This document shows, piece after piece, positions 1 to 64,000 of a stretch of DNA of 64,000 nt. Below the pieces are notes generated by a model. That model saw nothing but the letters and a program-made list of their open reading frames with translations, searched no databases and had not been told where the DNA came from. The DNA comes from Candidatus Cloacimonadales bacterium. Its GTDB lineage: Bacteria; Cloacimonadota; Cloacimonadia; Cloacimonadales; JAFGVF01. Made by a program: the position numbers and the translations under genes. The DNA is taken from positions 416,001 to 480,000 of the forward strand of contig CAXXOU010000004.1 in the NCBI GenBank assembly GCA_963677495.2. The letters run 5' to 3'. Every line of letters starts with the position of its first letter. Position 1 is the first letter of the stretch.

Positions 1-2110
1 TATTTGCCAGCAAAGAACCATTCTTATAAAGATTATATGAATCCGGGATATAAGAACGAGTGTATCCGGCATCCGTAAGTACTATCTCAATAAGCCAATC
101 ACCATTCCAATCATAATCATCATGGGCTGATTGCCAGTTATCATTTACTCTAATTAAATCACTGATACCTTCGTCATAAGTGACATTATCCGAACCAAAT
201 GTAGCATTAGCACCGGAACTTGCTTCTATAGCAACAATTATATCATTGTCAGCATTAGGAGTAAAAGGAGTTTCGATTAAAACATCTGTGAAACCTATGG
301 GATTGATCTCTGGAATTGCTTGAGAAAGTGACAATGAACCATCAGATTCGTTATAAACATTGAGAGTATAGCTACAGGTTGTATCATTTGCATAGAACCT
401 TACTCTATGCAGGTAAAGGCCTTCATAATCAGCTAAATCACTGCTTTCATATTTACATCCAACTTCGAAAGAAGTATCTATGCCAAGATTGAAATGTTCA
501 TCAAGCTCAAGGTTTGAGTAGCTAAGCTCAAAATAGTCGCTTCCAAGAATATTCGGCATTGACCATTCCAGATAAACATTATTCTCATCTGTTAGATAAC
601 CGTTTAAGGTTGTAGGTATCATAAGGGGATTGTATCCAGGTCCATTCCAATAGTCGAATGTTATAACCTGCCCACTCTCTGTTATACTTTCCACCGGGCG
701 ATCGGTTGGTTGATTATTCCATGTTAAGGATGCAGGGTCTGTTTCATCCGTGAATGCATCATTTGTACCATGTGGGAAAGGGGCACTATAGCTGTTAAGT
801 TCACCATTGGCAGATTCTATCTGAAGTCCTTTATGATTAGAATTATTAACATCATTAGATGATAAATGTTGTAAAATATATCCTTCATCGACATGGACGA
901 TTAGCAAGCCGTGTCCCGGTACACTACCATTGTATCCAATCTGCTGCCTATTCTCAAGATAGAACCATTCATTATAGCCCGGGGTTTCTATAGCATAAGC
1001 TGTGTTGTTTGAGTTGGAATGAGTAATTGAATAGTTATCAGGAACTTCCAATATCTCACGATCCATCCAACCTAGAAAGTATTTACTCCAAGCGTTGTGA
1101 TGTGCAGGTTCCCATGAATTATTATTCCATGCACCTGAAGACATCAAATCCCATTCTCCAACACAGTCGGGGTCTTCTCCTGATGTTGTATTGTAATAGT
1201 CAGGTAGCCCTAACAGATGCCCAAATTCATGTGCACTAACACCAACACCTGCCTGCAAGCCCCAACTTCCTGACTCTCCTACTATTGCATAGTGAGAAAC
1301 TGTCACTCCATCGACATTTACGGGTATAGAAAAATTGGACATATGTGACCAGATGTCATTTGCACTACCGGATGTCTCCTGTCCCTGCCCTGCGTGTATA
1401 ATAATTACCCCTTCCACTGTGTTATCATTATCATTATCGAAATCTGCAAAGTTCACATAGGCATTGGCAGCCTGTACAGCGTGTGTTGCAAATGTTCTCC
1501 ATTGATCCTGGGGACCATAATAATCGTGTGTATTGTTTACTGTTACTATCGGACTAACAGTGGCTGTAGGGCTAAAAGTACCATAGGAGTTCTCTTCATA
1601 GTATGATTTGAAACATCCTGTGAAATTACCGGGATTATTCATCATATTCTCAAATGAGTTTGTTGTGTAGCTCATATTGTAATCTGTAAACTGGGCCGGA
1701 ATGACAAGAATATCAACATTACCAGATGTTGGAAAGTTACCCAGGCGTGTGGTTCTATTCGCTTCTCGCTTAACTACACATTGCTGACTACTGAATCTAA
1801 GGTGCTTCGAAATAGTTTGTATAAAGGTAGTTTCTTCTGAAGAACGAGACTCAATTGCGGAAGCTCGTACTTTAGAAGGTATCATATCACCTTTAGAATT
1901 GAGTATTGAGTATACTTTCCATCCATCATTATCTAATAGAGTGTAACCGTCAGAAGTTTCAGACCAGTGAATCCACTCATCACCCATCTGCTTGATTGTT
2001 AAGGTGGAACCATCCGGTTGAATGTACTCTATTAATCTTTTAGGTGCAGGAACTGACATCAAACTCATTACTAATACGGATATAAGTATAATCATTACTA
2101 ACTTTTTCAT
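1..2110 (-). CDS. M6-family (immune inhibitor A-like) secreted metalloprotease, 3' end runs off window
   Basis: Not in the ORF track because it is open at the window edge. ATG at 2110 with GGAGG RBS and signal peptide MKKLVMIIL; the minus-strand translation near 1200-1240 gives the zinc motif HEFGHLLGLPDYY; N-terminal QPDGS...GDEW propeptide pattern. Confidence 0.85.
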   Translation of the reverse strand, partial: MKKLVMIILISVLVMSLMSVPAPKRLIEYIQPDGSTLTIKQMGDEWIHWSETSDGYTLLDNDGWKVYSILNSKGDMIPSKVRASAIESRSSEETTFIQTISKHLRFSSQQCVVKREANRTTRLGNFPTSGNVDILVIPAQFTDYNMSYTTNSFENMMNNPGNFTGCFKSYYEENSYGTFSPTATVSPIVTVNNTHDYYGPQDQWRTFATHAVQAANAYVNFADFDNDNDNTVEGVIIIHAGQGQETSGSANDIWSHMSNFSIPVNVDGVTVSHYAIVGESGSWGLQAGVGVSAHEFGHLLGLPDYYNTTSGEDPDCVGEWDLMSSGAWNNNSWEPAHHNAWSKYFLGWMDREILEVPDNYSITHSNSNNTAYAIETPGYNEWFYLENRQQIGYNGSVPGHGLLIVHVDEGYILQHLSSNDVNNSNHKGLQIESANGELNSYSAPFPHGTNDAFTDETDPASLTWNNQPTDRPVESITESGQVITFDYWNGPGYNPLMIPTTLNGYLTDENNVYLEWSMPNILGSDYFELSYSNLELDEHFNLGIDTSFEVGCKYESSDLADYEGLYLHRVRFYANDTTCSYTLNVYNESDGSLSLSQAIPEINPIGFTDVLIETPFTPNADNDIIVAIEASSGANATFGSDNVTYDEGISDLIRVNDNWQSAHDDYDWNGDWLIEIVLTDAGYTRSYIPDSYNLYKNGSLLAN

Positions 2111-2211
2111 TGTACCTCCAGAGAAGCTGATACATAAATATGAAAACCTAATTCTATGCGTCAATAAATACTTTATTACTTAGGCTGTTAGGATATGTTT
2201 TTGTGAGAATG

Positions 2212-2524
2212 AAAAAACGGGTAAAGCGACCATTCTAAAAGTAGTAACATGAACTATGAGTCGATTCGTAAGTGTACCATTTAGAAGGTTTACAACCATT
2301 CTAAAGGTAGTTTAAATGCAATTCATTTATCCGTTTTTTCCAAAATTGCCCTGCTTCTTCCCTTCCAGTTCCCTGACATGGAAAGGTGTTTCAAAGGTTT
2401 CCCACAGGTGACCCTCTCGTGACCCTCTCGTGGAATGCCATAAGTTATTCACATCGTGTGGATAACTTGAATATTTATGGAAAACCTTCATTAGTCAGGG
2501 AACCGGAAGGGGGGGAGACAGGCA
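2212..2524. repeat. Two nested fold-back elements containing an 11-nt-period array
   Basis: 2212-2225 pairs with 2327-2340; 2347-2377 pairs with 2494-2524; five 11-nt units at 2382-2436. Confidence 0.75.
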
Positions 2525-2664
2525 CAAATCAATTTCAATCAAAACCGGGTAGGTTTACCTTGGTATCATTTAGAAGTTCCTAATTCATAATTAGTAATTC
2601 TATTCGTAACTCATCATTAACACAAAACTTAAGAAGTAGAATGAAAATAGTTGCAATTTTTTAT

Positions 2665-2693
2665 TTGACATGATTTCGGTGATTAAATAGGTT
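2665..2693 (+). promoter_or_regulatory. Putative sigma70 promoter of the tRNA-Asp pair
   Basis: TTGACA, 17 nt spacer, TAGGTT, upstream of the tRNA. Confidence 0.5.
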
Positions 2694-2740
2694 GCTTTCA
2701 CACGCAGTTGGCGTGGATATAGAGTGAATTAAGAGTATGC

Positions 2741-2817
2741 GGGGGTGTAGTTCAGTTGGTTAGAACGTCTGCCTGTCACGCAGAAGGTCGCGAGTTCGAG
2801 TCCCGTCACTCCCGCCA
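2741..2817 (+). tRNA. tRNA-Asp (GTC), copy 1
   Basis: Cloverleaf with GGGGGTG/CACTCCC acceptor, TCTGC-CTGTCAC-GCAGA anticodon arm, TTCGA T-loop, G73 discriminator and encoded CCA. Confidence 0.97.
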
Positions 2818-2854
2818 GTTTTTAAAACAAGCATACTCATTAATAGATCCCTTT

Positions 2855-2931
2855 GGGGGTGTAGTTCAGTTGGTTAGAACGTCTGCCTGTCACGCAGAAG
2901 GCCGCGAGTTCGAGTCCCGTCACTCCCGCCA
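2855..2931 (+). tRNA. tRNA-Asp (GTC), copy 2
   Basis: Identical to copy 1 except the variable loop (AGGCC vs AGGTC). Confidence 0.97.
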
Positions 2932-2936
2932 GTTTA

Positions 2937-2969
2937 AAAAGCCTATTCACGAAAGTGGATAGGCTTTTT
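2937..2969 (+). terminator. Rho-independent terminator after the tRNAs
   Basis: AAAAGCCTATTCAC-GAAA-GTGGATAGGCTTTTT. Confidence 0.8.
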
Positions 2970-2973
2970 CTAT

Positions 2974-3170
2974 ATGAAGTTAACCGACTGCTTGTCGGGG
3001 CGTAGCTTTTAGCGAAGACTGATGTCGGTTTGCCTTGTAACGCATAGTTAAGTAGCTGATTGTATCGTAATTATTACCATCAAAGGTTACATGGCAGTAG
3101 CATCGACACAGACGATGCAGTCCAAAAGTGCTAACCCCGAAAGAGTTACCTCTGAGTAGCTAAAAAAGTG
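2974..3170. repeat. REP-like hairpin module (TTAACCGAC..GTCGGTTTG ... TGCAGTCCAAAA GTGCTAACCC) with a nested 32-nt insertion
   Basis: Homologous to 7425-7578; partial copies at 7301-7423, 18971 and 53776. Confidence 0.75.
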
Positions 3171-3327
3171 ATAGTACGATTTCACTTAAACATTTTGTAA
3201 ACCACTTCACATTCAACTAAAAAACTTCTTGTGTTCTAAAGATAATTGGAAATAGTATGTCACCAAGAATATCGGATGGAGATCTTAATGATACTCGGTG
3301 AGAAGGTCTTGCTAAAGGTGGTGTAGT

Positions 3328-4107
3328 ATGAGTAAATTATTCGACAGGCCAAAAGTAGTTCTTTATGTTTGTGTATCTATAGATGGGAGAATTACATTCG
3401 GGCCAAATACAACAATGTTTGATGCTTTTAACCTACCTGAACTTCATCAAATGCTTTGCACAAATGAAGAATGGGAAATCTTTTCTAAAGCAGTATTTTC
3501 TATTCATAAACCTGATATGTTTCTGGAAGGGAGTAATATGGTAGTAGCTGAAAATGAAGCATTAAAGGAACTTCCTAAATTCAAGGAAGACATAAATAAT
3601 TTGTTTGAAGATTTTATACCGGAATATATTTTGAACCATAAAAACAGAAAAACATGGACAGCAATAGTTGATGGAAGAGGTAGATTTCGAAATGGCTATA
3701 CGGCCGTTACAGATGACCCTGAAACATATATGGTACATCTTACAACCGAAACTGTTCCTCCCGATTATCTGGCTTTTTTGAGGTCAAAAAATATTCCTTA
3801 CATCATAGAAGGGCAGAATAAAGTTAACCTTCCTAAAGCATTGCAAAAAGTAAAAACAAAACTCAATGTAGATACAATTGCAACAAGCTCCGGTGGACGC
3901 TTGAGTGGTGCCCTTATTAGAAGTTCTCTCCTTGACGAGGTAAATTTACTACTCAGCCCTATAGTGATAGGAGGAGATAAAACACCTAAACTATTTACTT
4001 CTCCTGAATTGAATTGGCCTTCAATAAAACCTAGTATACTCACCCTTTTAGAGATGAAAGATATGAAGAATGGTAAGGTCTGGTTAAGGTATAAAGTTAA
4101 TTCCTAA
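3328..4107 (+). CDS. RibD C-terminal/dihydrofolate reductase family protein
   Basis: RPKVVLYVCVSIDGRI, GG..SGALIRSSLLDEVNLLLSPIVIGG and VWLRY motifs. Confidence 0.85.
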   Translation: MSKLFDRPKVVLYVCVSIDGRITFGPNTTMFDAFNLPELHQMLCTNEEWEIFSKAVFSIHKPDMFLEGSNMVVAENEALKELPKFKEDINNLFEDFIPEYILNHKNRKTWTAIVDGRGRFRNGYTAVTDDPETYMVHLTTETVPPDYLAFLRSKNIPYIIEGQNKVNLPKALQKVKTKLNVDTIATSSGGRLSGALIRSSLLDEVNLLLSPIVIGGDKTPKLFTSPELNWPSIKPSILTLLEMKDMKNGKVWLRYKVNS

Positions 4108-4125
4108 TCAATTTTCATGTCTTAA

Positions 4126-4665
4126 ATGAATAACATTATAATTAGATACGCAACACTTTCAGATGCGAAAGCTATTACAGAACTGAAAGTTTCATGTTGG
4201 AAATCAGCATATCGGGGGATATTACCGGATGAGATGCTTGAAAAGTCTTCTGAACAGATGAAGAATGAAACTGAACATCGCGCAAAATGTATTGTAGAGA
4301 ACACTGATAATGGTTGGCCTAATATTGTTGCTGTACATTCTGGTCAAGTTATAGGATGGTGTGCCGGAGGGGTTAATCAAAATCCTGCATATAAACATGA
4401 AACTGATTTACAGGCAATATACATTCTTAAGGAGTACCAAAGAAAGGGCATAGGTAAGCTAATGGTAAAGGCATTTATTGATTTAATGCATGAACACGGT
4501 ATGCAATCAATGCTCATCTGGGTTCTAAAAGAGAATCACAATGCTATTAGATTCTATACAAAACTTGGTGGCAAGATAGTAGGAGAGAAGCTGTATCTCA
4601 AAAAGTATCCCGTGATAGGATTTGGTTGGGATGATGTAAAACAATTGGGGAGGAATAGTGGATAA
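4126..4665 (+). CDS. GNAT family N-acetyltransferase
   Basis: IRYATLSDA, AIYILKEYQRKGIGK acetyl-CoA motif, WVLKEN..AIRFY..LGG. Confidence 0.88.
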   Translation: MNNIIIRYATLSDAKAITELKVSCWKSAYRGILPDEMLEKSSEQMKNETEHRAKCIVENTDNGWPNIVAVHSGQVIGWCAGGVNQNPAYKHETDLQAIYILKEYQRKGIGKLMVKAFIDLMHEHGMQSMLIWVLKENHNAIRFYTKLGGKIVGEKLYLKKYPVIGFGWDDVKQLGRNSG

Positions 4666-4757
4666 GGAATTTGGCTCATTTAGTCACATACAGCTCAATG
4701 TCACTTCAAACATGTGATTCGACTATTTCCTCAAGATAATATATATATTTTCAGATC

Positions 4758-5318
4758 CTATATATTAACCACAGATCTCCAATACATCTTAAATGAGGAC
4801 TCTAAGAACTCATCAGTGTATTTATCAGGCATTATGTTTAGAAATGTGATAGTTGAGTTTGCAGCACCCATTGTGTAGATCATCAAGTAATTGATATCTT
4901 CATATATAATTGCACCATCCTCTACTGCATTTCTAAATACTTCAGCAAAGAAATCAAAGTGCTTTGAGGCTTCTTCAACTGTAGAAGACTTGATGTTAGT
5001 AGAACCAGAGAAGTTAATAAAGAATCTCATTAACTCTTTGTTCTCATATCCCCATTTTATATATGACTTCCAATAACTAAAAAGAGTATTCTTATGAGAT
5101 TCACTAAAATCCATATTCTCTTGGATATAGGTTGCAATGGTTACTTTAGCATAGAAATAAGCAGAATTAATCAATTCATCTTTATTCTTGAAATAGTGGA
5201 ACACTGTCCCATTGGATAATCCTGATCCCTTAACTATCTTTGCAACAGATGCTCCATTGAACCCAAACTCCAGGAAAATCTTTATGGCTGACTCTAATAT
5301 TTTCTCTCTATTACTCAT
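4758..5318 (-). CDS. TetR/AcrR family transcriptional regulator
   Basis: N-terminal HTH REKILESAIKIFLEFGF...GTVFHYFKNKDEL; divergent from the oxidoreductase genes. Confidence 0.9.
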   Translation of the reverse strand: MSNREKILESAIKIFLEFGFNGASVAKIVKGSGLSNGTVFHYFKNKDELINSAYFYAKVTIATYIQENMDFSESHKNTLFSYWKSYIKWGYENKELMRFFINFSGSTNIKSSTVEEASKHFDFFAEVFRNAVEDGAIIYEDINYLMIYTMGAANSTITFLNIMPDKYTDEFLESSFKMYWRSVVNI

Positions 5319-5380
5319 AATTACCTCTAACTCAATAGCTGTTTCTTAACTTTTTTTGTCAAGCCATAAATATAGAAAAA

Positions 5381-5459
5381 TAGAGAGTCTACTCTAATAT
5401 TAAGCAGGATGTATAGTGCAGAGGTATATAAATATCTTGACAGTAGAGTGAATGCTCTA
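5381..5459. promoter_or_regulatory. Two TAGAG-N6-CTCTA palindromes, putative TetR operators
   Basis: TAGAGAGTCTACTCTA (5381-5396) and TAGAGTGAATGCTCTA (5444-5459); the second lies directly after TTGACA at 5437-5442. Confidence 0.65.
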
Positions 5460-5504
5460 TAGCCTGTCTCCAGATTATGAAGAATAGTGTGATGTTTAGA
5501 AGGA

Positions 5505-6302
5505 GTGAAAATGAAAACATTATATTTTACAGCTACAGGTAATAGCTTGCATATTGCTAAATCGATAGGCGGAGAGTTGCTCTCAATCCCGAAAATGGTT
5601 AAAGAGGGGATATTTGAGTTTACTGATGATAAGGTAGGTATTGTGTTTCCGGTTTATGGACACGGAGTCCCTTCCTATGTAGTAGATTTCTTAGAGAAAG
5701 CTAAGTTCAATACAAACTACCTCTTCGCAGTTGCAACATTTGGGGTTTACTCAGGTGCAGTAGCCACTCACATAATTGATGTCAGCAAGCAAGCAGGATA
5801 TTCCTTTTCCTACATAAATGCAATCTCGATGGTTGATAACTACTTACCAACTTTTGACATGAAGAAGGAGATAGCGAATGAGCCTAAGAAGAAAGTCGAT
5901 GAGAACCTTAGACAAATAAAGGCAGATATTGCCAGTTCAAAGAAATGGGTAATCCGTGAAAACTTCTTGCGGAAGCAGGGATTTAAGCTTCTGCATAGTA
6001 GGAAGAAACCCTTTAGTAAAAAACAGTTAAAGCTTCATATATATGGGGAAGGGATTGAGAACTATCAGTATAATGATAACAACTGCACCGGTTGTGGAAT
6101 CTGTGCAAAAGTATGCCCTGTGGACAATATTGTCGTAGATAGAGAGAATAAGAAGATAGAGCTTCAAAACAAGTGCTTCGCATGCTTTGCCTGCATCCAG
6201 AATTGTCCCTCACAGGCTATTCATATCAGAGGTGAGGTAAACGGTAACAGATACAGAAATAAAGATATTAATCTACAAGAGATAATCAAAGCAAATGATT
6301 AG
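5505..6302 (+). CDS. EFR1-type flavodoxin-ferredoxin fusion protein
   Basis: YFTATGNS flavodoxin motif; two CxxCxxCxxxCP 4Fe-4S motifs at the C-terminus; start may be 5511. Confidence 0.85.
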   Translation: MKMKTLYFTATGNSLHIAKSIGGELLSIPKMVKEGIFEFTDDKVGIVFPVYGHGVPSYVVDFLEKAKFNTNYLFAVATFGVYSGAVATHIIDVSKQAGYSFSYINAISMVDNYLPTFDMKKEIANEPKKKVDENLRQIKADIASSKKWVIRENFLRKQGFKLLHSRKKPFSKKQLKLHIYGEGIENYQYNDNNCTGCGICAKVCPVDNIVVDRENKKIELQNKCFACFACIQNCPSQAIHIRGEVNGNRYRNKDINLQEIIKAND

Positions 6303-6320
6303 ATTACGAGGAGAGTAATA

Positions 6321-7268
6321 ATGGATTATAGCTTTGGAAAGAATGGTTGGACACCGGATAGAATTAGGGACTTAACAGGCAAAACATTCCTAATAACAGG
6401 TGCTACAAGTGGCACAGGTTTTGAAGCAGCTAAGATACTTGCATCCAAAGGTGCAAAAGTAGTAATGCTAAACCGGAACCCTAAGAAATCAGAAGGTGTG
6501 ATTGCAACTATCAAACAGGAAATCGGTAGCAAAGCAGATGTTTCTTACATAACTATGGACCTTGGAGTTCAAGCTTCAGTAAAAAAGGCAGCATCAGAGG
6601 TATTGAATACAGTTTCACGCATCGATGCTTTGATGTGTAATGGAGCGATAGCACAAGTACCCAAGCAACAGTTCACAGTGGATGGTTTTGAGAGCCAGCT
6701 TGGTGTTAATCACTATGGACACTTTACTCTACAAGCCCTGCTCTTTCCCTTGATCGAGAAATCTAAAGGTCGAATAGTTACGGTGGGAAGTATGGGCTAT
6801 AATATGGGCATTAAAACAATCAAGTTCGACGATATGAACTGGGATAAGAACTATAAACCAAACGATGCTTATAGTCAGAGTAAACTAGCGCAGATAATGT
6901 CTATTTATGAATTGCAGGATAGATTAGCTAAAGCCGGCAGAACAGATGTTAAAGCTTATGCCTGCCATCCCGGCTCCTCAAAAACATCACTCATAACAAC
7001 AAGTGGTAATCTGGCAACTCGCATCATGTTTAAACTAATGACCTTATCACCGATGGTTCAATCCGCAGAGAAAGGAGCATATCCTGAACTTATGTGTGCT
7101 ACAGAACCTAATCTTGATCAGAAAGGTTTCTATGGTCCGACAGGTCGCAGTTACTGGGTAGGTCCGGTAGGCGAGTGTAAGCTTGAACCACATGCAAAGG
7201 ATAAGAAAGTATCAAAGAGATTATGGGAAGTCTCAGAGAAAGCAACTGGTATTAAGTGGGATATATGA
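6321..7268 (+). CDS. Short-chain dehydrogenase/reductase (retinol dehydrogenase-like)
   Basis: ITGATSGTG, YSQSK catalytic motif, ACHPG. Confidence 0.9.
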   Translation: MDYSFGKNGWTPDRIRDLTGKTFLITGATSGTGFEAAKILASKGAKVVMLNRNPKKSEGVIATIKQEIGSKADVSYITMDLGVQASVKKAASEVLNTVSRIDALMCNGAIAQVPKQQFTVDGFESQLGVNHYGHFTLQALLFPLIEKSKGRIVTVGSMGYNMGIKTIKFDDMNWDKNYKPNDAYSQSKLAQIMSIYELQDRLAKAGRTDVKAYACHPGSSKTSLITTSGNLATRIMFKLMTLSPMVQSAEKGAYPELMCATEPNLDQKGFYGPTGRSYWVGPVGECKLEPHAKDKKVSKRLWEVSEKATGIKWDI

Positions 7269-7270
7269 AT

Positions 7271-7940
7271 ATGGATTTAACCGACGATGTCGGTCAAAAT
7301 GTGGAGTTAACCGACTGCGTCGGTTTGTCTTGTAATAGATAGTTTATTGGCAAAAATTAGTTTCATTATGCTTTCTGAAGGTTACATTGGCAGTTGCATC
7401 TACATAGTATATGCAGTCCAAAATATGGAATTAACCGACAATGTCGGTTTGTCCTGTGGCTCTTGGTTTAATGGCTAATTTTGTTTCATTATGCTTTCTG
7501 AAGGTTCCATTGCAGTTGCATCTACATAGTATATGCAGTCCAAAAGTGCTAACCCTGAAAGGGTTACCTATGAGTAGCACCGAATACAATTCGGGGTTTA
7601 GGAATACAGATTTATCCTAACCCCAACGGGGTTAAATTTGTTCAAGATTATGTTATGGCATATTCGACCCCGTTGGGGTCGCTGGCTCTTATGGGACATC
7701 CGACCATGCATTGCATGGCTACTCACATGCTATCCCTCTGGGATAAGCAAAGAGGACAGCAATAATGCTACCCTCATTTAACATAATCTCATACTTCAAG
7801 AAATGTGGGATAATGGCTTCAATGTTTATTAGCTGACTTATGTTATAGCATTTTATCCTGAAGGGATAACCTAATAATAGCCATGGTGCTTTAGCTCATG
7901 GATAAGATTTGATTTCCAAATCCCGACCCTGAAGGGGTCG
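7271..7940. repeat. Cluster of REP/MITE-like modules: tandem ~124-nt units plus 17-nt palindromes
   Basis: Units 7301-7423 and 7425-7545; palindromes TAACCCTGAAAGGGTTA, TAACCCCAACGGGGTTA, CGACCCCGTTGGGGTCG, TATCCCTCTGGGATA, TTATCCTGAAGGGATAA, CGACCCTGAAGGGGTCG. Confidence 0.8.
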
Positions 7941-8049
7941 CCCTTTTCACAGAATAACAATTTCAAAATTATCAATCACAATGAAATCTAAACAATTATC
8001 ACCCCTCATTGCACCATCACAATACCCAACCAGAAGTTGTCCGATTCCG

Positions 8050-8752
8050 GTGAGTCTCTTGAGGCTCTCTGGGGAAAATTAATAAGAGACTGACAAGATA
8101 AGGGGTAGAAAATGAAAGCTAATGTATCATTATTATGATAGTGGAATGAGAGACTCCAGCATTGCAATGAGAGCATAAACCATTCCCCAGAACCACCAGA
8201 TTCATCTGGTGGCTTTGAACCATGTTTAAGCTTAATCCCCTCCCTCTTCGCTTTCCTAATGAAAGCGTAGAGGGAGGGGAGGAAAATAGTTTTAGAGTAC
8301 CTCCACCACTTGAAAGTGGTGGTTCTGGGGAAGCCAATATCCTATAGCCACTAAATATTACTACTCAATCGCTCCCTTTCAATTCCAACTCGACACTTAC
8401 TTCTCACTTACTAGACACTTACTACTCTCTTACTCAAACCAGTAAGTTAGACACAAGTTGTTGATAACTAACTAGATTTTGAATAGTATTTATTGAATGG
8501 GAGGAGAAAGAGGGAAGAAGTATTATCTCCCCATTCTTTCCTTAATCTCTCAGCAGTAATCGCTGGTAAACACTTGGCCAACCCTTGCCCAACACTTGGT
8601 CAATCCTTGGCCTATTTACCAAGAATATACCATTTTATAACCAAGCTGTTACCATTTTAAAGCCACTAATTATTCGAGAAAGTAGAAGGGGCAGGGAGTG
8701 AGATTAGATTAATGTTTGAGTAGGTTAAAAAGGTCAGGGAGGCTGTAGGATA
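8050..8752. repeat. Nested fold-back region with 11-nt-period arrays
   Basis: 8183-8198 pairs with 8317-8332; 8338-8349 pairs with 8741-8752; CACTTAC-like core at 8394/8405/8416/8427; CTTG core at 8573/8584/8595/8606. Confidence 0.75.
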
Positions 8753-9106
8753 AATGCATTGACTAAATAATATATCTTTTACAAATTATAATTAACCGTA
8801 TGAAAAAATGAGATGATATAGGTTGAATTGACCAATGAAACGAGTAAACGATAGTTCCTTATCAAACTATGGAATGTCATCAATAGTGTAACCCCCTTAT
8901 GCTTATTTATGAAGAGTTTTTTAATGAATAAAGAGGAGTGTTGGGATGAGTCTTTTTTCTTAATGTAAATTACTATCGTTAGACGAGGTATTTATAAAAA
9001 AGTTTGTATTATCAAGTAGGCACAAACAATATGATGGTTGACTATATCATAAAAAGAAGCCTAATCAAATAGTGAATAGGCTTATAGGTTGATTAAAAAC
9101 ATTTGA

Positions 9107-9307
9107 TTATTTCTTGTTGCTTCTTGGAATTACTTTTGTAACAAGTTCGACAGCAGCATCTTCAGCTAATTCTTTCACTGGGTTAGTACCTTTAACAAGA
9201 CCCAATGTTATTGCACTTATTGCTTTTCTTGTTCCCCTTCTAATTGAGCGACCTAACAAATCATCATAAGTTGTGTAGGCTTTGGCATCATCTTCTTTTT
9301 TACTCAT
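9107..9307 (-). CDS. Small hypothetical protein (66 aa)
   Basis: Strong GGAGG RBS before the ATG and a terminator-like hairpin downstream (9057-9083); no recognisable motif. Confidence 0.55.
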   Translation of the reverse strand: MSKKEDDAKAYTTYDDLLGRSIRRGTRKAISAITLGLVKGTNPVKELAEDAAVELVTKVIPRSNKK

Positions 9308-9578
9308 GAGTTCCTCCAGATTGTTTAGTGTAACTATAATATATTGAGTTAAAATAGTATTGCAAGAAAAAGAATAGTCACAATCAAAATAATAGAAAAG
9401 AGATGCTTGTTCATAATAGGCTTATTTGCATAGATATATTTACATTAGCAGGTTTACTGACCTACATGAAAAGATACAAAGAATTAGTTGACATACTTAA
9501 ATTATCTACAAGGATGGCGTTAAAGATTTCTGTGTTAAATAGATAGATTTGATTTCCATAATAACTTTGGAGAGTGAA

Positions 9579-12500
9579 ATGGTAAAACCTAATTGGGATA
9601 ATTTTAAAGCAAAATTTAGTGAAAATCCTCAAAACAATTTCGAATGGTTATGTTACTTGCTATTCTGCAAGGAATTTAATCAAGAACTAGGCATTTTTCG
9701 ATATAAAAATCAATCCAGGATAGAAACTAATCCTATTATAATAGATAACGATGTGATAGGATGGCAAGCAAAATTTTATGAATCTTCTCTTTCAAGACAT
9801 TCTGATGAACTGCTAAAAATTGTTGAAAAAGTAAGAGATGACTATCCTAATATTACTAAGTTATACATTTATAGTAATGAAGAATGGGGGCAAGGGAGGA
9901 AAAAGGGAAGTAAACCAAAAGGTTTAAAAGCGATAGAAAAATTAGCCACAGAAAAGAAAATAAGTATAGTATGGAAGACTGCTAGTTTTTTTGAATCAGA
10001 ATTTGTTACTACAAGTAATGCAGTTATAGTAAAGCACTTCTTTACTTTCGATCGAAGTATTGTTACTCTAATGAATGAATTGAAAGAACATACTGAGTGT
10101 ATTTTAAATCTCATTCAATCAGAGTTTTGCTTAAACGACAAGAAATTTGAGATAAATAGGGATGCGTATGTTGAAGAACTAAACAATGAAGAAAAACCCG
10201 TTTCAATCTTGAGTGGTTCAGGAGGAGTAGGTAAAACGGTAATAGTTAAGAAATTGTATAGGAGACTGAGAAATAATATACCATTTTATGTTTTCAAAGC
10301 TACGGAATTTGAACTAAGTAATATCGATAAAATATTTACGGAATTCAGTTTCTATGAATTTACAGAAGGGCTTCGAGAGCAAAAAGATAAAATAATTGTT
10401 ATTGATTCTGCAGAAAAACTGCTAAACTTAAACAATACTGACCCTTTTAAAGAGTTCTTATCCATTCTTTTGAAAGATAGATGGAGAATAATTTTTACTA
10501 CAAGAAATAACTATTTAGAAGACCTAAACTACCAATTCTTTGAAATCTATAAGATAGCACCAACAAATATCACGATTCAAAAATTAGAATTAGGAGAACT
10601 TTTCGAAATTGCAGAAGTGTATGATTTCTTAATACCTAATGATGAAAAATTGATAGAGTTAATTAGAATTCCATTTTATCTAAACGAATATATTTCATTA
10701 TATGATGATGATTCAAAAGAGTTAAAATATGTCGAATTCAAGAATAGAATATGGAAAAAGAGTATTAAAAAATCACAACCTAACAGAGAAGTTTGTTTTC
10801 TGCAGATTGCATTAGAAAGAGCTAATAGTGGGCAATTCTTTCTTAACCCCGATTGTAATACAAATACTCTAGCAGACTTTACAAAAGATGGTGTATTGGG
10901 TTACGAAGAGGCAGGTTACTTTATTTCTCATGATATCTATGAAGAATGGGCTCTTGAAAGAATAATTGAAAGGGAGTTTAAAATAAAGGATTCAGATTTG
11001 ACTTTCTTTAATAGAATAGGTCACTCTCTCCCAATGAGAAGGAGTTTTAGAAACTGGTTATCAGAGGGATTGCTTTTAAATAGAAACGATATCAGAATCT
11101 TTATTGATGAATTAATTAAGAATCAGGAAGTTGAAGCATTTTGGAAAGATGAAACTTTTGTATCAATTCTTCTGTCAGACCATTCAGAAACATTTTTTGA
11201 TAACTTTCAAGATGAATTGTTAGAAGATGGATGTTTGTTATTAAAAAAGATTACCTTCATTTTGAGAATTGCTTGCAAAGAAGTTGATAACAATTTTTAT
11301 GCACAAATTGGTTTGAAGTATTTCAATCAACTAACTTTAAAACACATTCTAACAAAACCCAAGGGACAAGGTTGGGAAAGCACTATTGAGTTCGCTTATG
11401 TGAATTTGGAATCAATTGGTTTTGGGCAAATTTCTTTCCTAATCCCCATATTGGTTGAATGGAACAGGAAAATAGGAAAAGGAAAAACAACAAGGTTAGC
11501 AGGTCTAATAGCACTCAGGTTTTATCAATGGATTATGGGAAACGATGTCTTGTATTATTACAAAGATAGAGTAAAAGAGTTAATTTCGATTATTCTTCTA
11601 GGTTCTGTAGAGTTGAAATCTGAGTTAGAGCCAATTTTTCAAAGTATAATAGAAAATAAATGGAAGAGTTATGGTGATCCATATTATGGATTTTCACTTA
11701 CAATACTCACAGAAATGATAGGATATACTATAACAAAAGCTATGCCAGAATGTGTTATGAAGCTAGCCTATCTATTTTGGTCTAAAGATGTTCAAGAAGA
11801 CGATAGTTTGTATCATTCTGCCATGGAGAGTGAACATCATTTTGGAATCGAAAAGGTGGGTAATGGATATTCCCCAGCAAGTGCTTTTCAAACCCCTGTT
11901 TACTGGTTGTTAAATACTAGACTAAAAGAGACATTAGATTTTATTCTAGAATTTACTAACAAATCTATAGAAGAATATGCTTCATCCGGATATGATCATA
12001 GTGTTTATCAAGTAGATGTGCATATTGATGATAGTATTAAGATTGAACAATACTCAAGTCATTGTCTTTGGAATATGTATAGAGGTTCGGGCTCACCTGT
12101 TTGCCCTTATCTACTACAATCTATACATATGGCATTGGAGAAGTATTTTTTAAATACTGGCAAGATTAAAGACTCACAAGAGCTTGAGTCTTGGTTAATA
12201 TACCTTTTGAAGAACTCGAAATCCGCTTCTATCACTTCTGTAATTACAAGTGTTGTTTTAGCTTTCCCAGAAAAAACATTTAATGTTGCAAAAATTCTGT
12301 TTAGGACAAGAGATTTTATTAGGGAAGATACACTTAGAATTGTTTTTGAGTCTGACGCAAAATCATTATATTCTTTTAGTAAGGAGCTCGGATTTAAAAA
12401 TACTGAAGTATATGATGATGAAAGGATAAAAACATGTGAAGATAAGCATCGCCAGTTTTGCTTGGAACACATTTTTCTGCAATATCAGTGGTTTAAGAGC

Positions 12501-14300
12501 GAGGAAATCAGTGATGAAGAAGTTAAAGAAAGACAAGAAGAATTATGGCGAATTTTAGATGAATATTATTCTGAATTATCTTCTGAATCTGAACAGACTG
12601 ATGATGATAGAACATGGAGATTGTTTTTAGCTAGAATGGATAGAAGAGGGATGAAGGTTGAAACAGAAGAAACAGATAATGGAATAGCAATACAGTTTAT
12701 TCCTAATGTTACACCTGACATTAAAGAGCAGAGTGACAAAGCGGTAACAAAACACAATGAACAAACAAAGTATTTCTCATTATTAATGTGGTCGAAGCAG
12801 AGATATGATTATAATGAGCAATACAAACAATATAAAAAATATGAAGAGGAACCCAAACTTGCGCTATTTGAAGCAAAAGAGATATATGAAAAAATAGCCA
12901 CTAATAATGAAACTATTATGAATTCAGGAGATGAAGACTTCCTCTTGTTTCATCATTCAATCCCTGCTTATGTTTGTAGTGTGTTATTACGAGAGTTTCT
13001 TGATTTGCTAACAGATGAGGATAAAGCACTGTGTTCAGAGATATTGATGTCTAAAGCGGTGTCAGCTCTAAATCCAAAATATAGCTATCAAATGTCTGAT
13101 GGTGTTCAAGCAGCGATATCTGCATTACCAATTCTTTTTAAAATAGTCCCAGAAGAAAAAGGATCAATAAAATTTGTTTTGTTGATGTGTCTTTTCTTTA
13201 ACCATACAATTGATCAAATAAATAAGTTCAGCATTTTCTCTATCATGGCGATCAAAGAAATGTGGAAGGATAATGCCTTAGATGCTTACTCAATATTTCT
13301 TGGTTACATTTACTTAAGACCTAAGTATGAAGACCTAAGTGAGGGATATCGCTCAGAGAGAAATCACATGATCAATTTTCGCTTTAATGACCGGGCTCCA
13401 GCAAAAGAGTTTATCGAAAACCATGAAGAAGAAATTAATGCGATAATTGATAATACAATTACTCTGAGAAGCTTAGAAGACCTAAGATCTTTAGATGTAA
13501 TTATGTTAGAAATCTTATTCAAAATGATACCTACTAAAATTGATGAATCGGAGCTTAAAGAAATTACCTTGTATGTTGTTAAGACTATATTTCATAATCT
13601 CTTAGATAATGGAGATGATGATAAAGTAAAAAGTATAAAGTATAGCTTTCTTAGGTTTTATGCCAATTTTATATTAAATATACCTGAGACTGAAATAGTG
13701 GACTATTTAGCACCTGTACTAAGCAGCTTCAGACTCTCAGAGTTATTTGCAGATTTGTTAAAAGATATTGTACTTGCTGAAGATAGGCTGAATACATATG
13801 ATAATTTTTGGTTTATTTGGGAAACAGTCCAACCACAATTGATTGAATTAAGTAATAACTCTGACAATTCTTGGTACCGGGATAGCATTATAAAAAGCTA
13901 TCTATTTGCGAATATCCCTTGGAAGGAAACAGCCCAAGACTGGCGTTCATTTAAAGATGAGAACGCTAATTTCTTTGCAGAGATTTCAGAAGAAATTGGA
14001 CACTGCCCCTCAGTTTTGTATGCTATATCGAAATTGTTAAATGATATTGGGAGCCCATATTTAGATAAAGGTGTATTTTGGATTAATACGATTCTTAGAA
14101 ATAACCCAGGTTACAGTGATAAGAAGTTAGAAGTAAATACGATTTATTATATAGAGAATGCTATGCGTAAGTATGTGTTTAAACATAAAGAGGAGATCAA
14201 AAAGAAAAAGATTCTCAGAAACAAGCTTATACTGATAATGAATTTTCTGGTTAGTCAGAATTCAGAAATCGGTTATATGCTAAGAGAATCCATAATTTAG
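9579..14300 (+). CDS. avs4: AVAST type 4 antiphage STAND NTPase with N-terminal Mrr-like nuclease
   Basis: N-terminus MVKPNWDNFKAKFSENPQNNFEW resembles Avs4 as I recall it; GWQAKFY nuclease motif, Walker A GSGGVGKT, Walker B IIVIDSAE, long helical C-terminus; ATG at 9579 with GGAG RBS. Confidence 0.88.
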   Translation: MVKPNWDNFKAKFSENPQNNFEWLCYLLFCKEFNQELGIFRYKNQSRIETNPIIIDNDVIGWQAKFYESSLSRHSDELLKIVEKVRDDYPNITKLYIYSNEEWGQGRKKGSKPKGLKAIEKLATEKKISIVWKTASFFESEFVTTSNAVIVKHFFTFDRSIVTLMNELKEHTECILNLIQSEFCLNDKKFEINRDAYVEELNNEEKPVSILSGSGGVGKTVIVKKLYRRLRNNIPFYVFKATEFELSNIDKIFTEFSFYEFTEGLREQKDKIIVIDSAEKLLNLNNTDPFKEFLSILLKDRWRIIFTTRNNYLEDLNYQFFEIYKIAPTNITIQKLELGELFEIAEVYDFLIPNDEKLIELIRIPFYLNEYISLYDDDSKELKYVEFKNRIWKKSIKKSQPNREVCFLQIALERANSGQFFLNPDCNTNTLADFTKDGVLGYEEAGYFISHDIYEEWALERIIEREFKIKDSDLTFFNRIGHSLPMRRSFRNWLSEGLLLNRNDIRIFIDELIKNQEVEAFWKDETFVSILLSDHSETFFDNFQDELLEDGCLLLKKITFILRIACKEVDNNFYAQIGLKYFNQLTLKHILTKPKGQGWESTIEFAYVNLESIGFGQISFLIPILVEWNRKIGKGKTTRLAGLIALRFYQWIMGNDVLYYYKDRVKELISIILLGSVELKSELEPIFQSIIENKWKSYGDPYYGFSLTILTEMIGYTITKAMPECVMKLAYLFWSKDVQEDDSLYHSAMESEHHFGIEKVGNGYSPASAFQTPVYWLLNTRLKETLDFILEFTNKSIEEYASSGYDHSVYQVDVHIDDSIKIEQYSSHCLWNMYRGSGSPVCPYLLQSIHMALEKYFLNTGKIKDSQELESWLIYLLKNSKSASITSVITSVVLAFPEKTFNVAKILFRTRDFIREDTLRIVFESDAKSLYSFSKELGFKNTEVYDDERIKTCEDKHRQFCLEHIFLQYQWFKSEEISDEEVKERQEELWRILDEYYSELSSESEQTDDDRTWRLFLARMDRRGMKVETEETDNGIAIQFIPNVTPDIKEQSDKAVTKHNEQTKYFSLLMWSKQRYDYNEQYKQYKKYEEEPKLALFEAKEIYEKIATNNETIMNSGDEDFLLFHHSIPAYVCSVLLREFLDLLTDEDKALCSEILMSKAVSALNPKYSYQMSDGVQAAISALPILFKIVPEEKGSIKFVLLMCLFFNHTIDQINKFSIFSIMAIKEMWKDNALDAYSIFLGYIYLRPKYEDLSEGYRSERNHMINFRFNDRAPAKEFIENHEEEINAIIDNTITLRSLEDLRSLDVIMLEILFKMIPTKIDESELKEITLYVVKTIFHNLLDNGDDDKVKSIKYSFLRFYANFILNIPETEIVDYLAPVLSSFRLSELFADLLKDIVLAEDRLNTYDNFWFIWETVQPQLIELSNNSDNSWYRDSIIKSYLFANIPWKETAQDWRSFKDENANFFAEISEEIGHCPSVLYAISKLLNDIGSPYLDKGVFWINTILRNNPGYSDKKLEVNTIYYIENAMRKYVFKHKEEIKKKKILRNKLILIMNFLVSQNSEIGYMLRESII

Positions 14301-14556
14301 ACATATCATCTTTTACCTCCTCATTATGAGTTTTTCTTATTTGGCAAATTATCTAACATTAAACAAAGAATACAGCAAAAAAAAAACAATATACAGCAGA
14401 AAGGGTTATTTCGTAGAGGTGGTTTTCATTCTTACGTCTCTTTTCTTCTTCGTAATAGCTAGAGAAAAGCTTAAGGGTCATTACTTTGAAAAAACAAAAC
14501 CCCACGCAACAATGTCGCATGGGGCTATTAAACTTATGCTCCTGTAGAGCTGAAGA

Positions 14557-14598
14557 GTGCCGGCAGGATGCCAGCGTACCCGGTTAGTATCGCAGTAC
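14557..14598 (-). repeat. REP-like hairpin directly after the stop of the surface-protein gene
   Basis: Minus strand GTACTGCGA...GGGTACGCTGGCATCCTGCCGGCAC; related to 37150-37176 and 37450-37460. Confidence 0.6.
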
Positions 14599-14602
14599 TA
14601 AT

Positions 14603-17600
14603 CTATTCCATATCACTCACAACAATCTTAAAGAAAAGCTTGTTAGGAGCTGATATGTTTATGTTGATATGATTATTCATTGTTGTACTATGATAAGTAC
14701 TCTCTTCACATATGAAGTCAGGGTTGTCAGATGAATAGACATTATACCAAACTCCATTGAGCTCAGGATAAGAATTGCCCTGATATGTTCCTTGTGTGAC
14801 TTCATCCCAGTTTAGTGTTACTGAGTTTGTTCGTGTATCATTAACAGCAATTCTGACGTTTGTAGCTTCATCAGGAGCAATATTATCTAATGAGTAACCT
14901 GACATCTCATCTGAGCAGTAGTACACAAATGGGGAAGTAGTATGAGCAGAAACGAAGAAAGTAGAAGGATTATCTTCTGTTGCAGATGAATCCCGGTAAG
15001 TCGTAGCTGTCATTGTGTATTGATCCCATCCCATAGCATAAGTCGCACCTACCGATATCCATAGATCGTTATCTCTGCTAAGAAGAACTTGATTATGTCT
15101 ATCAAGTGAGTTACTGCTTCTTAACTGAATAGTATTGGCTGCTCTTGCTTCTTCAATAGAGGTAGTAACACGTAGTCCTCTGGTTGCGAATGGATATTTA
15201 ATCCACAAGTTATAACTTACAATTGGGTCAGAGCTACCGGGTTCATCAAAGCTACTCTTTTCCCAGCACACATTTATGCGTCGACCTTGGTCATTTGGTA
15301 CATCATAGATAGTCGCTATTTTAGGAGCTTGATTACCATTAGCAAACTCAGGATAAGAATTACTATGAATAATCCAGATATTATCGCTTCCATTAGCTGT
15401 CTCATCGACAAAATCCCATCCGGCATTAAGATATGTACTCTCTGTTTGCATGTTTGCAGTTGTGAGTCCTGCTCCTCCTGAACTGATATTTTGCTGTGAT
15501 GTATCTGTATCCCAGAAACAACCTGTAACAGAACTTGATGATGATGTTAAACCAATTAAACCACCGACACTATTAGTCCCTTGCACTAAACCGGTAGAAT
15601 AGCAGTTAGTAACTTGGGAGCTAAGTGAGTTCTTACCAATCAGACCACCAACGTATGTATCGCCATTAACATTACAAGAACTAAAACAATCTGAGATACT
15701 TGAACTATCAAAGTTCTCACCGACAAGTCCACCAACATAGTTATCACTTGCAGTTACAGATCCACTTGAAGAACACTCAGTTATGCTTGATTCAAGACTC
15801 TTACCAACTAAAGCTGCTACAAATCCGTTACCGGATATTGTAACGTTTTCTAATGTTAGAGATGTAATAACTGCTGATTGAGTGAAACCAAACAGCCCAA
15901 TATAATCATCATCCTGACGTGAAATGTAAAGATTGCTTATAGAATAGTCATCACCATCATACTGACCTGTGAAGCTTAAACTGTTTTGGCCAATGGGACT
16001 GAAACCTTCTCCTGAATTCCAGTTCTGTGTATCGCTTGCATCAATATCGGTTGTCTGCACAAAATATGCATCCCAATAACTATGATTCTCACTAATAAAT
16101 CTTAACTCATCTAAGTTTGCTATTTGATATGGGTCTTGCTCTGTACCTGAACCTGATAGCTCAATATCTTCAGATACTGTTATGTAGTCTATTTGAGTAT
16201 GTACATCAGTTCCATGTTCATTAATAGCAGTTAGACTTACACTATAAGTCCCCGGTTCTGAATATGAATGGGAACAGTTTTCTGTAGTATAATCCACAAC
16301 TCCATCACCATCAATATCCCATTGCCATTGACAATTAGCATTACCGGTATGGGAAGTATTACTGAAGTTAACAATTTGGCTTAAACTAGGATTTGAAATA
16401 TCAGCATTGAAGTTAGCTACCGGAGCAGTTTCCTGCCAAGCGAGTCTTGGATAATCATTTTCAATGAAAACCCAATAGTCATCAGTTCCATTAGTATCTT
16501 CTCCATAGAAATCCCACCCTGCATTTGTGAAGGAACTGAGTGTCTGCATTTCTGAAGTTGTAAGTTCTGTTGCAGGGCTGTGATTGGAATAATAAGTTAT
16601 ATCTCCATCAAAAAAACAGTTGTATATGAGGTTTGTGCTACCACTGCCGGCAAAGGGTTCAACATTGTCCCAGCCGTCCACTGTTGCCGCATTGTAGCAA
16701 TTTGTAATTGTTGCACCAGTTCTATTGAGCAAAACAAAACCACCAACATCTTCACCAGATATAGACTTAGTATTGTAACAGTTATCGATTGTCGAATTTT
16801 CCTCATTTATTACAACAAATCCAGCTCCATCAGTTGGGTGTACATCATCTCCGGTAGTGTAACAGTTAGAAATGGATGAACCTGAACTATTTATACCGAC
16901 AAATCCTGAACATTCCTCAGCACTGGAAGTTTGCATAGTACAGTAGCTGTATGTGATTGAAGAAGCATTATTGTTTTTACCTACTAATCCTCCAACAAGC
17001 CATCCATGGGTATATCCTGAATAGCCATAACAATAAGTTATTGAAGAGCCATTGTCGTTAACTCCGACTAAACCTCCAGTAAAATCACGACCATAAACAT
17101 CACCTGAGATATGACAGTTGTTGATAATTGTATTGGAACAATAGCCCACTAAACCACCAGTGTTTTCTCCACCTGTGATATCGACATTAGTTAGTCCAAT
17201 ATTTGATATCTCAGCTCCGCTTACATAACCAAAAAGTCCTATGTTATCACGAACAGTTGTGTTATATCCGAATTCAATATATAGGCTATCGATTATATAT
17301 TCTTGTCCATCGTATGTTCCGGTAAAATTGACAATATCATTACCAATAGGTGAGAATCCGGTACCATTATTTAGTGATGAAGTTGAAGCTGCATTGATAT
17401 CTGCTGTTTGAATGTAGTGCTTATCCCAAAATGTACTGTCAGAACTTACGAAAACCAAAGCATCAAGCGACGAAATCCGGTATGGATTCCCAATGGTTCC
17501 TTCACCTAACATAGGTGTTTCGAATGTCATTTCATCACCATACCCTATCCCCACATCATTAGCTGCATAAGCTCTATAATAGTATGTTGTTAGAGGTTCT

Positions 17601-18817
17601 AAACCATATATCTCTGAAGAGAATACTCCAATCCCTGAACCATCATTGGTGTACGTATCAGTTATAACGGGATTAGGATCAGTGCTCCAACAGACACCTC
17701 TTTGTGTAACCTGGAGACTACTATAAGTTATCTCTCCACCTGAAGTTGCTGAAGACCCGGTTATATTATCTGCAATTGTTGTCGACAATACAGGAGGAGT
17801 AGCGCTCATAGTTGTGAAAGAATATTCTTCTCCATAGACAGTATTGTGAGAGTTGGATGTATATGCTCTATAAAAGTATTCAGTTTCCGGTAGTAAGCCT
17901 GTTAGATTGGAAGTATATTCTCCATATCCAGAACCTTCGTCAGTAGAAAAGTCATCAATTGTAGGGTTAGGACTTGTACTCCAACAGACACCTCTACTAA
18001 CAATAGCATCTGTGTTATGAACATTATTACCTCCTGCGATAGCACTTGCCTCTCCAATTGCTGATGCAACTGTAGTCGAAACTATCGGTACTAATGGAAT
18101 AGATGATGCTACTCTTGCACTGTCATTCATGTTGTTAAGTACCATATCATCAGTACCAACAAGGTCTTGTACAGTGGACCCTGTAGATTCATTGAATTGA
18201 TAATAGTTTGTAAGGCCGATTTCAGAGCCATCTAATGTTGAATACATATTATCTGCAATTTCAGCTTCTGTACGAATTACATCCCAGAATCTTAACTCAT
18301 CGTAAACACAATTACCGGGGTCATTCAAGTTGTTTCCACCGGCTAAATAAAACTCAGATCCGGAACCAGACCAGGTAGAATTGTCACTAGCACGAAGAAC
18401 TCCATCAACATATAAAGAATAACTAGCTGTATGACTTAAAACTCTATCCCATGTTACTGCAATATGATACCAATGCTCTGCTCCACTGAGGGTATTTAAA
18501 TCAAACCTAACATCTCCATTATACATCCGGACTCTTAATTCTCCATTATCATATATCCACATCTCCCATATATTGCCACCTGAATTGGTGTCAAAGATTG
18601 TGTTATAATTATAGAATGAGTTTGGGTAAACCCATAATTCAATTGTCCCGGAATCAGGCAGAGACTTGTTTATTGTGGCATAATCATTAAATCCATCAAC
18701 TTCTAAGGCATTCCCTGCAAAGTCATCAATTGAAAATATGGTAGTTACAGACATGAACAGTATTGCGATTAGCAAAACACTTTTAAATCCAAAAAAACAG
18801 TTCTTAAAATCAAACAT
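14603..18817 (-). CDS. Large secreted/surface protein with LamG, Fn3-like, GLUG-repeat beta-helix and PKD domains
   Basis: Signal peptide; WYHIAVTW..LYVDG (LamG); two RGVCWST.PNP / YYRAY repeats; VGGLVG GLUG repeats; WDIDGDG...HSYSEPGTYSVSL PKD. Confidence 0.8.
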   Translation of the reverse strand: MFDFKNCFFGFKSVLLIAILFMSVTTIFSIDDFAGNALEVDGFNDYATINKSLPDSGTIELWVYPNSFYNYNTIFDTNSGGNIWEMWIYDNGELRVRMYNGDVRFDLNTLSGAEHWYHIAVTWDRVLSHTASYSLYVDGVLRASDNSTWSGSGSEFYLAGGNNLNDPGNCVYDELRFWDVIRTEAEIADNMYSTLDGSEIGLTNYYQFNESTGSTVQDLVGTDDMVLNNMNDSARVASSIPLVPIVSTTVASAIGEASAIAGGNNVHNTDAIVSRGVCWSTSPNPTIDDFSTDEGSGYGEYTSNLTGLLPETEYFYRAYTSNSHNTVYGEEYSFTTMSATPPVLSTTIADNITGSSATSGGEITYSSLQVTQRGVCWSTDPNPVITDTYTNDGSGIGVFSSEIYGLEPLTTYYYRAYAANDVGIGYGDEMTFETPMLGEGTIGNPYRISSLDALVFVSSDSTFWDKHYIQTADINAASTSSLNNGTGFSPIGNDIVNFTGTYDGQEYIIDSLYIEFGYNTTVRDNIGLFGYVSGAEISNIGLTNVDITGGENTGGLVGYCSNTIINNCHISGDVYGRDFTGGLVGVNDNGSSITYCYGYSGYTHGWLVGGLVGKNNNASSITYSYCTMQTSSAEECSGFVGINSSGSSISNCYTTGDDVHPTDGAGFVVINEENSTIDNCYNTKSISGEDVGGFVLLNRTGATITNCYNAATVDGWDNVEPFAGSGSTNLIYNCFFDGDITYYSNHSPATELTTSEMQTLSSFTNAGWDFYGEDTNGTDDYWVFIENDYPRLAWQETAPVANFNADISNPSLSQIVNFSNTSHTGNANCQWQWDIDGDGVVDYTTENCSHSYSEPGTYSVSLTAINEHGTDVHTQIDYITVSEDIELSGSGTEQDPYQIANLDELRFISENHSYWDAYFVQTTDIDASDTQNWNSGEGFSPIGQNSLSFTGQYDGDDYSISNLYISRQDDDYIGLFGFTQSAVITSLTLENVTISGNGFVAALVGKSLESSITECSSSGSVTASDNYVGGLVGENFDSSSISDCFSSCNVNGDTYVGGLIGKNSLSSQVTNCYSTGLVQGTNSVGGLIGLTSSSSSVTGCFWDTDTSQQNISSGGAGLTTANMQTESTYLNAGWDFVDETANGSDNIWIIHSNSYPEFANGNQAPKIATIYDVPNDQGRRINVCWEKSSFDEPGSSDPIVSYNLWIKYPFATRGLRVTTSIEEARAANTIQLRSSNSLDRHNQVLLSRDNDLWISVGATYAMGWDQYTMTATTYRDSSATEDNPSTFFVSAHTTSPFVYYCSDEMSGYSLDNIAPDEATNVRIAVNDTRTNSVTLNWDEVTQGTYQGNSYPELNGVWYNVYSSDNPDFICEESTYHSTTMNNHININISAPNKLFFKIVVSDME

Positions 18818-18970
18818 AAATAACTCCTCAGTTCTCAGACCCTCAATCTTCTATAGCTGTTTAGACGGCATATATAGAAAAGTTAGGGAGTTTATTGTAA
18901 ATAATTGAGAAGTTAATAATTGTATATGTATATGTCAAGGAAAGATTTCTTCATAAGAATAGGGTTAGTT

Positions 18971-19312
18971 TATGGAGTTAACTGACTATTTCGGTTTGTC
19001 TTGAAACAGATAACTTAGTGGTTAGTATTAGTTCCATAATTCCATAACTTCCAATCTACACCCAATCCAATTCCCGTTATCATTAACGTGTTTCTAACTG
19101 GAAGCTAACGGGTAACAGATAAGTAGTAAGAAGATGTATTGAAAACGAATCATGGGCTTGGCGCGCAGACATCTTTGTCCGTGTATTGTCCTGAAAAAAA
19201 GCCACAGATTTCTCGGATTATCTCAGGCAAGAGTATTTCGACATTGCATGTCGAATTCGTAGGACACGCTGCCAGCTTGTCCACTTAGCGGAGCTAAGTA
19301 GCTCCACTGACG
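18971..19312. repeat. Mosaic of a REP-like module, an 11-nt-period array and GTA(G/T)-initiated hairpins
   Basis: TATGGAGTTAACTGAC..TCGGTTTGTC at 18971; CCAATC at 19051/19062, TAAC at 19084/19095/19106; GTATTTCGACATTGCATGTCGAA at 19233; GTAGGACACGCTGCCAGCTTGTCC at 19259. Confidence 0.65.
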
Positions 19313-19487
19313 GTAACTGGTGTTAATTGGTTAAGTTCTTTGGAGAACATTATCAGGTTCTGGTGACAGCTACGAATGCACCGTTGCTGCATTCCATATA
19401 GAAAAAAGTAAATATATTGACATGAATTCATACTTCGTTGATAAATAGATATTAGAATTAAATATAACAGGTGCATAAGGTTGTCTG

Positions 19488-21671
19488 ATGGAAAACTTAC
19501 AAGAGAAAGCATTACAAGTACTGAATGACATTTTTGGTTATAAAGAGTTTAGAAAGTATCAGTTGAATATAATTGAGAGCTTAGTACAGGGGCAGAATAG
19601 TGTAGTCATCATGCCGACAGGTAGCGGAAAGTCACTTTGCTACCAGATACCTGCACTTATGCAGAATGGAACTGCGATTGTTATCTCACCTTTAATCTCT
19701 TTGATGAAGAACCAAGTTAATCAGTTGCAGCAGTTTGGAGTTGATGCTGCATATTTAAACAGTTCGCTTTCTCGGGATGAGTATTTTGACACTATTGGTA
19801 AGGTGAAATCTAATAAAGTAAAACTCCTCTATTTAGCTCCTGAGACTTTGATGTTACCTCAGACCTTTAACCTTTTGAATCAACTTAAAATCTCTTTAAT
19901 AGCTGTTGATGAAGCACATTGTATCTCGGAATGGGGACATGACTTCAGACCTGAATACAGGCAGATTGCTGAACTACGAGCTAAGCTTAATAACCCTCCT
20001 ACAATAGCCTTAACAGCTACTGCAACTCCATTGGTACAAGAAGATATATCCAAGAACCTTAGTTTGGATAAGTACTCCCTCTTTAAAACCAGCTTTGATA
20101 GACCAAACCTGTTCATTGAAGTGAAGATGAAGACTGATGCTGTTATGCAAGTAGTAGAAACACTGGAAAGGTTTAAGAATCAATCTGTGATTATTTATTG
20201 CTTCTCCCGTAGGGGAGTTGATCAACTTGCTGAGAAGCTACACAAAATGGGATTCAAAGTTCTACCTTATCATGCAGGATTGGATAGTGTGACCCGGAAA
20301 CATAATCAGGAAAGATTCATTAATGATGATGTTGATATTATTGTGGCAACAATTGCCTTTGGGATGGGAATCGATAAACCTGATGTGAGATGTGTTATAC
20401 ATTATGACCTACCGAAAGATGTGGAAAGCTACTATCAGCAGATAGGACGTGCCGGTCGTGATGGGGAAGATGCATATTGTCTTTTACTGTTTTCGTATGG
20501 TGATCCGGCAAAGATAAAGTTTCTCTTTCAAGACAAAGAGGAGCGTGAGAAGATTGTTGCTTATAATCACCTGGAAGCGATGGTAAACTTTGTTGAGGAC
20601 GAGGCTTGCAGACGCTCCTTTATCCTTTCCTATTTCGGTGAGGAGCATGAAGAGCAGAACTGTGGGACTTGTGATAACTGCGTGAAGGATGTGAAACCAA
20701 AAGAGGACTTGACTGTTATTGTTCAGAAGTTTCTCTCATGTGTTTATAGGACAAATCAGATGTTTGGTGCAAATCATATTGCAAAGATACTTAGGGGCTC
20801 GAAGGATAAGAAGATTATTGGTAGAGGGCATGACCAGCTATCTACTTATGGAATTGGTGTAGATCAATCATTAAAGCAATGGATGTTTGTGTATCGACAA
20901 CTCCTAAGAACAAAGGTTATTGTTTTAGATGAGCAATATGGAAGTATAAAGCTTACTGACAAAGCTAAAGAGATTTTGCAGAATAAAGAAACGTTTATGG
21001 GTCATCTGATAGAGGAAAAGGTTAAATACAAATCTAAAGCTGATATTACTGATTATAATGTTGAGTTGTTTGAACTATTGAGAGCAAAGAGAAAAGAACT
21101 GGCGGACGAGAAAGAGATTCCACCATATACAATCTTCCACGATAAGACAATCAAAGAGTTGTCGGCATTGTATCCCCAAACTGAAGCACAGTTGCTACAG
21201 ATTAGCGGAATCGGTAAGGCAAAGCTGGATAACTATGGTAGTATCTTACTCGACATTATTGTTCCGTTCTGTACTAAGAATAATCTGCAACCCAAGGTGC
21301 AATCAACACATCTTAACCTGCGAGAAGTAGAAATGGTTAGAGCATCAGGTAAAGGAGCAAGAGCTAAAGCAGCATCCAAAATGTTCAATGATGGTTACTC
21401 GATAGAAGATATTCAGAAAGAGTATGGTGTCAAGCGAACTACAGTGTTTGGTTATTTTCAAGACTATCTGTTGGAAGGGAATGTTCTAACTCAATCTTTA
21501 GAAAGCTATTTAGAAGTAAGTCATGAGGATTGTGTGAGAGCTTACGAGATGTTTCGAGAGATGGAGATACTAAGACTCAGGCCTGTGTATGACCTGTTTG
21601 GGGGTAAATATACATATGACCAGCTAAGAATATGTGCATTGATTTTTAATAATGAACTGAACAAGGTGTAG
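19488..21671 (+). CDS. recQ: ATP-dependent DNA helicase RecQ
   Basis: MPTGSGKSLCYQ, VDEAHCISEWGHDFRP, ATIAFGMGIDKPDVR, RQC cysteines, HRDC domain. Confidence 0.97.
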   Translation: MENLQEKALQVLNDIFGYKEFRKYQLNIIESLVQGQNSVVIMPTGSGKSLCYQIPALMQNGTAIVISPLISLMKNQVNQLQQFGVDAAYLNSSLSRDEYFDTIGKVKSNKVKLLYLAPETLMLPQTFNLLNQLKISLIAVDEAHCISEWGHDFRPEYRQIAELRAKLNNPPTIALTATATPLVQEDISKNLSLDKYSLFKTSFDRPNLFIEVKMKTDAVMQVVETLERFKNQSVIIYCFSRRGVDQLAEKLHKMGFKVLPYHAGLDSVTRKHNQERFINDDVDIIVATIAFGMGIDKPDVRCVIHYDLPKDVESYYQQIGRAGRDGEDAYCLLLFSYGDPAKIKFLFQDKEEREKIVAYNHLEAMVNFVEDEACRRSFILSYFGEEHEEQNCGTCDNCVKDVKPKEDLTVIVQKFLSCVYRTNQMFGANHIAKILRGSKDKKIIGRGHDQLSTYGIGVDQSLKQWMFVYRQLLRTKVIVLDEQYGSIKLTDKAKEILQNKETFMGHLIEEKVKYKSKADITDYNVELFELLRAKRKELADEKEIPPYTIFHDKTIKELSALYPQTEAQLLQISGIGKAKLDNYGSILLDIIVPFCTKNNLQPKVQSTHLNLREVEMVRASGKGARAKAASKMFNDGYSIEDIQKEYGVKRTTVFGYFQDYLLEGNVLTQSLESYLEVSHEDCVRAYEMFREMEILRLRPVYDLFGGKYTYDQLRICALIFNNELNKV

Positions 21672-21686
21672 TCAATTTTGGAAAGA

Positions 21687-21720
21687 AACAGCCTAATTCA
21701 TAATAATAAATTAGGCTGTT
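21687..21720. terminator. Bidirectional terminator
   Basis: AACAGCCTAATT...AATTAGGCTGTT between convergent genes. Confidence 0.7.
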
Positions 21721-21731
21721 CTATTATTAAT

Positions 21732-22340
21732 TTACTTCCACCACTCCTTTTCAGGAGTGAAGGGGTTGTCTTCTTTTCTACGTAGTTCTACCCAGTCTTG
21801 AATTTGCTTAACAGTTTTGCATAGGCTGTTCTTGCTTGTGTCAAACACTTCAACATTCCATCTTGGGTCGTCATTGGTAATAGAAGTCCACCTTTCATGA
21901 TGATAGTCACCCGGATTTCTATTGATAACTATTCTTTGCTCCCATTCCGGTTCTTTAGCATGCATTCGATGATATGCAGCCCAACAGAGAGTATCCATTA
22001 TTAAGGACCACTCTTCGAACATAGGTCTGTTACGGTATCTTTTTACTCTGATATAGTCATGACAATCCAGTAAGCAAGCTGAGATCCCATTAAACTGAAT
22101 TGCTTCATTACTACCAAGCAACTGCCCGAATGGCATGTGTGAGGTGAGAAGGAAATCTTTACCCTCTTTCTGGCATTCTAAAGCTCTGTCAAACCAACTT
22201 TTGAATCTTTCGTAAGCGTATTGTTCTTCGTACTTAATCTCATCTTCGCAATGACACTCAACATTTGCTAGTGCTTCTTGTAGATGAGGTACAATACTTG
22301 ATTTTCCTGAAGCAGCAGCTCCTGATATTAAGAAAAACAT
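21732..22340 (-). CDS. P-loop kinase-like hypothetical protein
   Basis: MFFLISGAAASGKSS Walker A at the N-terminus; AAGGAG RBS before ATG 22340. Confidence 0.7.
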   Translation of the reverse strand: MFFLISGAAASGKSSIVPHLQEALANVECHCEDEIKYEEQYAYERFKSWFDRALECQKEGKDFLLTSHMPFGQLLGSNEAIQFNGISACLLDCHDYIRVKRYRNRPMFEEWSLIMDTLCWAAYHRMHAKEPEWEQRIVINRNPGDYHHERWTSITNDDPRWNVEVFDTSKNSLCKTVKQIQDWVELRRKEDNPFTPEKEWWK

Positions 22341-22568
22341 GGTAACTCCTTTGTACGTTATGTACATGTAATGTATTTTGGAGTTCTGTTCATAAAAGAG
22401 CCAGAGCGTATAAAAACGGTAATCCAATTGTGATTTAATAATGTGAAAATAGTTTATAGTGTCAAGAATAATGTCAACGGGTTAGTGCTATAATAGAATA
22501 CTTAACTTTATTTATTTGACAACATCTTTGAGTATATGCAAGTTTATTATAATTGTTTAGGAGGGGAT

Positions 22569-23321
22569 ATGTGTGATTTTAGAAAACATTACATTGAATA
22601 TCTTGGAATCAACTCGGATGACTTTGAAGAGGGTGCAAGGATCTTTTATAAAGAGATAAGAAATATGGCTTATCCGGGGTATTTCTTTTACAATATGATT
22701 ATTTCATCTTATAAAGCACAAACTGTAATTACTATCCATCCTGAGTTTTCAAAGAGATTTACTTCAGAGGAATTGGTCAGTTTGCTAAAACTTGATAGAG
22801 AGGATATTCTACAATACCTAAGAAACAAGTTTAATGACTTACAAAAAGGAGCCTTTGTTAGTAGAATGTATCGTTATAGTGTTACAAGTGATGAGCTAAT
22901 GAGGTCAATAGATAAAGAAGCTGTTCTATTTACTAAACAGATGAAACCATTCTTTTATAAAAGATTTGAGAAGGCAGGTAAAGAGATTGCAGACTATCAT
23001 TGGAAAGAATCTCAGATTCTTTTTGAAAAGAAACGTTCATTCATTTGCTGCTCTGACGTGGAGTACTTCTCAATGAGTCATATCACAAATATTATTGATA
23101 ATGGTGGTAACATTGCAGTAGGTACTAATAGTCGCTACAGGGTGCGTGGATATGGAAAAGCTACTGTTATTAAAGCAGTAGAATGGTGTTTCAAGAATTC
23201 TGTTGTTCCTGTCTATTTAGTTGATTCAGCAAATGAACCCTCTATTAAACTTGCAGAATCTTTAGGTATGACAAGAAAGGCAGATGAGATTGTTGTAGGC
23301 TCAGAAAGGTTTGGGTATTAA
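22569..23321 (+). CDS. GNAT family N-acetyltransferase
   Basis: C-terminal NIAVGTNSRYRVRGYGK..., N.PSIKLAESLG; GGAGG RBS. Confidence 0.75.
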   Translation: MCDFRKHYIEYLGINSDDFEEGARIFYKEIRNMAYPGYFFYNMIISSYKAQTVITIHPEFSKRFTSEELVSLLKLDREDILQYLRNKFNDLQKGAFVSRMYRYSVTSDELMRSIDKEAVLFTKQMKPFFYKRFEKAGKEIADYHWKESQILFEKKRSFICCSDVEYFSMSHITNIIDNGGNIAVGTNSRYRVRGYGKATVIKAVEWCFKNSVVPVYLVDSANEPSIKLAESLGMTRKADEIVVGSERFGY

Positions 23322-23323
23322 AG

Positions 23324-24166
23324 CTAAGCCTGCTTTCTCCATCTGGCACAAGTTCCGGCTGGAAGATCATTACCATGCTCTGATTCTATCGCTAGTGTGA
23401 ATGTATCGATACTTCCTTTCTTAAGCTTTTGCATACTATTCAGCAGAGTTCTAAGCTCTGAAACACCAAACTCTTGATCATGACATGATAGGATGAAGAA
23501 ATCAGGGTTTGTACTAAGAACTTTCTCAACGAGTTTTATTAGTTTAGGCATATCTTTCCCAATCTTCCAAATCCCACCTTTCTTACTACGCCCAAAGGCC
23601 GGTGGATCGAGGATGATACCGTCATATCTGTTACCACGCTTACCTTCACGCTTCAAGAAGGTTAGTATATCCTCGGTTATCCATCTAATCTTATTATCTT
23701 GCTTGTTGGAAACAATTGAGTTTTCTCGAGCCCAATTTACGCTACTTGAGGCAGCATCAATATGAGTGACTTCAGACATTGAGGAAGAGGAAGCAATGCT
23801 CATTGCACCTGTATAAGCAAAGCCATTCAATATTGACAAATTATTAGCAGATTTGCTAACAATATCTTCAACCCATTGCCAATTTGTCATTTGCTCAGGA
23901 AATACTCCAATCTGACCATTTGCAGATAATCGCGTCTGAATCTTTACAGCACTAAAGACAAAAACAGGTAGTTCTTTTTCGCTTTTCACAATCCATTCAG
24001 ATGACAATGCATCAAATCTAGCATTAAAATTATTCCAGATCTCTTTATCCAGTTTTCGTTGCCAATTGGCTTGAGGTGCTGATCGTCGGAATATATAATC
24101 CCCAACCTGCTCAAGCTTCTCAAAGTCTCCGCAATCAAGTAGTTTATAGTTTGTTTCCTTAGTCAT
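23324..24166 (-). CDS. Class I SAM-dependent methyltransferase (RlmI/RlmK-like)
   Basis: YKLLDCGDFEKLE, LNGFAYTG, YDGIILDPPAFG. Confidence 0.85.
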   Translation of the reverse strand: MTKETNYKLLDCGDFEKLEQVGDYIFRRSAPQANWQRKLDKEIWNNFNARFDALSSEWIVKSEKELPVFVFSAVKIQTRLSANGQIGVFPEQMTNWQWVEDIVSKSANNLSILNGFAYTGAMSIASSSSMSEVTHIDAASSSVNWARENSIVSNKQDNKIRWITEDILTFLKREGKRGNRYDGIILDPPAFGRSKKGGIWKIGKDMPKLIKLVEKVLSTNPDFFILSCHDQEFGVSELRTLLNSMQKLKKGSIDTFTLAIESEHGNDLPAGTCARWRKQA

Positions 24167-24218
24167 GACTAAGTAGAAATTTTTGCTGGCTTATTTGTAA
24201 AGGGAAAAAACTATATCT

Positions 24219-24310
24219 TCACATGCTTAACTCTAACCCCTCCCTTGGGTTTCCCTTGCAAGCCAAGGGAAGGGCAAGGGAAACCCAAGAGTAAAATAAG
24301 AGTAGTGAAT
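24219..24310. repeat. Fold-back element with 11-nt-period arms
   Basis: CCCTTG at 24242/24253; CAAGGG at 24264/24275, CAAGAG 24286, TAAGAG 24297; the arms are reverse complements. Confidence 0.75.
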
Positions 24311-24431
24311 TCTCTGTAATGGGATTAACCTACGTTTTCGTATATATCCGAAAAGAATAGCCATACAAAAAACTTGACTCAACATCTGAGTAATCAATGT
24401 TAGCTAAATCATAAGAATAAAAGGATTAGAG

Positions 24432-26219
24432 ATGTTAGATTTACTCGGAAACATAAAAAGAACAGATTATTGTACAGACTTAAATGTAGAATCAATTGGT
24501 AAAGAAGTTGTTGTAATGGGTTGGGTTCATCGTAGAAGAGACCTTGGTGGACTTATCTTTGTAGATTTAAGAGATAGAACAGGGATTGTACAGGTTGTTT
24601 TTGATCCAGAAAATGAAGAAGTTCTTGCAAAAGCTTCACGTCTAAGAAACGAGTATGTCATGGCAGTCAAAGGTGAAGTAATTGCCAGGGAAGGTAATAT
24701 CAATGAGAAAATGGCTACCGGTGCTATTGAGATTAAAGCCCAGGAACTATATCTACTAAACGAGAGCTCTCCTCTTCCTGTTCAGGTAAATGAGGGTACT
24801 CTTGCTGATGAAGATCTTAGACTTGAATATCGTTACCTTGATTTAAGAAGAGAGACAATAAAGAGTAAAATCATGCTTAGACATGAGATTGTTGCCAAGA
24901 TTAGAGAGTTCTTAAATGGAGCAGGTTTCCTTGATATTGAAACTCCTATCCTCATGAAGTCTACTCCGGAAGGAGCACGTGACTATCTTGTGCCGAGTAG
25001 AATCCATCCCGGTACTTTCTTTGCTCTTCCACAATCACCACAGCTTTACAAGCAGTTGCTGATGATTTCAGGTTTTGATAAGTATTACCAAATCGCTCGT
25101 TGTTTCCGTGATGAAGACCTTAGAGCTGATAGGCAACCTGAGTTCACACAGCTTGACCTTGAAATGAGTTTTGTAACTGAAGAGGATGTTTATAAAGTTA
25201 TTGAAGACCTTTTGGTTTATGTATATAAGACTACAATTGATGCAGATATTGAGAAGCAATTCCCTCGTATGACTTACAACGAAGCGATGGAAAGATATGG
25301 TTGTGATAAGCCTGATACACGTTTTGCTATGGAACTTAATGATTTATCAGAAGTTCTTGCTAAATCTGAATTCAAAGTATTCTCAGGTGCATTATCTAAT
25401 AATGGTACAGTTCGTTGTATCGTAGCTCAGGGTTGTGCTACATATAGTAGAAAACAGATTGATGGTTTAATAGATATTGCCAAACATCTGGGTGGAAAAG
25501 GTCTGGCTTTTGCTAAAGTTAAAGATGGAACTCTGGATGCCGGTATATCAAAATTCCTTACAGATGATGAGAAAGCAGGAATCCTTACAAAGACCGGTGC
25601 TAATGAGGGTGATTTAGTTCTCTTTGGTGCAGATTCCAAAGAGATAGTTTTAAAAGTACTTGCAGGTGTTAGAAATCATCTTGGTGCAGAGCTTGGTTTG
25701 ATTGATGATAGCAAGTTCAAATTCTTATGGGTAACACGCTTCCCAATGTTTGAGTATAATGCTGACCAAAATAGATGGGAACCATTACATCATATGTTCA
25801 GTATGCCACAGGAAGAGCATCTTGAGCTTCTTGATGACCCAAGCAGATATGGTGAGATTGAGGGTCAGATTTATGACTTGGTTTGTAATGGTGTTGAGCT
25901 TGCTTCCGGTAGTATCAGATGCCACAGACAGGATATTCAGGAGAAGATTTTCAATATAGTTGGATTTAGCAAAGAGGAACAGGAACTCAAGTTTGGTTTC
26001 TTCCTTAATGCCTTACAATATGGTACACCACCTCATGGTGGTATTGCACCGGGTATAGACAGAATGGTTATGCAGATGACAAAAGCTGAATCGATTCGTG
26101 ACGTAATAGCATTCCCTAAAACTCTCAAAGCTGCTGACCTTATGAGCAAAGCTCCGGGTGTTGTAGATAAAGCTCAGTTGGATGAACTTCACATAAGTGT
26201 GATTGAGAAAAGCGAATAA
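24432..26219 (+). CDS. aspS: Aspartate--tRNA ligase
   Basis: [45 protein letters not shown] insert, [12 protein letters not shown]. Confidence 0.98.
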
Positions 26220-26220
26220 T

Positions 26221-26805
26221 ATGAAAGAATTTAGAATAGCAGTCTTCACTTCCGGAATGAGCCGTGGTTCGAACTTCGAAGCAATGGTTAATGTATTTAA
26301 AGAAATGAAACTGCCTATTAAAATAGAATTTGTCCTTATTACAAGACGCAACGCTCCAATCAAGGAGCGTTGTGAACGTCTTGGAATTCCGATATTCCAT
26401 GCAGGTACAAAAGACTGGAAAGCTTTTGAAGCGAAGATTATTACTAAGTGTAAAGAATCGAATCTCGATTTGATTGCTTTAGCCGGCTTTATGAAACAGA
26501 TTACTCCGACTATCATTGATGGTGTTGGTTGTCCGATGCTCAACATTCATCCCGCCCTGTTGCCAAACTATGGTGGAAAAGGTATGTTTGGCTCTAATGT
26601 CCATAAGGCTGTATTCGCGGACGGTTGTAAAGAATCAGGTGCTACTGTTCATCAAGTGAATGAGCATTACGATGAAGGTGATATAGTTGCACAAGAACGA
26701 GTAGATATAACTAAATGTAATTCACCGGAAGAGATTGCAAAAGCAGTTCTAAAGATTGAGCATTCTGTCTACGGAAGAGCAGTCTGGAACTTCCTTAATA
26801 AGTAA
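26221..26805 (+). CDS. purN: Phosphoribosylglycinamide formyltransferase
   Basis: GSNFEA, LAGFM, NIHPALLP, GATVH.V...YDEG. Confidence 0.92.
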   Translation: MKEFRIAVFTSGMSRGSNFEAMVNVFKEMKLPIKIEFVLITRRNAPIKERCERLGIPIFHAGTKDWKAFEAKIITKCKESNLDLIALAGFMKQITPTIIDGVGCPMLNIHPALLPNYGGKGMFGSNVHKAVFADGCKESGATVHQVNEHYDEGDIVAQERVDITKCNSPEEIAKAVLKIEHSVYGRAVWNFLNK

Positions 26806-28085
26806 TGAAAATTGCCATTAAGACTCTTGGGTGCAAGATTAATCAATATGAATCATCCTGTATCTTAGAACCCTTCGTAAAAGATGGATATGCAGTTGTC
26901 CCATTTGACTCAGAAGCTGATATCTATATTGTCAACACATGTACTGTAACAAATAGAACCGATTTTAAATCCCGCAATTTTATTAGAAAGGCGATAAAGC
27001 ATAAAGAGGTAAATCCACATGTGAAGATAGTGGTTACCGGTTGTTTTGCTCAGCGTGAACCCCAACAGATTGAGGAGATGGGAGCTATAGATATCATAGT
27101 TGATAATCAGCAAAAGGGTGAGATCTATAATTTACTTAAAACTCAGAAATTTGAGTTTCATGATATCCTCACTGAACAATACTTTCCTGAGATGCAGACA
27201 ACATCCATGAATGAACATAGTAGAGTCTTTCTAAAAGTTCAGGATGGATGTGATTTCTATTGCTCTTATTGTGCCATCCCTTATGCTCGTGGTCATTCCC
27301 GAAGTAGACAGCCTGAAAAGGTGTTAGAACAAGTGGAGCTTCTTGCCAAACAGGGTTATCATGAGTTTGTACTCGGTGGTATCAATATGGGTTTATATGG
27401 TAGGGATATGAAACAGGATTATCATCTTGAACACTTGATCAGTGATATAAGCTCAATATCGGGTGTTGAGTTGATTAGACTCAGTTCTGTTGAACCTCAA
27501 CTCTTCACTGAAGGAATGAAACTGGAAATTGAGAGGAATAGGAAGATTTGCTCGCATCTACATATCCCGCTTCAGTCAGGTTGTGATGCTATCCTTAAGG
27601 CAATGCAGAGACGCTATATTACTGCCCAGTTCAAGTCACAGATAGATGACTTACTACAAATCCGACCTGATATGGCACTTGGTTTTGACGTGATAACCGG
27701 ATTTCCCGGAGAAACTGATGAGCTGTTTGAAGAAACATATAGCTTCTTAGAGACGATTCCGTTTACGTATCTACATAATTTCACTTATTCTCGTAGAAAT
27801 GGCACTCCAGCTGCATCTATGAAAGGACAGGTAAATGGTAAGATAGCTAATGAGCGGATTAATCGCATGGAAGCTTTATCTCTTGAGAATAAGAAAGCTT
27901 ATACACAATATCTACTTGAGAATAAGGTTTCTCTAAAAGGTGTGGTTGAGAAGGTTGTTGATTGTAACTGGACATCTCTTTCAGATCATTATATCAGAAT
28001 GAATGGAAACACTGAAGTTAGGCAGGGTGAATTGATTGAGATTACACCTACAGAGATAATCAGCGATGGGGTAGAGGTAAAGTAG
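26805..28085 (+). CDS. mtaB: tRNA t6A37 methylthiotransferase
   Basis: TLGCKINQYES, VNTCTVT, KVQDGCDFYCSYC radical SAM motif, HLHIPLQSG. Confidence 0.93.
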   Translation: MKIAIKTLGCKINQYESSCILEPFVKDGYAVVPFDSEADIYIVNTCTVTNRTDFKSRNFIRKAIKHKEVNPHVKIVVTGCFAQREPQQIEEMGAIDIIVDNQQKGEIYNLLKTQKFEFHDILTEQYFPEMQTTSMNEHSRVFLKVQDGCDFYCSYCAIPYARGHSRSRQPEKVLEQVELLAKQGYHEFVLGGINMGLYGRDMKQDYHLEHLISDISSISGVELIRLSSVEPQLFTEGMKLEIERNRKICSHLHIPLQSGCDAILKAMQRRYITAQFKSQIDDLLQIRPDMALGFDVITGFPGETDELFEETYSFLETIPFTYLHNFTYSRRNGTPAASMKGQVNGKIANERINRMEALSLENKKAYTQYLLENKVSLKGVVEKVVDCNWTSLSDHYIRMNGNTEVRQGELIEITPTEIISDGVEVK

Positions 28086-28086
28086 G

Positions 28087-28779
28087 ATGATAAAAGTAGA
28101 GAATTTAAGTGTAAGATTCGGTGAAAAACTCGTATTAAACAATATAGATTTAACTATTCCTAAAGGTAAATCGACAGTTATTATCGGTCGTAGCGGCTGT
28201 GGTAAGACAGTTCTGATAAAAAGTATTATCGGTTTAGTTGAATATCAACAGGGCAAGATAGAAGTTTCAACACTAACGCATACAGTTCTTGATAAGAAAA
28301 GCATGGTAGATGTAAGAAAGAAGATATCCATGGTATTTCAGAATTCAGCATTATTTGATTCCATGAATGTTTTCCAGAACGTGGCATTCCCATTGGTTGA
28401 ACATACTGATTATAAACCAACCTTAATCAAGAAGATTGTAGAGGAAAAACTCTCAATGGTTGGATTGAAGGGAATAGAAGAGTTAATGCCTTCAGAGCTA
28501 TCGGGTGGTATGAGAAAGCGTGTAGGACTTGCGCGAGCTATCGTTTTAGAACCTGAATATGTTTTCTATGATGAACCTACAACCGGTCTTGACCCTGAAA
28601 CTACTGAAGAAATAATCAATCTTATGAGGGAGCTTGATGTGAAAGGGAATTGGACATCAGTTATTATCACTCATGATAAGAAAGTACTGGAAGCATTTCC
28701 TGAGAATATTGTGCTATTAAAAGAGGGTACGATAACATATCAGGGACACTTTAACAGCCTGACAAATCATAAGTTCTAG
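28087..28779 (+). CDS. mlaF: ABC transporter ATP-binding protein, MlaF/Mkl family
   Basis: GRSGCGKT, FQNSALFDSMNVFQNVAFPL, ELSGGMRKRVGLARA, YDEPTTGLDP. Confidence 0.8.
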   Translation: MIKVENLSVRFGEKLVLNNIDLTIPKGKSTVIIGRSGCGKTVLIKSIIGLVEYQQGKIEVSTLTHTVLDKKSMVDVRKKISMVFQNSALFDSMNVFQNVAFPLVEHTDYKPTLIKKIVEEKLSMVGLKGIEELMPSELSGGMRKRVGLARAIVLEPEYVFYDEPTTGLDPETTEEIINLMRELDVKGNWTSVIITHDKKVLEAFPENIVLLKEGTITYQGHFNSLTNHKF

Positions 28780-28840
28780 AGCAATAATGTTATTTTGTAA
28801 AAGCTACCAAGATATGGTCGCTTTTCTCATATAAATTTAA

Positions 28841-28868
28841 AAGGGGAATGCTATTTAGCATTCCCCTT
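28841..28868. terminator. Terminator hairpin between convergent genes
   Basis: AAGGGGAATGCT-ATTT-AGCATTCCCCTT. Confidence 0.75.
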
Positions 28869-28886
28869 AATTCTATAATAGAACGA

Positions 28887-31800
28887 TTACTTCATAAGTA
28901 CCATTTTATTAACTTTAGTTTGTCCACCATTCTCAAGTTTGTAGAAGTAAACACCACTTGTATGGTTGTCTGCACTCCAAACTATCTCGTTAGAACCCTT
29001 AGTTACGTTGCCGTTTACAAGAGTATCAACTAACTGACCTCTCATGTTGTAAACTTTAAGTGTTGTGTGACCTGTAGTAGGTACACTATACTTAATAGTA
29101 GTTTCTGGGTTGAATGGATTAGGGAAGTTGTTAAGTTCAAATTTTTGAACAGCAACTTGGTCATCATTGTCAGTGCTAAGGTCGATTGTAGCACGCATCA
29201 TGATGTTACCATCAGCGATCATAGTCCAAGCACCAGTACCTTCTTTAAGGTATGAGTTTCCATTAGCACCAGTGTCTTTACCGAATGCACTTGCATTAGC
29301 AGTTTCAAGAACACATACGTAGAAGATACCGTCATCAGTATCTTGGTATTCCTGACCTTCAGGAAGAAGTACGTTATTCCAACCTTCAACGAGGTTAGCT
29401 GGAGCAACAGTAGTTTGAAGTGCTTGTGTACCAGGCATTCCATCGTTACCATCGTTATTGAAAATACGATAGATAATTGGAGCTGTTCCTACTGAATCTA
29501 AGTAGAAATGAACCATTCTAAGAGTAGCATCAGTTGTACCTTCGAATTTAACACCCATCTGGTTAGTAACACCAGCATTGATTGGTTCATCTGACATACC
29601 ATCATCATAAGTAATAGTTTCATATGTATCTGGCATTACGAAAAGGTTAGCTTCTGCAGGCTCAGATGCAGAACCGTTATACATTGCTTTAACTTGGTAG
29701 AAGTTAAATGATTCAAATACTGGAGCAGTATGTGAATATGTAGTTTCTGTAACAGTTTCTAACATTGTATATGTTGTTCCGTCAGCTGAATGATAAACTT
29801 CGTAACCATCAGCGTCACGTGTTGGGTTAACTGTATAAACAGCTTTACCTCTAACGTTCCAGTTACCATTAATCTGTCCCTGTGAGCTATCGAAGATAGA
29901 TTCCCAAGCACTACCTGATTTGATCATGTCACCATAACCTGCAACTGCTGGACCTAAGTCAACAGGAGCCGGATGTGTACCTTGAGTGTTACAGCGTAAA
30001 CCGAACCAAAGTTCTTGTGTCATATCAATCTGGATTGGAGTAGCTAAAGCATAAGTATTCCATTCACCGATTGTTGGGCTTGCAACAACTTCATCAACAA
30101 TGATATTTGATGCATTAGCACCAGTCCAAACGCGTACTGAGTATTCGCATTCTGCTTCATAAGCGAAGAATTCGATTTCAGAGAGGTACATGCCATGATA
30201 TGGAAGTAACTGTGGAAGAGTCCAACGTGTAGCGATATCGAAGTCAGCTGGTTCGCCGAAACCGATTGCATCGTTATTCTCGTCACCACTATATCCCATT
30301 GTTTCGAAGTCTGGAGTTTCAGGAGCAGTCCATGTTAAATCAACATTACTACCATTCTGTACAACAGCTAAGTCTGTAGGCTCATAGAAGAAACCTGCAG
30401 GCATATATGTGAATGTAAGTTCTACAGCTTCTGATTCACCTTCATGATAAACTGCTGTGATACCTGCAAGGTGGTTAGAACCTGAAGCAAGACCATCAAA
30501 TACATAAGCATCATTCTGAACACCTGTAGCTACCTGAGTACCATCTAAGTAGATGTTGTAACCAATAAGTGAACGTTCTTGTCTTGAAGTAACTTCAACT
30601 GCACCAGCTGTAAAGCTTTCTGTAATTGTTGGCTCAGCATGCTGTGGAGCAGGAGTAGGTAATTGCATCGCAGTTCTTGTGCCGTTTTCGAATACGAATG
30701 CCTGGATAGACCAGTTATAATCGAAATCACCAAGGTCTGATAAGTTATCCCATGTTCCACCGGTTGAGATTTTGTCACCATAACCAACAACAGCAGGACC
30801 TTCGTCACCACTGGCAGGATAAGCGCCGGCAGCATGGTTATTAACTGTATAACCAACCCAAAGTTCTTGAGTACCGTCGATAGTTAAAGGAGATGGAAGC
30901 TGAACTTCATTCCAAACACCAACGTCGAATTCTGTGATTTCCTGTGACCAGATAAGGTTAGCAGCATCGTTGCCAGTCCAAATCTTCATTGTATATGTGT
31001 TGTCAGCAGATCCAGGAACGAATCGCATCATTACAATGTTTTGTCCGTCATAGTCTGTTAAACTTGCAGTATCGAAACGTGAAGCTACTGAGAAAGTACC
31101 ACCACTTGTTAAACCAATACCGTTTCCACCTTCAGAATCAGAACACCAAGACATCCATTCACCAGGAAGCTCAGGTTGATCCCAAGTAAGGATTCCACCA
31201 GGATTGATAACTTCAACATTTGAAGGAGGGTAGATACCGTAGAAAGCAGGTGTAAATGTGAAAGTGTAGTCAACAACTACAGATTCACCTGAATCGTGAA
31301 CAGCACTAACACCGGCTGTGAAATCAGCATTTGGTGTAAGGTCAGCAGGATTAAGCTGGTATGAACGTGCTTGAACGTTAGAAGCGATTAAGCTACCTTC
31401 AAGGTATACGTTGAAGCCTTGTAATTCACGAGAGTTTCTTGAAGTTGGAAGGTTACCGGCCATAAGACCAGGATTCTCAACAGTTTCAACTTCCATTGGT
31501 TCAACATTCTGTCTTTCGAGAACAACAGGTCTGCCTGTAGCATCCATAGCATAAGCCTGAAGGTTCCAGTTATAATCAAGACCCATACCTGAAATAGGAG
31601 ACCAAGCACCACCGGTAGAGATCATATCACCATAACCTGCAACTGCTGGACCTGCATCGCAACCACATGGATAACCTGTAGTTGTGTTAGCATTAACGCC
31701 AACCCAAAGTTCTTGTGTTCCATCGATTACGTGAGGAGTAGGCAATGTTATTGTGTTCCAAGCATCAATTGTTGGATTAGGAACAGCTACTGATACTGCT

Positions 31801-32135
31801 TCTGATGCAGCATTAGCTCCTTCCCAAATTTTAACTGCGTAAGTACATGCAGCTTCTTTTGGGAAGAATTTTACTTCAGTAATTGTAAGGCCTGCATAAG
31901 GTGCAAGACCTGCAACATCCCAACGTACTGCATAGTTTATATCTGCAGCTGCGTTAGTTCCGATACCATCATTATTAGTACCACTATCATAATGCATCCA
32001 ACCGGCTGTTCCGGCAGGATCTGTCCAGGTTACTAAACCTGTGTCTCCATCAACTTCAACATTTGTAGGTGGGTTCTGTGCGAACAAGCCTACTGCTAAG
32101 AAGCAGACGAGTAAAAGAAGAATTGACTTTTTCAT
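28887..32135 (-). CDS. Secreted repeat-domain protein with FlgD/T9SS-like C-terminal sorting domain
   Basis: Signal peptide; three related ~150-aa modules (ELWVG..GPAVAGYGD..NWN) alternating with Fn3-like units; C-terminal NFPNPFNPETTI...SGVYFYKL. Confidence 0.8.
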   Translation of the reverse strand: MKKSILLLLVCFLAVGLFAQNPPTNVEVDGDTGLVTWTDPAGTAGWMHYDSGTNNDGIGTNAAADINYAVRWDVAGLAPYAGLTITEVKFFPKEAACTYAVKIWEGANAASEAVSVAVPNPTIDAWNTITLPTPHVIDGTQELWVGVNANTTTGYPCGCDAGPAVAGYGDMISTGGAWSPISGMGLDYNWNLQAYAMDATGRPVVLERQNVEPMEVETVENPGLMAGNLPTSRNSRELQGFNVYLEGSLIASNVQARSYQLNPADLTPNADFTAGVSAVHDSGESVVVDYTFTFTPAFYGIYPPSNVEVINPGGILTWDQPELPGEWMSWCSDSEGGNGIGLTSGGTFSVASRFDTASLTDYDGQNIVMMRFVPGSADNTYTMKIWTGNDAANLIWSQEITEFDVGVWNEVQLPSPLTIDGTQELWVGYTVNNHAAGAYPASGDEGPAVVGYGDKISTGGTWDNLSDLGDFDYNWSIQAFVFENGTRTAMQLPTPAPQHAEPTITESFTAGAVEVTSRQERSLIGYNIYLDGTQVATGVQNDAYVFDGLASGSNHLAGITAVYHEGESEAVELTFTYMPAGFFYEPTDLAVVQNGSNVDLTWTAPETPDFETMGYSGDENNDAIGFGEPADFDIATRWTLPQLLPYHGMYLSEIEFFAYEAECEYSVRVWTGANASNIIVDEVVASPTIGEWNTYALATPIQIDMTQELWFGLRCNTQGTHPAPVDLGPAVAGYGDMIKSGSAWESIFDSSQGQINGNWNVRGKAVYTVNPTRDADGYEVYHSADGTTYTMLETVTETTYSHTAPVFESFNFYQVKAMYNGSASEPAEANLFVMPDTYETITYDDGMSDEPINAGVTNQMGVKFEGTTDATLRMVHFYLDSVGTAPIIYRIFNNDGNDGMPGTQALQTTVAPANLVEGWNNVLLPEGQEYQDTDDGIFYVCVLETANASAFGKDTGANGNSYLKEGTGAWTMIADGNIMMRATIDLSTDNDDQVAVQKFELNNFPNPFNPETTIKYSVPTTGHTTLKVYNMRGQLVDTLVNGNVTKGSNEIVWSADNHTSGVYFYKLENGGQTKVNKMVLMK

Positions 32136-32179
32136 CAATTTGCCTCCACTTATTATTTCTGGTTGTATCCAAATAAGAT

Positions 32180-32731
32180 CTAATTGAATTCTCTTTCCGA
32201 GAATACTTCCGCTTCAAAACGGAAAATCTTAGTGTTATCGTCTTTCCAGGAGTTTTCGGCTAAACCTGCTTTTCTACAGGTCTCCCGGAGAAATGTTTCG
32301 ACATCAAAACTGTATTCCATAGCAACTTGGGGTAATAATAACCCGGATTGAAAACCCTTTACTATGAAAAGACCATCTCTACCTATTTCAATCTCACCTT
32401 TTTCAGTAACTGCTTCCATCTCACTTAAGATAGAAATCTCAATCTCAAGCTCTGCTAACTCACCAACTCCCACTCTTGGGAATCTCGGATCGTCCGTGGC
32501 TGCAGTAACTGCCATTCTTTTAACTGTGTTATATATTGTATCCACAGCTTTTACAAAACCTATGCAACCTCTCAAGTTGCCATCTTTGTGAAGGGTTACA
32601 AACCCTCCTGCTTTTTTTTGAAAGACTGGATTATCAGGGACTTGAGATAGAATCTCTTGTCCTCTCAAATGTGTTGATATAGACTCTCTCGCTAATCTTA
32701 GAAGAAATCTCTTTTCATCATTTCCTATCAT
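32180..32731 (-). CDS. amrA: AmmeMemoRadiSam system protein A (AMMECR1 family)
   Basis: GFVTLHKDGNLRGCIG, DPRFP, GLLLPQVA. Confidence 0.92.
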   Translation of the reverse strand: MIGNDEKRFLLRLARESISTHLRGQEILSQVPDNPVFQKKAGGFVTLHKDGNLRGCIGFVKAVDTIYNTVKRMAVTAATDDPRFPRVGVGELAELEIEISILSEMEAVTEKGEIEIGRDGLFIVKGFQSGLLLPQVAMEYSFDVETFLRETCRKAGLAENSWKDDNTKIFRFEAEVFSEREFN

Positions 32732-33551
32732 TGTCTACCAAACTTTCCATAACGATTGATGTATATCCTACAACATTATCATAATCCTTGTTTATCTGAC
32801 CTGAATTTGAATAACATAACTTCTTGAACCTTACATCTCCATGTAGTTTTGCTATCTCCATCAATGTCAGAACTCCGCCTAGTCCACAAGCTTCGCATTT
32901 ACCCTCATTCTTAGCTTCATATAGAGCATCTGAATCTCCACTTAGCACATTAAGAATAAAGGTTGTATCTTTCTTCTCAGCAAGATCTGTCGGGAAATAA
33001 TGCGACAAATCAGTTGAGATGATTATCACAGTTTTATCTTCTTTCTCTTTAAATAGCTCTAAAACCTTTTTAGCAAGAAACTTGCTGTTATCTAATGTCT
33101 GCTGGGCAAAGATAATAGGTATTAACTCTGCATCCGGTGCAACCATTTTTATAAAAGGTAATTGCACTTCCAACGAATGTTCTCTTTCGTGAAGAAGTGA
33201 GTCAAAGATAAACTCATCTTGTGATAAAAGTGCTTCAACTCCTTTCCTGTCAACCCTTACTTTGCCAAGAGGAGTTTCATAAAACTTATAATCACCAATT
33301 GAATAAGCTATATGATTTGTACTATGGCTAGGTGCAATTAGTATAACACGCTCAATTTCTTTATCTTGAATAGCTTTGTAACCATATGCTGCACATTGAC
33401 CTGAATAAACATACCCGGCATGAGGAACAATAATCCCTAGAACATTGCCATAGTAGTTAGGTGCATGTCTTAAGAAATCATTCAATTCACGCTTTAGCTC
33501 ATCAGCTTTTCGTGGGTAAAAATGTCCTGCAACATAAGCTTTTCTATTCAT
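32718..33551 (-). CDS. amrB: AmmeMemoRadiSam system protein B (MEMO1 family)
   Basis: AGHFYP, PHAGYVYSG, EHSLEVQLPF, STDLSHY, VVGY. Confidence 0.92.
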   Translation of the reverse strand: MNRKAYVAGHFYPRKADELKRELNDFLRHAPNYYGNVLGIIVPHAGYVYSGQCAAYGYKAIQDKEIERVILIAPSHSTNHIAYSIGDYKFYETPLGKVRVDRKGVEALLSQDEFIFDSLLHEREHSLEVQLPFIKMVAPDAELIPIIFAQQTLDNSKFLAKKVLELFKEKEDKTVIIISTDLSHYFPTDLAEKKDTTFILNVLSGDSDALYEAKNEGKCEACGLGGVLTLMEIAKLHGDVRFKKLCYSNSGQINKDYDNVVGYTSIVMESLVDNDRK

Positions 33552-33670
33552 TATATATTGTACGTCCTTAGAGTTTTCTCAATGTTATTCAGCTATAGTT
33601 TATTTATCAAGAACTTTTTTCATATACAATGATTCAACCTTTAGTTAACGCTGATTGATCCTATAGTTTT

Positions 33671-34954
33671 TTAGAGATTATCTTTCTCTTTTAAAACCTC
33701 TGCGACAGTGTATAAAGAACCACACACTATGATTATATCACCATCCTTCGCTTCGTCTATCAGCCTTTTTACAGCATCAGAAAGAGATATATTAGTTTGA
33801 AATGGAATATCTGTATTTTCAACTACTGGAATTAAATCTTCCACTAAAGCTGAACGTTGGGATTTACTTTGAGAAATCGTGAATGATTCAGCTACTTCTG
33901 CCATTGTGTTTAGCATGAAATCATAAGGTTTATCTCTTAAGATTGCTGTTATAAACTTGAACTTCTTTCCAGGGAAAATCTCTTTTAGATTCTTGATAAG
34001 AAAAGTTAAACCCTCTTTGTTATGAGCTCCATCGAGGATTACTAATGGTTCCCTACTTAAGATTTGCATTCGGCCTTGCCAATTAACTTTATTCAAACCG
34101 GTTCTGAGTATCTTCTCGTCCCAAGCTTTTCCTATCTTTTCCAAGTATAGAAGATAACAAGTTAAGGCTACCGCTGCATTAAAAGCTTGATGTTCACCTA
34201 AGAGATTAATCATCATATCTTTTAATTCAACCCCTAAATGCGGGAAACTATAGTCAAAGTGAGTGCCATCTGCGTCTAATCGAATATTGGAAACAGTGTA
34301 CTCTTTATTATATCTGAATATTGGGGCATTCATCTCTGTAGCTTTACGCTCTATTACTTCCAATGCTTCAGGGACTATATTGCCTGTTACAACAGGAACC
34401 TTATTCTTAATAATCCCTGCTTTTTCATAGGCAATCTTCTCAATGGTGCCACCAAGGCTCTTCACATGATCAAGTGCAATACTGGTGATTGCTGTTACTG
34501 TAGAGTTGAATGGTTTTGTACCATCTAATCTACCACCCAGGCCAACTTCAAAAATAGCAACGTCCAGTTGCTTCTTGGCAAAAAGATAGAAGGCCATTGA
34601 GGTTGTGATTTCAAAGAAGGAGGCTTCGGTTTCTTCAATAATATCTTCCCACTTTTTATAAGTTTCTAAAATCTCATCGTATGTAATATTCTTACCATTG
34701 ATTCTAAAACGTTCCATATACTCAACAAGGTGTGGGGAGGAGTTAAAACCTGTTGTAAATCCTTGTTCAAGAGCAAGAGCTTCCAGAGTTGCGCAAGTAG
34801 AACCTTTCCCATTGGTACCACCAACATGAAAACCTTTTAGTTTCATGTTAGGATTTCCCATAATATCCATAACTTTGTGCATCCGGTCAAGTCCGAGCTT
34901 CACATTCCCGGAGTATCTTTGATATATATATTCTAAAAGTTTATCGTATTCCAT
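33671..34954 (-). CDS. folC: Folylpolyglutamate synthase/dihydrofolate synthase
   Basis: HVGGTNGKGS, SPHL, EVGLGGRLD, DGAHN, CGSLY. Confidence 0.95.
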   Translation of the reverse strand: MEYDKLLEYIYQRYSGNVKLGLDRMHKVMDIMGNPNMKLKGFHVGGTNGKGSTCATLEALALEQGFTTGFNSSPHLVEYMERFRINGKNITYDEILETYKKWEDIIEETEASFFEITTSMAFYLFAKKQLDVAIFEVGLGGRLDGTKPFNSTVTAITSIALDHVKSLGGTIEKIAYEKAGIIKNKVPVVTGNIVPEALEVIERKATEMNAPIFRYNKEYTVSNIRLDADGTHFDYSFPHLGVELKDMMINLLGEHQAFNAAVALTCYLLYLEKIGKAWDEKILRTGLNKVNWQGRMQILSREPLVILDGAHNKEGLTFLIKNLKEIFPGKKFKFITAILRDKPYDFMLNTMAEVAESFTISQSKSQRSALVEDLIPVVENTDIPFQTNISLSDAVKRLIDEAKDGDIIIVCGSLYTVAEVLKEKDNL

Positions 34955-35253
34955 TTTTAAACTCCTTCCAAATAACACTCAATATTTATAATGACTTAAG
35001 AAAACAAGTTAAGTTTTTGGTCAATATAAATGAATGGATTTATGTATACAGTTTGTTAGCTAACTTTTACATTAGAGTCACTTTACTAACAAGTCTCTTC
35101 TAGTCGTAAAAGAAATGAATTATCCAAGAGCGTAATATACTTTCCTTGAATGCCTGTTAACAACAATGTAAAGAAGCCTAATTCTAGCTTAACAGATTAC
35201 ATTTGTGTTGACAATCTATGCACCGTACTTTCTTTTCTAACCGAGAGGTTATT

Positions 35254-37074
35254 ATGAAAAAATCGATACTAATAGTTTTAGCTATATTGTTAACATTGAG
35301 TCTGAGAGCAGAAGAGGGAGTGAAGATGGATAGATTAGATTGGTTTAAGGATGCAAAGCTTGGTATTTTCATCCATTGGGGTATATATTCAGTGAACGGG
35401 ATTGATGAATCCTGGTCTTTTTATAACAACTATATCCCATATGAAGACTACATGAAGCAAGCATCAAGATTCACAGCAAAGAAATATAAACCCAAAAGCT
35501 GGGCAAAGCTAATCAAATCTACAGGTGCAAAATATGCTGTACTAACTACCAAACATCATGATGGTATAGCATTATGGGACACCAAACTAAGTGAACTTAA
35601 TGTGCTTGAAAAGACTCCAGCAGGAAAGGATTTGGTAGAACCTTTCTGTAAAGCTTTACGAGATGAAGATATTAAAGTTGGACTATATTATTCACTTATA
35701 GATTGGTCAGATCATCGATACCCAAATTTCCTTATTAACAAGAAACGTTATGAGAAGGATGAACGTAAATGGAGTGAGTTTGTTGAGTTCTATCAAGGAC
35801 AGTTAGAAGAGTTATCTACAATGTATAACCCTGATCTTTACTGGTTTGATGGAGATTGGGAGTTTACAGCAGAAGAGTGGAAGGCAGAAGAACTTAAAGA
35901 GAAGCTTTTGACTTGGAATCCTAATGTTATTACCAACTCAAGACTACAGGGGTACGGTGATTATGAAACTCCGGAACAGGGAGTGCCAATCAATAAGCCT
36001 GATAGTGAAACTTGGGAACTATGTTTAACAATGAATGATTCCTGGGGTTATCAGCATAACGACAAAAACTACAAGTCACCTTATGAAATTATTCATACAT
36101 TTGTTGATTGTATCTCTATGGGAGGCAATCTACTTCTTGATATTGGACCTAAAGAGGATGGCTCAATACCGGATGAGCAAGTCGAGATTTTGGAAGAACT
36201 TGCACGCTGGAATAGAAAGCATTATGAAGCTGTTTTTGAAAGTGATGCCGGGATTGATAGAAAACACACTGATTATCCAACAACTCTTTCAAAGGATAAG
36301 AGATCATTGTATATTTTCTTACCACATACACCGACAATCTTTGTTCCTTTGAGAATTAGAGGATTGCAATCAGAAGTTGTATCATGCACTATTCTTGATA
36401 AAAAGAATACTCCTCTCAAATGGGAGAAACGTAACTCTAATCTGATAATAGAAGCTCCTAGTGCAGAACTTGATCCTATGATGAGCGTTATAAAAGTTAC
36501 ATTGAATACAGAAATAGAACTTACTGATGAGTTTGACTTGAATATAAACTCTATTATCTCAGAGGATTATAGGGCATTTAAAGGCTTTGGTTTAATTGCA
36601 CAGGACTATATTGAACTAGCAACAAAGGCAACTGTAAATGATACTATGCTTAGTTCAATATCAGAACAGATATTTAAAGATTACAGCATCGATAGCCCCA
36701 ATCCATTCTACTTCACTACCCTTGATCTAAAGAAGTGGATAAACAAAAATCAAGAAGCCTTTTTCAATGCCCAACCCGGACTCCCCGAAGGTTACTTCCA
36801 AGGTCGTACTTCTTTATCTGAAAATAGAGATGTACTGTTCCTTTATGTACCGGGTAAAGCAAATGGCTCAATTGCAATCAAGGGATTGAAGAACAAAATC
36901 AACCGTATCCGTGTTGTTGGCTCAGGTGTAAAACTTTCATGGGATATTCACAACAAACTCTATTGGAATGAGAAGCCCGGAATTGTCTATATCGATCTGC
37001 CGAAATCAGAATGCGATGACTTCATGACCATTATCGCTGTTCAACTGAATGGTGAGATTGAATTGGAGGAGTAG
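35254..37074 (+). CDS. Alpha-L-fucosidase (GH29), secreted
   Basis: WFKDAKLGIFIHWGIYS, TTKHHDG, WFDGDW nucleophile, GNLLLDIGP; signal peptide. Confidence 0.92.
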   Translation: MKKSILIVLAILLTLSLRAEEGVKMDRLDWFKDAKLGIFIHWGIYSVNGIDESWSFYNNYIPYEDYMKQASRFTAKKYKPKSWAKLIKSTGAKYAVLTTKHHDGIALWDTKLSELNVLEKTPAGKDLVEPFCKALRDEDIKVGLYYSLIDWSDHRYPNFLINKKRYEKDERKWSEFVEFYQGQLEELSTMYNPDLYWFDGDWEFTAEEWKAEELKEKLLTWNPNVITNSRLQGYGDYETPEQGVPINKPDSETWELCLTMNDSWGYQHNDKNYKSPYEIIHTFVDCISMGGNLLLDIGPKEDGSIPDEQVEILEELARWNRKHYEAVFESDAGIDRKHTDYPTTLSKDKRSLYIFLPHTPTIFVPLRIRGLQSEVVSCTILDKKNTPLKWEKRNSNLIIEAPSAELDPMMSVIKVTLNTEIELTDEFDLNINSIISEDYRAFKGFGLIAQDYIELATKATVNDTMLSSISEQIFKDYSIDSPNPFYFTTLDLKKWINKNQEAFFNAQPGLPEGYFQGRTSLSENRDVLFLYVPGKANGSIAIKGLKNKINRIRVVGSGVKLSWDIHNKLYWNEKPGIVYIDLPKSECDDFMTIIAVQLNGEIELEE

Positions 37075-37149
37075 TTCAACATTGTATGTCGAAAGCTTAT
37101 AGTTAATAGCCTATAGCCTATAGTAAATTATACGACTTTAGTCGTCTTT

Positions 37150-37296
37150 ACCGGGTACGCGGACATCCCTGTCCGCATCTGTTTTGTACTTCGACGTTGC
37201 ACGTCGAACTTAGAACGACGTATTATGCCGTTGTGTAATGTAGTAAACCGAACACCCCTTTTCGGGCTTTGGTAGTGCAAGTGTCCCCACTTGCAC
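37150..37296. repeat. Cluster of GTAC/GTAG-initiated REP-like hairpins
   Basis: GTACGCGGACATCCCTGTCCGC (37155), GTACTTCGACGTTGCACGTCGAA (37186), GTAGTGCAAGTGTCCCCACTTGCAC (37272). Confidence 0.65.
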
Positions 37297-37339
37297 ATAG
37301 CTCGTTGAGAGCTATAACAGGGAAGCCAATCGTGTTCTG

Positions 37340-37460
37340 AAACTAGTATTGACAGCATAATCATAAACATAGTTTTACGTTTAAACGTATGGTCGCTAAG
37401 TTTTGGTCAGTGGAATCTGCCGACGTTGTCGGCACAGCAACTCAGGAGAGTCGCAGTACA
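37340..37460. repeat. Direct repeat, copy 1 (~121 nt) ending in REP-like hairpins
   Basis: Near-identical to 38172-38293; the 3' part TGCCGACGTTGTCGGCACAGCAACTCAGGAGAGTCGCAGTACA is identical. Confidence 0.9.
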
Positions 37461-37464
37461 CTTC

Positions 37465-37917
37465 TCATACAATCCAACTATCCAAACTCTGATATCTCGT
37501 CACCTTTGGTAGAAGCTCATTCTCAACAGCTTCACTGATTGTTCTGATTGGTAGGGCATTATCAATAATGTAAGTAATATCAATTGTCTTCAAATCAATC
37601 TCCGGATGTAGCTTCTTGAGTTTATACATCATAATCGTAAAGACATTGTAGGCATTATAGATACATTTTTCACCTACTGTCTCCAAGTTTCTGTTTGTTG
37701 CATAGTCCATTAGGTCGATTCTGTAAGCATCAGATGTGCTGTGATATAACCGACTAAGGTTTTGTGACTGGTTCTTAAGTGTGATGTTAGTATGGTCAAT
37801 CTTTCTTCTCTTGTATGCTCTTGCAATCAATACATCGCTTTTACGGTACCTATAAAACACGAGCTTGCCGATTTTGCCTACCAGTGCTCTGGTTATTGTG
37901 TCTAATTGAACTCTCAT
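37465..37917 (-). CDS. Hypothetical 150-aa protein with a basic N-terminus
   Basis: AAGGAG RBS; N-terminal GKIGKLVFYRYRK; homologous C-terminal fragment at 53605-53772. Confidence 0.8.
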   Translation of the reverse strand: MRVQLDTITRALVGKIGKLVFYRYRKSDVLIARAYKRRKIDHTNITLKNQSQNLSRLYHSTSDAYRIDLMDYATNRNLETVGEKCIYNAYNVFTIMMYKLKKLHPEIDLKTIDITYIIDNALPIRTISEAVENELLPKVTRYQSLDSWIV

Positions 37918-38171
37918 TTCTCTCTCCTTTGTTTAAAATCAACATTTAGCATTTAGCATTTCTAACCCCTCTATTAACATAACTATCAGAAAACACTAAC
38001 TTGTATCAGAATTATTGGCATTTTTTAATTCCTCTATAATTATATAGGAATAATTTCTTGCTTTGAGGAATAAAGATATCATATTTTTTTAGGTCCTCTA
38101 TAACTATACTGGGGGAAAAAGGAGTTGATTTAGTGAAAAGAGAGTAGTTTTTTTACTTGAATGGTGCTCAA

Positions 38172-38293
38172 AAACTAGTATTGACATGTATAATCATAAA
38201 CATAGTTCTATGTTTAAACTTATGGTTTCTAAGTCTCGGTCAGTGGAAGCTGCCGACGTTGTCGGCACAGCAACTCAGGAGAGTCGCAGTACA
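38172..38293. repeat. Direct repeat, copy 2 (~122 nt)
   Basis: Matches 37340-37460. Confidence 0.9.
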
Positions 38294-38387
38294 TGTACTC
38301 GACCACAATTAATCAGTCTTTACATGTGCGATCAAGGATAATCGCTTAATATATAAACCAGCATTTCAAGCACTTCGGTGCTGGGTA

Positions 38388-38499
38388 AATCTGAGATATT
38401 TAACCGCGGATGAACCACAGGTAAACCACGCCCAAACGGCGGGAGGCGTGGTTAACCCGTGGTTTACCCCTGGTCAACCCGTTGTCAACTGCCAGACTT
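38388..38499. repeat. Fold-back element with 11-nt-period arms
   Basis: AACC(G/A)C at 38402/38413/38424; CGTGGTT-like at 38447/38458/38469/38480. Confidence 0.8.
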
Positions 38500-38553
38500 G
38501 TGACATGGATAACACAGTCGATTCAGATGATTGTTGAAATCAGTTTTCATAAA

Positions 38554-40509
38554 CTAATTATTACCTAAAGGGAATGTTATCTCGAACCTTGTTCCTTTTC
38601 CAACTTCGCTAAAACATTGAATGGAACCGGACTGTTTGTTAACAAGTTCTTTCACAAGTACCATGCCCATACCTACACCCTTTTCATTAGCTGTACCTAT
38701 AATAGAATCTGAAACCAGCTCAAAGATTGTGTCAGCTTTTTCTTGTGGCATACCAACACCTGAATCTTTAATTGTTAAAATCAAGCTCTGAACATCCCTT
38801 TCTTCAGAAACTACAATTTTACCACTTTCTGTTGAGTATTTAATGGCATTTTGAACAATGTTCCTGAAAATAGTTTTTAATGAGATATACTCAGCAGTGA
38901 TTGTTGAATTGCTTGCAATACTGTTCTCAATAAAAACACCTTTGTCTTTAAGACGTTTCTTAAAGAAGTTTATAATCTCTTCAAAACAATCAAAAAGATA
39001 TATCTCCTCTTTTGATCTTTCAAGTCCGGATATTACTTCTTTACTCCAGCCAACAAGATCTTCTGTCAATTTGTATGTTTTGCTAACAGTCTCTTTTATG
39101 TTAATCAAAACCACATCATCATGATAGAAGTCGTCAGGTTTATCAATGAGTTGTAACATCTGGTCAACAATACCCATCGGTCCCCTTATATCATGAGTTA
39201 TAATAGAGATCAATTTATCACGTATGCTCTTCTCCTCTTTAAGGTTAGCTAGATTATTTATGAGAAGTGCTTTATCATGCGCAAGTTCGTAATTTAAGTA
39301 TTTAAGCTCATTCAGTTTCTCTTGATAAGCAGAAAGAGCAATAGAATCGTTACTTTCATTTAATGTGGAGTTTATATCTTCTATGGAAGTAGCGTATGCA
39401 TCAGTTCTACTTTTCTTTAAAAACTCATTGTAGTTGGTAGACCATTCTAATGCTTGTTCAAACTCTCCAATAGCTTTGTAATAGCTAATTCTTAAATCAG
39501 GTAAATTCATATGAAACTTGTCATCTGTAAGAGTATCTGATAAGTCTAGGTATTTCTTCACTGTATCATAATCTTCTAGCTTCATAGAACAGCTCATAAT
39601 CATCTGATAGAAGTTTAAGCGTTCATGGTTACTTTCTTTAGACTCTACCAGCTCAAGTACACTCATTAACAGATCAAGTGCTTCTTGATACTTCTCTAAA
39701 GTATAAAGGTAGGAGCTCTTTATTCTCGTGTTAGCAAAACTATAATGTAGGTAGTAACTGTTGATACTAGTTTCTGAAAGCTTAAAATTGGGTTGAAGTT
39801 CATTAAATTGCTTATCAAATCTATCAAGATACTCTTTAGCATTTTCTGGTTCATTCATTAGAATATGACATGAAGCAAGATTATTAAAAATAAGAGGTAA
39901 TAATTTACTTTTATCCGGCTCAGAGATAGTATCAATTGCCATAAGAAAATAGTGAATAGCTTGATCGAAATTGCTTAGTGCCATATAGGTTACACCAATA
40001 TTGGTCAGAATTCTATAGAAGAGAGGGGACTCATCCTGATTATACTTGTTTGAAAATGTGTATGCTTGCATTAAATGCCATAAAGCTTTTCGATATTCAG
40101 CACGGTTCTTGTAGATAACAGCAATGTTTGAGTGAACATCCATTAGCAACTCATTTGTATCCTCACTAGTACAGTTACGGAGAGCTTCCTGATAATAATG
40201 GAGTGATTCATCAAGCTTACTGAGCTGAGATTTAATAATACCAAGGTTAGAGAAGAATCTGACCTTCTGCTCCTGTTCACCAAAATCTCTAACTATATCA
40301 ATACTTTTCTCAGCAGTAATCTCCAGTGATTTAAAGTCATATGTAAACACGAAATCGGAATGCAACTGTAATAGGATTAAATCAATACCCTCTTTACTTG
40401 GTAAAGTATACTTGGACTTTAATTCTAACATAAGATTTTTGAAGGCAGACTTATCCTGTGTTGCTATGTATTGTTTTAGTTCTTTCTTTTCCTGTTTGAA
40501 GCTCATCAC
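38554..40509 (-). CDS. TPR-repeat cytoplasmic sensor histidine kinase
   Basis: TPR motifs (SNLGII, TNIGVTY); H-box ITHDIRGP; N-box NIVQNAIKYS; DSGVGM and GVGMG boxes. Confidence 0.9.
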   Translation of the reverse strand: MMSFKQEKKELKQYIATQDKSAFKNLMLELKSKYTLPSKEGIDLILLQLHSDFVFTYDFKSLEITAEKSIDIVRDFGEQEQKVRFFSNLGIIKSQLSKLDESLHYYQEALRNCTSEDTNELLMDVHSNIAVIYKNRAEYRKALWHLMQAYTFSNKYNQDESPLFYRILTNIGVTYMALSNFDQAIHYFLMAIDTISEPDKSKLLPLIFNNLASCHILMNEPENAKEYLDRFDKQFNELQPNFKLSETSINSYYLHYSFANTRIKSSYLYTLEKYQEALDLLMSVLELVESKESNHERLNFYQMIMSCSMKLEDYDTVKKYLDLSDTLTDDKFHMNLPDLRISYYKAIGEFEQALEWSTNYNEFLKKSRTDAYATSIEDINSTLNESNDSIALSAYQEKLNELKYLNYELAHDKALLINNLANLKEEKSIRDKLISIITHDIRGPMGIVDQMLQLIDKPDDFYHDDVVLINIKETVSKTYKLTEDLVGWSKEVISGLERSKEEIYLFDCFEEIINFFKKRLKDKGVFIENSIASNSTITAEYISLKTIFRNIVQNAIKYSTESGKIVVSEERDVQSLILTIKDSGVGMPQEKADTIFELVSDSIIGTANEKGVGMGMVLVKELVNKQSGSIQCFSEVGKGTRFEITFPLGNN

Positions 40510-40733
40510 TCCTCCCGAAACAAACTATAACATTAACGGCGTTTGTGTCAATGTTTGAAAGTGATCTCCATTCATTTTGCTGAGTGCTAAGATCCAATAA
40601 TTACTACAAAATGTACCGGTAGTAATTGTTAAGAGAAGGTGTTTAGAAACCCTTACAGTTTCTTGAATTATAAAACAATTGACATTAGGGACAATACAAA
40701 AAGTTTGAAATCATTAATAATCCGGGAGAAGAG

Positions 40734-42002
40734 ATGATTGATAAGATAGATGTTAATGTTACTTCGGAGATTGGTGAGTTAGAGGGCGTGATCCTTCACC
40801 GTCCGGGAAGAGAAATTGAGAATATGACCCCTCAGAATGCTGAAAGAGCATTATATAGTGATATTTTGAATCTTGCAGTTGCAGACAATGAGTATAATGA
40901 TTTCAGAGGGGCTTTGGATATTCTAACAAATACTTATGAGATCAGAGACTTACTCACTGAAATCCTCAGGAACGATAGAGTTAAATTTAACCTAGTTGAA
41001 AAGATTTGTAGATATGAGGACAGGCAGATACTTGTTGAAGGTCTTATGAAACTTGGGCCTGAGGAGCTTACTCGCCAGTTGTTTGAGGGTGTTGTCATGA
41101 GAAAGAACAATCTCACAAACTTTTTGAGCAAAGAAAAATACAGTCTCAGACCCCTTCATAACTTCTTCTTCATGAGAGATGCTTCAATATCAGTATTAGA
41201 TGAAGTGCTTATCGGTAAGATGGCAAACCAGGTACGTGAACGTGAATCCATAATTATGGAAGCGATATTCGATTACCATCCAAACCTTCAGACAAGAACT
41301 TTTAATCCATTGAACAGTAAGAATGTTCCACCTGAGCATATTACTATTGAGGGTGGAGACGTGCTTATTGCCAGAGATGATACTTTACTTATTGGTATCG
41401 GTGGTAGAACGACTTCTCAAGGTATCGATTATCTTATTGAATACTACAAGCATAAAAAAGAAAAGTTTAATATTGTAATACAAGAGCTTCCTCTTCAACC
41501 TGAATCTTTCATCCATCTTGATATGGTGTTTACTTTCCTTAATACCCATGAATGTATGGTCTATGAACCGGTTGTGCTTAAGCCAAATAGACTTGAAACT
41601 GTTTGTATTAAGATTGATAATGGCAAGGTGCTGATAGAAGCAAAGAAAAACCTTTTAGAGGCTCTAAAAGAACTAGATTTTGACCTTGAACCAATTCATT
41701 GTGGAGGCCCATCAAGTAAATGGACTCAAGAGAGAGAACAGTGGCACAGTGGTGCTAACTTCTTTGCTGTTGGACCGGGAAAGGTATTAGGTTATAATAG
41801 AAACGTACATACACTTGATGAGCTTAGTAAGCATGGATATGAGATTCTCAATGCAAAAGAGCTTATTGCTGGTAAAGTTAATCATAATGACTATGAGAAG
41901 TTCGTAGTTGCTATTGATGGGGCAGAGCTTGCACGAGGTGGTGGTGGTTGTCGTTGTATGTCAATGCCGATTAGAAGAAAATCTGTTGATTGGAGTCTTT
42001 AA
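40734..42002 (+). CDS. arcA: Arginine deiminase
   Basis: VTSEIGEL..VILHRPG, FFMRD, IEGGD, HLDMVFT, ELARGGGGCRCMSMP. Confidence 0.93.
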   Translation: MIDKIDVNVTSEIGELEGVILHRPGREIENMTPQNAERALYSDILNLAVADNEYNDFRGALDILTNTYEIRDLLTEILRNDRVKFNLVEKICRYEDRQILVEGLMKLGPEELTRQLFEGVVMRKNNLTNFLSKEKYSLRPLHNFFFMRDASISVLDEVLIGKMANQVRERESIIMEAIFDYHPNLQTRTFNPLNSKNVPPEHITIEGGDVLIARDDTLLIGIGGRTTSQGIDYLIEYYKHKKEKFNIVIQELPLQPESFIHLDMVFTFLNTHECMVYEPVVLKPNRLETVCIKIDNGKVLIEAKKNLLEALKELDFDLEPIHCGGPSSKWTQEREQWHSGANFFAVGPGKVLGYNRNVHTLDELSKHGYEILNAKELIAGKVNHNDYEKFVVAIDGAELARGGGGCRCMSMPIRRKSVDWSL

Positions 42003-43985
42003 TTGGGAAACCTTGAAGGTTTATTAATAGAGTATTTTGAGAGCGAAGGTCTTCAGTATGGCTACGTACTGAAACATAGTAATAATCAAGTTCATATTAT
42101 TAACTTAAAGGGTAGACAACAGAAGTTTACTGTTAACAGAATTGTTGTAACACATTCAAAGATACCTGAGACTCAGCTTAAAGATATATCAGAACAATTT
42201 GAAAGCTCTATATCAAAGCTCCAAGAGGAGATTGATGTGGAGCTTCTTTGGGAAATGGTCAAAGACAATACAGAGACCTTATCCCTTTTTGAACTCTCGG
42301 ATATCTATTTCGATAACCCTTCATCAAAGCAACAGTCAGCACTAATTAGAGCAATTAGAACAGAAGCTCTTTGCTTTAAGTTGAAAGGTTTGCTTTTCAC
42401 ACCTCGAACAAAGGAACAGATTGAAGAACTTAGACTTCAAAGAGAGATAGAAGCACAGAAATCTGAATATATTGCAAGTTTAAAACTCCTTTATTCGAAA
42501 GTAAATAGGAGTGATGAGTTTACCCCTAGTACAGAGGAAATTGAGGTACTGAAAAGTATTTACTCCTACCATTTTGACTCAATTGAATATAAGTACTCAG
42601 ATGAACTTAAGCTTTTGAATAAAACCAAGGCTGAGAACGAAATCATTGTTGAACTTCTTAAAGGAACAGGTTTCATTCCGAATGATACTGATAAGTTTGT
42701 TGCATTGGCAGGGCTGAAGTATGATTTCACTGATGAACAAGTTCAGGAAGCTGAGAACTTAGAACCATATTCTCATGACAGCTCCAGAATAGTAATTGAT
42801 CATGAGTATTGCTTCAGCATTGATGACCCCGGAACAACTGAGATTGATGATGCAATATCAGTAGATATTGATGGGAATTTAGTATCTCTTGGTATCCATA
42901 TTGCAGATGTACAATCATTTGTAAAGAAAGACTCAGTTTTAGATAGAGTTGCAAGAGAACGTTGCTCCTCTTTGTATATGGAAACTGGTTCGATCCCGAT
43001 GTTCCCGGAGAAGTTATCTTCGCTTCATACTAGTTTGATTGATAATGAACCACGACCGGTGATGACTTACCTAATTAAGTATGACCTTGAGAAGGAAGAG
43101 ATTGTTTCGAAAGATGTTTTACGTGGAGAAGTAGTAGTTAAGAGCAAGCTTTCCTATGATTATTCAGATGAATTGCTAGAGAAATGTGAAGACGGTTTAA
43201 GTAATGCACTTAGAAGTGTTGAATCTGTATGCAAGAGATTGAGGAGACAGCGTTTTGAAAATGGAGCGATAGAGATACTTAGACCTGAAATTCAACTTAG
43301 AGTTGAGGGAGATGAGATATTAATCAATAACATTAATCGCTGGTCTAGAAGTAGAAGACTAATTGGTGAGTTGATGATATTTATTAATAACCTGGCCGGA
43401 CAATTCTGTCGGGACAATAATATTCCTACTGTTTTTAGAGTGCAGGAGGAACCGGAGCAACCTGTACCTGAACTTGGAGATAATGTAAGCTATGATCCTG
43501 TTCTTACGGATAAACTTATAAGGTTTATAAGACCATCAAAGATGAGTACTACAGCATCGGGGCATAGTGGGTTGGGAATTGATGCCTATTCACAGCTTAG
43601 TTGTCCGATTAGAAGGTATGCTGATCTGGTAGTACAAAGGCAGGTTTCAGCTTTTGTTGCTGGTAGTGAGTTACCATATACTCTAGAAGAGATTTATGGA
43701 GTTATAGCAGATGTAGAAGATGTAACTCGACAGCATAGAACTATGTATCAGGACTCAGCTAATTACTGGTATCTAAGATATTTGCAGAAGCATTGTTTGG
43801 ATCATATATTTGATGCTACAGCAGTGTATCGTAACCGAAACAGAGTGACTTTTGAACTCGACTTGTTTGGTAAAAGAGCTACTGTTAATACTATGGATAC
43901 AGAGTATGCTTTGGGAGATAAAGCTCAACTTAGAATTGAGAAGATTGATCCTGAGAAAGGAATTCTCAAATTTAAGATTGACTAA
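42003..43985 (+). CDS. RNB-domain exoribonuclease (RNase II/R family)
   Basis: FSIDDPGTTEIDDA catalytic motif, IHIADV, (C)PIRRYADL, C-terminal S1-like domain. Confidence 0.88.
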   Translation: MGNLEGLLIEYFESEGLQYGYVLKHSNNQVHIINLKGRQQKFTVNRIVVTHSKIPETQLKDISEQFESSISKLQEEIDVELLWEMVKDNTETLSLFELSDIYFDNPSSKQQSALIRAIRTEALCFKLKGLLFTPRTKEQIEELRLQREIEAQKSEYIASLKLLYSKVNRSDEFTPSTEEIEVLKSIYSYHFDSIEYKYSDELKLLNKTKAENEIIVELLKGTGFIPNDTDKFVALAGLKYDFTDEQVQEAENLEPYSHDSSRIVIDHEYCFSIDDPGTTEIDDAISVDIDGNLVSLGIHIADVQSFVKKDSVLDRVARERCSSLYMETGSIPMFPEKLSSLHTSLIDNEPRPVMTYLIKYDLEKEEIVSKDVLRGEVVVKSKLSYDYSDELLEKCEDGLSNALRSVESVCKRLRRQRFENGAIEILRPEIQLRVEGDEILINNINRWSRSRRLIGELMIFINNLAGQFCRDNNIPTVFRVQEEPEQPVPELGDNVSYDPVLTDKLIRFIRPSKMSTTASGHSGLGIDAYSQLSCPIRRYADLVVQRQVSAFVAGSELPYTLEEIYGVIADVEDVTRQHRTMYQDSANYWYLRYLQKHCLDHIFDATAVYRNRNRVTFELDLFGKRATVNTMDTEYALGDKAQLRIEKIDPEKGILKFKID

Positions 43986-44073
43986 CTAATAGTACTTTGT
44001 TCGGTAGGTTAAACTGATTCCTCGGGAATCAATCCTTTTTGTAATTACAATAGAAAAATATATAGAGGAAGCC

Positions 44074-46053
44074 ATGAAAAGTAACGTTAATCCTCAGGAG
44101 AACTACAAAAGAACCCGTGACCTTTGTGGTTGGGTACCTCGTAGTGAAGCAACTCGTAAAACTTATGAAGATATAGGCTTCATGAGTGGTTTAGAAGTTC
44201 ATCAACAACTCAATTCTAAGAAGAAGCTATTCTGTCGATGCCCGGTTGGAATATATCAGGATGCCGAAGATTTCGATACAGAAATTGTCAGGCATATGCG
44301 CCCAACTCTTAGTGAACTTGGTGAGTACGATGGTACAGCTTTAATGGAGTTCAAGACAAAGAAAGAGATTGTCTACAGAATTAAGAATGTCACAACATGT
44401 ACTTATGAACTTGATGATACTCCACCCTTCCCTGTTAACAGAGAAGCATTAGCAATTGCAACAGAAATCTCTCTTCTTCTTAAACAGAATCTTGTTGGAG
44501 AATTTCATATAATAAGAAAGCAATACCTTGATGGTAGTATTCCAACCGGATTCCAGAGAACCGGTATTATCGGTATCGAAGGTGAGATTTATCCGAAAGG
44601 TCGACGTGTTGGCATTATTCAGCTTAGTATTGAGGAAGACTCATGCCGTGAAGTTTCTGATATTGGGCATAGAAGAATTTATAGAACAGACAGACTCGGT
44701 GTTCCACTAATTGAAGTAGTTACTTATCCTGATATGAAAGAACCCGATGAGGTGCGTGATGCAGCAGAATACATCAGATACCTAACCAGAAGTACCGGCA
44801 AAGTAAGAGTCGGTATTGGTGCCGGACGTGAAGATGTAAACGTTAGTGCTACGGGTGGTACAAGAATAGAGATAAAGGGTGTTGCCCATATTAGCTGGAT
44901 TCCGGAGCTTACACATAATGAAGCTTTCCGCCAAAGAAGTCTTGTGCTACTGAGTGAAGAGATTAAGAAACGCAAAATAGATTTTGAGAAATGGGATATT
45001 ACTTCATCGGTTCTTCCTGCTGAACATGTAGCCGGAATGGTTCCAGAAGAGTTTGATTTAGAAGGGAAGAAAGTAGTTTCTGTTAATCTTCCTGACTTTA
45101 AAGGTTTACTAAGCTGGTTCACACAACCTGGTCAGACTTTTGGTAGTGAGATTAGTCAGAGACTGAGAGTGGTTGCCTGTCTTAATCAACCAAACATGAC
45201 TCATTCAGAAGCTCTCAATCCAATATTTGATGAGCAAGGTTTTGCTCATATTGCAAATGCACTCAAAGCAGGAGAAAATGATGCACAAATAGTATTCTTT
45301 GCCCCTGATGAGGATATAGAGACCGCTCTTGAAACAATCAAAGAACGTTGTCAGATGGCATGTGATGGTGTGCCTAAAGAGACTAGAAAGTCATTTGAAG
45401 ATGGAACAACAATCTTTGAACGTGTGCTTCCGGGTGCAGATAGAATGTACCCTGATACTGATTCAGCTCCAATACCAATCGAAGAAAGTTTTATCGAAGG
45501 AATCAGAGCCCAGATGCCTAAGTTCTTACAAGAACAGATTGCTCTTTTACATGAATGGGAAGCTCCTGAAGATACTCATGATTATCTCCTAAGAAATAAC
45601 CTTATTAGTTGGGTAGAGCTTATTGCGAATAGGTATGAGATTGACCCAAGTAAAGTTGTAACTTTAATCGCTCATAGATTGAAAGAGCTTGAAAGAAAGC
45701 ATGATGGAATCATCAACTTAGAAAACATACTTGCCATGTTCGAGTTCCTTAAAGAACACAGAATGAATTATGAGTATGCTTATGAGATGCTTAAATATGT
45801 CTATCTGAATCCTCATGATGACATGCAGGATTGCGCTGTGAAAGCGGGACTTACAATCGTGCATCCTGATTCAATCGATGAACTTATTAAAGAGGAGATT
45901 GCTAAACTTAATGAGCAGCAAGCAGCTCTTGACGTTGCACCTAAAACTAAGTACATTATGGGTAGACTTAGATTCAGAGTGATTGGTAACCTTCCAATGG
46001 AAGCTGTTGCTGAATCTATCACAGCAATCCTTACAGGTAGAGAGGAGGAATAA
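44074..46053 (+). CDS. gatE: Glu-tRNA(Gln) amidotransferase subunit E
   Basis: GLEVHQQL..KKLFCRCP, RPTLSELGEYD, DGSIPTGFQRT, LSIEEDSCR, DRLGVPLIE, GAD insert, LPGADRMYPDTD. Confidence 0.92.
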   Translation: MKSNVNPQENYKRTRDLCGWVPRSEATRKTYEDIGFMSGLEVHQQLNSKKKLFCRCPVGIYQDAEDFDTEIVRHMRPTLSELGEYDGTALMEFKTKKEIVYRIKNVTTCTYELDDTPPFPVNREALAIATEISLLLKQNLVGEFHIIRKQYLDGSIPTGFQRTGIIGIEGEIYPKGRRVGIIQLSIEEDSCREVSDIGHRRIYRTDRLGVPLIEVVTYPDMKEPDEVRDAAEYIRYLTRSTGKVRVGIGAGREDVNVSATGGTRIEIKGVAHISWIPELTHNEAFRQRSLVLLSEEIKKRKIDFEKWDITSSVLPAEHVAGMVPEEFDLEGKKVVSVNLPDFKGLLSWFTQPGQTFGSEISQRLRVVACLNQPNMTHSEALNPIFDEQGFAHIANALKAGENDAQIVFFAPDEDIETALETIKERCQMACDGVPKETRKSFEDGTTIFERVLPGADRMYPDTDSAPIPIEESFIEGIRAQMPKFLQEQIALLHEWEAPEDTHDYLLRNNLISWVELIANRYEIDPSKVVTLIAHRLKELERKHDGIINLENILAMFEFLKEHRMNYEYAYEMLKYVYLNPHDDMQDCAVKAGLTIVHPDSIDELIKEEIAKLNEQQAALDVAPKTKYIMGRLRFRVIGNLPMEAVAESITAILTGREEE

Positions 46054-47435
46054 TGAGCGATAATACACAAGGATATAAAGGCCCTAGTAAAGCTATTCTT
46101 GAGAAGTTCAATGTTCGAGTTTGGGGGGATACTGAGATTCTCACCACTCGTGGTACTTTTAAAGGTATCATTCTTCCAAGAGCCGAGAACGATGATGACC
46201 AGCACATTGTACTTAAACTTATTACAGGTTACAATGTTGGTATCGACATAAAGACTATTACTGATATGAAAGAGATTGGTTATAAGAAAGCCAATTATAA
46301 GATCCCTGAAAAAGAGTTCCCATATACAGAAGGTATGCCAAACCTAAAGCTCTTTGGTACCGGGGGTACAATTGCATCACGTCTTGATTATAGAACCGGT
46401 GCTGTAATTCCGGCTTTCTCACCAGGTGAACTGTATGGTGCTGTACCTGAGCTTGCGGACGTATGTAATCTGAAGACTGAGAAGCTATTTGCAGTGTTCA
46501 GTGAGAACATGGGACCTCGGCAATACAAAGAACTAGCCATTGCTATTGGTAAAGAGATTGAGAATGGCATAGATGGTATCATGATCGGTCATGGTACCGA
46601 TACTCTTCACCACACAGCTGCTGCTTTAACTTTTATGGTACAGAACTCACCTGTACCTATCGTACTTGTTGGTTCTCAACGCTCTTCCGATAGACCTTCA
46701 TCTGATGCTGCTTTAAATCTTATTCATGCTGCAAAAGCTGCAGGTGAATCTGATATAGCTGAAGTAATGATCTGTATGTTTGGTCCTACCTCTGATGAGT
46801 ATGGTTTATTGCATAGAGGAACAAGAGTTCGTAAGATGCACTCATCTTTTAGATCAACATTCAGAACCATCGGTGACGTACCTCTAGCTACAATTAATAG
46901 AGATGAGATTAATACAATTAAGCAGAATTATAACAAGCGTAGAAGTGATAACAATGTTACTATCAAACCTTTCTTCGAAGAGAAAGTGGGAATGGTCTAT
47001 TATTACCCTAATATGCAACCGGATATGATCGATTCAATGGTTGATAATGGGTACAAAGGTATTGTTATTGCAGGCACCGGACTTGGTCATGTTAACAAAC
47101 CACTTTACCCTGCAATTGAACGTGCAGTGAAGAAAGGTGTTCATATCTTCATGACTGTTCAAACTCTTTGGGGATATGTTCATATGTTTGTTTATGACAC
47201 AGGTCGTGATCTTATGGCAAAAGGCATTATTCCTGCTGAGAATATGCTACCTGAAGTTGCATACATCAAACTCGGCTGGGCTATTGGTCAGACTGATGAT
47301 CCGGAAGAGGTTAGAAAGCTTATGCTTACACCTGTTAATGGTGAAATCACAGAAGGTGAACCATATAATAGTTACCTTATCTTCCAGGGTGGTACTCCTG
47401 AAGTCGAGAAGTTCATCAAGAATATTCATTTATAG
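46053..47435 (+). CDS. gatD: Glu-tRNA(Gln) amidotransferase subunit D
   Basis: GatD-type N-terminal domain (HIVLKLITGYNVGI) plus asparaginase core TGGTIASRLDYRTGAV, HGTDT, GSQRSSDRPSSD, RKMHSS. Confidence 0.93.
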   Translation: MSDNTQGYKGPSKAILEKFNVRVWGDTEILTTRGTFKGIILPRAENDDDQHIVLKLITGYNVGIDIKTITDMKEIGYKKANYKIPEKEFPYTEGMPNLKLFGTGGTIASRLDYRTGAVIPAFSPGELYGAVPELADVCNLKTEKLFAVFSENMGPRQYKELAIAIGKEIENGIDGIMIGHGTDTLHHTAAALTFMVQNSPVPIVLVGSQRSSDRPSSDAALNLIHAAKAAGESDIAEVMICMFGPTSDEYGLLHRGTRVRKMHSSFRSTFRTIGDVPLATINRDEINTIKQNYNKRRSDNNVTIKPFFEEKVGMVYYYPNMQPDMIDSMVDNGYKGIVIAGTGLGHVNKPLYPAIERAVKKGVHIFMTVQTLWGYVHMFVYDTGRDLMAKGIIPAENMLPEVAYIKLGWAIGQTDDPEEVRKLMLTPVNGEITEGEPYNSYLIFQGGTPEVEKFIKNIHL

Positions 47436-47456
47436 CTTATAACTTAATTGATAAAT

Positions 47457-47489
47457 GCCCTAAAGTTGCATACTTTAGGGCTTATTTTA
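47457..47489 (+). terminator. Rho-independent terminator after gatD
   Basis: GCCCTAAAGT-TGCAT-ACTTTAGGGC followed by TTATTTT. Confidence 0.75.
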
Positions 47490-47688
47490 TACTCAGGGTC
47501 TTCTATGAAATGCTGAAAACTTGGTTTTCATAGCTTTCATAATTAGATTGAAAGAAAGCTTGCTTGTTGGAATCATAGCGATTACTCATTACAACTGTCG
47601 TAATGATTCTAACAACAGAATCACCTACACAGTGGCTTTTGCAATAACTTAGCTATATTTACTGCCCTTTTATCCCTCTTTAACTGCT

Positions 47689-47816
47689 CTATCCATCAAC
47701 GCACTGTGTTTGCACTGTGCACGCACTGTGATCCCACTGTCAACCCACTGTTTCACTGGGTGCACAGTGCGTGCACAGTGGAAAAACAGTGGGATGACTG
47801 CGTTTTGGTGGATAGT
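47689..47816. repeat. Fold-back element with 11-nt-period arms
   Basis: CACTGT at 47702/47713/47724/47735/47746; ACAGTG at 47764/47775/47786; closing stem CTATCCATCAA/TTGGTGGATAG. Confidence 0.85.
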
Positions 47817-47850
47817 TTAATGAAAGTTTGCGATAACGAAAATATGATTG

Positions 47851-48513
47851 CTAAGGAACAACAATTTTGAAGCTACAGCAGTCATCGCCTTTAGCAACAG
47901 ATTTGAGAATCGAGATGTGAACATCTTTACCTGTGATATACTCCCAGATAGCTTTGTAGAACCCGGCACCACAATAGCAATAGACAGTATCTTTACTCTC
48001 ATCGGTTAACAAAGTTTCACGGTATAGAGGACAATGACAGTATATTGATGCACGTTTTTTGGGGTCCGTTTCATGGAAGTACTCTTGGATATGTCCGCTC
48101 TTCGGTATCTTAGTTGCTATTACTGTTCTACCAATCAAGTTACCAGCTGATCCCCATTTTTGCTCAATTATAGTATGCTTGATATTATCAGAGATTTGTA
48201 GTTTGTCCAATAAGGCAATAAACTGTTGTTGGAGCATAGAATGTGCTTCCTCTAAACTCTTGTGTTTCAGGTAAACATCCCGAATTGAATCCAGCTTCTC
48301 TGGAGGATATTGACATGAGACACAAAACAGCAATTCTATAATTCCTTCTTCTGTAAAAGATGCTCGTAAAAGCTCTAAGAATCGCTTTACTTCGAAACTA
48401 CTCTCCTTGCCTGAGATGTAAACATAATCAAGTGTCTGTACTAATCCTCTTTGCTCTAAAAGAGGTATGATTTTAGAGGCCCAGTAATCGAAGAAACCTT
48501 TATCAAAACTCAT
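47851..48513 (-). CDS. Cys-containing hypothetical protein (DUF6144/V4R-like C-terminus)
   Basis: YCHCP, YCYCGAGFY...WE, SVAKGDDCCSF; AGGAG RBS before ATG 48513. Confidence 0.65.
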   Translation of the reverse strand: MSFDKGFFDYWASKIIPLLEQRGLVQTLDYVYISGKESSFEVKRFLELLRASFTEEGIIELLFCVSCQYPPEKLDSIRDVYLKHKSLEEAHSMLQQQFIALLDKLQISDNIKHTIIEQKWGSAGNLIGRTVIATKIPKSGHIQEYFHETDPKKRASIYCHCPLYRETLLTDESKDTVYCYCGAGFYKAIWEYITGKDVHISILKSVAKGDDCCSFKIVVP

Positions 48514-48663
48514 ATCTACTCCTAATGCTAAGTTGAATAGTAAATCTGTGACTGTCAAAAAGATATTTCTTTATTTTGAAAATCAGATTAATCTATCTAG
48601 TCTCATAAAGCAAAAGATAGTCTTGTGTAACATTTTATACTTGACTGTTAAAGGAAATTAAAA

Positions 48664-49851
48664 TTGAAAACATATATGGATTATACTACAACATTCCCGG
48701 ATTATGAAGAAAATGGAATACTGAACTTGATTGCAGCTTTTAGGGAAGCCGGTGGAGATAAGGATTGTGCTTATAAAGCTCTTGATTTAAACTTACCTAA
48801 AGCATTAAACGAATATGATAATTGTATATTTCTTGTATTAGATGGGTTAGGCTATAATTACTTGCAGAGAAAAGGTGAAGGTACGTTTATTAAAGAGCAT
48901 TTGGAAGGTAAACTATCAACTGTTTTCCCTTCAACAACAGCTTCTGCGATTACCTCTTTCCTGACTGGTGTTTCTCCTAGTGAGCATTGCCTTACAGGCT
49001 GGTTCACATATGTAAAAGAGTTAGCTACTGCTACAACAATTCTCACCTTCTCTCCCAGGTATTCAAACATGACGTTTGATCGATTGGGTGTGGAAAGTGA
49101 CAAGATATATCATTTTGATGGTGTTGCAGATAAGATGGATTATAGATTCTATCATATATCTTCAAATCATATTCTTAATACACCCTTTGCTTTATCGCAT
49201 TCAGGGAATGCAACTAGAATGGGATATGACGATGTTTTGGAAATACCGAACATTGTTAATGATGTTCTGAGCCAAAAAGTTGGTGAAAAGAAGTTCCTAT
49301 TCCTGTATATTTCAACTTTTGATAAAATCTCACATCAGTATGGGATTGATAGTGATGAATCCTATGCTCATATGCTCAAATTGGATGGCTTGGTTGGTGA
49401 TATTAGCAGAATCGTTATGAAGTCTAATTCAGTATTTATTGCATCTGCTGATCATGGCTTTGTGAATGTTACTTCTGACAAGATTATTCGAATGGAGGAA
49501 CATCCCCGATTACAAGAATGCTTGACTATGCCTTTAATGGGAGAACCACGAACTCCATTCTGTTACGTTCGACCTTCTAAGGTTGATAAGTTCCTCAAGT
49601 ACATAGAAGAAAACTTAAACTATTGTTGTGAAGTGAAACCTTCAGAACAAGTGATTGAAGAAGGTTGGTTTGGACCTGATAAGGAGAATTCGGGACTCTT
49701 CGAACGAGTAGGAGATTATATTCTCTTCATGAAAGACAACTACGTATTTCAAGATAACTTACCGGTGGAAGATAAGTTTGAGTTTAAAGGATACCATGGA
49801 GGAAAAACAGCAGAAGAAATGTATGTTCCGATACTTATCTTTAACAAATAG
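48664..49851 (+). CDS. Alkaline phosphatase superfamily (nucleotide pyrophosphatase/phosphodiesterase-like) protein
   Basis: LVLDGLG, TVFPSTT, DKISHQYG, ADHG, GYHGG. Confidence 0.85.
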   Translation: MKTYMDYTTTFPDYEENGILNLIAAFREAGGDKDCAYKALDLNLPKALNEYDNCIFLVLDGLGYNYLQRKGEGTFIKEHLEGKLSTVFPSTTASAITSFLTGVSPSEHCLTGWFTYVKELATATTILTFSPRYSNMTFDRLGVESDKIYHFDGVADKMDYRFYHISSNHILNTPFALSHSGNATRMGYDDVLEIPNIVNDVLSQKVGEKKFLFLYISTFDKISHQYGIDSDESYAHMLKLDGLVGDISRIVMKSNSVFIASADHGFVNVTSDKIIRMEEHPRLQECLTMPLMGEPRTPFCYVRPSKVDKFLKYIEENLNYCCEVKPSEQVIEEGWFGPDKENSGLFERVGDYILFMKDNYVFQDNLPVEDKFEFKGYHGGKTAEEMYVPILIFNK

Positions 49852-49980
49852 TAATATTTGATAGTCAACTTAAATCCTAAATAATCGTAATGAAATAAAA
49901 CCTTGCCAAAAAAGGAAATGCTTTCTATTCTTGAAAAGAAATGATTATATTTATATAAATTCGACTATTTAGGAGTATAG

Positions 49981-50280
49981 ATGAAAGAGCAAAAAAAGCA
50001 ATTAAACGTGAAAATTGATGAGAATGTTGGTGAGGGTATCTATTCAAATTTCTTTGTAATTACAAACTCCCCGGCTGAATATATCCTTGATTTCGGTAAA
50101 CTTATGCCTGGATTACCTTCAGCTAAGATAGTCAGCAGAATACTGACAACTCCACAGCATGCGAAGCAAATGATGCTAAATCTTCAGAAGAATATTGAGA
50201 TGTATGAAAAACAACATGGAGAGATTAAAGTTACAGGTCAACAAGAACATAACAATAAAATTGGCTTTCAAAAAGAATAA
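49981..50280 (+). CDS. DUF3467-like small protein
   Basis: EGIYSN...EYILDF...SRILTTPQHAK...YEKQHGEI pattern. Confidence 0.75.
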   Translation: MKEQKKQLNVKIDENVGEGIYSNFFVITNSPAEYILDFGKLMPGLPSAKIVSRILTTPQHAKQMMLNLQKNIEMYEKQHGEIKVTGQQEHNNKIGFQKE

Positions 50281-50315
50281 ATTTATTAACTAACCTAACT
50301 TACATTGGAGGTAGA

Positions 50316-52130
50316 ATGAAGCAATGGATTAAGTTATGGCTATTACTTTTAGTTTCCGCACTAATCTTGGTTGGTTGTTTAAATGACGGTGATGATGATG
50401 TCCCTCATTTTAACGAGATTTCAGAGTTAGAGGTTCCTGAGAATTTTGATTGGAACAATATTCAAGAAGTTAATGTTGATGTGACTGTGATTGGTTTACC
50501 GGAAGCAAGAGCAAATTCAAGAGTTGAACTGCTTGATGAGTCAGGTCAGATTCTTACAGCCGGTATTCTTCAAGACAACACTGTAATGTTAAAAGCTAGA
50601 TATAGTGACCTTGGTGGTAACCTTCAAGTGTATTTACCGGCATTCAACTTAGTTAAACGTCTTAAAGGTGGATTAGTCGATTATAAAGTTACTCTTCAAA
50701 TATCGAATGTTGAAAGTAAGGATTGTGTAAACTTGTTTGGCAATCCCGGATTCGAAGATAATCAGGAATACGATGATGGTGGAGACGATGACGATGACGA
50801 TGGTGAATGGGAAGAAAGTTCTGACCTAACTGGTGTTTTGTATCCTGCTCCGCAGAATTATCACCCACCTATTGATGGTAACTGGTATTACTATCAGCAA
50901 AACAATAATCATAATATAAGACTTGTTGAGCAAAACAATAATACTTATGTTTCATTAGCAAAACATAGTTTCCTTTATCAGGCAGTAGCTGTAAACGGAG
51001 GTGGTGAAGCCAGCTTCCAGTTTGATATTAGTAATTATAATTGGAACTATTTTAGCTTACAGATACATCTTACAAGCTATGCTGCTGATGGTTCAATGAC
51101 CGGTGATGAATACATATACTATAATTCATATTGGGATGGTATTTATGGTGATTGGCAGAATCTAAGCCATGATTTTGTTGTTCCTGATAACACCGTAGAA
51201 ATTGCTTTCACACTGTATGTTAACTCAAACACAGTTAGATTTTGGGTAGATAACTTTGGATTATGTTTGGAAAACCAGTTAGTTGACACTGATAATGATG
51301 GTGTAAGCGATGAAGAAGATGATTATCCTGATGACCCGACTAAATCAGTAAAAGTGAAGTACCCGACACAAGGTCAGCTTATTGTAGCTTTTGAAGACTT
51401 ATGGCCTGATATGGGTGACTATGACTTTAATGACTTGGTATTAGGTGTAAACCAAGAGTTTGGCTTAAACGCGAATAATGAATATACTTACATTAAAACT
51501 GATCTGGAAGTTCGAGGTAATGGTGCAACTATCAATAATGTTTTAGCAATGCAACTAGATTGGTTAGAGTCAATCGGTGGAACTAACACCTATACTCACG
51601 TTGGAGATAACAATATGCAGCTTGTCCCTTCAAATGGCGATATGTTCATTGATGGAAACAAAGTTGTCATTATTAATGGTGTACTTGATGGCTTAAGCCC
51701 ATACTATCAAAACAACGGTATCGGAGTTTCAGCAAGCTATCAGAACTTTAGCTTTGAAGTGACAATGGACCCAATTAGTAGTACAACTGCGTCACTTTCA
51801 CCAGATTTCTTTATCTACGATTACTTCAATCCTCAGAAAGAGATTCACTTACCTGGTAGACCTGCTACAGCAAATGCAGACATGAATCTTTTTGGAACAG
51901 GTGATGATGCATCTATTCCAACCAGTGACATCTGGTATGTGACTGATACTAATCTCCCTTGGGGATTTGAGATTATAGATCATACAGGCAACTATATGCA
52001 TCCGCTTGAGAATATCTCGATTTTGAATGCATATCGCTACTTCGGTAACTGGGCTAATTCCGGTGGACTCTCTCATATGGATTGGTTCTTGGATGCTGAT
52101 AATGATTCTGTATATCATACATCTTACTAA
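50316..52130 (+). CDS. LruC-domain (DUF4842-like) lipoprotein
   Basis: Lipobox LVGC; DTDNDGVSD..DDYP; AFEDLWPDMGDYDFNDLV; EIHLPG; LPWG. Confidence 0.8.
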   Translation: MKQWIKLWLLLLVSALILVGCLNDGDDDVPHFNEISELEVPENFDWNNIQEVNVDVTVIGLPEARANSRVELLDESGQILTAGILQDNTVMLKARYSDLGGNLQVYLPAFNLVKRLKGGLVDYKVTLQISNVESKDCVNLFGNPGFEDNQEYDDGGDDDDDDGEWEESSDLTGVLYPAPQNYHPPIDGNWYYYQQNNNHNIRLVEQNNNTYVSLAKHSFLYQAVAVNGGGEASFQFDISNYNWNYFSLQIHLTSYAADGSMTGDEYIYYNSYWDGIYGDWQNLSHDFVVPDNTVEIAFTLYVNSNTVRFWVDNFGLCLENQLVDTDNDGVSDEEDDYPDDPTKSVKVKYPTQGQLIVAFEDLWPDMGDYDFNDLVLGVNQEFGLNANNEYTYIKTDLEVRGNGATINNVLAMQLDWLESIGGTNTYTHVGDNNMQLVPSNGDMFIDGNKVVIINGVLDGLSPYYQNNGIGVSASYQNFSFEVTMDPISSTTASLSPDFFIYDYFNPQKEIHLPGRPATANADMNLFGTGDDASIPTSDIWYVTDTNLPWGFEIIDHTGNYMHPLENISILNAYRYFGNWANSGGLSHMDWFLDADNDSVYHTSY

Positions 52131-52145
52131 TAACTAAATAAAATT

Positions 52146-52172
52146 AAAAGAGCACCTTCGGGTGCTCTTTTA
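52146..52172 (+). terminator. Rho-independent terminator
   Basis: AAAAGAGCACC-TTCG-GGTGCTCTTTT. Confidence 0.85.
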
Positions 52173-52233
52173 CATGCAACCCAATCACGCTGATCGGTCT
52201 TGGACTAAAATCAAAAAACTCTTGGGAACTAAT

Positions 52234-52756
52234 ATGTATAGGAAACTGATAATACTTTTAATTTCTTTTTCAATCATTGCATGCAGTAAGCATAAGAAAA
52301 TCTTGAAGCCGGTGAATATGTCTAATCGTAGAACTCCGATGTTCTGGTACGATAACGTGGATGGAGAGTTGAGAGCTAATGGATATGCATGCAAAAGGTC
52401 TATTAGAAGCGCAAAGACTTTTGCAAAAAATGAGAGTATGATTAATTTAGCTAATATGATTAAGCAAGAAGCTATGAGCTTTATAAATGAGAATTTTAGT
52501 GACACTGACGCACAAGCTCTATCAACAATGTTTAATCAGAACGAGACGATTAAACTGTCCGGATACAAAGAAGCAGGGTGTGAAGTTAGAGAGGAAAAAG
52601 AAAGGTAAGAATACCTTCTTTGAATGTTACTATCAAGCTTCAGTTAAAGATGAGCAAGTTCTAAACATACTTTTAAATCAACTTAACTCATTACCTCAAA
52701 CTGAAGAAAGAGACTTGCTTCTGGAAGCTATTAACAAAAAACAAAATGGGGAGTAA
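52234..52756 (+). CDS. Putative lipoprotein (LPP20-like), frameshifted at an A-run near 52595
   Basis: Lipobox IIAC; removing one A from GAAAAAG joins ORFs 52162-52608 and 52487-52756 (..EVREEKKGKNTFFECYY..). Confidence 0.6.
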
Positions 52757-52761
52757 TACGC

Positions 52762-53231
52762 ATGGATAAAGATAGATTATTATCACTGCTAGTTCCGGGT
52801 TTAAACGGAACACTATCACTTAACTTGAACAATAGCAGCTTAAACCAGTTAGTTAAAGAATCTATGGGGGAGAAGCAGATTTTATTGAGGGACTTGAGAT
52901 AGAGAATGGATATATTCTTGCAAAGGTAAAGAAAGTTATAACTCTCAAGCTTAAGCTTGTTCCTGAGATAGTAGAATTTACAAGAACTTCCCTAAAGATA
53001 GGTGTCGTACCCCTTGGTGTCCCTGATTCATTTCTAAAAGTGATAGTAAAAGCTGTCGAAGTCATCGGTTTACCAGTCTCATATACCGATAGCATTATTA
53101 TAGATGTTAGCTCTAAACTTATTGAGGCAACTGATGGAATGCCAATTTCAGTGAATGAACTTATCGATAAAGCCAACATTGCCTTTAACTGCCAGAAAGA
53201 TATTTTTAGAATTGATTTGATTCTTCCTTAA
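52762..53231 (+). CDS. Hypothetical protein, frameshifted at G-run 52866-52870
   Basis: ATG 52762 after a GGGGAG RBS; adding one G continues into the frame of ORF 53040-53231. Confidence 0.55.
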
Positions 53232-53337
53232 GCGATATTGGTTTGATTATGAGTAAAATTATCCTCCTTGATTGATTTAAACGTATCGTAGAATCAATCT
53301 CCGAATCATGACGATGATTCCCAGCAATTAAAACTGT

Positions 53338-53595
53338 ACCTTTGGAATGGTCAAAGACCTTGCAAATGGTACACTTCGAAGGAAGGAACACCCCACCGTG
53401 CTGGGAGTATGTCCTGCGAATTCACCATTTGCAAGGTCTAAAGACCATTCCAAAGGTGGGTAGATGTGTGGTAAAAGTCTGATATCCACACCTACTTTGC
53501 TCCCGCTCCTCCACCGGTCCTCTCGGGGATAGCCGGGAGAGGACCGGGAGTGATCCACGAGTGGGTCAGGAGAGGATACCTGATTTATATCAGAC
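53338..53595. repeat. Two fold-back elements, the second with 11-nt-period arms
   Basis: 53338-53370 is a near-perfect inverted repeat of 53424-53457; GTCTGATAT (53477)/ATATCAGAC (53587) closes CCGGGAG-like units at 53533/53544/53555. Confidence 0.8.
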
Positions 53596-53604
53596 ACTAC
53601 AAAG

Positions 53605-53772
53605 ATGATGAATAAATTACACAAAGCATATCCCGAAGTTGATCTTAAAACGCTGACACCTGAGGATGTTGTTGCACTTAACTTGCTTGTCATCACGATT
53701 AAAATGGCTGTTGAGAGTGAGTTATTGCCTGCAATAGAAGAAATAAGTGATTTGATACATCCAATCTTATAG
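53605..53772 (+). pseudogene. 5'-truncated paralogue of the 37465-37917 protein
   Basis: MMNKLHKAYPEVDLKTLTPEDVVALNLLVITIKMAVESELLPAI aligns with MMYKLKKLHPEIDLKTIDITYIIDNALPIRTISEAVENELLPKV. Confidence 0.75.
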
Positions 53773-53949
53773 TTGTATGGATTTAACTGAAGGTGTCGGT
53801 TTGTCCTCGTTCGTGAGTATTATGTCTTCCTTCATAGTATTGTTACATAACCTTTAAAGCGCTCTATGGCCAGTCTCGAGTTACATTAACTAGAAATAAC
53901 CCAATAAAAAATAACGAAAACACTTGACAGAAAAGATGGTGGTGACTAA

Positions 53950-53967
53950 TCGTGATGTTGTTCACGA
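53950..53967. promoter_or_regulatory. Putative Rex operator upstream of rex
   Basis: TCGTGA-TGTTGT-TCACGA, an 18-nt palindrome resembling TTGTGAA-N4-TTCACAA, downstream of TTGACA at 53924. Confidence 0.7.
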
Positions 53968-53980
53968 AAAGGAAATGATA

Positions 53981-54598
53981 ATGATAAAAGGTTTACAGAT
54001 TTCACTGATAAGAAGATTGCCTGTCTACGTTGATTGTTTGAGACGTTTGAAGAAAGGCGGAAATGAGTATATCTCAACCAGAGTTATCTCTGAGATGAGT
54101 TTGATACATGATACTCAAGTTCGTAAAGACTTCGCTTCAGCCGGTCTGAAAGGTGTGCCCAAAGTTGGTTACCATGTTCAGACAGTGTTAGACAGACTTA
54201 TCGATGTTCTTAACTGGAGAGATCTGAGTGTCGCCTTCCTCGTGGGTGCCGGTAATTTAGGAGCTGCTTTGCTTGGTTACGAAGGCTATCCTGAAACCGG
54301 AATGCAGATTATCGCAGCTTTCGATACTGATAATGATAAGGTAGGGAAGTTGATTAATAATGTGCAGATCTTTCCGATGGAGAAGTTTGTTAATTTAGCA
54401 AGCAGACTTCAAGTACAGATCGGGATTATAACAACACCACCTCATGTAGCTCAAAGAGTAGCTGATATGATGGTTGAGTGTGGATTCAAAGGAATATGGA
54501 ACTTCTCACCGAGAGTTCTGAATGTGCCTGACGATGTAGTAGTAGAGAATGCGGACCTATATTCCGGTTTAGTAGTCTTGAAATACAAGTTGAGCTAA
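53981..54598 (+). CDS. rex: Redox-sensing transcriptional repressor Rex
   Basis: RRLPVY, QVRKDF, GYHV, VGAGNLG, AAFD, GIWNFSP. Confidence 0.92.
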   Translation: MIKGLQISLIRRLPVYVDCLRRLKKGGNEYISTRVISEMSLIHDTQVRKDFASAGLKGVPKVGYHVQTVLDRLIDVLNWRDLSVAFLVGAGNLGAALLGYEGYPETGMQIIAAFDTDNDKVGKLINNVQIFPMEKFVNLASRLQVQIGIITTPPHVAQRVADMMVECGFKGIWNFSPRVLNVPDDVVVENADLYSGLVVLKYKLS

Positions 54599-54616
54599 TA
54601 TTTTTTTTGAATCTAA

Positions 54617-54634
54617 TCGTGATAACTATAACGA
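54617..54634. promoter_or_regulatory. Second putative Rex operator upstream of the hydrogenase genes
   Basis: TCGTGA-TAACTA-TAACGA, same 18-nt geometry as 53950-53967. Confidence 0.6.
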
Positions 54635-54657
54635 TAAAAGATAAATAAGGAGTCCAA

Positions 54658-55161
54658 ATGGAAAATGGAGCAATGCTTAAAGCTGCTAAATTTGAGAAAG
54701 TGAATGCTATTTTGGAAGCATACAACTTCGACTCAAGCAGAATGATTACTATCTTGCAGAAAGTTCAGGATGAGTATCGATATCTTCCTCAGGAAGTAAT
54801 TACCTATGTTGCAACGTGTCTCGGAGTACCACCGGCTCGAGTCTACGGTGTTGCCACCTTCTATTCCCATTTCTCACTCGAACCTAAAGGGAAATATGTC
54901 ATTAAGATCTGTGATGGAACTGCCTGCCACGTAAAAGGTTCAGGTAAGTTAATCAATGTGATTAGAGAGAAGTTAAACCTGACTGAAAAGGTTAAAACTT
55001 CATCTGATATGCTCTTTACTTTAGAGACAGTATCTTGTCTCGGAGCATGTGGTTTGGCCCCTGTTGTACTTATCAATGAAGATGTACACGGACTTGTAAC
55101 TGAAGAGAAAGCTCTTCAACTTATTGATGAAGTAAAGGCTCAGGAGGAACAAAGTGAATAA
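54658..55161 (+). CDS. hydC: [FeFe]-hydrogenase NuoE-like [2Fe-2S] subunit
   Basis: VYGVATFYSHF, ICDGTACHVKG, SCLGACGLAP. Confidence 0.88.
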   Translation: MENGAMLKAAKFEKVNAILEAYNFDSSRMITILQKVQDEYRYLPQEVITYVATCLGVPPARVYGVATFYSHFSLEPKGKYVIKICDGTACHVKGSGKLINVIREKLNLTEKVKTSSDMLFTLETVSCLGACGLAPVVLINEDVHGLVTEEKALQLIDEVKAQEEQSE

Positions 55162-57040
55162 AGCGACTCTTAATAAAATTTTTACAGAATATCGTGATGG
55201 AAGTAACGACTTAAAGAGAAGAATCATTATATGCGGTGGTACCGGATGTATCGCTAATGGTTCTCAGAAGGTTGCAGACAAGCTTGTTGCCCGTTTAAAT
55301 GAAGAGGGTATCAAAGCTGATGTCAAAATGGATTACCATGATTGTAAAGACCATACTGTTATTTCTATGAGCGGTTGCCAAGGCTTCTGTCAGGTTGGAC
55401 CACTCCTTTCTATTGAACCTGACGGTTTACTTTATACTCACGTGAAAGAGGACGATGTTGATGAAATCATCGAAACAACTATTAAGAATGGAGAAGTGAT
55501 TGATAGACTTCTTTATGTTAATCCTGCAACAAAAGAGCACTGTAAAGGCTACGATGAGATTCCTTTCTATGCGAAACAGAAACGTACTGTTCTTGCTGCT
55601 TGTGGTAATATGGATCCAGAAGATATCAGAGAGTATATTGCAAGTAAAGGCTATTTCATGGCTCATGATGTATATCATAACTTAGACGGTATTGATATCT
55701 GCAGAATAATCGAATCTTCAGGACTTCGTGGTCGCGGTGGTGGTGGATTCCCAACCGGAACTAAGTGGCGCTACACACTCGCAGAAAGATCAGAGAAGAA
55801 ATACGTTATTTGTAATGGTGACGAAGGTGATCCGGGAGCATTCATGGATAGAAGTATCCTTGAAGGTAACCCACATGCAGTTATCGAAGGAATGATGATT
55901 GCAGGTAAAGCTATTGGTGCAGATGAAGGATACATTTATGTTAGAGCTGAATATCCACTCGCAATTCAGAGAATGGACAAAGCAATCAAAGAAGCTGAAG
56001 AACTTGGTATTCTTGGTGACAATATCTTTGAAAGCGAGTATTCTTTCAAACTTCATATCATGGAAGGTGCAGGTGCATTTGTTTGTGGTGAAGAGACAGC
56101 TCTTATCGCTTCGATCGAAGGTCAACGTGGTATGCCAAGACCTAAGCCACCATATCCTGCTCAGAAAGGTTTATTCGGTAAACCTACAGTGATCAATAAT
56201 GTTGAGACCCTTGCCGGTGTTGCCGGGATCATTGAGCAAGGTGCAGAAGCCTATAGAAGGATTGGAACAGAGAACTCTCCTGGAACAAAGACCTTCGCTT
56301 TAACAGGTCATGTTGCAAACACCGGACTTATAGAAGTACCATTTGGTACAACAGTTAGAGAGATTGTATTCGACATCGGTGGTGGTGTAATCAACGATGA
56401 AGGTGAAATCGATAACGATGATTTCAAAGCTGTTCAGATTGGTGGACCTTCAGGTGGTTGTTTAACTCCTGACCATCTAGATATCCCTCTAGACTTCGAC
56501 TCATTAAAATCTATAGATGCAATGGTTGGATCAGGTGGTCTTGTTGTAATGAATAAGAGCACATGTATCGTACAGATTGCAAAGTTCTTCATGAAGTTCA
56601 CAACTCACGAATCATGCGGTAAATGTATTCCATGTCGTGAAGGAACACGTCAAATGCTTAACCTCTTAGATGATATCATTGAAGGCAGAGGAACTCTTGA
56701 AACCCTCGACCTGCTTGAATCACTTGGAAAATCAATTCAGAAATCTTCACTCTGCGGATTGGGTAAATCAGCTCCATCTCCTGTTCTCTCCACACTCAAG
56801 TATTTCAGAGATGAGTATATAGCTCATGTTGTAGATAAGAAGTGTCCTACAAAACAGTGTAAAGCACTCAGTCCTATAGAGATTGATGCAGATAAGTGTA
56901 AAGGATGTACACTTTGTGCAAAGATCTGCCCTGTAGATGCAATTAGTGGAGTTGTAAGAGAAGCACATGTTATTGATCCTGATAAGTGTATCAAGTGCGG
57001 TGCTTGTATTGAGAAGTGTAAATTTGGAGCTATCAGCTAG
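55154..57040 (+). CDS. hydB: [FeFe]-hydrogenase NuoF-like NADH/FMN subunit
   Basis: GLRGRGGGGFPTG, CNGDEGDPGAFMDR, GAFVCGEE, ESCGKCIPCREG, C-terminal 2x[4Fe-4S]. Confidence 0.92.
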   Translation: MNKATLNKIFTEYRDGSNDLKRRIIICGGTGCIANGSQKVADKLVARLNEEGIKADVKMDYHDCKDHTVISMSGCQGFCQVGPLLSIEPDGLLYTHVKEDDVDEIIETTIKNGEVIDRLLYVNPATKEHCKGYDEIPFYAKQKRTVLAACGNMDPEDIREYIASKGYFMAHDVYHNLDGIDICRIIESSGLRGRGGGGFPTGTKWRYTLAERSEKKYVICNGDEGDPGAFMDRSILEGNPHAVIEGMMIAGKAIGADEGYIYVRAEYPLAIQRMDKAIKEAEELGILGDNIFESEYSFKLHIMEGAGAFVCGEETALIASIEGQRGMPRPKPPYPAQKGLFGKPTVINNVETLAGVAGIIEQGAEAYRRIGTENSPGTKTFALTGHVANTGLIEVPFGTTVREIVFDIGGGVINDEGEIDNDDFKAVQIGGPSGGCLTPDHLDIPLDFDSLKSIDAMVGSGGLVVMNKSTCIVQIAKFFMKFTTHESCGKCIPCREGTRQMLNLLDDIIEGRGTLETLDLLESLGKSIQKSSLCGLGKSAPSPVLSTLKYFRDEYIAHVVDKKCPTKQCKALSPIEIDADKCKGCTLCAKICPVDAISGVVREAHVIDPDKCIKCGACIEKCKFGAIS

Positions 57041-57048
57041 GAGGAACA

Positions 57049-59063
57049 ATGAAAGAAACTATAAAAGTAAATGGAGTTAATATCCCAATCGAGGGAGAAA
57101 AGAACTTATTAGACCTTTGCAGAAAAGCAAATATAGATATCCCGACATTCTGTTATCATTCAGAGTTAAGTGTATACGGAGCTTGTCGCCTGTGTTTGGT
57201 AGACATAGAAGGCATGGGACTTGTTACAAGTTGTTCAACAGTTCCAAAAGCCGGTATGGTGATTCGCACTAATACTGAAGAGATCAGAGAAACTCGTAAG
57301 ACTATCGTTAAGCTTCTTTTAGCTAACCACGATAACAAATGCACAACATGCTATAAATCAGGCGATTGCCGTCTCAGAGATTTAGCGGACAGAATGGGAG
57401 TTGAAGAAGTTCAATTCGCTCCAACCAAAGACCCTCAGCCGATAGACAGTAAATCCTGTTCGCTCGTTCGTGATCCAAACAAATGTATTCTTTGCGGTGA
57501 CTGCGTGAGATATTGTACAGAAATACAAGGCATTGGTGCAATAGATTTTGTGGGTAGGGGAGATGAAGTGATAGTCGCTCCTGCATTTAACAAATCTTTA
57601 GCAGATGTCGGGTGTATAAATTGCGGACAATGTGCAGCTGTATGTCCTACAGGTGCAATTGTTCCAAAAAGTGAAATTCAACAGGTGTGGAAGGCTCTGG
57701 ATAACAGGGACAAACTGGTTGTAGCTCAAATAGCTCCTGCTGTTCGCGTGGCGCTTGGTGAACTCTTCGGGCGAAAGACTCAACTGATGTTACCGGTAAG
57801 ATCTTTAGAGCTTTAAGATTGCTTGGTTTTGATCGTGTATATGATACTTCCTTCGGTGCTGATTTGACTGTGATTGAAGAAGCTAACGAATTTATCGGAA
57901 GACTGCAACGCAAAGAAAGATTGCCTCTGTTTACTTCTTGCTGCCCGGGATGGGTTAAATATGCGGAACAGTCATATCCTGATCTTCTGGAAAACCTTTC
58001 CACCTGTATGTCCCCTCAACAGATGCAGGGAAGCATTGTGAAACATGCTCTCTCAAAAGAGGAGAAGAGAGAAGAGAGCGAAATCGTGATGGTTTCAATC
58101 ATGCCATGTACTGCTAAGAAGTATGAAAACAAACGTCCTGAGCACACAAGAAACGGTGTTAGAATCGTAGATTATGTTCTTACAACACAAGAACTTGCTA
58201 AGATGATTAAAGAAGCAGGTATCGTATTCGAAGACCTTGTTCCTGATAGTGTTGATCTTCCATTCGGTTTCTCAACCGGTGCAGGTGTTATATTCGGTAA
58301 CTCAGGTGGTGTCTCAGAAGCAGTATTACGCTATGCTTATGAGAAGCTAACAGGAAGCAACTTAGCAGACGTTGAAATTAAAGAAGTCCGTGGTTGCGAA
58401 GGCCTTAAAGAAGCATCAATCGATATCGATGGAACAACTGTGAAGATGGCTATCGTACATGGAATCAAGAATGCAGGACAAGTATGTGAGTCAGTTATCA
58501 AAGGTGACTGTGACTATGATATAATCGAAGTCATGGCTTGTCCGGGTGGTTGTATCAATGGTGCAGGTCAGCCTGTTACTCATGAGACAGAAACTCGTAG
58601 AAAAAGAACAAAAGCACTCTACAATGTAGATAGAAGAATGCAGCTACATAAAGCACAACAGAATCCATTCATCATGGAATGCTATCGTAACTATCTTGGT
58701 GGAGAAGCGGGAAGTCATGAAGCTCATGAACTCCTCCATACTCATTATTCAGTTAAACGTAGAATCAAAGAGGACCCTGTAGCATTAGTTGAAGGTACTG
58801 AGAAGAAGAGAGTACAAGTTAAGGTTTGTATTGGTACAAGCTGTTTCTTAAAAGGCTCACAAGAGATCTTATCAGGTGTACTCAAATCAGTAGAACAGAA
58901 GCATAATGATGGCTTTGTAGATGTGAATGCCACTTTCTGCAAAGAGCGTTGTGATAAAGGTCCAACAGTCAGAATTGGTGATGAAATTATCACACATGCA
59001 AACCTTGAACAAGTATTAGCTAAAATGGATGAGAAGATCAGTCTAATCAAAGCTGAGGTGTAA
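57049..59063 (+). CDS. hydA: [FeFe]-hydrogenase catalytic subunit (group A3 type) with C-terminal thioredoxin-like [2Fe-2S] domain; frameshift at ~57769-57771
   Basis: N-terminal FeS domains; TSCCPGW, MPCTAKKYE, EVMACPGGCINGAGQP H-cluster motifs; one extra G restores ALGELFGAKDSTDVTGKIF. Confidence 0.9.
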
Positions 59064-59324
59064 ATGACACACACAATCAAAATCTGTATGGGCTCTTCCT
59101 GTTATGCCAGAGAAAACAAAGAGAACTTAGAGATTATCAGAAAATGGATTAGCGATAACGACTTAGTAAGAGATGTTAGAATAACCGGAACACTATGTTC
59201 AGGTAACTGCTCAGAAGGTCCAAACATCTTTATAGATGAGAAGAGATTTAAAGTAGTCCAACCTGAATCAATAGAGTACATACTAAATACAACAATAAAG
59301 AATGAAGGAGTTAAAAATGACTAG
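59064..59324 (+). CDS. Small thioredoxin-like [2Fe-2S] protein (HfsA-like)
   Basis: ICMGSSCY...LCSGNCSEGPNI. Confidence 0.8.
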   Translation: MTHTIKICMGSSCYARENKENLEIIRKWISDNDLVRDVRITGTLCSGNCSEGPNIFIDEKRFKVVQPESIEYILNTTIKNEGVKND

Positions 59325-60468
59325 TTATTTCTTTATGCCTACAAGAAACATTATGGGAAGTGGTTCAGTAAATGAAATCCCAAATGAGCTTAAGACATTA
59401 AAAGCAAAAAAAACCTTAATCGTAACAGATAAACCACTTATGCATGCAGGAATCGTTGAGATGGTTCTGGATGTATTAGATAAAGCAAAGATGGAATATG
59501 TCGTAGTAGATAACATTCAGCCTAATCCAACAGATAAGAATGTCCATGATGCTTGGGAAGTGTATAAGAAAGAGAATTGTGATTCAATCATCCCTGTTGG
59601 TGGTGGTTCACCAATGGATGCAGCAAAAGGTGTTGGTATCCTTGTAAACAATGGTGGAAACATCAGAGATTACGAAGGCGTAGATAAATCTAATGAAAAC
59701 ATGCCACCATTTATCGCAGTTAATACAACTGCAGGAACTGCGAGTGAAATGACCAGATTCACAATCATCACAGATACAGACAGACATATCAAAATGGCTA
59801 TCGTGGACTGGAGAATAACACCAAACGTAGCTATCAATGATGCTGACCTTATGGTTTCTATGCCGAAGTCTTTAACAGCAGCAACAGGTATGGATGCACT
59901 TACACATGCAGTTGAAGCCTATGTTTCTACAATCGCTACACCTGTAACTGATTCTGTTGCAATCAAAGCTATTGAACTCATTGGTAAGTACCTTCCAAAA
60001 GCTGTGGCCAACGGACAGGACTTAGTAGCAAGAGATATGATGGCTAATGCTGAGTTCCTAGCAGGTATGGCTTTCAACAATGCATCTCTTGGTTATGTTC
60101 ATGCTATGGCTCATCAACTTGGTGGTTTGTATGATCTTCCACATGGTGTTTGTAATGCAATCCTCTTACCTCACGTAAGTAGATTCAATATCTTAGCAAA
60201 AGCTGAGAAGTTTGCAGACATAGCTGTAGCTCTGGGTGTAGATATTGAAGGTCTCTCTCCAATGGAAGCTGCAGAGGAAGCTATTATTGCAATCTCAGAA
60301 CTGAGTAGAGCAGTTGGAATCCCAAGTGGTCTTTCCGAACTCGAAGTAGTTAAGACTGAAGATTTTCCAACATTGGCAAAGAACGCACAAGCTGATGTTT
60401 GCTGCTTAACAAATCCAAGAACTGCTTCATTAGATGAAGTAATCGAAATATATAACAACGCGTTTTAG
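59317..60468 (+). CDS. Iron-containing alcohol dehydrogenase (DhaT/Mdh-like)
   Basis: GGGSPMDAAKG, NTTAGTASE, GMDALTHAVEAY, HAMAHQLGG..LPHG; AAGGAG RBS. Confidence 0.92.
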   Translation: MTSYFFMPTRNIMGSGSVNEIPNELKTLKAKKTLIVTDKPLMHAGIVEMVLDVLDKAKMEYVVVDNIQPNPTDKNVHDAWEVYKKENCDSIIPVGGGSPMDAAKGVGILVNNGGNIRDYEGVDKSNENMPPFIAVNTTAGTASEMTRFTIITDTDRHIKMAIVDWRITPNVAINDADLMVSMPKSLTAATGMDALTHAVEAYVSTIATPVTDSVAIKAIELIGKYLPKAVANGQDLVARDMMANAEFLAGMAFNNASLGYVHAMAHQLGGLYDLPHGVCNAILLPHVSRFNILAKAEKFADIAVALGVDIEGLSPMEAAEEAIIAISELSRAVGIPSGLSELEVVKTEDFPTLAKNAQADVCCLTNPRTASLDEVIEIYNNAF

Positions 60469-60534
60469 TACATACAAAAAAGATGGTTCGGGAGAGACGG
60501 CAAAACTCTCCCGGGCTGTTTAATTGGAGTAGCA

Positions 60535-62238
60535 ATGAATAGAATATCACCTATATATACACATAAGACCAAATGTCGTGACTGTTTCAAATGCATCAGA
60601 CACTGTCCGGTTAAGGCTATCAAAGTTGAAAACGGTAGTGCAGTAGTTGATTCTGAACGTTGCATCCTATGTGGAAAATGCACCCAGATCTGTCCCGTCG
60701 AAGCCAAACGGGTTAGAAATGATGTTACAGGTGTGGAACTTCTATTAGAAACAAAGACAAAAGTGATTGTCTCGCTTGCTCCATCTTACAAGAGTATGTT
60801 TGATTGTAGTGATTCTGCTTTGATAGCAGCACTTAAGAAACTAGGTTTTTCGCATGTCTCTGAGACTGCTTTAGGTGCTACAATTGTTTCTCAACAAGTA
60901 GCTGAAGAACTTAAGAAAGAGGATGCTAATCTCTTAATATCTTCTGCCTGTCCGGTCGTTAATGAGTATATATCTAAATATAAACCTGAGTTTTCAACCT
61001 ATCTTTCTAAGCTCTTGTCACCTGCTCAAGCACATGCAAAATACTTGAAAGAGCATTATGGGAATGATGTAGCTGTTGTCTTCATTAATCCATGTGTAGC
61101 TAAGAAGAATGAAGCAGACCTATTACCCGTATATATAGATATCTCAATTACTTTTACTGAATTAAATGAGATGTTTATCAATCACAAAGTACACTTAGAA
61201 GAGACAGATGAGCAACATCATTTTGAACCTGTAACAGCCGGTATTTCATCATCCTATCCGCTAGATGGTGGTATGATAGATACTGTTAAAGAGTTTTATA
61301 CAAACAGTGATGCTGATTTCATTAGCTTCACAGATTTAAGAGAGATGGAAGAGGTCCTTAAGACACCCACAGATTATAATCACAACAAACTATTCCTGGA
61401 ACTCATGGCTTGCCCCGGTGGTTGTATTAATGGACCTTCTCTTCCATCATCAAAACCTTTATCTTTGAGGAAACTCTCTGTTCAGCATGGTGTTAATAAC
61501 TCAATCAGTGAAATAGAAAAGCTCGGAGAAATTGCGATTAACAATAACTATCCTGTAAACAGAGTTGAAGATTCAACCTATTCAGATTCAGAGTTAAACG
61601 CAATTCTAAGACAAATTGGCAAATGCTCTCACAAGGATGAACTTAACTGTGGAGGTTGTGGTTATTCAACCTGTCGTGATTTTGCAACTGCGGTATTAAA
61701 TGGTTTCGCTCAGAAGTATATGTGTGTTACTTATATGCGCTCCCTAGCAATGAACAAAGCTAATGCACTTCTTAAAGCAATGCCTTCAGGTGTGATAATC
61801 GTTGATGATAAACTGAAAGTTATTGAGTGTAATCGTCGCTTCGCCGAAATCATCGGTGGTGACTTAACCTATGTTTTTGATGCTAAACCCGGTCTCACAG
61901 ATTCATACCTCAAAAGGATTGTTAGCTTTTCCTCCTACTTCGAAGCATTTCTTAAATCACCTAATGAGCTTCTGGAGACCGAATTTAGCTTCAACAAGAA
62001 GATTCTTAAACTCATACTTTTCCCTATAGAGGGAAGACGGATTATAGGTGGTATAGTTCAAGATATTACTCATCCATCTATGCATAGAGAACAGGTCATT
62101 GAGAAAGCTAAGAAAGTCATAATGACCAACTTAACTGCTGTTCAACAGATTGCGTTCCTCTTAGGGGAGAGTGCTTCTGAAACTGAGATACTTCTGAACT
62201 CAATCATCGACTCATTTGAACACGATAAAAATGACTAA
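60535..62238 (+). CDS. Sensory [FeFe]-hydrogenase with PAS domain (group C, HydS/HfsB-like)
   Basis: 2x[4Fe-4S]; variant H-cluster motifs SSACP, NPCVAKKNE, ELMACPGGCING; LNCGGCGYSTC; PAS AMPSGVIIVD. Confidence 0.88.
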   Translation: MNRISPIYTHKTKCRDCFKCIRHCPVKAIKVENGSAVVDSERCILCGKCTQICPVEAKRVRNDVTGVELLLETKTKVIVSLAPSYKSMFDCSDSALIAALKKLGFSHVSETALGATIVSQQVAEELKKEDANLLISSACPVVNEYISKYKPEFSTYLSKLLSPAQAHAKYLKEHYGNDVAVVFINPCVAKKNEADLLPVYIDISITFTELNEMFINHKVHLEETDEQHHFEPVTAGISSSYPLDGGMIDTVKEFYTNSDADFISFTDLREMEEVLKTPTDYNHNKLFLELMACPGGCINGPSLPSSKPLSLRKLSVQHGVNNSISEIEKLGEIAINNNYPVNRVEDSTYSDSELNAILRQIGKCSHKDELNCGGCGYSTCRDFATAVLNGFAQKYMCVTYMRSLAMNKANALLKAMPSGVIIVDDKLKVIECNRRFAEIIGGDLTYVFDAKPGLTDSYLKRIVSFSSYFEAFLKSPNELLETEFSFNKKILKLILFPIEGRRIIGGIVQDITHPSMHREQVIEKAKKVIMTNLTAVQQIAFLLGESASETEILLNSIIDSFEHDKND

Positions 62239-63421
62239 AGAATACTTCGTTGAATCCGGTTTCTTCCAGATTAGTAAAGCAGGACAGAAAGTCCCCGGAG
62301 ACAAGTTTGTCTCATCTAAATCCACTGTTGATAATCGCTTAGTTGCCGTGTTAGCAGATGGGCTTGGTAGTGGTGTAAAAGCTAATGTACTTGCAACGCT
62401 AACGACATCAATGGCTCTGAAGTTCATTGAGAATAGAATGGATGTTCGTAAAGCTGCTGAGATTATTCTCTCGACTTTACCTGTCTGTTCTGTACGTAAA
62501 ATAGGTTACTCTACATTTTCAATCTTTGATTTAGAACCTGATGGAACTGTCAGAATTATAGAATATGACAATCCCTCTTATATATTGATACGAAATAATC
62601 GCATAGTAACACCGGAGAAGGAGACTATTGAGATAAACCTCGTGAACAACCGTCGCAATAAAGTTCACTACTCCTCCTTCAAAATGCAGTATCTTGATAG
62701 AATCGTCTTCTTCTCGGATGGTGTTTCTCAAAGTGGTTTAGGACGCACAGTATCTCCCTTTGGTTGGGAGACTGCAGAACTTGAAGCATTTGTTTTGCAA
62801 CAATGTGTTGAAAACAGTCTCATCTCAGCCCATGGGCTTGCTCGTGAGATAGTTAAAGCTGCACACAGAAGAGACAATAATCAGGCTAAAGATGATATTA
62901 CTTGCTCTGTGTTCTACTATAGAGAACCTCGTAAAACATTACTGATCACAGGTCCTCCATATCACAAAGAAAGCGATAAGAGATACACTGAGATTGCTAA
63001 GACATTTATGGGTACAAAGATTATTGCAGGTGGCACAAGTGCGAATATCATCTCTAGAGAGCTTGATAGGCCGATTAAGATGGATCTTAACAAGTTCTGG
63101 TCAGGTTCTAAGGTTCCTCCCAAGGCATCAATGGAAGGCTTCGATCTGATAACAGAAGGGACTATCACACTTTCAAAAGTCTACTCTATTCTTAAAGAGC
63201 ATGAAAACAGTGAGTATTTCGGAAAGAACTCAGCTTTCGAGTTGGCTAATCTTCTGCTTGAAAGTGATATAATCAGAATTGTGGCCGGTACTAAAATCAA
63301 TGAAGCACATCAGGATCCTAACCTTCCTCAAGAACTGGATATACGACGCAACCTTATCAAGAATATCGCAAAGATACTTCGTACTAAATTCGTAAAAACT
63401 GTTACAGTCGAGTTCTTTTAA
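62231..63421 (+). CDS. SpoIIE-like Ser/Thr phosphatase (HfsC-like)
   Basis: ADGLGSGVKANVLATLT, TLPVCSVRKIGYSTF, FSDGV, DDIT. Confidence 0.85.
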   Translation: MTKEYFVESGFFQISKAGQKVPGDKFVSSKSTVDNRLVAVLADGLGSGVKANVLATLTTSMALKFIENRMDVRKAAEIILSTLPVCSVRKIGYSTFSIFDLEPDGTVRIIEYDNPSYILIRNNRIVTPEKETIEINLVNNRRNKVHYSSFKMQYLDRIVFFSDGVSQSGLGRTVSPFGWETAELEAFVLQQCVENSLISAHGLAREIVKAAHRRDNNQAKDDITCSVFYYREPRKTLLITGPPYHKESDKRYTEIAKTFMGTKIIAGGTSANIISRELDRPIKMDLNKFWSGSKVPPKASMEGFDLITEGTITLSKVYSILKEHENSEYFGKNSAFELANLLLESDIIRIVAGTKINEAHQDPNLPQELDIRRNLIKNIAKILRTKFVKTVTVEFF

Positions 63422-63425
63422 GCTT

Positions 63426-64000
63426 CTACTGCTTTACTGTCAGTTCTCCAGCTTTTCCCAAACCAAACTTACACAATACCGGACCAATCAGCATTATCAA
63501 GAATGTAGTAGCGGTCATTACACTAACAACCTGAGTTGCGTACTCATGGAATCCATTTAGCTCTAAGTATTTACCTGCAGCTAAGGAGAGTCCAATCGCA
63601 ACACCGGCTTGCGAAAGTAGTGTGAATCCAAGGTAATTCTTAACATTGCTACTACTATGAGAAACAGTTGCTCCTAACCAAGCACCACCCCATTTGCCAC
63701 CCGTTCTTGCGATAATGTAAAGTACAATGAGTACTAAGTACTGCCAAATCATTGCAAAGTTCAGTCTTGCCCCGATTAGAGCAAAGAAGATCATATATAC
63801 AGGTGGTGACCATTCACCAAGGGCTGCATTAATCTTTCTGGATACAAGTTTGCTTTTGTTCACAAGCACAATTCCGCTGACCATGTTTAGCAAGATAGGG
63901 GAGAGATGGAATAATTCTGCAATACCACAGTTAAGGAATAAGATACCTACTGAAAAGGCTAAAATGAAAGTCTTCGAATAGGTTACTTTACCGACAAGAT
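63426..64000 (-). CDS. Cation:proton antiporter (CPA2-like), 5' end outside window
   Basis: Hydrophobic helices; FFALIGARL, RTGGKWGG, LLSQAGVAIGL, IGP. Confidence 0.8.
   Translation of the reverse strand, partial: LVGKVTYSKTFILAFSVGILFLNCGIAELFHLSPILLNMVSGIVLVNKSKLVSRKINAALGEWSPPVYMIFFALIGARLNFAMIWQYLVLIVLYIIARTGGKWGGAWLGATVSHSSSNVKNYLGFTLLSQAGVAIGLSLAAGKYLELNGFHEYATQVVSVMTATTFLIMLIGPVLCKFGLGKAGELTVKQ

Follow-up and report, generated by a model that had tools for sequence, protein, structure and literature searches.

Eight intergenic loci in a genome of Candidatus Cloacimonadales bacterium (GCA_963677495.2) are built from short words repeated about every 11 nt, and the words differ from family to family. 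What kind of element has such a layout, and what holds the spacing while the sequence changes? The loci lie in the window, that is, the whole stretch of 64,000 nt analysed here (contig CAXXOU010000004.1, positions 416,001-480,000). A preliminary description had viewed them as fold-back elements of unrelated sequence, and had offered phased protein binding, structured RNA and iterative copying as explanations. Phased protein binding appears to be the best of these readings, and we tentatively propose, with a probability of about 0.45, that the loci are small, non-coding, mosaic mobile repeats (about 90-230 nt) that are dispersed in the genome and form a lineage-specific class of the Cloacimonadales, in which the phased words would form a landing pad for a protein.

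The eight loci in the window

All eight loci are present where they had been placed. Each of them is a copy of a dispersed family, with 6 to 83 places in the genome, and the earlier notion of unrelated sequences thus applies to the words of different families, not to the individual loci. The loci are:

2365..2506, no strand assigned, locus 1, member of the "palindrome element" family
8394..8433, no strand assigned, locus 2, direct array CACTTACnnnn x3.7 (TRF)
8540..8680, no strand assigned, locus 3, copy of the CCAAGG/CACTTGG family
19051..19112, no strand assigned, locus 4, degraded member of the AACGGG/TAAC family, words spaced by 11, 11 and 7
24219..24310, no strand assigned, locus 5, hairpin with CCCTTG words in one arm and CAAGGG words in the other
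38388..38499, no strand assigned, locus 6, AACCACGGG family, direct words in the left arm and CCGTGGTT words in the right arm
47628..47807, no strand assigned, locus 7, complete 180-nt CACTG element
53477..53595, no strand assigned, locus 8, hairpin with CCGGGAG-type words and the closing stem GTCTGATAT/ATATCAGAC

Locus 1, with a protease gene on one side and tRNA genes on the other, is framed by an outer inverted repeat (2365-2377 and 2494-2506) and contains a direct array (GTGACCCTCTC x2.3, 2408-2432, TRF) as well as a palindrome at 2445-2465, TTATTCACA-tcg-TGTGGATAA, which is a DnaA-box-like pair. Its family occupies about 28 genomic places (blastn; 25 matches in another search). Locus 2 (about 9 places) has no inverted partner and a folding energy of zero. 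In locus 3 (about 37 places) the array at 8569-8612 is followed by a part with a 22-nt period (8618-8659), and the end starts with CTCTCAGCAGTAAT. Locus 4 belongs to a family with about 18 places, most of them partial, and loci 5 and 6 to families with about 6 and 40 places, respectively. Locus 7 (about 83 places) consists of five CACTG words at 11-nt spacing, an offset sixth word and three CAGTG words, again at 11-nt spacing; the range 47689-47816 of the preliminary description corresponds to its array part plus the closing stem. Locus 8 (about 8 places) adjoins a C-terminal remnant of a protein family of about 150 aa (53596-53748). Outer inverted repeats or closing stems are found in loci 1, 7 and 8 and are lacking in the arrays that have direct words only (loci 2 and 4); the element ends are blurred by neighbouring repeat modules.

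The description as mirror arms or long closing stems fits half of the loci. As single-stranded DNA, loci 7, 5, 8 and 6 fold far better than shuffled sequences (z -8.1, -4.8, -3.9 and -2.2), whereas the other four do not (z +1.8, +0.3, -1.1 and -1.5): the array of locus 1 forms no fold (z +1.8), and loci 3 and 4 fold weakly (z -1.1 and -1.5). Of the 272 arrays in the genome, 143 lack any inverted word within 160 nt, 64 have a single one and 65 have two or more. The four folding loci and the presence of five IS200-type Y1 genes would be in line with elements that act as single-strand hairpins, either as REP-like substrates of an HUH/Y1 (RAYT-type) transposase or as RNA hairpins that stabilise or terminate transcripts, and the combination of palindrome and direct repeats recalls the double-strand origin of rolling-circle plasmids, as far as it is described in the available text of PMC9943647. 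We regard this as quite unlikely, because half of the loci and 143/272 arrays lack an inverted partner and it is other REP-type hairpins that border the Y1 genes. In addition, compensatory changes number 0 in two families, in which one-sided changes break the pair in 10/14 and 8/14 cases, and among the 36 copies of the AACCACGGG family neither a conserved consensus hairpin nor a compensatory change was seen. Moreover, the arrays exhibit no bias in orientation or gene side, and Rfam at gathering score yielded two tRNAs and nothing else in the whole window. The structured RNA of the preliminary description gains no support.

The 11-nt period and the spread of the families

The period itself is real. 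In intergenic DNA, 5-mer recurrence exceeds that of shuffled controls 7.2-fold at lag 11 and 4.2-fold at lag 22, compared to 1.6-fold at lag 10, 1.3-fold at lag 12 and 2.3-fold at lag 7, and coding DNA has period 3 alone. Genome-wide, TRF reported 554 rows of period 11 (114 after block shuffling), versus 171 of period 10 and 195 of period 12. After collapsing by similarity, 11 clusters with at least three members remained at period 11, and 0-2 at any other period from 5 to 26. In the window, TRF called period 11 at six of the eight loci (rows at 2408, 8394, 8569, 24263, 38447 and 47699-47780). Loci 4 and 8 were not called; by eye, their words have spacings of 11, 11 and 7 and of 11, 11 and 12, respectively. 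A stricter detector (at least nine exact 5-mer recurrences at lag 11 inside 66 nt) found four of the eight loci, all of them entirely outside ORFs of at least 100 aa, and 0 regions in 20 block-shuffled windows.

The repeats have been amplified as whole modules, often joined to other repeat modules, and 318 of the 409 repeat loci are mostly outside ORFs. Each family has its own word, present in two to six copies at exactly 11-nt spacing. When arrays of at least three units without indels were counted, 19 word families more than three mismatches apart were obtained, 12 in this genome and seven in three relatives. In the largest family of the window, 64 full CACTG copies could be aligned, and both words and spacers are common to the copies; the 17 of the 64 that were matched by anchor patterns are exactly 180 nt long. 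Iterative copying at each locus is disfavoured, because the loci are amplified copies of family masters that share words and spacers.

Spacing and words across families and genomes

That architecture rather than sequence is conserved proved true across families and genera. The same layout with other words is present in three Cloacimonadales genomes, G001, G013 and G014, while G004, G005, G024 and G027 of the same order show no period-11 excess. Two families, CACTG among them, were searched in 31 relatives and found in the same genus only. The palindrome element illustrates the pattern within one genome: 29 palindromes with a 9-bp stem each have an array of two to three 11-bp repeats on exactly one side, 12-13 nt off, and three subtypes combine the same palindrome and offset with differing words (CACGAGAGGGT, AGGGAGGGTCT and CCTTGGTGGCT), the first units of which all have GAGGGT. 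The part common to G001 and this genome is the palindrome only.

The palindrome raises the question whether this element and the AACCACGGG family might be DnaA-binding or titration arrays, with 9-mer boxes 2 bp apart. The low-affinity arrays of the E. coli oriC have this 9+2 spacing. TTATCCACA-N3-TGTGGATAA is recurrent (20 exact occurrences, 29 with near variants), TTATCCACA outnumbers similar 9-mers about 3-fold, and among the at least 80 loci listed from many phyla the palindrome occurs at one locus per contig (one contains two), which is how a true DnaA-box pair should be distributed. The genome has perfect box pairs, and the AACCACGGG words, the only array words that resemble the box, agree with it at 7/9 positions. 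However, most word families (CACTG, CCAAGG, CACTTAC, CCGGGAG and others) are unlike a DnaA box, and dnaA is about 100 kb away from the sole cluster of perfect boxes, and thus this explanation is highly improbable.

The landing-pad reading would work as follows. Words at 11-bp spacing would all lie on the same face of double-stranded DNA, and the arrays would therefore be landing pads to which a DnaA-independent term need not apply: a DNA-binding protein that is sequence-specific and oligomerises would occupy them cooperatively. This protein might be the mobilising factor or an exploited host or initiator-type factor, and inverted arrays may represent two such ends brought together. From lineage to lineage the words would turn over fast, and the spacing would be held by the reader's geometry. 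In favour of this reading are the multi-copy, intergenic nature of the elements, the exact lag-11 excess with flat neighbouring lags, the 11 independent period-11 clusters of at least three members (0-2 at any other period), an unchanged layout with different words in G001, G013 and G014 and no excess in G004, G005, G024 and G027, three subtypes that share the palindrome and its offset and differ in the word, the lack of orientation or gene-side bias and of compensatory pairing changes, and the precedent of R1 parC/ParR, as outlined in the accessible part of PMC2241845. Against it stand that no reader protein was found, that roughly half of the arrays lack an inverted partner, and that the partition into conserved words and free spacers is not significant (0/17 families at p<=0.05, combined p 0.53). 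Furthermore, an abutting direct repeat, the sign of a target-site duplication, is absent in 14 of the 17 CACTG copies examined (of 64), no clean empty site was found in relatives, and no autonomous element with matching ends was found among those compared (IS21, IS3-like).

The same observations can be read without any reading protein. An 11-nt minisatellite in one ancestral element could have passed on its unit length neutrally, with slippage, in which mutated units are lost and duplicated anew, renewing the words. Variable positions show no significant clustering within units, reader and target duplication were not found, and the palindrome subtypes share flank, offset and the first-unit GAGGGT, but not the word, which suggests descent plus concerted change. 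Yet the families of G013 and G014, which represent different Cloacimonadales families and have no detectable shared flanks, are also exactly 11, periods 10 and 12 are not enriched, the stability of the arrays over 64 CACTG copies indicates little ongoing slippage, and inverted arrays need an extra explanation. We consider this neutral inheritance unlikely.

A dozen or more sequence-unrelated families in one genome adhere to the same exact spacing of one helical turn. Bacteria commonly have small dispersed repeats, but the internal grammar of these is rarely so regular. That the layout recurs in separate branches of an uncultured order points to a single machine or constraint common to them. 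If a reader exists, the words would reveal it and make an uncultured lineage approachable by experiment; if not, the repeats would be a clean natural case of a unit length that is inherited while the sequence turns over. In the annotation of such genomes, the elements account for contig breaks, for spurious short ORFs and for long gaps between genes.

A candidate reader and known systems

One protein family was considered as a candidate array reader:

37465..37917, minus strand, gene for a protein of about 150 residues, Cloacimonadota-specific family

The family, which has no Pfam or NCBIfam match, has 23 matches in this genome, and its copy number tracks the period-11 excess in eight genomes: G000, G001, G013 and G014 have at least nine matches each and all contain recurrent period-11 families, while G004, G005, G024 and G027 have at most three matches and no recurrent period-11 families, which had been predicted beforehand for G024 and G027. 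It is conceivable, if very unlikely, that the family has radiated into paralogs, each of which reads a single word family at one-turn spacing and thereby controls or mobilises its own set of elements. Arrays adjoin 13 of 19 family genes versus 258 of 469 genes with a long upstream gap (p 0.35), in three relatives the numbers were 2/7 versus 36/193 (control negative), and a comparison of the fold with DNA-binding domains gave no significant match. If true, paralog readers with word addresses would be a protein-and-address system without a described counterpart.

The exclusion of CRISPR, terminators and ordinary REPs in the preliminary description was borne out by the period, the Rfam result and the surroundings of the Y1 genes. 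CRISPR repeats measure about 24-48 nt with unique spacers of similar length, compared to 11 nt overall and two to six units here. REP/BIME elements with their RAYTs and MITEs are likewise small, non-coding, multi-copy, intergenic, often hairpin-capable and mosaic, and attract IS elements; for example, IS1397 targets BIMEs. Small size, lack of coding capacity and multiple copies, as in MITEs, are found in the present families. However, the arrays have no Y1 link, no target duplication in 14 of the 17 CACTG copies examined and no parent IS among those compared, and the internal phasing of 11-bp words is foreign to both classes. All five Y1 genes have other hairpin repeats next to them, and within 330 nt on either side there is no period-11 array (the nearest lies 434 to 18,712 nt away); a REP/RAYT pairing was thus rejected. 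The ends of IS21 (16 copies) have repeats of about 24 nt, which speaks against a MITE with this parent. The IS3-like element, which lies 0-35 nt beyond the end of the CCAAGG family in 6/6 copies elsewhere in the genome, has different ends and inserts beside the family, and was rejected as its source. This detailed comparison of ends covered IS21 and the IS3-like element.

The closest parallels to the phasing come from plasmids. According to the available text of PMC9943647, the bind locus of pMV158 RepB has direct 11-bp repeats near a hairpin, and a rolling-circle double-strand origin consists of a hairpin with the nick site plus 11-bp repeats, a layout of which the palindrome and tandem 11-bp repeats of the locus 1 family are reminiscent. 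In R1 parC, five-fold iterons are bound by ParR (PMC2241845, in part). Both systems, as far as these texts go, have three to five 11-bp direct repeats that are spaced by one turn of the helix, and their proteins occupy a single face, but they are single functional plasmid sites beside their own gene, in contrast to the roughly 300 copies described here, which are chromosomal, belong to many families and have no cognate gene next to them.

Transposed non-coding satellite families have been called rare in prokaryotes (Subirana and Messeguer, 2019, PMC6749651). In the accessible portion of that paper they are, as here, non-coding tandem repeats scattered through the genome, but have long repeat units and are confined to Leptospira and Methanocella; "11 bp" or helical phasing is not mentioned in that portion. 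The heptamer sites of Xanthomonas and Nostoc, according to the excerpt available, consist of 2 to 26 short units in tandem, are mostly intergenic and lie scattered over the genome, and 70-75 sites of Xanthomonas form inverted pairs and potential stem-loops (Rehm et al., 2015, PMC4692102). The heptamers have period 7 and essentially one G-rich word, with a G-quadruplex reading in that excerpt. Membership in this SSR class was rejected, because the period here is 11, with lag 7 at 2.3-fold and lag 11 at 7.2-fold of the shuffled controls. The repeats described here also differ in having at least 12 words and arrays that are inside longer conserved multi-copy modules.

The 11-nt period and its repeat families

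The preliminary description had claimed a period of exactly 11 nt at eight intergenic loci of the window (loci 1 to 8, from 2382-2436 through 53477-53595), and this period is real, as judged by TRF, by shuffled controls and by a lag-11 excess. TRF reported it at six of the eight loci, and a strict exact-word detector picked up four of the eight, versus none in 20 shuffled windows. In the whole genome (3.41 Mb, 37% GC, four contigs), 554 TRF rows have period 11, compared to 171 for period 10 and 195 for period 12, and 114 period-11 rows are left after shuffling. The proposed autocorrelation, run on 457 kb of intergenic DNA, revealed a 5-mer recurrence of 7.2 times the shuffled rate at lag 11 and 4.2 times at lag 22, against 1.6 times at lag 10 and 1.3 times at lag 12; coding DNA exhibited period 3 only. 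After similarity collapse, period 11 has 11 clusters with at least three members and every other period has 0-2, and therefore the excess is due to more than one amplified family. Counting only arrays of at least three units without indels, the words fall into 19 families that differ from one another by more than three mismatches, 12 in this genome and seven in three relatives.

The loci had also been described as unrelated in sequence, which does not hold at the level of the locus. Each of the eight is one member of a dispersed family, with about 28, 9, 37, 18, 6, 40, 83 and 8 places in the genome for loci 1 to 8, respectively. Single linkage, which merges composite elements, grouped 409 period-11 or period-22 loci into 16 multi-member clusters and 112 singletons, the latter mostly coding according to length-based ORF calls. 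Among the 64 copies of the CACTG family (families are named by their word) the spacers are conserved, as are the words; the arrays were therefore already contained in the founder of each family and spread as a whole, instead of being assembled at each locus. With these crude ORF calls, no preference of the elements for gene side or orientation was seen.

The fold-back description was only partly borne out: a strong single-strand fold is present at four of the eight loci and absent at the other four. At least two inverted words were found near 65 of 272 arrays, one near 64, and none near 143. In the two families examined, in which variation is low, no compensatory change was seen, and most of the one-sided changes disrupt a pair; at this low variation, a conserved single-strand structure thus receives no support from the sequences.

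Mosaic architecture and candidate movers

The anatomy of the elements is described for two families, which are represented by these features:

Window 47628-47807: CACTG element, 180 nt
Example of an array word beside the palindrome of the locus 1 family: CACGAGAGGGT

In 17 of its 64 copies, namely those caught by anchor patterns, the CACTG element has a length of exactly 180 nt, and 14 of these 17 lack an abutting target duplication. It is flanked by further repeat modules, and the elements are thus mosaic. The contigs of four public runs (one sample, one study) end at repeats, and some contain joints between repeat copies. Taken together, the loci fit small mosaic mobile repeats. The family of locus 1 comprises 29 copies around the palindrome TTATCCACA-N3-TGTGGATAA, with an array on exactly one side at a distance of 12-13 nt and an outer inverted repeat enclosing both. 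It has three subtypes, which share the palindrome and the offset and differ in their words; of the locus 1 element, nothing but the palindrome part is recognizable in the sister species (G001). This family is the clearest case of an architecture that was kept while the words were replaced.

Several side observations were made. The only cluster in the genome of at least four perfect TTATCCACA boxes is found at C1:766198-766411, about 100 kb from dnaA, and therefore the replication origin may not adjoin this gene:

G000 C1:868310-869614: dnaA

Two tRNA genes with equal scores lie directly downstream of locus 1, at a distance of 114 nt from each other (window 2741-2814 and 2855-2928). At window 7268-7545 a 124-nt tandem unit occurs twice, with a GTTAACCGACnACGTCGGT hairpin in each; this class is distinct from the period-11 arrays.

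Transposed non-coding satellite families are rare in prokaryotes, according to a survey (PMC6749651). Three candidate sources or movers were rejected. An IS21 element of 2360 bp with IstA and IstB has 16 copies in the genome (one at G000 C1:188674-191033). Fourteen full-length copies are at least 99.7% identical and one further copy is 98.4% identical; the element has therefore been active in the recent past. Its ends hold two repeats of roughly 24 nt, with target duplications of 7-8 bp, and contain no 11-nt words. One IS21 copy lies inside a CACTG element. The ends of the second candidate, an IS3-like element, are also unrelated to the arrays:

G000 C2:141733-143151 and five more copies: IS3-family element, orfA with HTH, orfB with rve

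Its insertions, which are flanked by 3-bp target duplications, lie 0-35 nt beyond the CAGCAGTAAT end of CCAAGG-family repeats in 6/6 copies, at six different repeats, and this suggests that the border of the CCAAGG repeat is a preferred target. A RAYT link was dismissed because the flanks of all five IS200-type Y1 genes carry different hairpins of the REP type.

A Cloacimonadota-specific protein family and other genes of the window

The one lead for a mover or reader of the arrays is a family of about 150 residues that is limited to Cloacimonadota and has 23 matches in this genome, among them:

Window 37465-37917, minus strand: gene of the 150-residue family

Four genomes with recurrent period-11 families have 9-23 copies versus 0-3 in four genomes without, and two of these negative genomes had been predicted in advance. 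Adjacency is no such lead. An upstream array was first counted at 13 of 16 non-A paralogs; in the control it was 13/19 versus 258/469 for other genes in this genome (p 0.35) and 2/7 versus 36/193 in three relatives, and the adjacency is explained by upstream gaps that are long and filled with repeats.

Pfam and NCBIfam have no family for the protein, and its matches in the Atlas are unnamed Cloacimonadota clusters only. A sequence profile search of the PDB had a best E of 0.21. The predicted model is confident (pLDDT 87), and Foldseek yielded no match at E<=0.001 in PDB and viral structures. VIA-align reached a best Z of 3.9 with the whole model, for which many ribbon-helix-helix proteins are found at Z 2.9-3.9, far below a meaningful level; the best Z with the N-terminal domain alone was 3.4. 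The predicted fold thus has no significant match to a known fold.

Just upstream of the genes, two copies of a paralog-specific 8-mer are followed by a TATAnTTATAGAGG-like motif, an arrangement that resembles a promoter with an operator of its own. For the gene at window 37465-37917 and its G001 orthologue (on L162) the 8-mer is TTATTCCT, again about 20 nt on, and other paralogs have TTTTCAC, TTTGTCAC or CGTGCAC. One of the 23 matches is a C-terminal remnant (residues about 93-143; window 53596-53748, plus strand) that begins exactly at the end of locus 8, and the front part of this gene was apparently replaced by the repeat.

The encoded proteins suggest that the organism is an anaerobe from the FCB group, since they include type IX secretion sorting domains, archaeal-type GatDE, an FeFe hydrogenase and Rex. 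For one protein, the closest named homologue comes from 'Candidatus Zophobacter franzmannii'. A full-length Avs4 anti-phage nuclease gene (window 9549-14300; NF041815, 1953 bits) and a gene for 1404 aa lie between loci 2-3 and locus 4. Archaeal-type GatE and GatD (Glu-tRNA(Gln) amidotransferase) are encoded at window 44074-47435 in this bacterium, and gatE/gatD DNA is present in 15 of 31 relatives. The group A6-type hydrogenase (window 57049-59063) is spread over two adjacent ORFs, with profile residues 2-244 in one and 260-570 in the next, which reflects either gene splitting or a frameshift.

Distribution and a possible reading of the arrays

Among the 31 relatives searched, the CACTG and locus 1 families occur in same-genus genomes only. 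When TRF was applied to the first 400 kb of seven genomes, the same layout with other words was found in G001, from the same genus, and in G013 and G014, from other families of the order; G004, G005, G024 and G027 had no period-11 excess and no recurrent unit there. Downstream of gatD no clean empty site was found in same-genus genomes, and synteny breaks there, with a diverged copy in G003 and another gene in G001.

The CACTG element had no match in the phage collection, and the locus 1 element had none in the plasmid collection. In viral contigs, arrays of three GCACTG words were as frequent at period 10 as at period 11 (40 stretches each) and more frequent at period 12 (at least 120 stretches), and therefore phages have no preference for period 11 with this word; of 43 viral loci, just two resemble the genome beyond the word. 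Two T7-like IMG/VR contigs carry tandem arrays of an 11-nt unit that contains GACCACGGG, with 4 copies in one and 10 in the other, located at the presumed genome end or beside it:

L326:5380-5430 and L327:1-110: phage GACCACGGG arrays

Both contigs have a GP88-family gene and, in addition, a T7-type terminase or a T7-like RNA polymerase. The word is that of the host AACCACGGG family, a match that could be a chance coincidence.

The simplest explanation of the exact one-turn spacing, the changing words and the lack of enrichment at lags 10 and 12 would be a protein that binds to one face of the duplex and oligomerizes along it. We give this reading a probability of about 0.45, slightly below even, because conservation of the word against a free spacer was not significant and because a neutral process, in which the unit length is inherited and the words are renewed by slippage, is still a viable explanation.

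No account of dispersed 11-nt arrays throughout a bacterial genome was found in the literature covered, which did not extend to subscription journals. Among described systems, the heptamer repeats of Xanthomonas and Nostoc, a class that includes convergent pairs, come nearest; they differ in having period 7 and one word (PMC4692102). For the geometry of a one-face protein, there are two direct precedents: the three direct repeats of 11 bp, spaced by one helical turn, to which RepB of pMV158 binds (PMC9943647), and the five-fold iterons in parC, the target of R1 ParR (PMC2241845).

Follow-up and report, generated by a model that had tools for sequence, protein, structure and literature searches.

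In IS200/IS605 elements, a Y1 transposase acts on subterminal hairpins of single-stranded DNA, and PATEs are short derivatives of these elements that lack tnpA. REPs, as described in the literature on them, are imperfect palindromes of 20–40 nt with a GTAG-type tetranucleotide 5' of the stem (PMC3333891; PMC3733652), and GTAG-tagged REPs are known from eight phyla (PMC3733652). Among the described systems, those closest to the locus reported here are the REP/BIME-2 elements of E. coli with their transposase TnpA-REP (RayT, YafM; the 'REPtron'; Ton-Hoang et al., 2012, PMC3333891) and the REPIN-RAYT systems of Pseudomonas and Enterobacteria, in which non-autonomous repeats of a lineage-specific family accompany a single-copy transposase gene (Bertels and Rainey, 2011, PMC3116915; Bertels et al., 2017, PMC5581495). 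A literature search restricted to the name 'Cloacamonas acidaminovorans' retrieved no title on repeats of this kind among those listed. Here we describe a locus of an uncultured member of the Cloacimonadota, known from sequence, in which two direct repeats around a small gene are probably units of a genus-specific REP/BIME-like element spread by a RAYT-type transposase, with the gene itself as a resident of the repeat island.

The locus and its direct repeats

The window analyzed, a single stretch of 64,000 nt, contains a 'repeat island', which occupies the intergenic space where two housekeeping genes converge, those for an alpha-L-fucosidase and a TPR histidine kinase. Within it, two direct repeats of ~133 nt each and ~90% identity (37328–37460 and 38160–38293, plus strand) bracket an intact gene for a 150-residue protein (37465..37917, minus strand), which is convergent with the left repeat and has its stop codon 4 nt from the end of that repeat. 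A repeat search in the window aligned 37357–37460 with 38190–38293 (104 nt, 92%) and 37328–37354 with 38160–38186 (27 nt, 85%), and a genome-wide BLAST search aligned 134 nt at 90%. The repeats, the gene and the adjoining fold-back recorded in the first-pass annotation are all real and none is a chance match, although the true start of the left repeat lies ~12 nt to the left of the position given there (37340).

Repeat search, BLAST and alignment resolved the left repeat into a linker, a variable hairpin (TACGTTT/AAACGTA, 37376–37389), a palindrome that we call P1 (37418–37434) and a core. Only this repeat extends upstream, into two more hairpins (37272–37315). The first of them, REP_A (37272..37295, plus strand), was found by pattern scan and opens a mosaic unit of 194 nt; it has a GTAG tag, an 8-bp stem and a TCCC loop (GTAGTGCAAGTGTCCCCACTTGCA), and its fourth stem pair is A-T, where most of the 54 copies in the genome have G.T. 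The second, hairpin B (ATAGCTC-GTTGA-GAGCTAT, 37297..37315, plus strand), is a conserved linker hairpin that was recognized in an alignment of 29 full units and in another of 28 distinct units. At the far end of the left repeat the same pattern scan located REP_P2 (37436..37459, minus strand), an iREP that is inverted relative to REP_A and has a GTAC tag, a stem and a loop that reads TCCT on the minus strand. The right repeat holds the same modules without REP_A and hairpin B, as seen by the same three methods, and its REP_P2 was found by pattern scan at 38269–38292 on the minus strand. Ahead of the unit, three other small tagged hairpins that belong to other repeat families can be read from the plus strand of 37155..37270. 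These are GTAC with GCGGACA/TGTCCGC (37155–37176, also found by the stem-loop search), GTAC with TTCGACG/CGTCGAA (37186–37208) and GTAG with an imperfect palindrome (37240–37270), and the stretch as a whole recurs at many places in the three congeneric genomes, with identities that are mostly 91–100%.

A family of REP/BIME-like units

Across the genome, the repeat family comprises ~70 core modules at ~33 loci (72 BLAST matches, 94 profile matches and 72 core matches), and cores are borne on 64 gene flanks in the ORF-based gene set. Tandem arrays with a period of 194 or 64 nt are frequent, with up to eight units at 194 nt (C2:182207-183764) and, at the shorter period, for example five cores (C4:1323715-1324030). 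A full unit of ~194 nt has a REP_A and, ~140 nt downstream, an inverted REP_P2, with further palindromes in the linker. REP_A is GTAG followed by TGCGAGTG/CACTTGCA, with the G.T pair in most copies, and REP_P2 is GTAC followed by TGCGACTC/GAGTTGCT; the pattern scan found 54 copies of the former and 60 of the latter, and one shared 24-nt template had 106 matches genome-wide. They agree at 17 of 24 positions; each of their two stem differences is compensatory, and the same stem position shows a G/A polymorphism in each. Their orientation follows a rule: 65 of the 79 neighbouring pairs observed combine a REP_A with a REP_P2 and every one of these 65 is inverted, 27 standing head to head with a gap of ≤10 nt and 38 with a gap of 11–260 nt, while the remaining 14 pairs are of the same type and in the same orientation. 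The family is confined to a single genus, being present in 4 of 232 Cloacimonadota genomes.

These units have the hallmarks of REPs and BIMEs, namely a tagged imperfect palindrome, high copy number and extragenic location, REP/iREP inversion with linkers, and tandem mosaic units of the BIME-2 type. They resemble the E. coli elements as outlined by Ton-Hoang et al. (2012, PMC3333891) in the GTAG-type tag 5' of short imperfect hairpins, in the two related, inverted REP types joined by linkers within a mosaic unit that is tandemly amplified, and in their intergenic location, here between convergent genes. They differ from that description, with its REPs of ~30–40 nt and short linkers, in the 194-nt unit, the ~140-nt linker, the three extra palindromes, the second tag (GTAC, not GTAG) and the amplification of a 64-nt sub-unit on its own. 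With its 194 nt and five hairpins, the unit also far exceeds a classical BIME or REPIN in length. Compared with REPINs as described, REP_A and REP_P2 differ from each other at 7 of 24 positions, lie either 4 nt or ~140 nt apart, and their divergence and spacing preclude a single long hairpin; long head-to-tail arrays are prominent here, in contrast to the picture given for REPIN-RAYT systems (PMC3116915; PMC5581495). When the 5' tags of all intergenic hairpins in the genome were compared, GTAG was enriched 3.7-fold without being the commonest tag, and the test was set aside as too noisy.

Several hairpins of the unit are preserved by compensatory changes, which also suits another reading, that the units are structured small-RNA genes (an sRNA array or a protein-sponge RNA with GGA-loop hairpins) with the 150-residue protein as their partner. 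The P2 loop reads AGGA on the plus strand, the words TTGACA and TATAAT occur in the conserved 5' part of the unit, and the core-only tandems with a period of 64 nt resemble repeated binding modules. REPs elsewhere are often transcribed, as reported in PMC3733652, so the small-RNA reading partly overlaps with that of a REP. Nevertheless, we consider it unlikely that the units are RNA genes. The two hexamers are 2 nt apart and therefore form no promoter of the sigma-70 type, and the promoter listing has none at this place. The wobble pairs fall on opposite strands, G.T being found on the plus strand in REP_A and on the minus strand in REP_P2 (whose third stem pair reads A.C on the plus strand in 19 of 28 aligned copies), which fits inverted DNA hairpins and not one RNA. 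Four copies have another element of ~30–35 nt, in either orientation, inserted in the REP_P2 hairpin region of the core, the units flank a RAYT gene in two species, and the orientation of the units relative to the paralogues of the 150-residue protein is inconsistent over six loci. Rfam searches of the whole window at the gathering score, and of 37100–38520 at E values up to 10, returned just two tRNAs and chance rows, with no family match to the unit. Covariation, a weak point of the REP reading, is thin among these closely related copies: compensatory changes affect one of the seven stem pairs of P1 (GC in 22 rows, AU in 4), and two of the 14 core pairs are changed on both sides. RNAalifold predicted separate local hairpins on either strand of the unit; its long-range pairings (UGAC/GUCA and the unit ends) were dropped, as they are not preserved in variant copies.

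A candidate RAYT transposase

Elsewhere in the genome, there is probably a transposase that belongs to this repeat family. A RAYT-like gene at C4:1452046-1452666, ~1 Mb from the window, encodes a protein of 206 residues with an HVH motif (PNHVHLIL) that scores 75.7 bits (E 3e-21) against the NF047646 model 'REP-associated tyrosine transposase', for which the cut-off is 80; its orthologue in a sister species (genome G113), 68% identical, reaches 81.5 bits. With the Pfam model Y1_Tnp, the scores of the two proteins are 20.0 and 27.9 bits, respectively, against a cut-off of 23. In the genome of the window this gene lies inside arrays of the family, between a REP_A on the plus strand at 1451945 and a REP_P2 on the minus strand at 1452729. 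In the sister species, three repeat units stand upstream of the RAYT gene, and a REP_A and a further unit follow directly after it. We thus observed, in two species, a RAYT-like gene flanked by REPs of this family, which is an arrangement of the REPtron type. Its position suggests that this RAYT may mobilize the repeats. Partial units also adjoin an IS200-type gene (C1:910648), so the repeats cannot be assigned to this RAYT exclusively.

The genome has 14 Y1_Tnp matches (13 above the cut-off, one with an internal stop), and at least 12 of the 14 are bordered on each side by multicopy repeats within 800 nt. As in IS200/IS605 elements and PATEs, a Y1 transposase occurs alongside short derivatives without a gene, and the RAYT gene lies inside a unit, between its two end hairpins. 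Unlike in those elements, the genome has no TnpB (0 matches to PF07282), and the units are arrayed, not inserted singly at a fixed target word. The RAYT-type protein also outscores the IS200-type genes of this genome on the REP-transposase model. The likeness to the E. coli REPtron as presented by Ton-Hoang et al. (2012, PMC3333891) extends to the Y1 HUH transposase gene between REPs and to an IS element in an array, since an IS21 (IstA/IstB) lies within one of the arrays here; an uncultured host with 14 Y1 genes sets our case apart. As described for REPIN-RAYT systems, a lineage-specific population of non-autonomous repeats goes with a single-copy transposase, and the repeat and the RAYT are paired at the same locus in the two sister species, which at 68% protein identity fits vertical inheritance (PMC3116915; PMC5581495). 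Our genome has at least 10 matches to NF047646, compared with the 1.3–1.8 RAYTs per replicon given for those systems (PMC5581495).

By this mechanism, tagged hairpins in single-stranded DNA would be bound by a Y1 HUH transposase of the RAYT type, which would cleave next to them and carry the strands over to a new site. The units could in this way be dispersed and amplified head to tail, by analogy with E. coli TnpA-REP in vitro, and would accumulate where insertion is tolerated, for example in the long non-coding DNA beside stand-alone genes. The 150-residue gene would then be a resident of such a repeat island and not its cargo. Repeats are a heavy load in this genome, in which 29% of the intergenic DNA has at least five other copies and 14 Y1 transposase genes are present, and mobilization by RAYTs offers a possible mechanism for it.

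A mobile cassette as an improbable reading

The first-pass annotation had seen in the gene and its upstream region an excisable unit, that is, a mobile cassette released by recombination between the direct repeats. Two direct repeats of 90% identity ~830 nt apart would in principle allow RecA-mediated deletion, and arrays are interrupted by genes at three loci, by the paralogue in the window, the RAYT and IS21. The repeats, though, belong to a dispersed and tandem family of ~70 modules, and of the 22 paralogues only the one in the window has copies on both sides. The junctions between gene and repeat vary in distance and orientation from locus to locus, and what the closest paralogue pairs have in common is only the gene, or the gene with its upstream region, without repeat ends (in the closest pair, the gene and ~316 nt upstream). 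The stretch of G113, the sister species, that best matches the gene at the DNA level has no REP_A or REP_P2 within ~1.3 kb. In four DNA runs of one sample, the contig carrying the gene was sequenced to about the same depth as those of its two flanks, and the contigs over 36500–39100 showed no excision product. One contig joint (37334>38173, with six extra letters) was considered as a repeat-to-repeat deletion and rejected, as its letters match the copy at C4:993717; other joints over this region have short sides and come from repeats, at which the contigs break. In genome G111 the fucosidase gene is followed by different genes and in G113 it has no match, so there is no orthologous empty or filled site for comparison. 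We therefore regard a cassette as very improbable. What had been a speculative excisable cassette gives way to a concrete and testable reading, a repeat of the REP/BIME type for which a candidate transposase can be named, in a phylum without a cultured model.

An attC site, the recombination site of an integron gene cassette, consists of one imperfect palindrome bearing R'' and R' core sites. This candidate was set aside, given that the unit consists of five local hairpins and not one long stem and that none of the four matches to the integron integrase model TIGR02249 in the genome reaches the cut-off (best 77.5 against 265 bits).

The 150-residue protein

The gene between the repeats has its own ribosome-binding site, with AAAGGAGAGAGAA immediately 5' of the ATG, and an upstream motif specific to its subclade. 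This motif, TATA(A/G)TTATAGAGGA, is present in two copies 64 nt apart (38021..38108, minus strand) and is a candidate promoter or operator; four of its five matches in the genome lie upstream of this gene (two) and of two of its closest paralogues, and a variant precedes a more distant paralogue (27% identity). The protein itself belongs to an orphan family specific to the Cloacimonadota. Its pI is 11.0 over the N-terminal 41 residues and 6.3 over the remainder. The AF2 model (pLDDT 87.9) has a short helix, three short strands and five further helices.

In agreement with the absence of transposase motifs reported at first sight, Pfam, NCBIfam, PHROG and PADLOC gave no transposase match. Pfam had no match for the protein at E values up to 1 and scattered chance-level rows for 24 and 137 relatives, and the PHROG and PADLOC searches matched nothing. 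The single NCBIfam row, UvrB model NF003673 (E 0.013), was taken as noise at 13.9 bits against a cut-off of 743. Neither the fold searches nor the PDB profile returned anything meaningful (Foldseek, best E 0.6 on PDB and 0.3 on BFVD; VIA-align wide search, best Z 3.9; PDB sequence profile, best E 0.08). In the ESM Atlas the protein falls among unnamed Cloacimonadota clusters, the nearest named one being DUF6266 at 0.83, a lead that Pfam did not confirm. The suggestion of a basic nucleic-acid-binding protein does not extend to the family, as the basic N-terminus is confined to one subclade and the pI of the paralogues ranges from 4.8 to 9.8. No conserved catalytic constellation was seen, and our best guess is thus a non-enzymatic binding or regulatory protein.

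Paralogues, fold-backs and genomic islands

The earlier expectation of a multicopy family held, with 22 whole or nearly whole paralogues in the genome (one short at the C-terminus) and one fragment. Within the Cloacimonadota this family is old, and a genome carries many copies of it; the protein occurs in at least 136 of the 232 genomes, a distribution that agrees neither with that of the repeat (4 of 232) nor with that of RAYT-like genes. The paralogues are statistically associated with repeated DNA. A repeat is present on at least one flank of 20 of the 22, compared with 803 of 2449 other genes, and on both flanks of 9 of the 22, compared with 93 of 2449 (17-fold enrichment).

The REP family lies near a paralogue at six of the 22 loci. 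Short tandem repeats beside the gene for a ~150-residue protein recall a type III toxin-antitoxin-like pair, in which a repeat RNA array would be processed by the adjacent small protein and would neutralize it. This is the least probable of the readings and, in our judgement, scarcely credible: the arrays are upstream or downstream and on either strand, the other 16 paralogues have none, the protein is far more widespread than the repeat, PADLOC gave no match, and no ToxN or AbiE-type protein was among the PDB fold and profile matches listed.

The fold-back at 38388..38499, which has no assigned strand, is one copy of a separate dispersed family of ~40 loci. Its arms (38400–38432 and 38445–38477) are 79% complementary, and a period of 11 nt runs through 3.9 copies at 38447–38489. 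The 150-residue protein had been put forward as a partner of these periodic elements. Period-11 arrays do lie within 700 nt of 11 of the 22 paralogues and of 689 of the 2449 other genes (Fisher p 0.03), but a rank test of the distances gave p 0.32, and this modest proximity is explained by the paralogues living in repeat-rich islands. All 14 Y1 genes in the genome are more than 1.2 kb from the nearest copy of the fold-back family. Y1 and RAYT proteins provide a lead for what might move the 11-bp-phased elements.

Mere co-residence of gene and repeats may be too weak a description of the paralogues, because 7 of their 29 repeat-bearing flanks hold this REP family, compared with 57 of 896 for other genes (p 0.0025), and because in the sister species a paralogue directly adjoins the RAYT array. 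In the genome of the window, the next gene after two of the 14 Y1 genes is a paralogue, and 10 of the 22 paralogues form five back-to-back pairs 4–8 kb apart. Three slots between paired paralogues were checked: two contain DNA methylases, one of these together with an LmuB-like gene, and the third has a gene with a PIN domain, accompanied by two that matched nothing. The family is phylum-specific and multicopy, has a confidently predicted fold without a recognized relative, and goes with islands rich in repeats and defence genes. One role for it would be that of an island-boundary factor, whose genes mark, and perhaps help to define, sites that gather RAYT-driven repeats, IS elements and defence cassettes; such a factor might assist Y1 transposases in an accessory or targeting role, or insulate variable slots. 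We hold this role to be unlikely and retain it on account of the enrichment on both flanks, the excess of REP-bearing flanks, the RAYT and Y1 neighbours, the paired paralogues and the defence-type genes in two of three slots. The back-to-back pairs around such slots recall core defence hot spots, which have conserved genes on their flanks. The paralogue in the window differs from these, being a solo copy among housekeeping genes, with a 51-residue remnant of a second copy 15.7 kb away.

The direct repeats belong to a dispersed family of paired hairpins

The source genome (G000; 3.4 Mb, 37% G+C, four contigs, C1 to C4) carries in the window (C4:416001-480000) an intact gene for a 150-aa protein (37465-37917, minus strand, with a strong Shine-Dalgarno sequence). 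As the first-pass annotation had described, this gene is bracketed by direct repeats (37328-37460 and 38160-38293, around 90% identical over 134 nt by repeat search and BLAST), with a fold-back of period 11 nt adjoining on the right (arms 38400-38432 and 38445-38477). The flanking genes are convergent and encode an alpha-L-fucosidase (35218-37074, plus) and a TPR histidine kinase (38554-40509, minus). The wider neighbourhood holds metabolic or housekeeping genes and four ORFs that are unknown or unmatched (two with DUF domains only), and no defence or mobile-element domains were found among the genes of the wider window neighbourhood.

The direct repeat is not exclusive to this locus. BLAST retrieved 72 matches in G000, and profiles built from 29 full copies and from the 60-nt core module retrieved 94 and 72, respectively; the family is spread over around 33 loci on all four contigs. 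Head-to-tail arrays are common: eight units with a period of 194 nt lie at C2:182207-183764, C4:1448275-1453206 holds long arrays, and arrays of the core alone (period 64 nt) occur at C4:1323715-1324030. Alignment of full units revealed five local hairpins; the left window copy, which begins at 37272, has all five, while the right copy begins within the linker and is without the first two. No Rfam family matched the direct repeat.

The key to the anatomy of the unit was a conflict between wobble pairs. On the plus strand, most copies of the first hairpin (REP_A) show G.T, whereas 19 of 28 aligned copies of the last core hairpin (REP_P2) show A.C, equivalent to G.T on the minus strand. Read on opposite strands, REP_A (GTAG-TGCGAGTG-TCCC-CACTTGCA) and REP_P2 (GTAC-TGCGACTC-TCCT-GAGTTGCT) are, judging from their sequences, the same kind of object: 17 of 24 positions are identical, both stem differences are compensatory, and a G/A polymorphism occurs at the same stem position in each. 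In the window, REP_A lies at 37272-37295 (plus) and REP_P2 at 37436-37459 and 38269-38292 (both minus, in the left and right repeat, respectively). A pattern scan of G000 with one shared template gave 106 matches, and the genome totals are 54 REP_A and 60 REP_P2. Among 79 neighbouring REP pairs, 65 combine REP_A with REP_P2 and all 65 are inverted, 27 of them head-to-head and ≤10 nt apart and 38 separated by 11-260 nt; the remaining 14 are of the same type and orientation. In four core copies (C3:463514-463653, C4:993982-994073, C2:184953-185047 and C4:1499111-1499202), the region of the REP_P2 hairpin contains an insertion of around 30-35 nt, oppositely oriented in one of them; it looks like another small element nested in the core.

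In E. coli (PMC3333891), each REP is an imperfect palindrome whose foot is preceded on the 5' side by a GTAG tag, REP and iREP are inversely oriented with linkers between them, and BIME-2 units occur as tandem copies. The architecture of the G000 unit is the one given there. We regard the direct repeats as a new member, with a long linker, of the REP/BIME-RAYT kind (RAYT, REP-associated tyrosine transposase). Among 232 Cloacimonadota genomes, the family is restricted to one genus (g1), where it was found in four genomes.

A RAYT-like gene lies within the largest array

G000 has 14 matches to the IS200-like Y1_Tnp domain, 13 above the Pfam cut-off and one with an internal stop, and no TnpB was found in the genome. 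Multicopy repeats occur within 800 nt on both sides of at least 12 of these 14 Y1 genes. A RAYT-like gene, a 206-aa ORF at C4:1452046-1452666, lies within the largest array of the REP_A/REP_P2 family, bracketed by REP_A (plus) at 1451945 and REP_P2 (minus) at 1452729. Its product has an HVH motif and scores 75.7 bits (E 3e-21) against the NCBIfam model NF047646, 'REP-associated tyrosine transposase', for which the cut-off is 80. A sister species with a complete genome (G113) has a 68% identical orthologue at G113:C1:853186-853791, which scores 81.5 bits; three repeat units lie upstream of it, REP_A and a further unit follow directly after it, and the last core words overlap the end of the gene. 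On this evidence we take the direct repeats to be units of a REP/BIME-like family, with a putative cognate RAYT at a distance of 1 Mb. By analogy with E. coli (PMC3333891), such an HUH Y1 enzyme would recognize the single-strand hairpin, cleave beside it and carry out strand transfer.

In G000 an IS21 element (C4:1449064-1451329; IstB and an IstA that carries rve and Mu-transposase C-terminal domains) splits the array between a paralogue of the 150-aa gene and the RAYT, whereas the orthologous G113 array is without IS21 and uninterrupted. Elsewhere in the window, a tandem repeat (7268-7545; two copies of 124 nt, hairpin AACCGAC..GTCGGTT) resembles, as judged by eye alone, the repeats on both sides of another RAYT-like gene (C2:265272-265808; 93 bits on NF047646).

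The 150-aa protein belongs to an orphan family

The window gene belongs to an orphan family of Cloacimonadota, and the protein is multicopy, as had been proposed: G000 has 22 whole or near-whole paralogues (one truncated at its C-terminus) and one fragment. A ribosome-binding site is recognizable in 21 of the 22, and the exception is probably an artefact of the start-codon script picking an upstream TTG. The fragment (53596-53748, plus; 51 residues, 43% identical to residues 93-143) is encoded in the window on the strand opposite to the intact copy, at a distance of 15.7 kb; the two could be a decayed 'bookend' pair around mostly ordinary metabolic genes.

Searching 1.84 billion proteins with a paralogue profile retrieved 365 cluster representatives (E ≤0.001), and among the best 150 of these most are around 150 aa long and stand-alone. 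The ESM Atlas neighbours of the protein are consistent with the assignment of the genome to Cloacimonadota. The family is present in 136/232 Cloacimonadota genomes, including all 98 of family f3, often in 10 or more copies. RAYT-like genes are present in 176/232 genomes; in family f17 they occur in 20/21 genomes and the 150-aa family in none of the 21, and in family f12 in 53/62 and 10/62, respectively. The distribution of the 150-aa family fits neither that of the REP_A/REP_P2 repeat nor that of the RAYT-like genes.

The AF2 model, which is confident (pLDDT 87.9), predicts a short helix, three short strands and then five more helices. It had no meaningful match in Foldseek searches of the PDB (best E 0.6) and BFVD (best E 0.3) or in VIA-align against 48,161 PDB representatives (best Z 3.9), nor did the family profile against PDB sequences (best E 0.08). 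A basic N-terminus, on which a nucleic-acid-binding role had been based, is present in the window protein, but it is a feature of one subclade, and the pI of the paralogues ranges from 4.8 to 9.8. No conserved catalytic constellation was found among the nearly invariant residues, and we lean, tentatively, towards a binding or regulatory protein. A conserved motif, TTTTC.CCCAGTATAGTTATAGAGGA, lies upstream of the window gene (two copies, 38021-38108) and of two of its closest paralogues (C3:297206 and C4:1070940), and a variant of it precedes a paralogue that is less closely related (C3:291415; 27% identity). The motif probably represents a promoter or operator that these genes share.

Paralogues reside in repeat-rich islands

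Intergenic DNA was compared by self-BLAST, a repeat being defined by five or more other copies, using our own ORF-based, approximate gene set (2471 genes, 87% of the DNA). Such repeats cover 132 kb, or 29%, of the intergenic sequence, and ≥40 nt of them is present in 463 of the 1904 intergenic regions. A repeat-bearing flank was found for 20/22 paralogues and 803/2449 other genes, and repeats on both flanks for 9/22 and 93/2449 (odds ratio 17.5, p 8e-8). A REP_A/REP_P2-family core was on a flank of 6/22 paralogues and 56/2449 other genes or, counting repeat-bearing flanks only, on 7/29 and 57/896 (p 0.0025). The association is real, although the counts carry the limits of an approximate gene set and of related copies that are not independent, and it shows a common habitat, not a mechanism.

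A paralogue is the next gene of 2/14 Y1 genes in G000, and in G113 one lies immediately before the RAYT array. The two kinds of gene are also close together in G015, a genome from a different genus and family (g6, f3): at G015:C5:64606-65776, 374 nt separate a 150-aa paralogue from a RAYT-like gene on the other strand. Five back-to-back pairs, 4-8 kb apart, account for 10/22 paralogues. Three slots between such pairs were examined (C1:775356-781893, C4:778167-782535 and C3:291895-297205): two contain DNA methylases, one being a type II MTase accompanied by an LmuB-like gene and the other a C5 MTase with a HATPase protein, and the remaining slot contains two genes that matched nothing and one with a PIN domain. 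In fragmented Cloacimonadota assemblies, an uncontrolled hand count put the start of at least 17 of the best 150 paralogue matches <1 kb from a contig start, which suggests that assembly-breaking repeats adjoin 150-aa genes across the phylum.

The gene as an excisable unit

The proposal that gene and repeats form an excisable unit was not supported. Only the window copy, among 22 paralogues, lies between two copies of the repeat; in five others the repeat occurs on one side only, 68 to around 300 nt away, upstream or downstream and on either strand. In the closest paralogue pair, the DNA in common (97% identical, 822 bp) covers the gene and around 316 nt upstream, ends 5 nt past the stop and includes no repeat ends. 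Among eight other pairs, five share little but the gene, one shares the gene and around 500 nt downstream, and two, both including the window gene, have no detectable shared coding DNA. The best DNA match of the window gene in G113 has no REP of the REP_A/REP_P2 family within around 1.3 kb. No integron integrase was found in G000, and no orthologous empty site was found in relatives because synteny is not kept there. In four DNA runs from one sample, the depth of the gene contig was similar to that of both flank contigs, which is weak evidence because Logan contigs have a single depth figure each and drop rare variants. A candidate repeat-to-repeat deletion joint was rejected, six letters identifying it as the copy at C4:993717.

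Fold-back and period-11 elements

The window fold-back is one of around 40 dispersed copies of a family separate from the direct repeats, and no copy in G000 has a Y1 gene within 1.2 kb. Tandem repeats in the genome most often have period 11 (554 of 1956 TRF rows); merging these with rows of periods 22 and 33 gave 423 arrays. An array lies within 700 nt of 11/22 paralogues versus 689/2449 other genes (Fisher p 0.03), but a rank test of the distances gave p 0.32, and the suggested partnership of the protein with the periodic elements was not supported: the closeness is no more than genes of repeat-rich islands are expected to show. A further element, with CACTG/CAGTG words phased at exactly 11 nt, occurs at around 94 loci, including 47617-47776 in the window and C4:1049266-1049351. 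One copy precedes a RAYT-like gene (C4:1048444-1049124) by around 140 nt, and this gene is a candidate mover of the 11-nt periodic elements.
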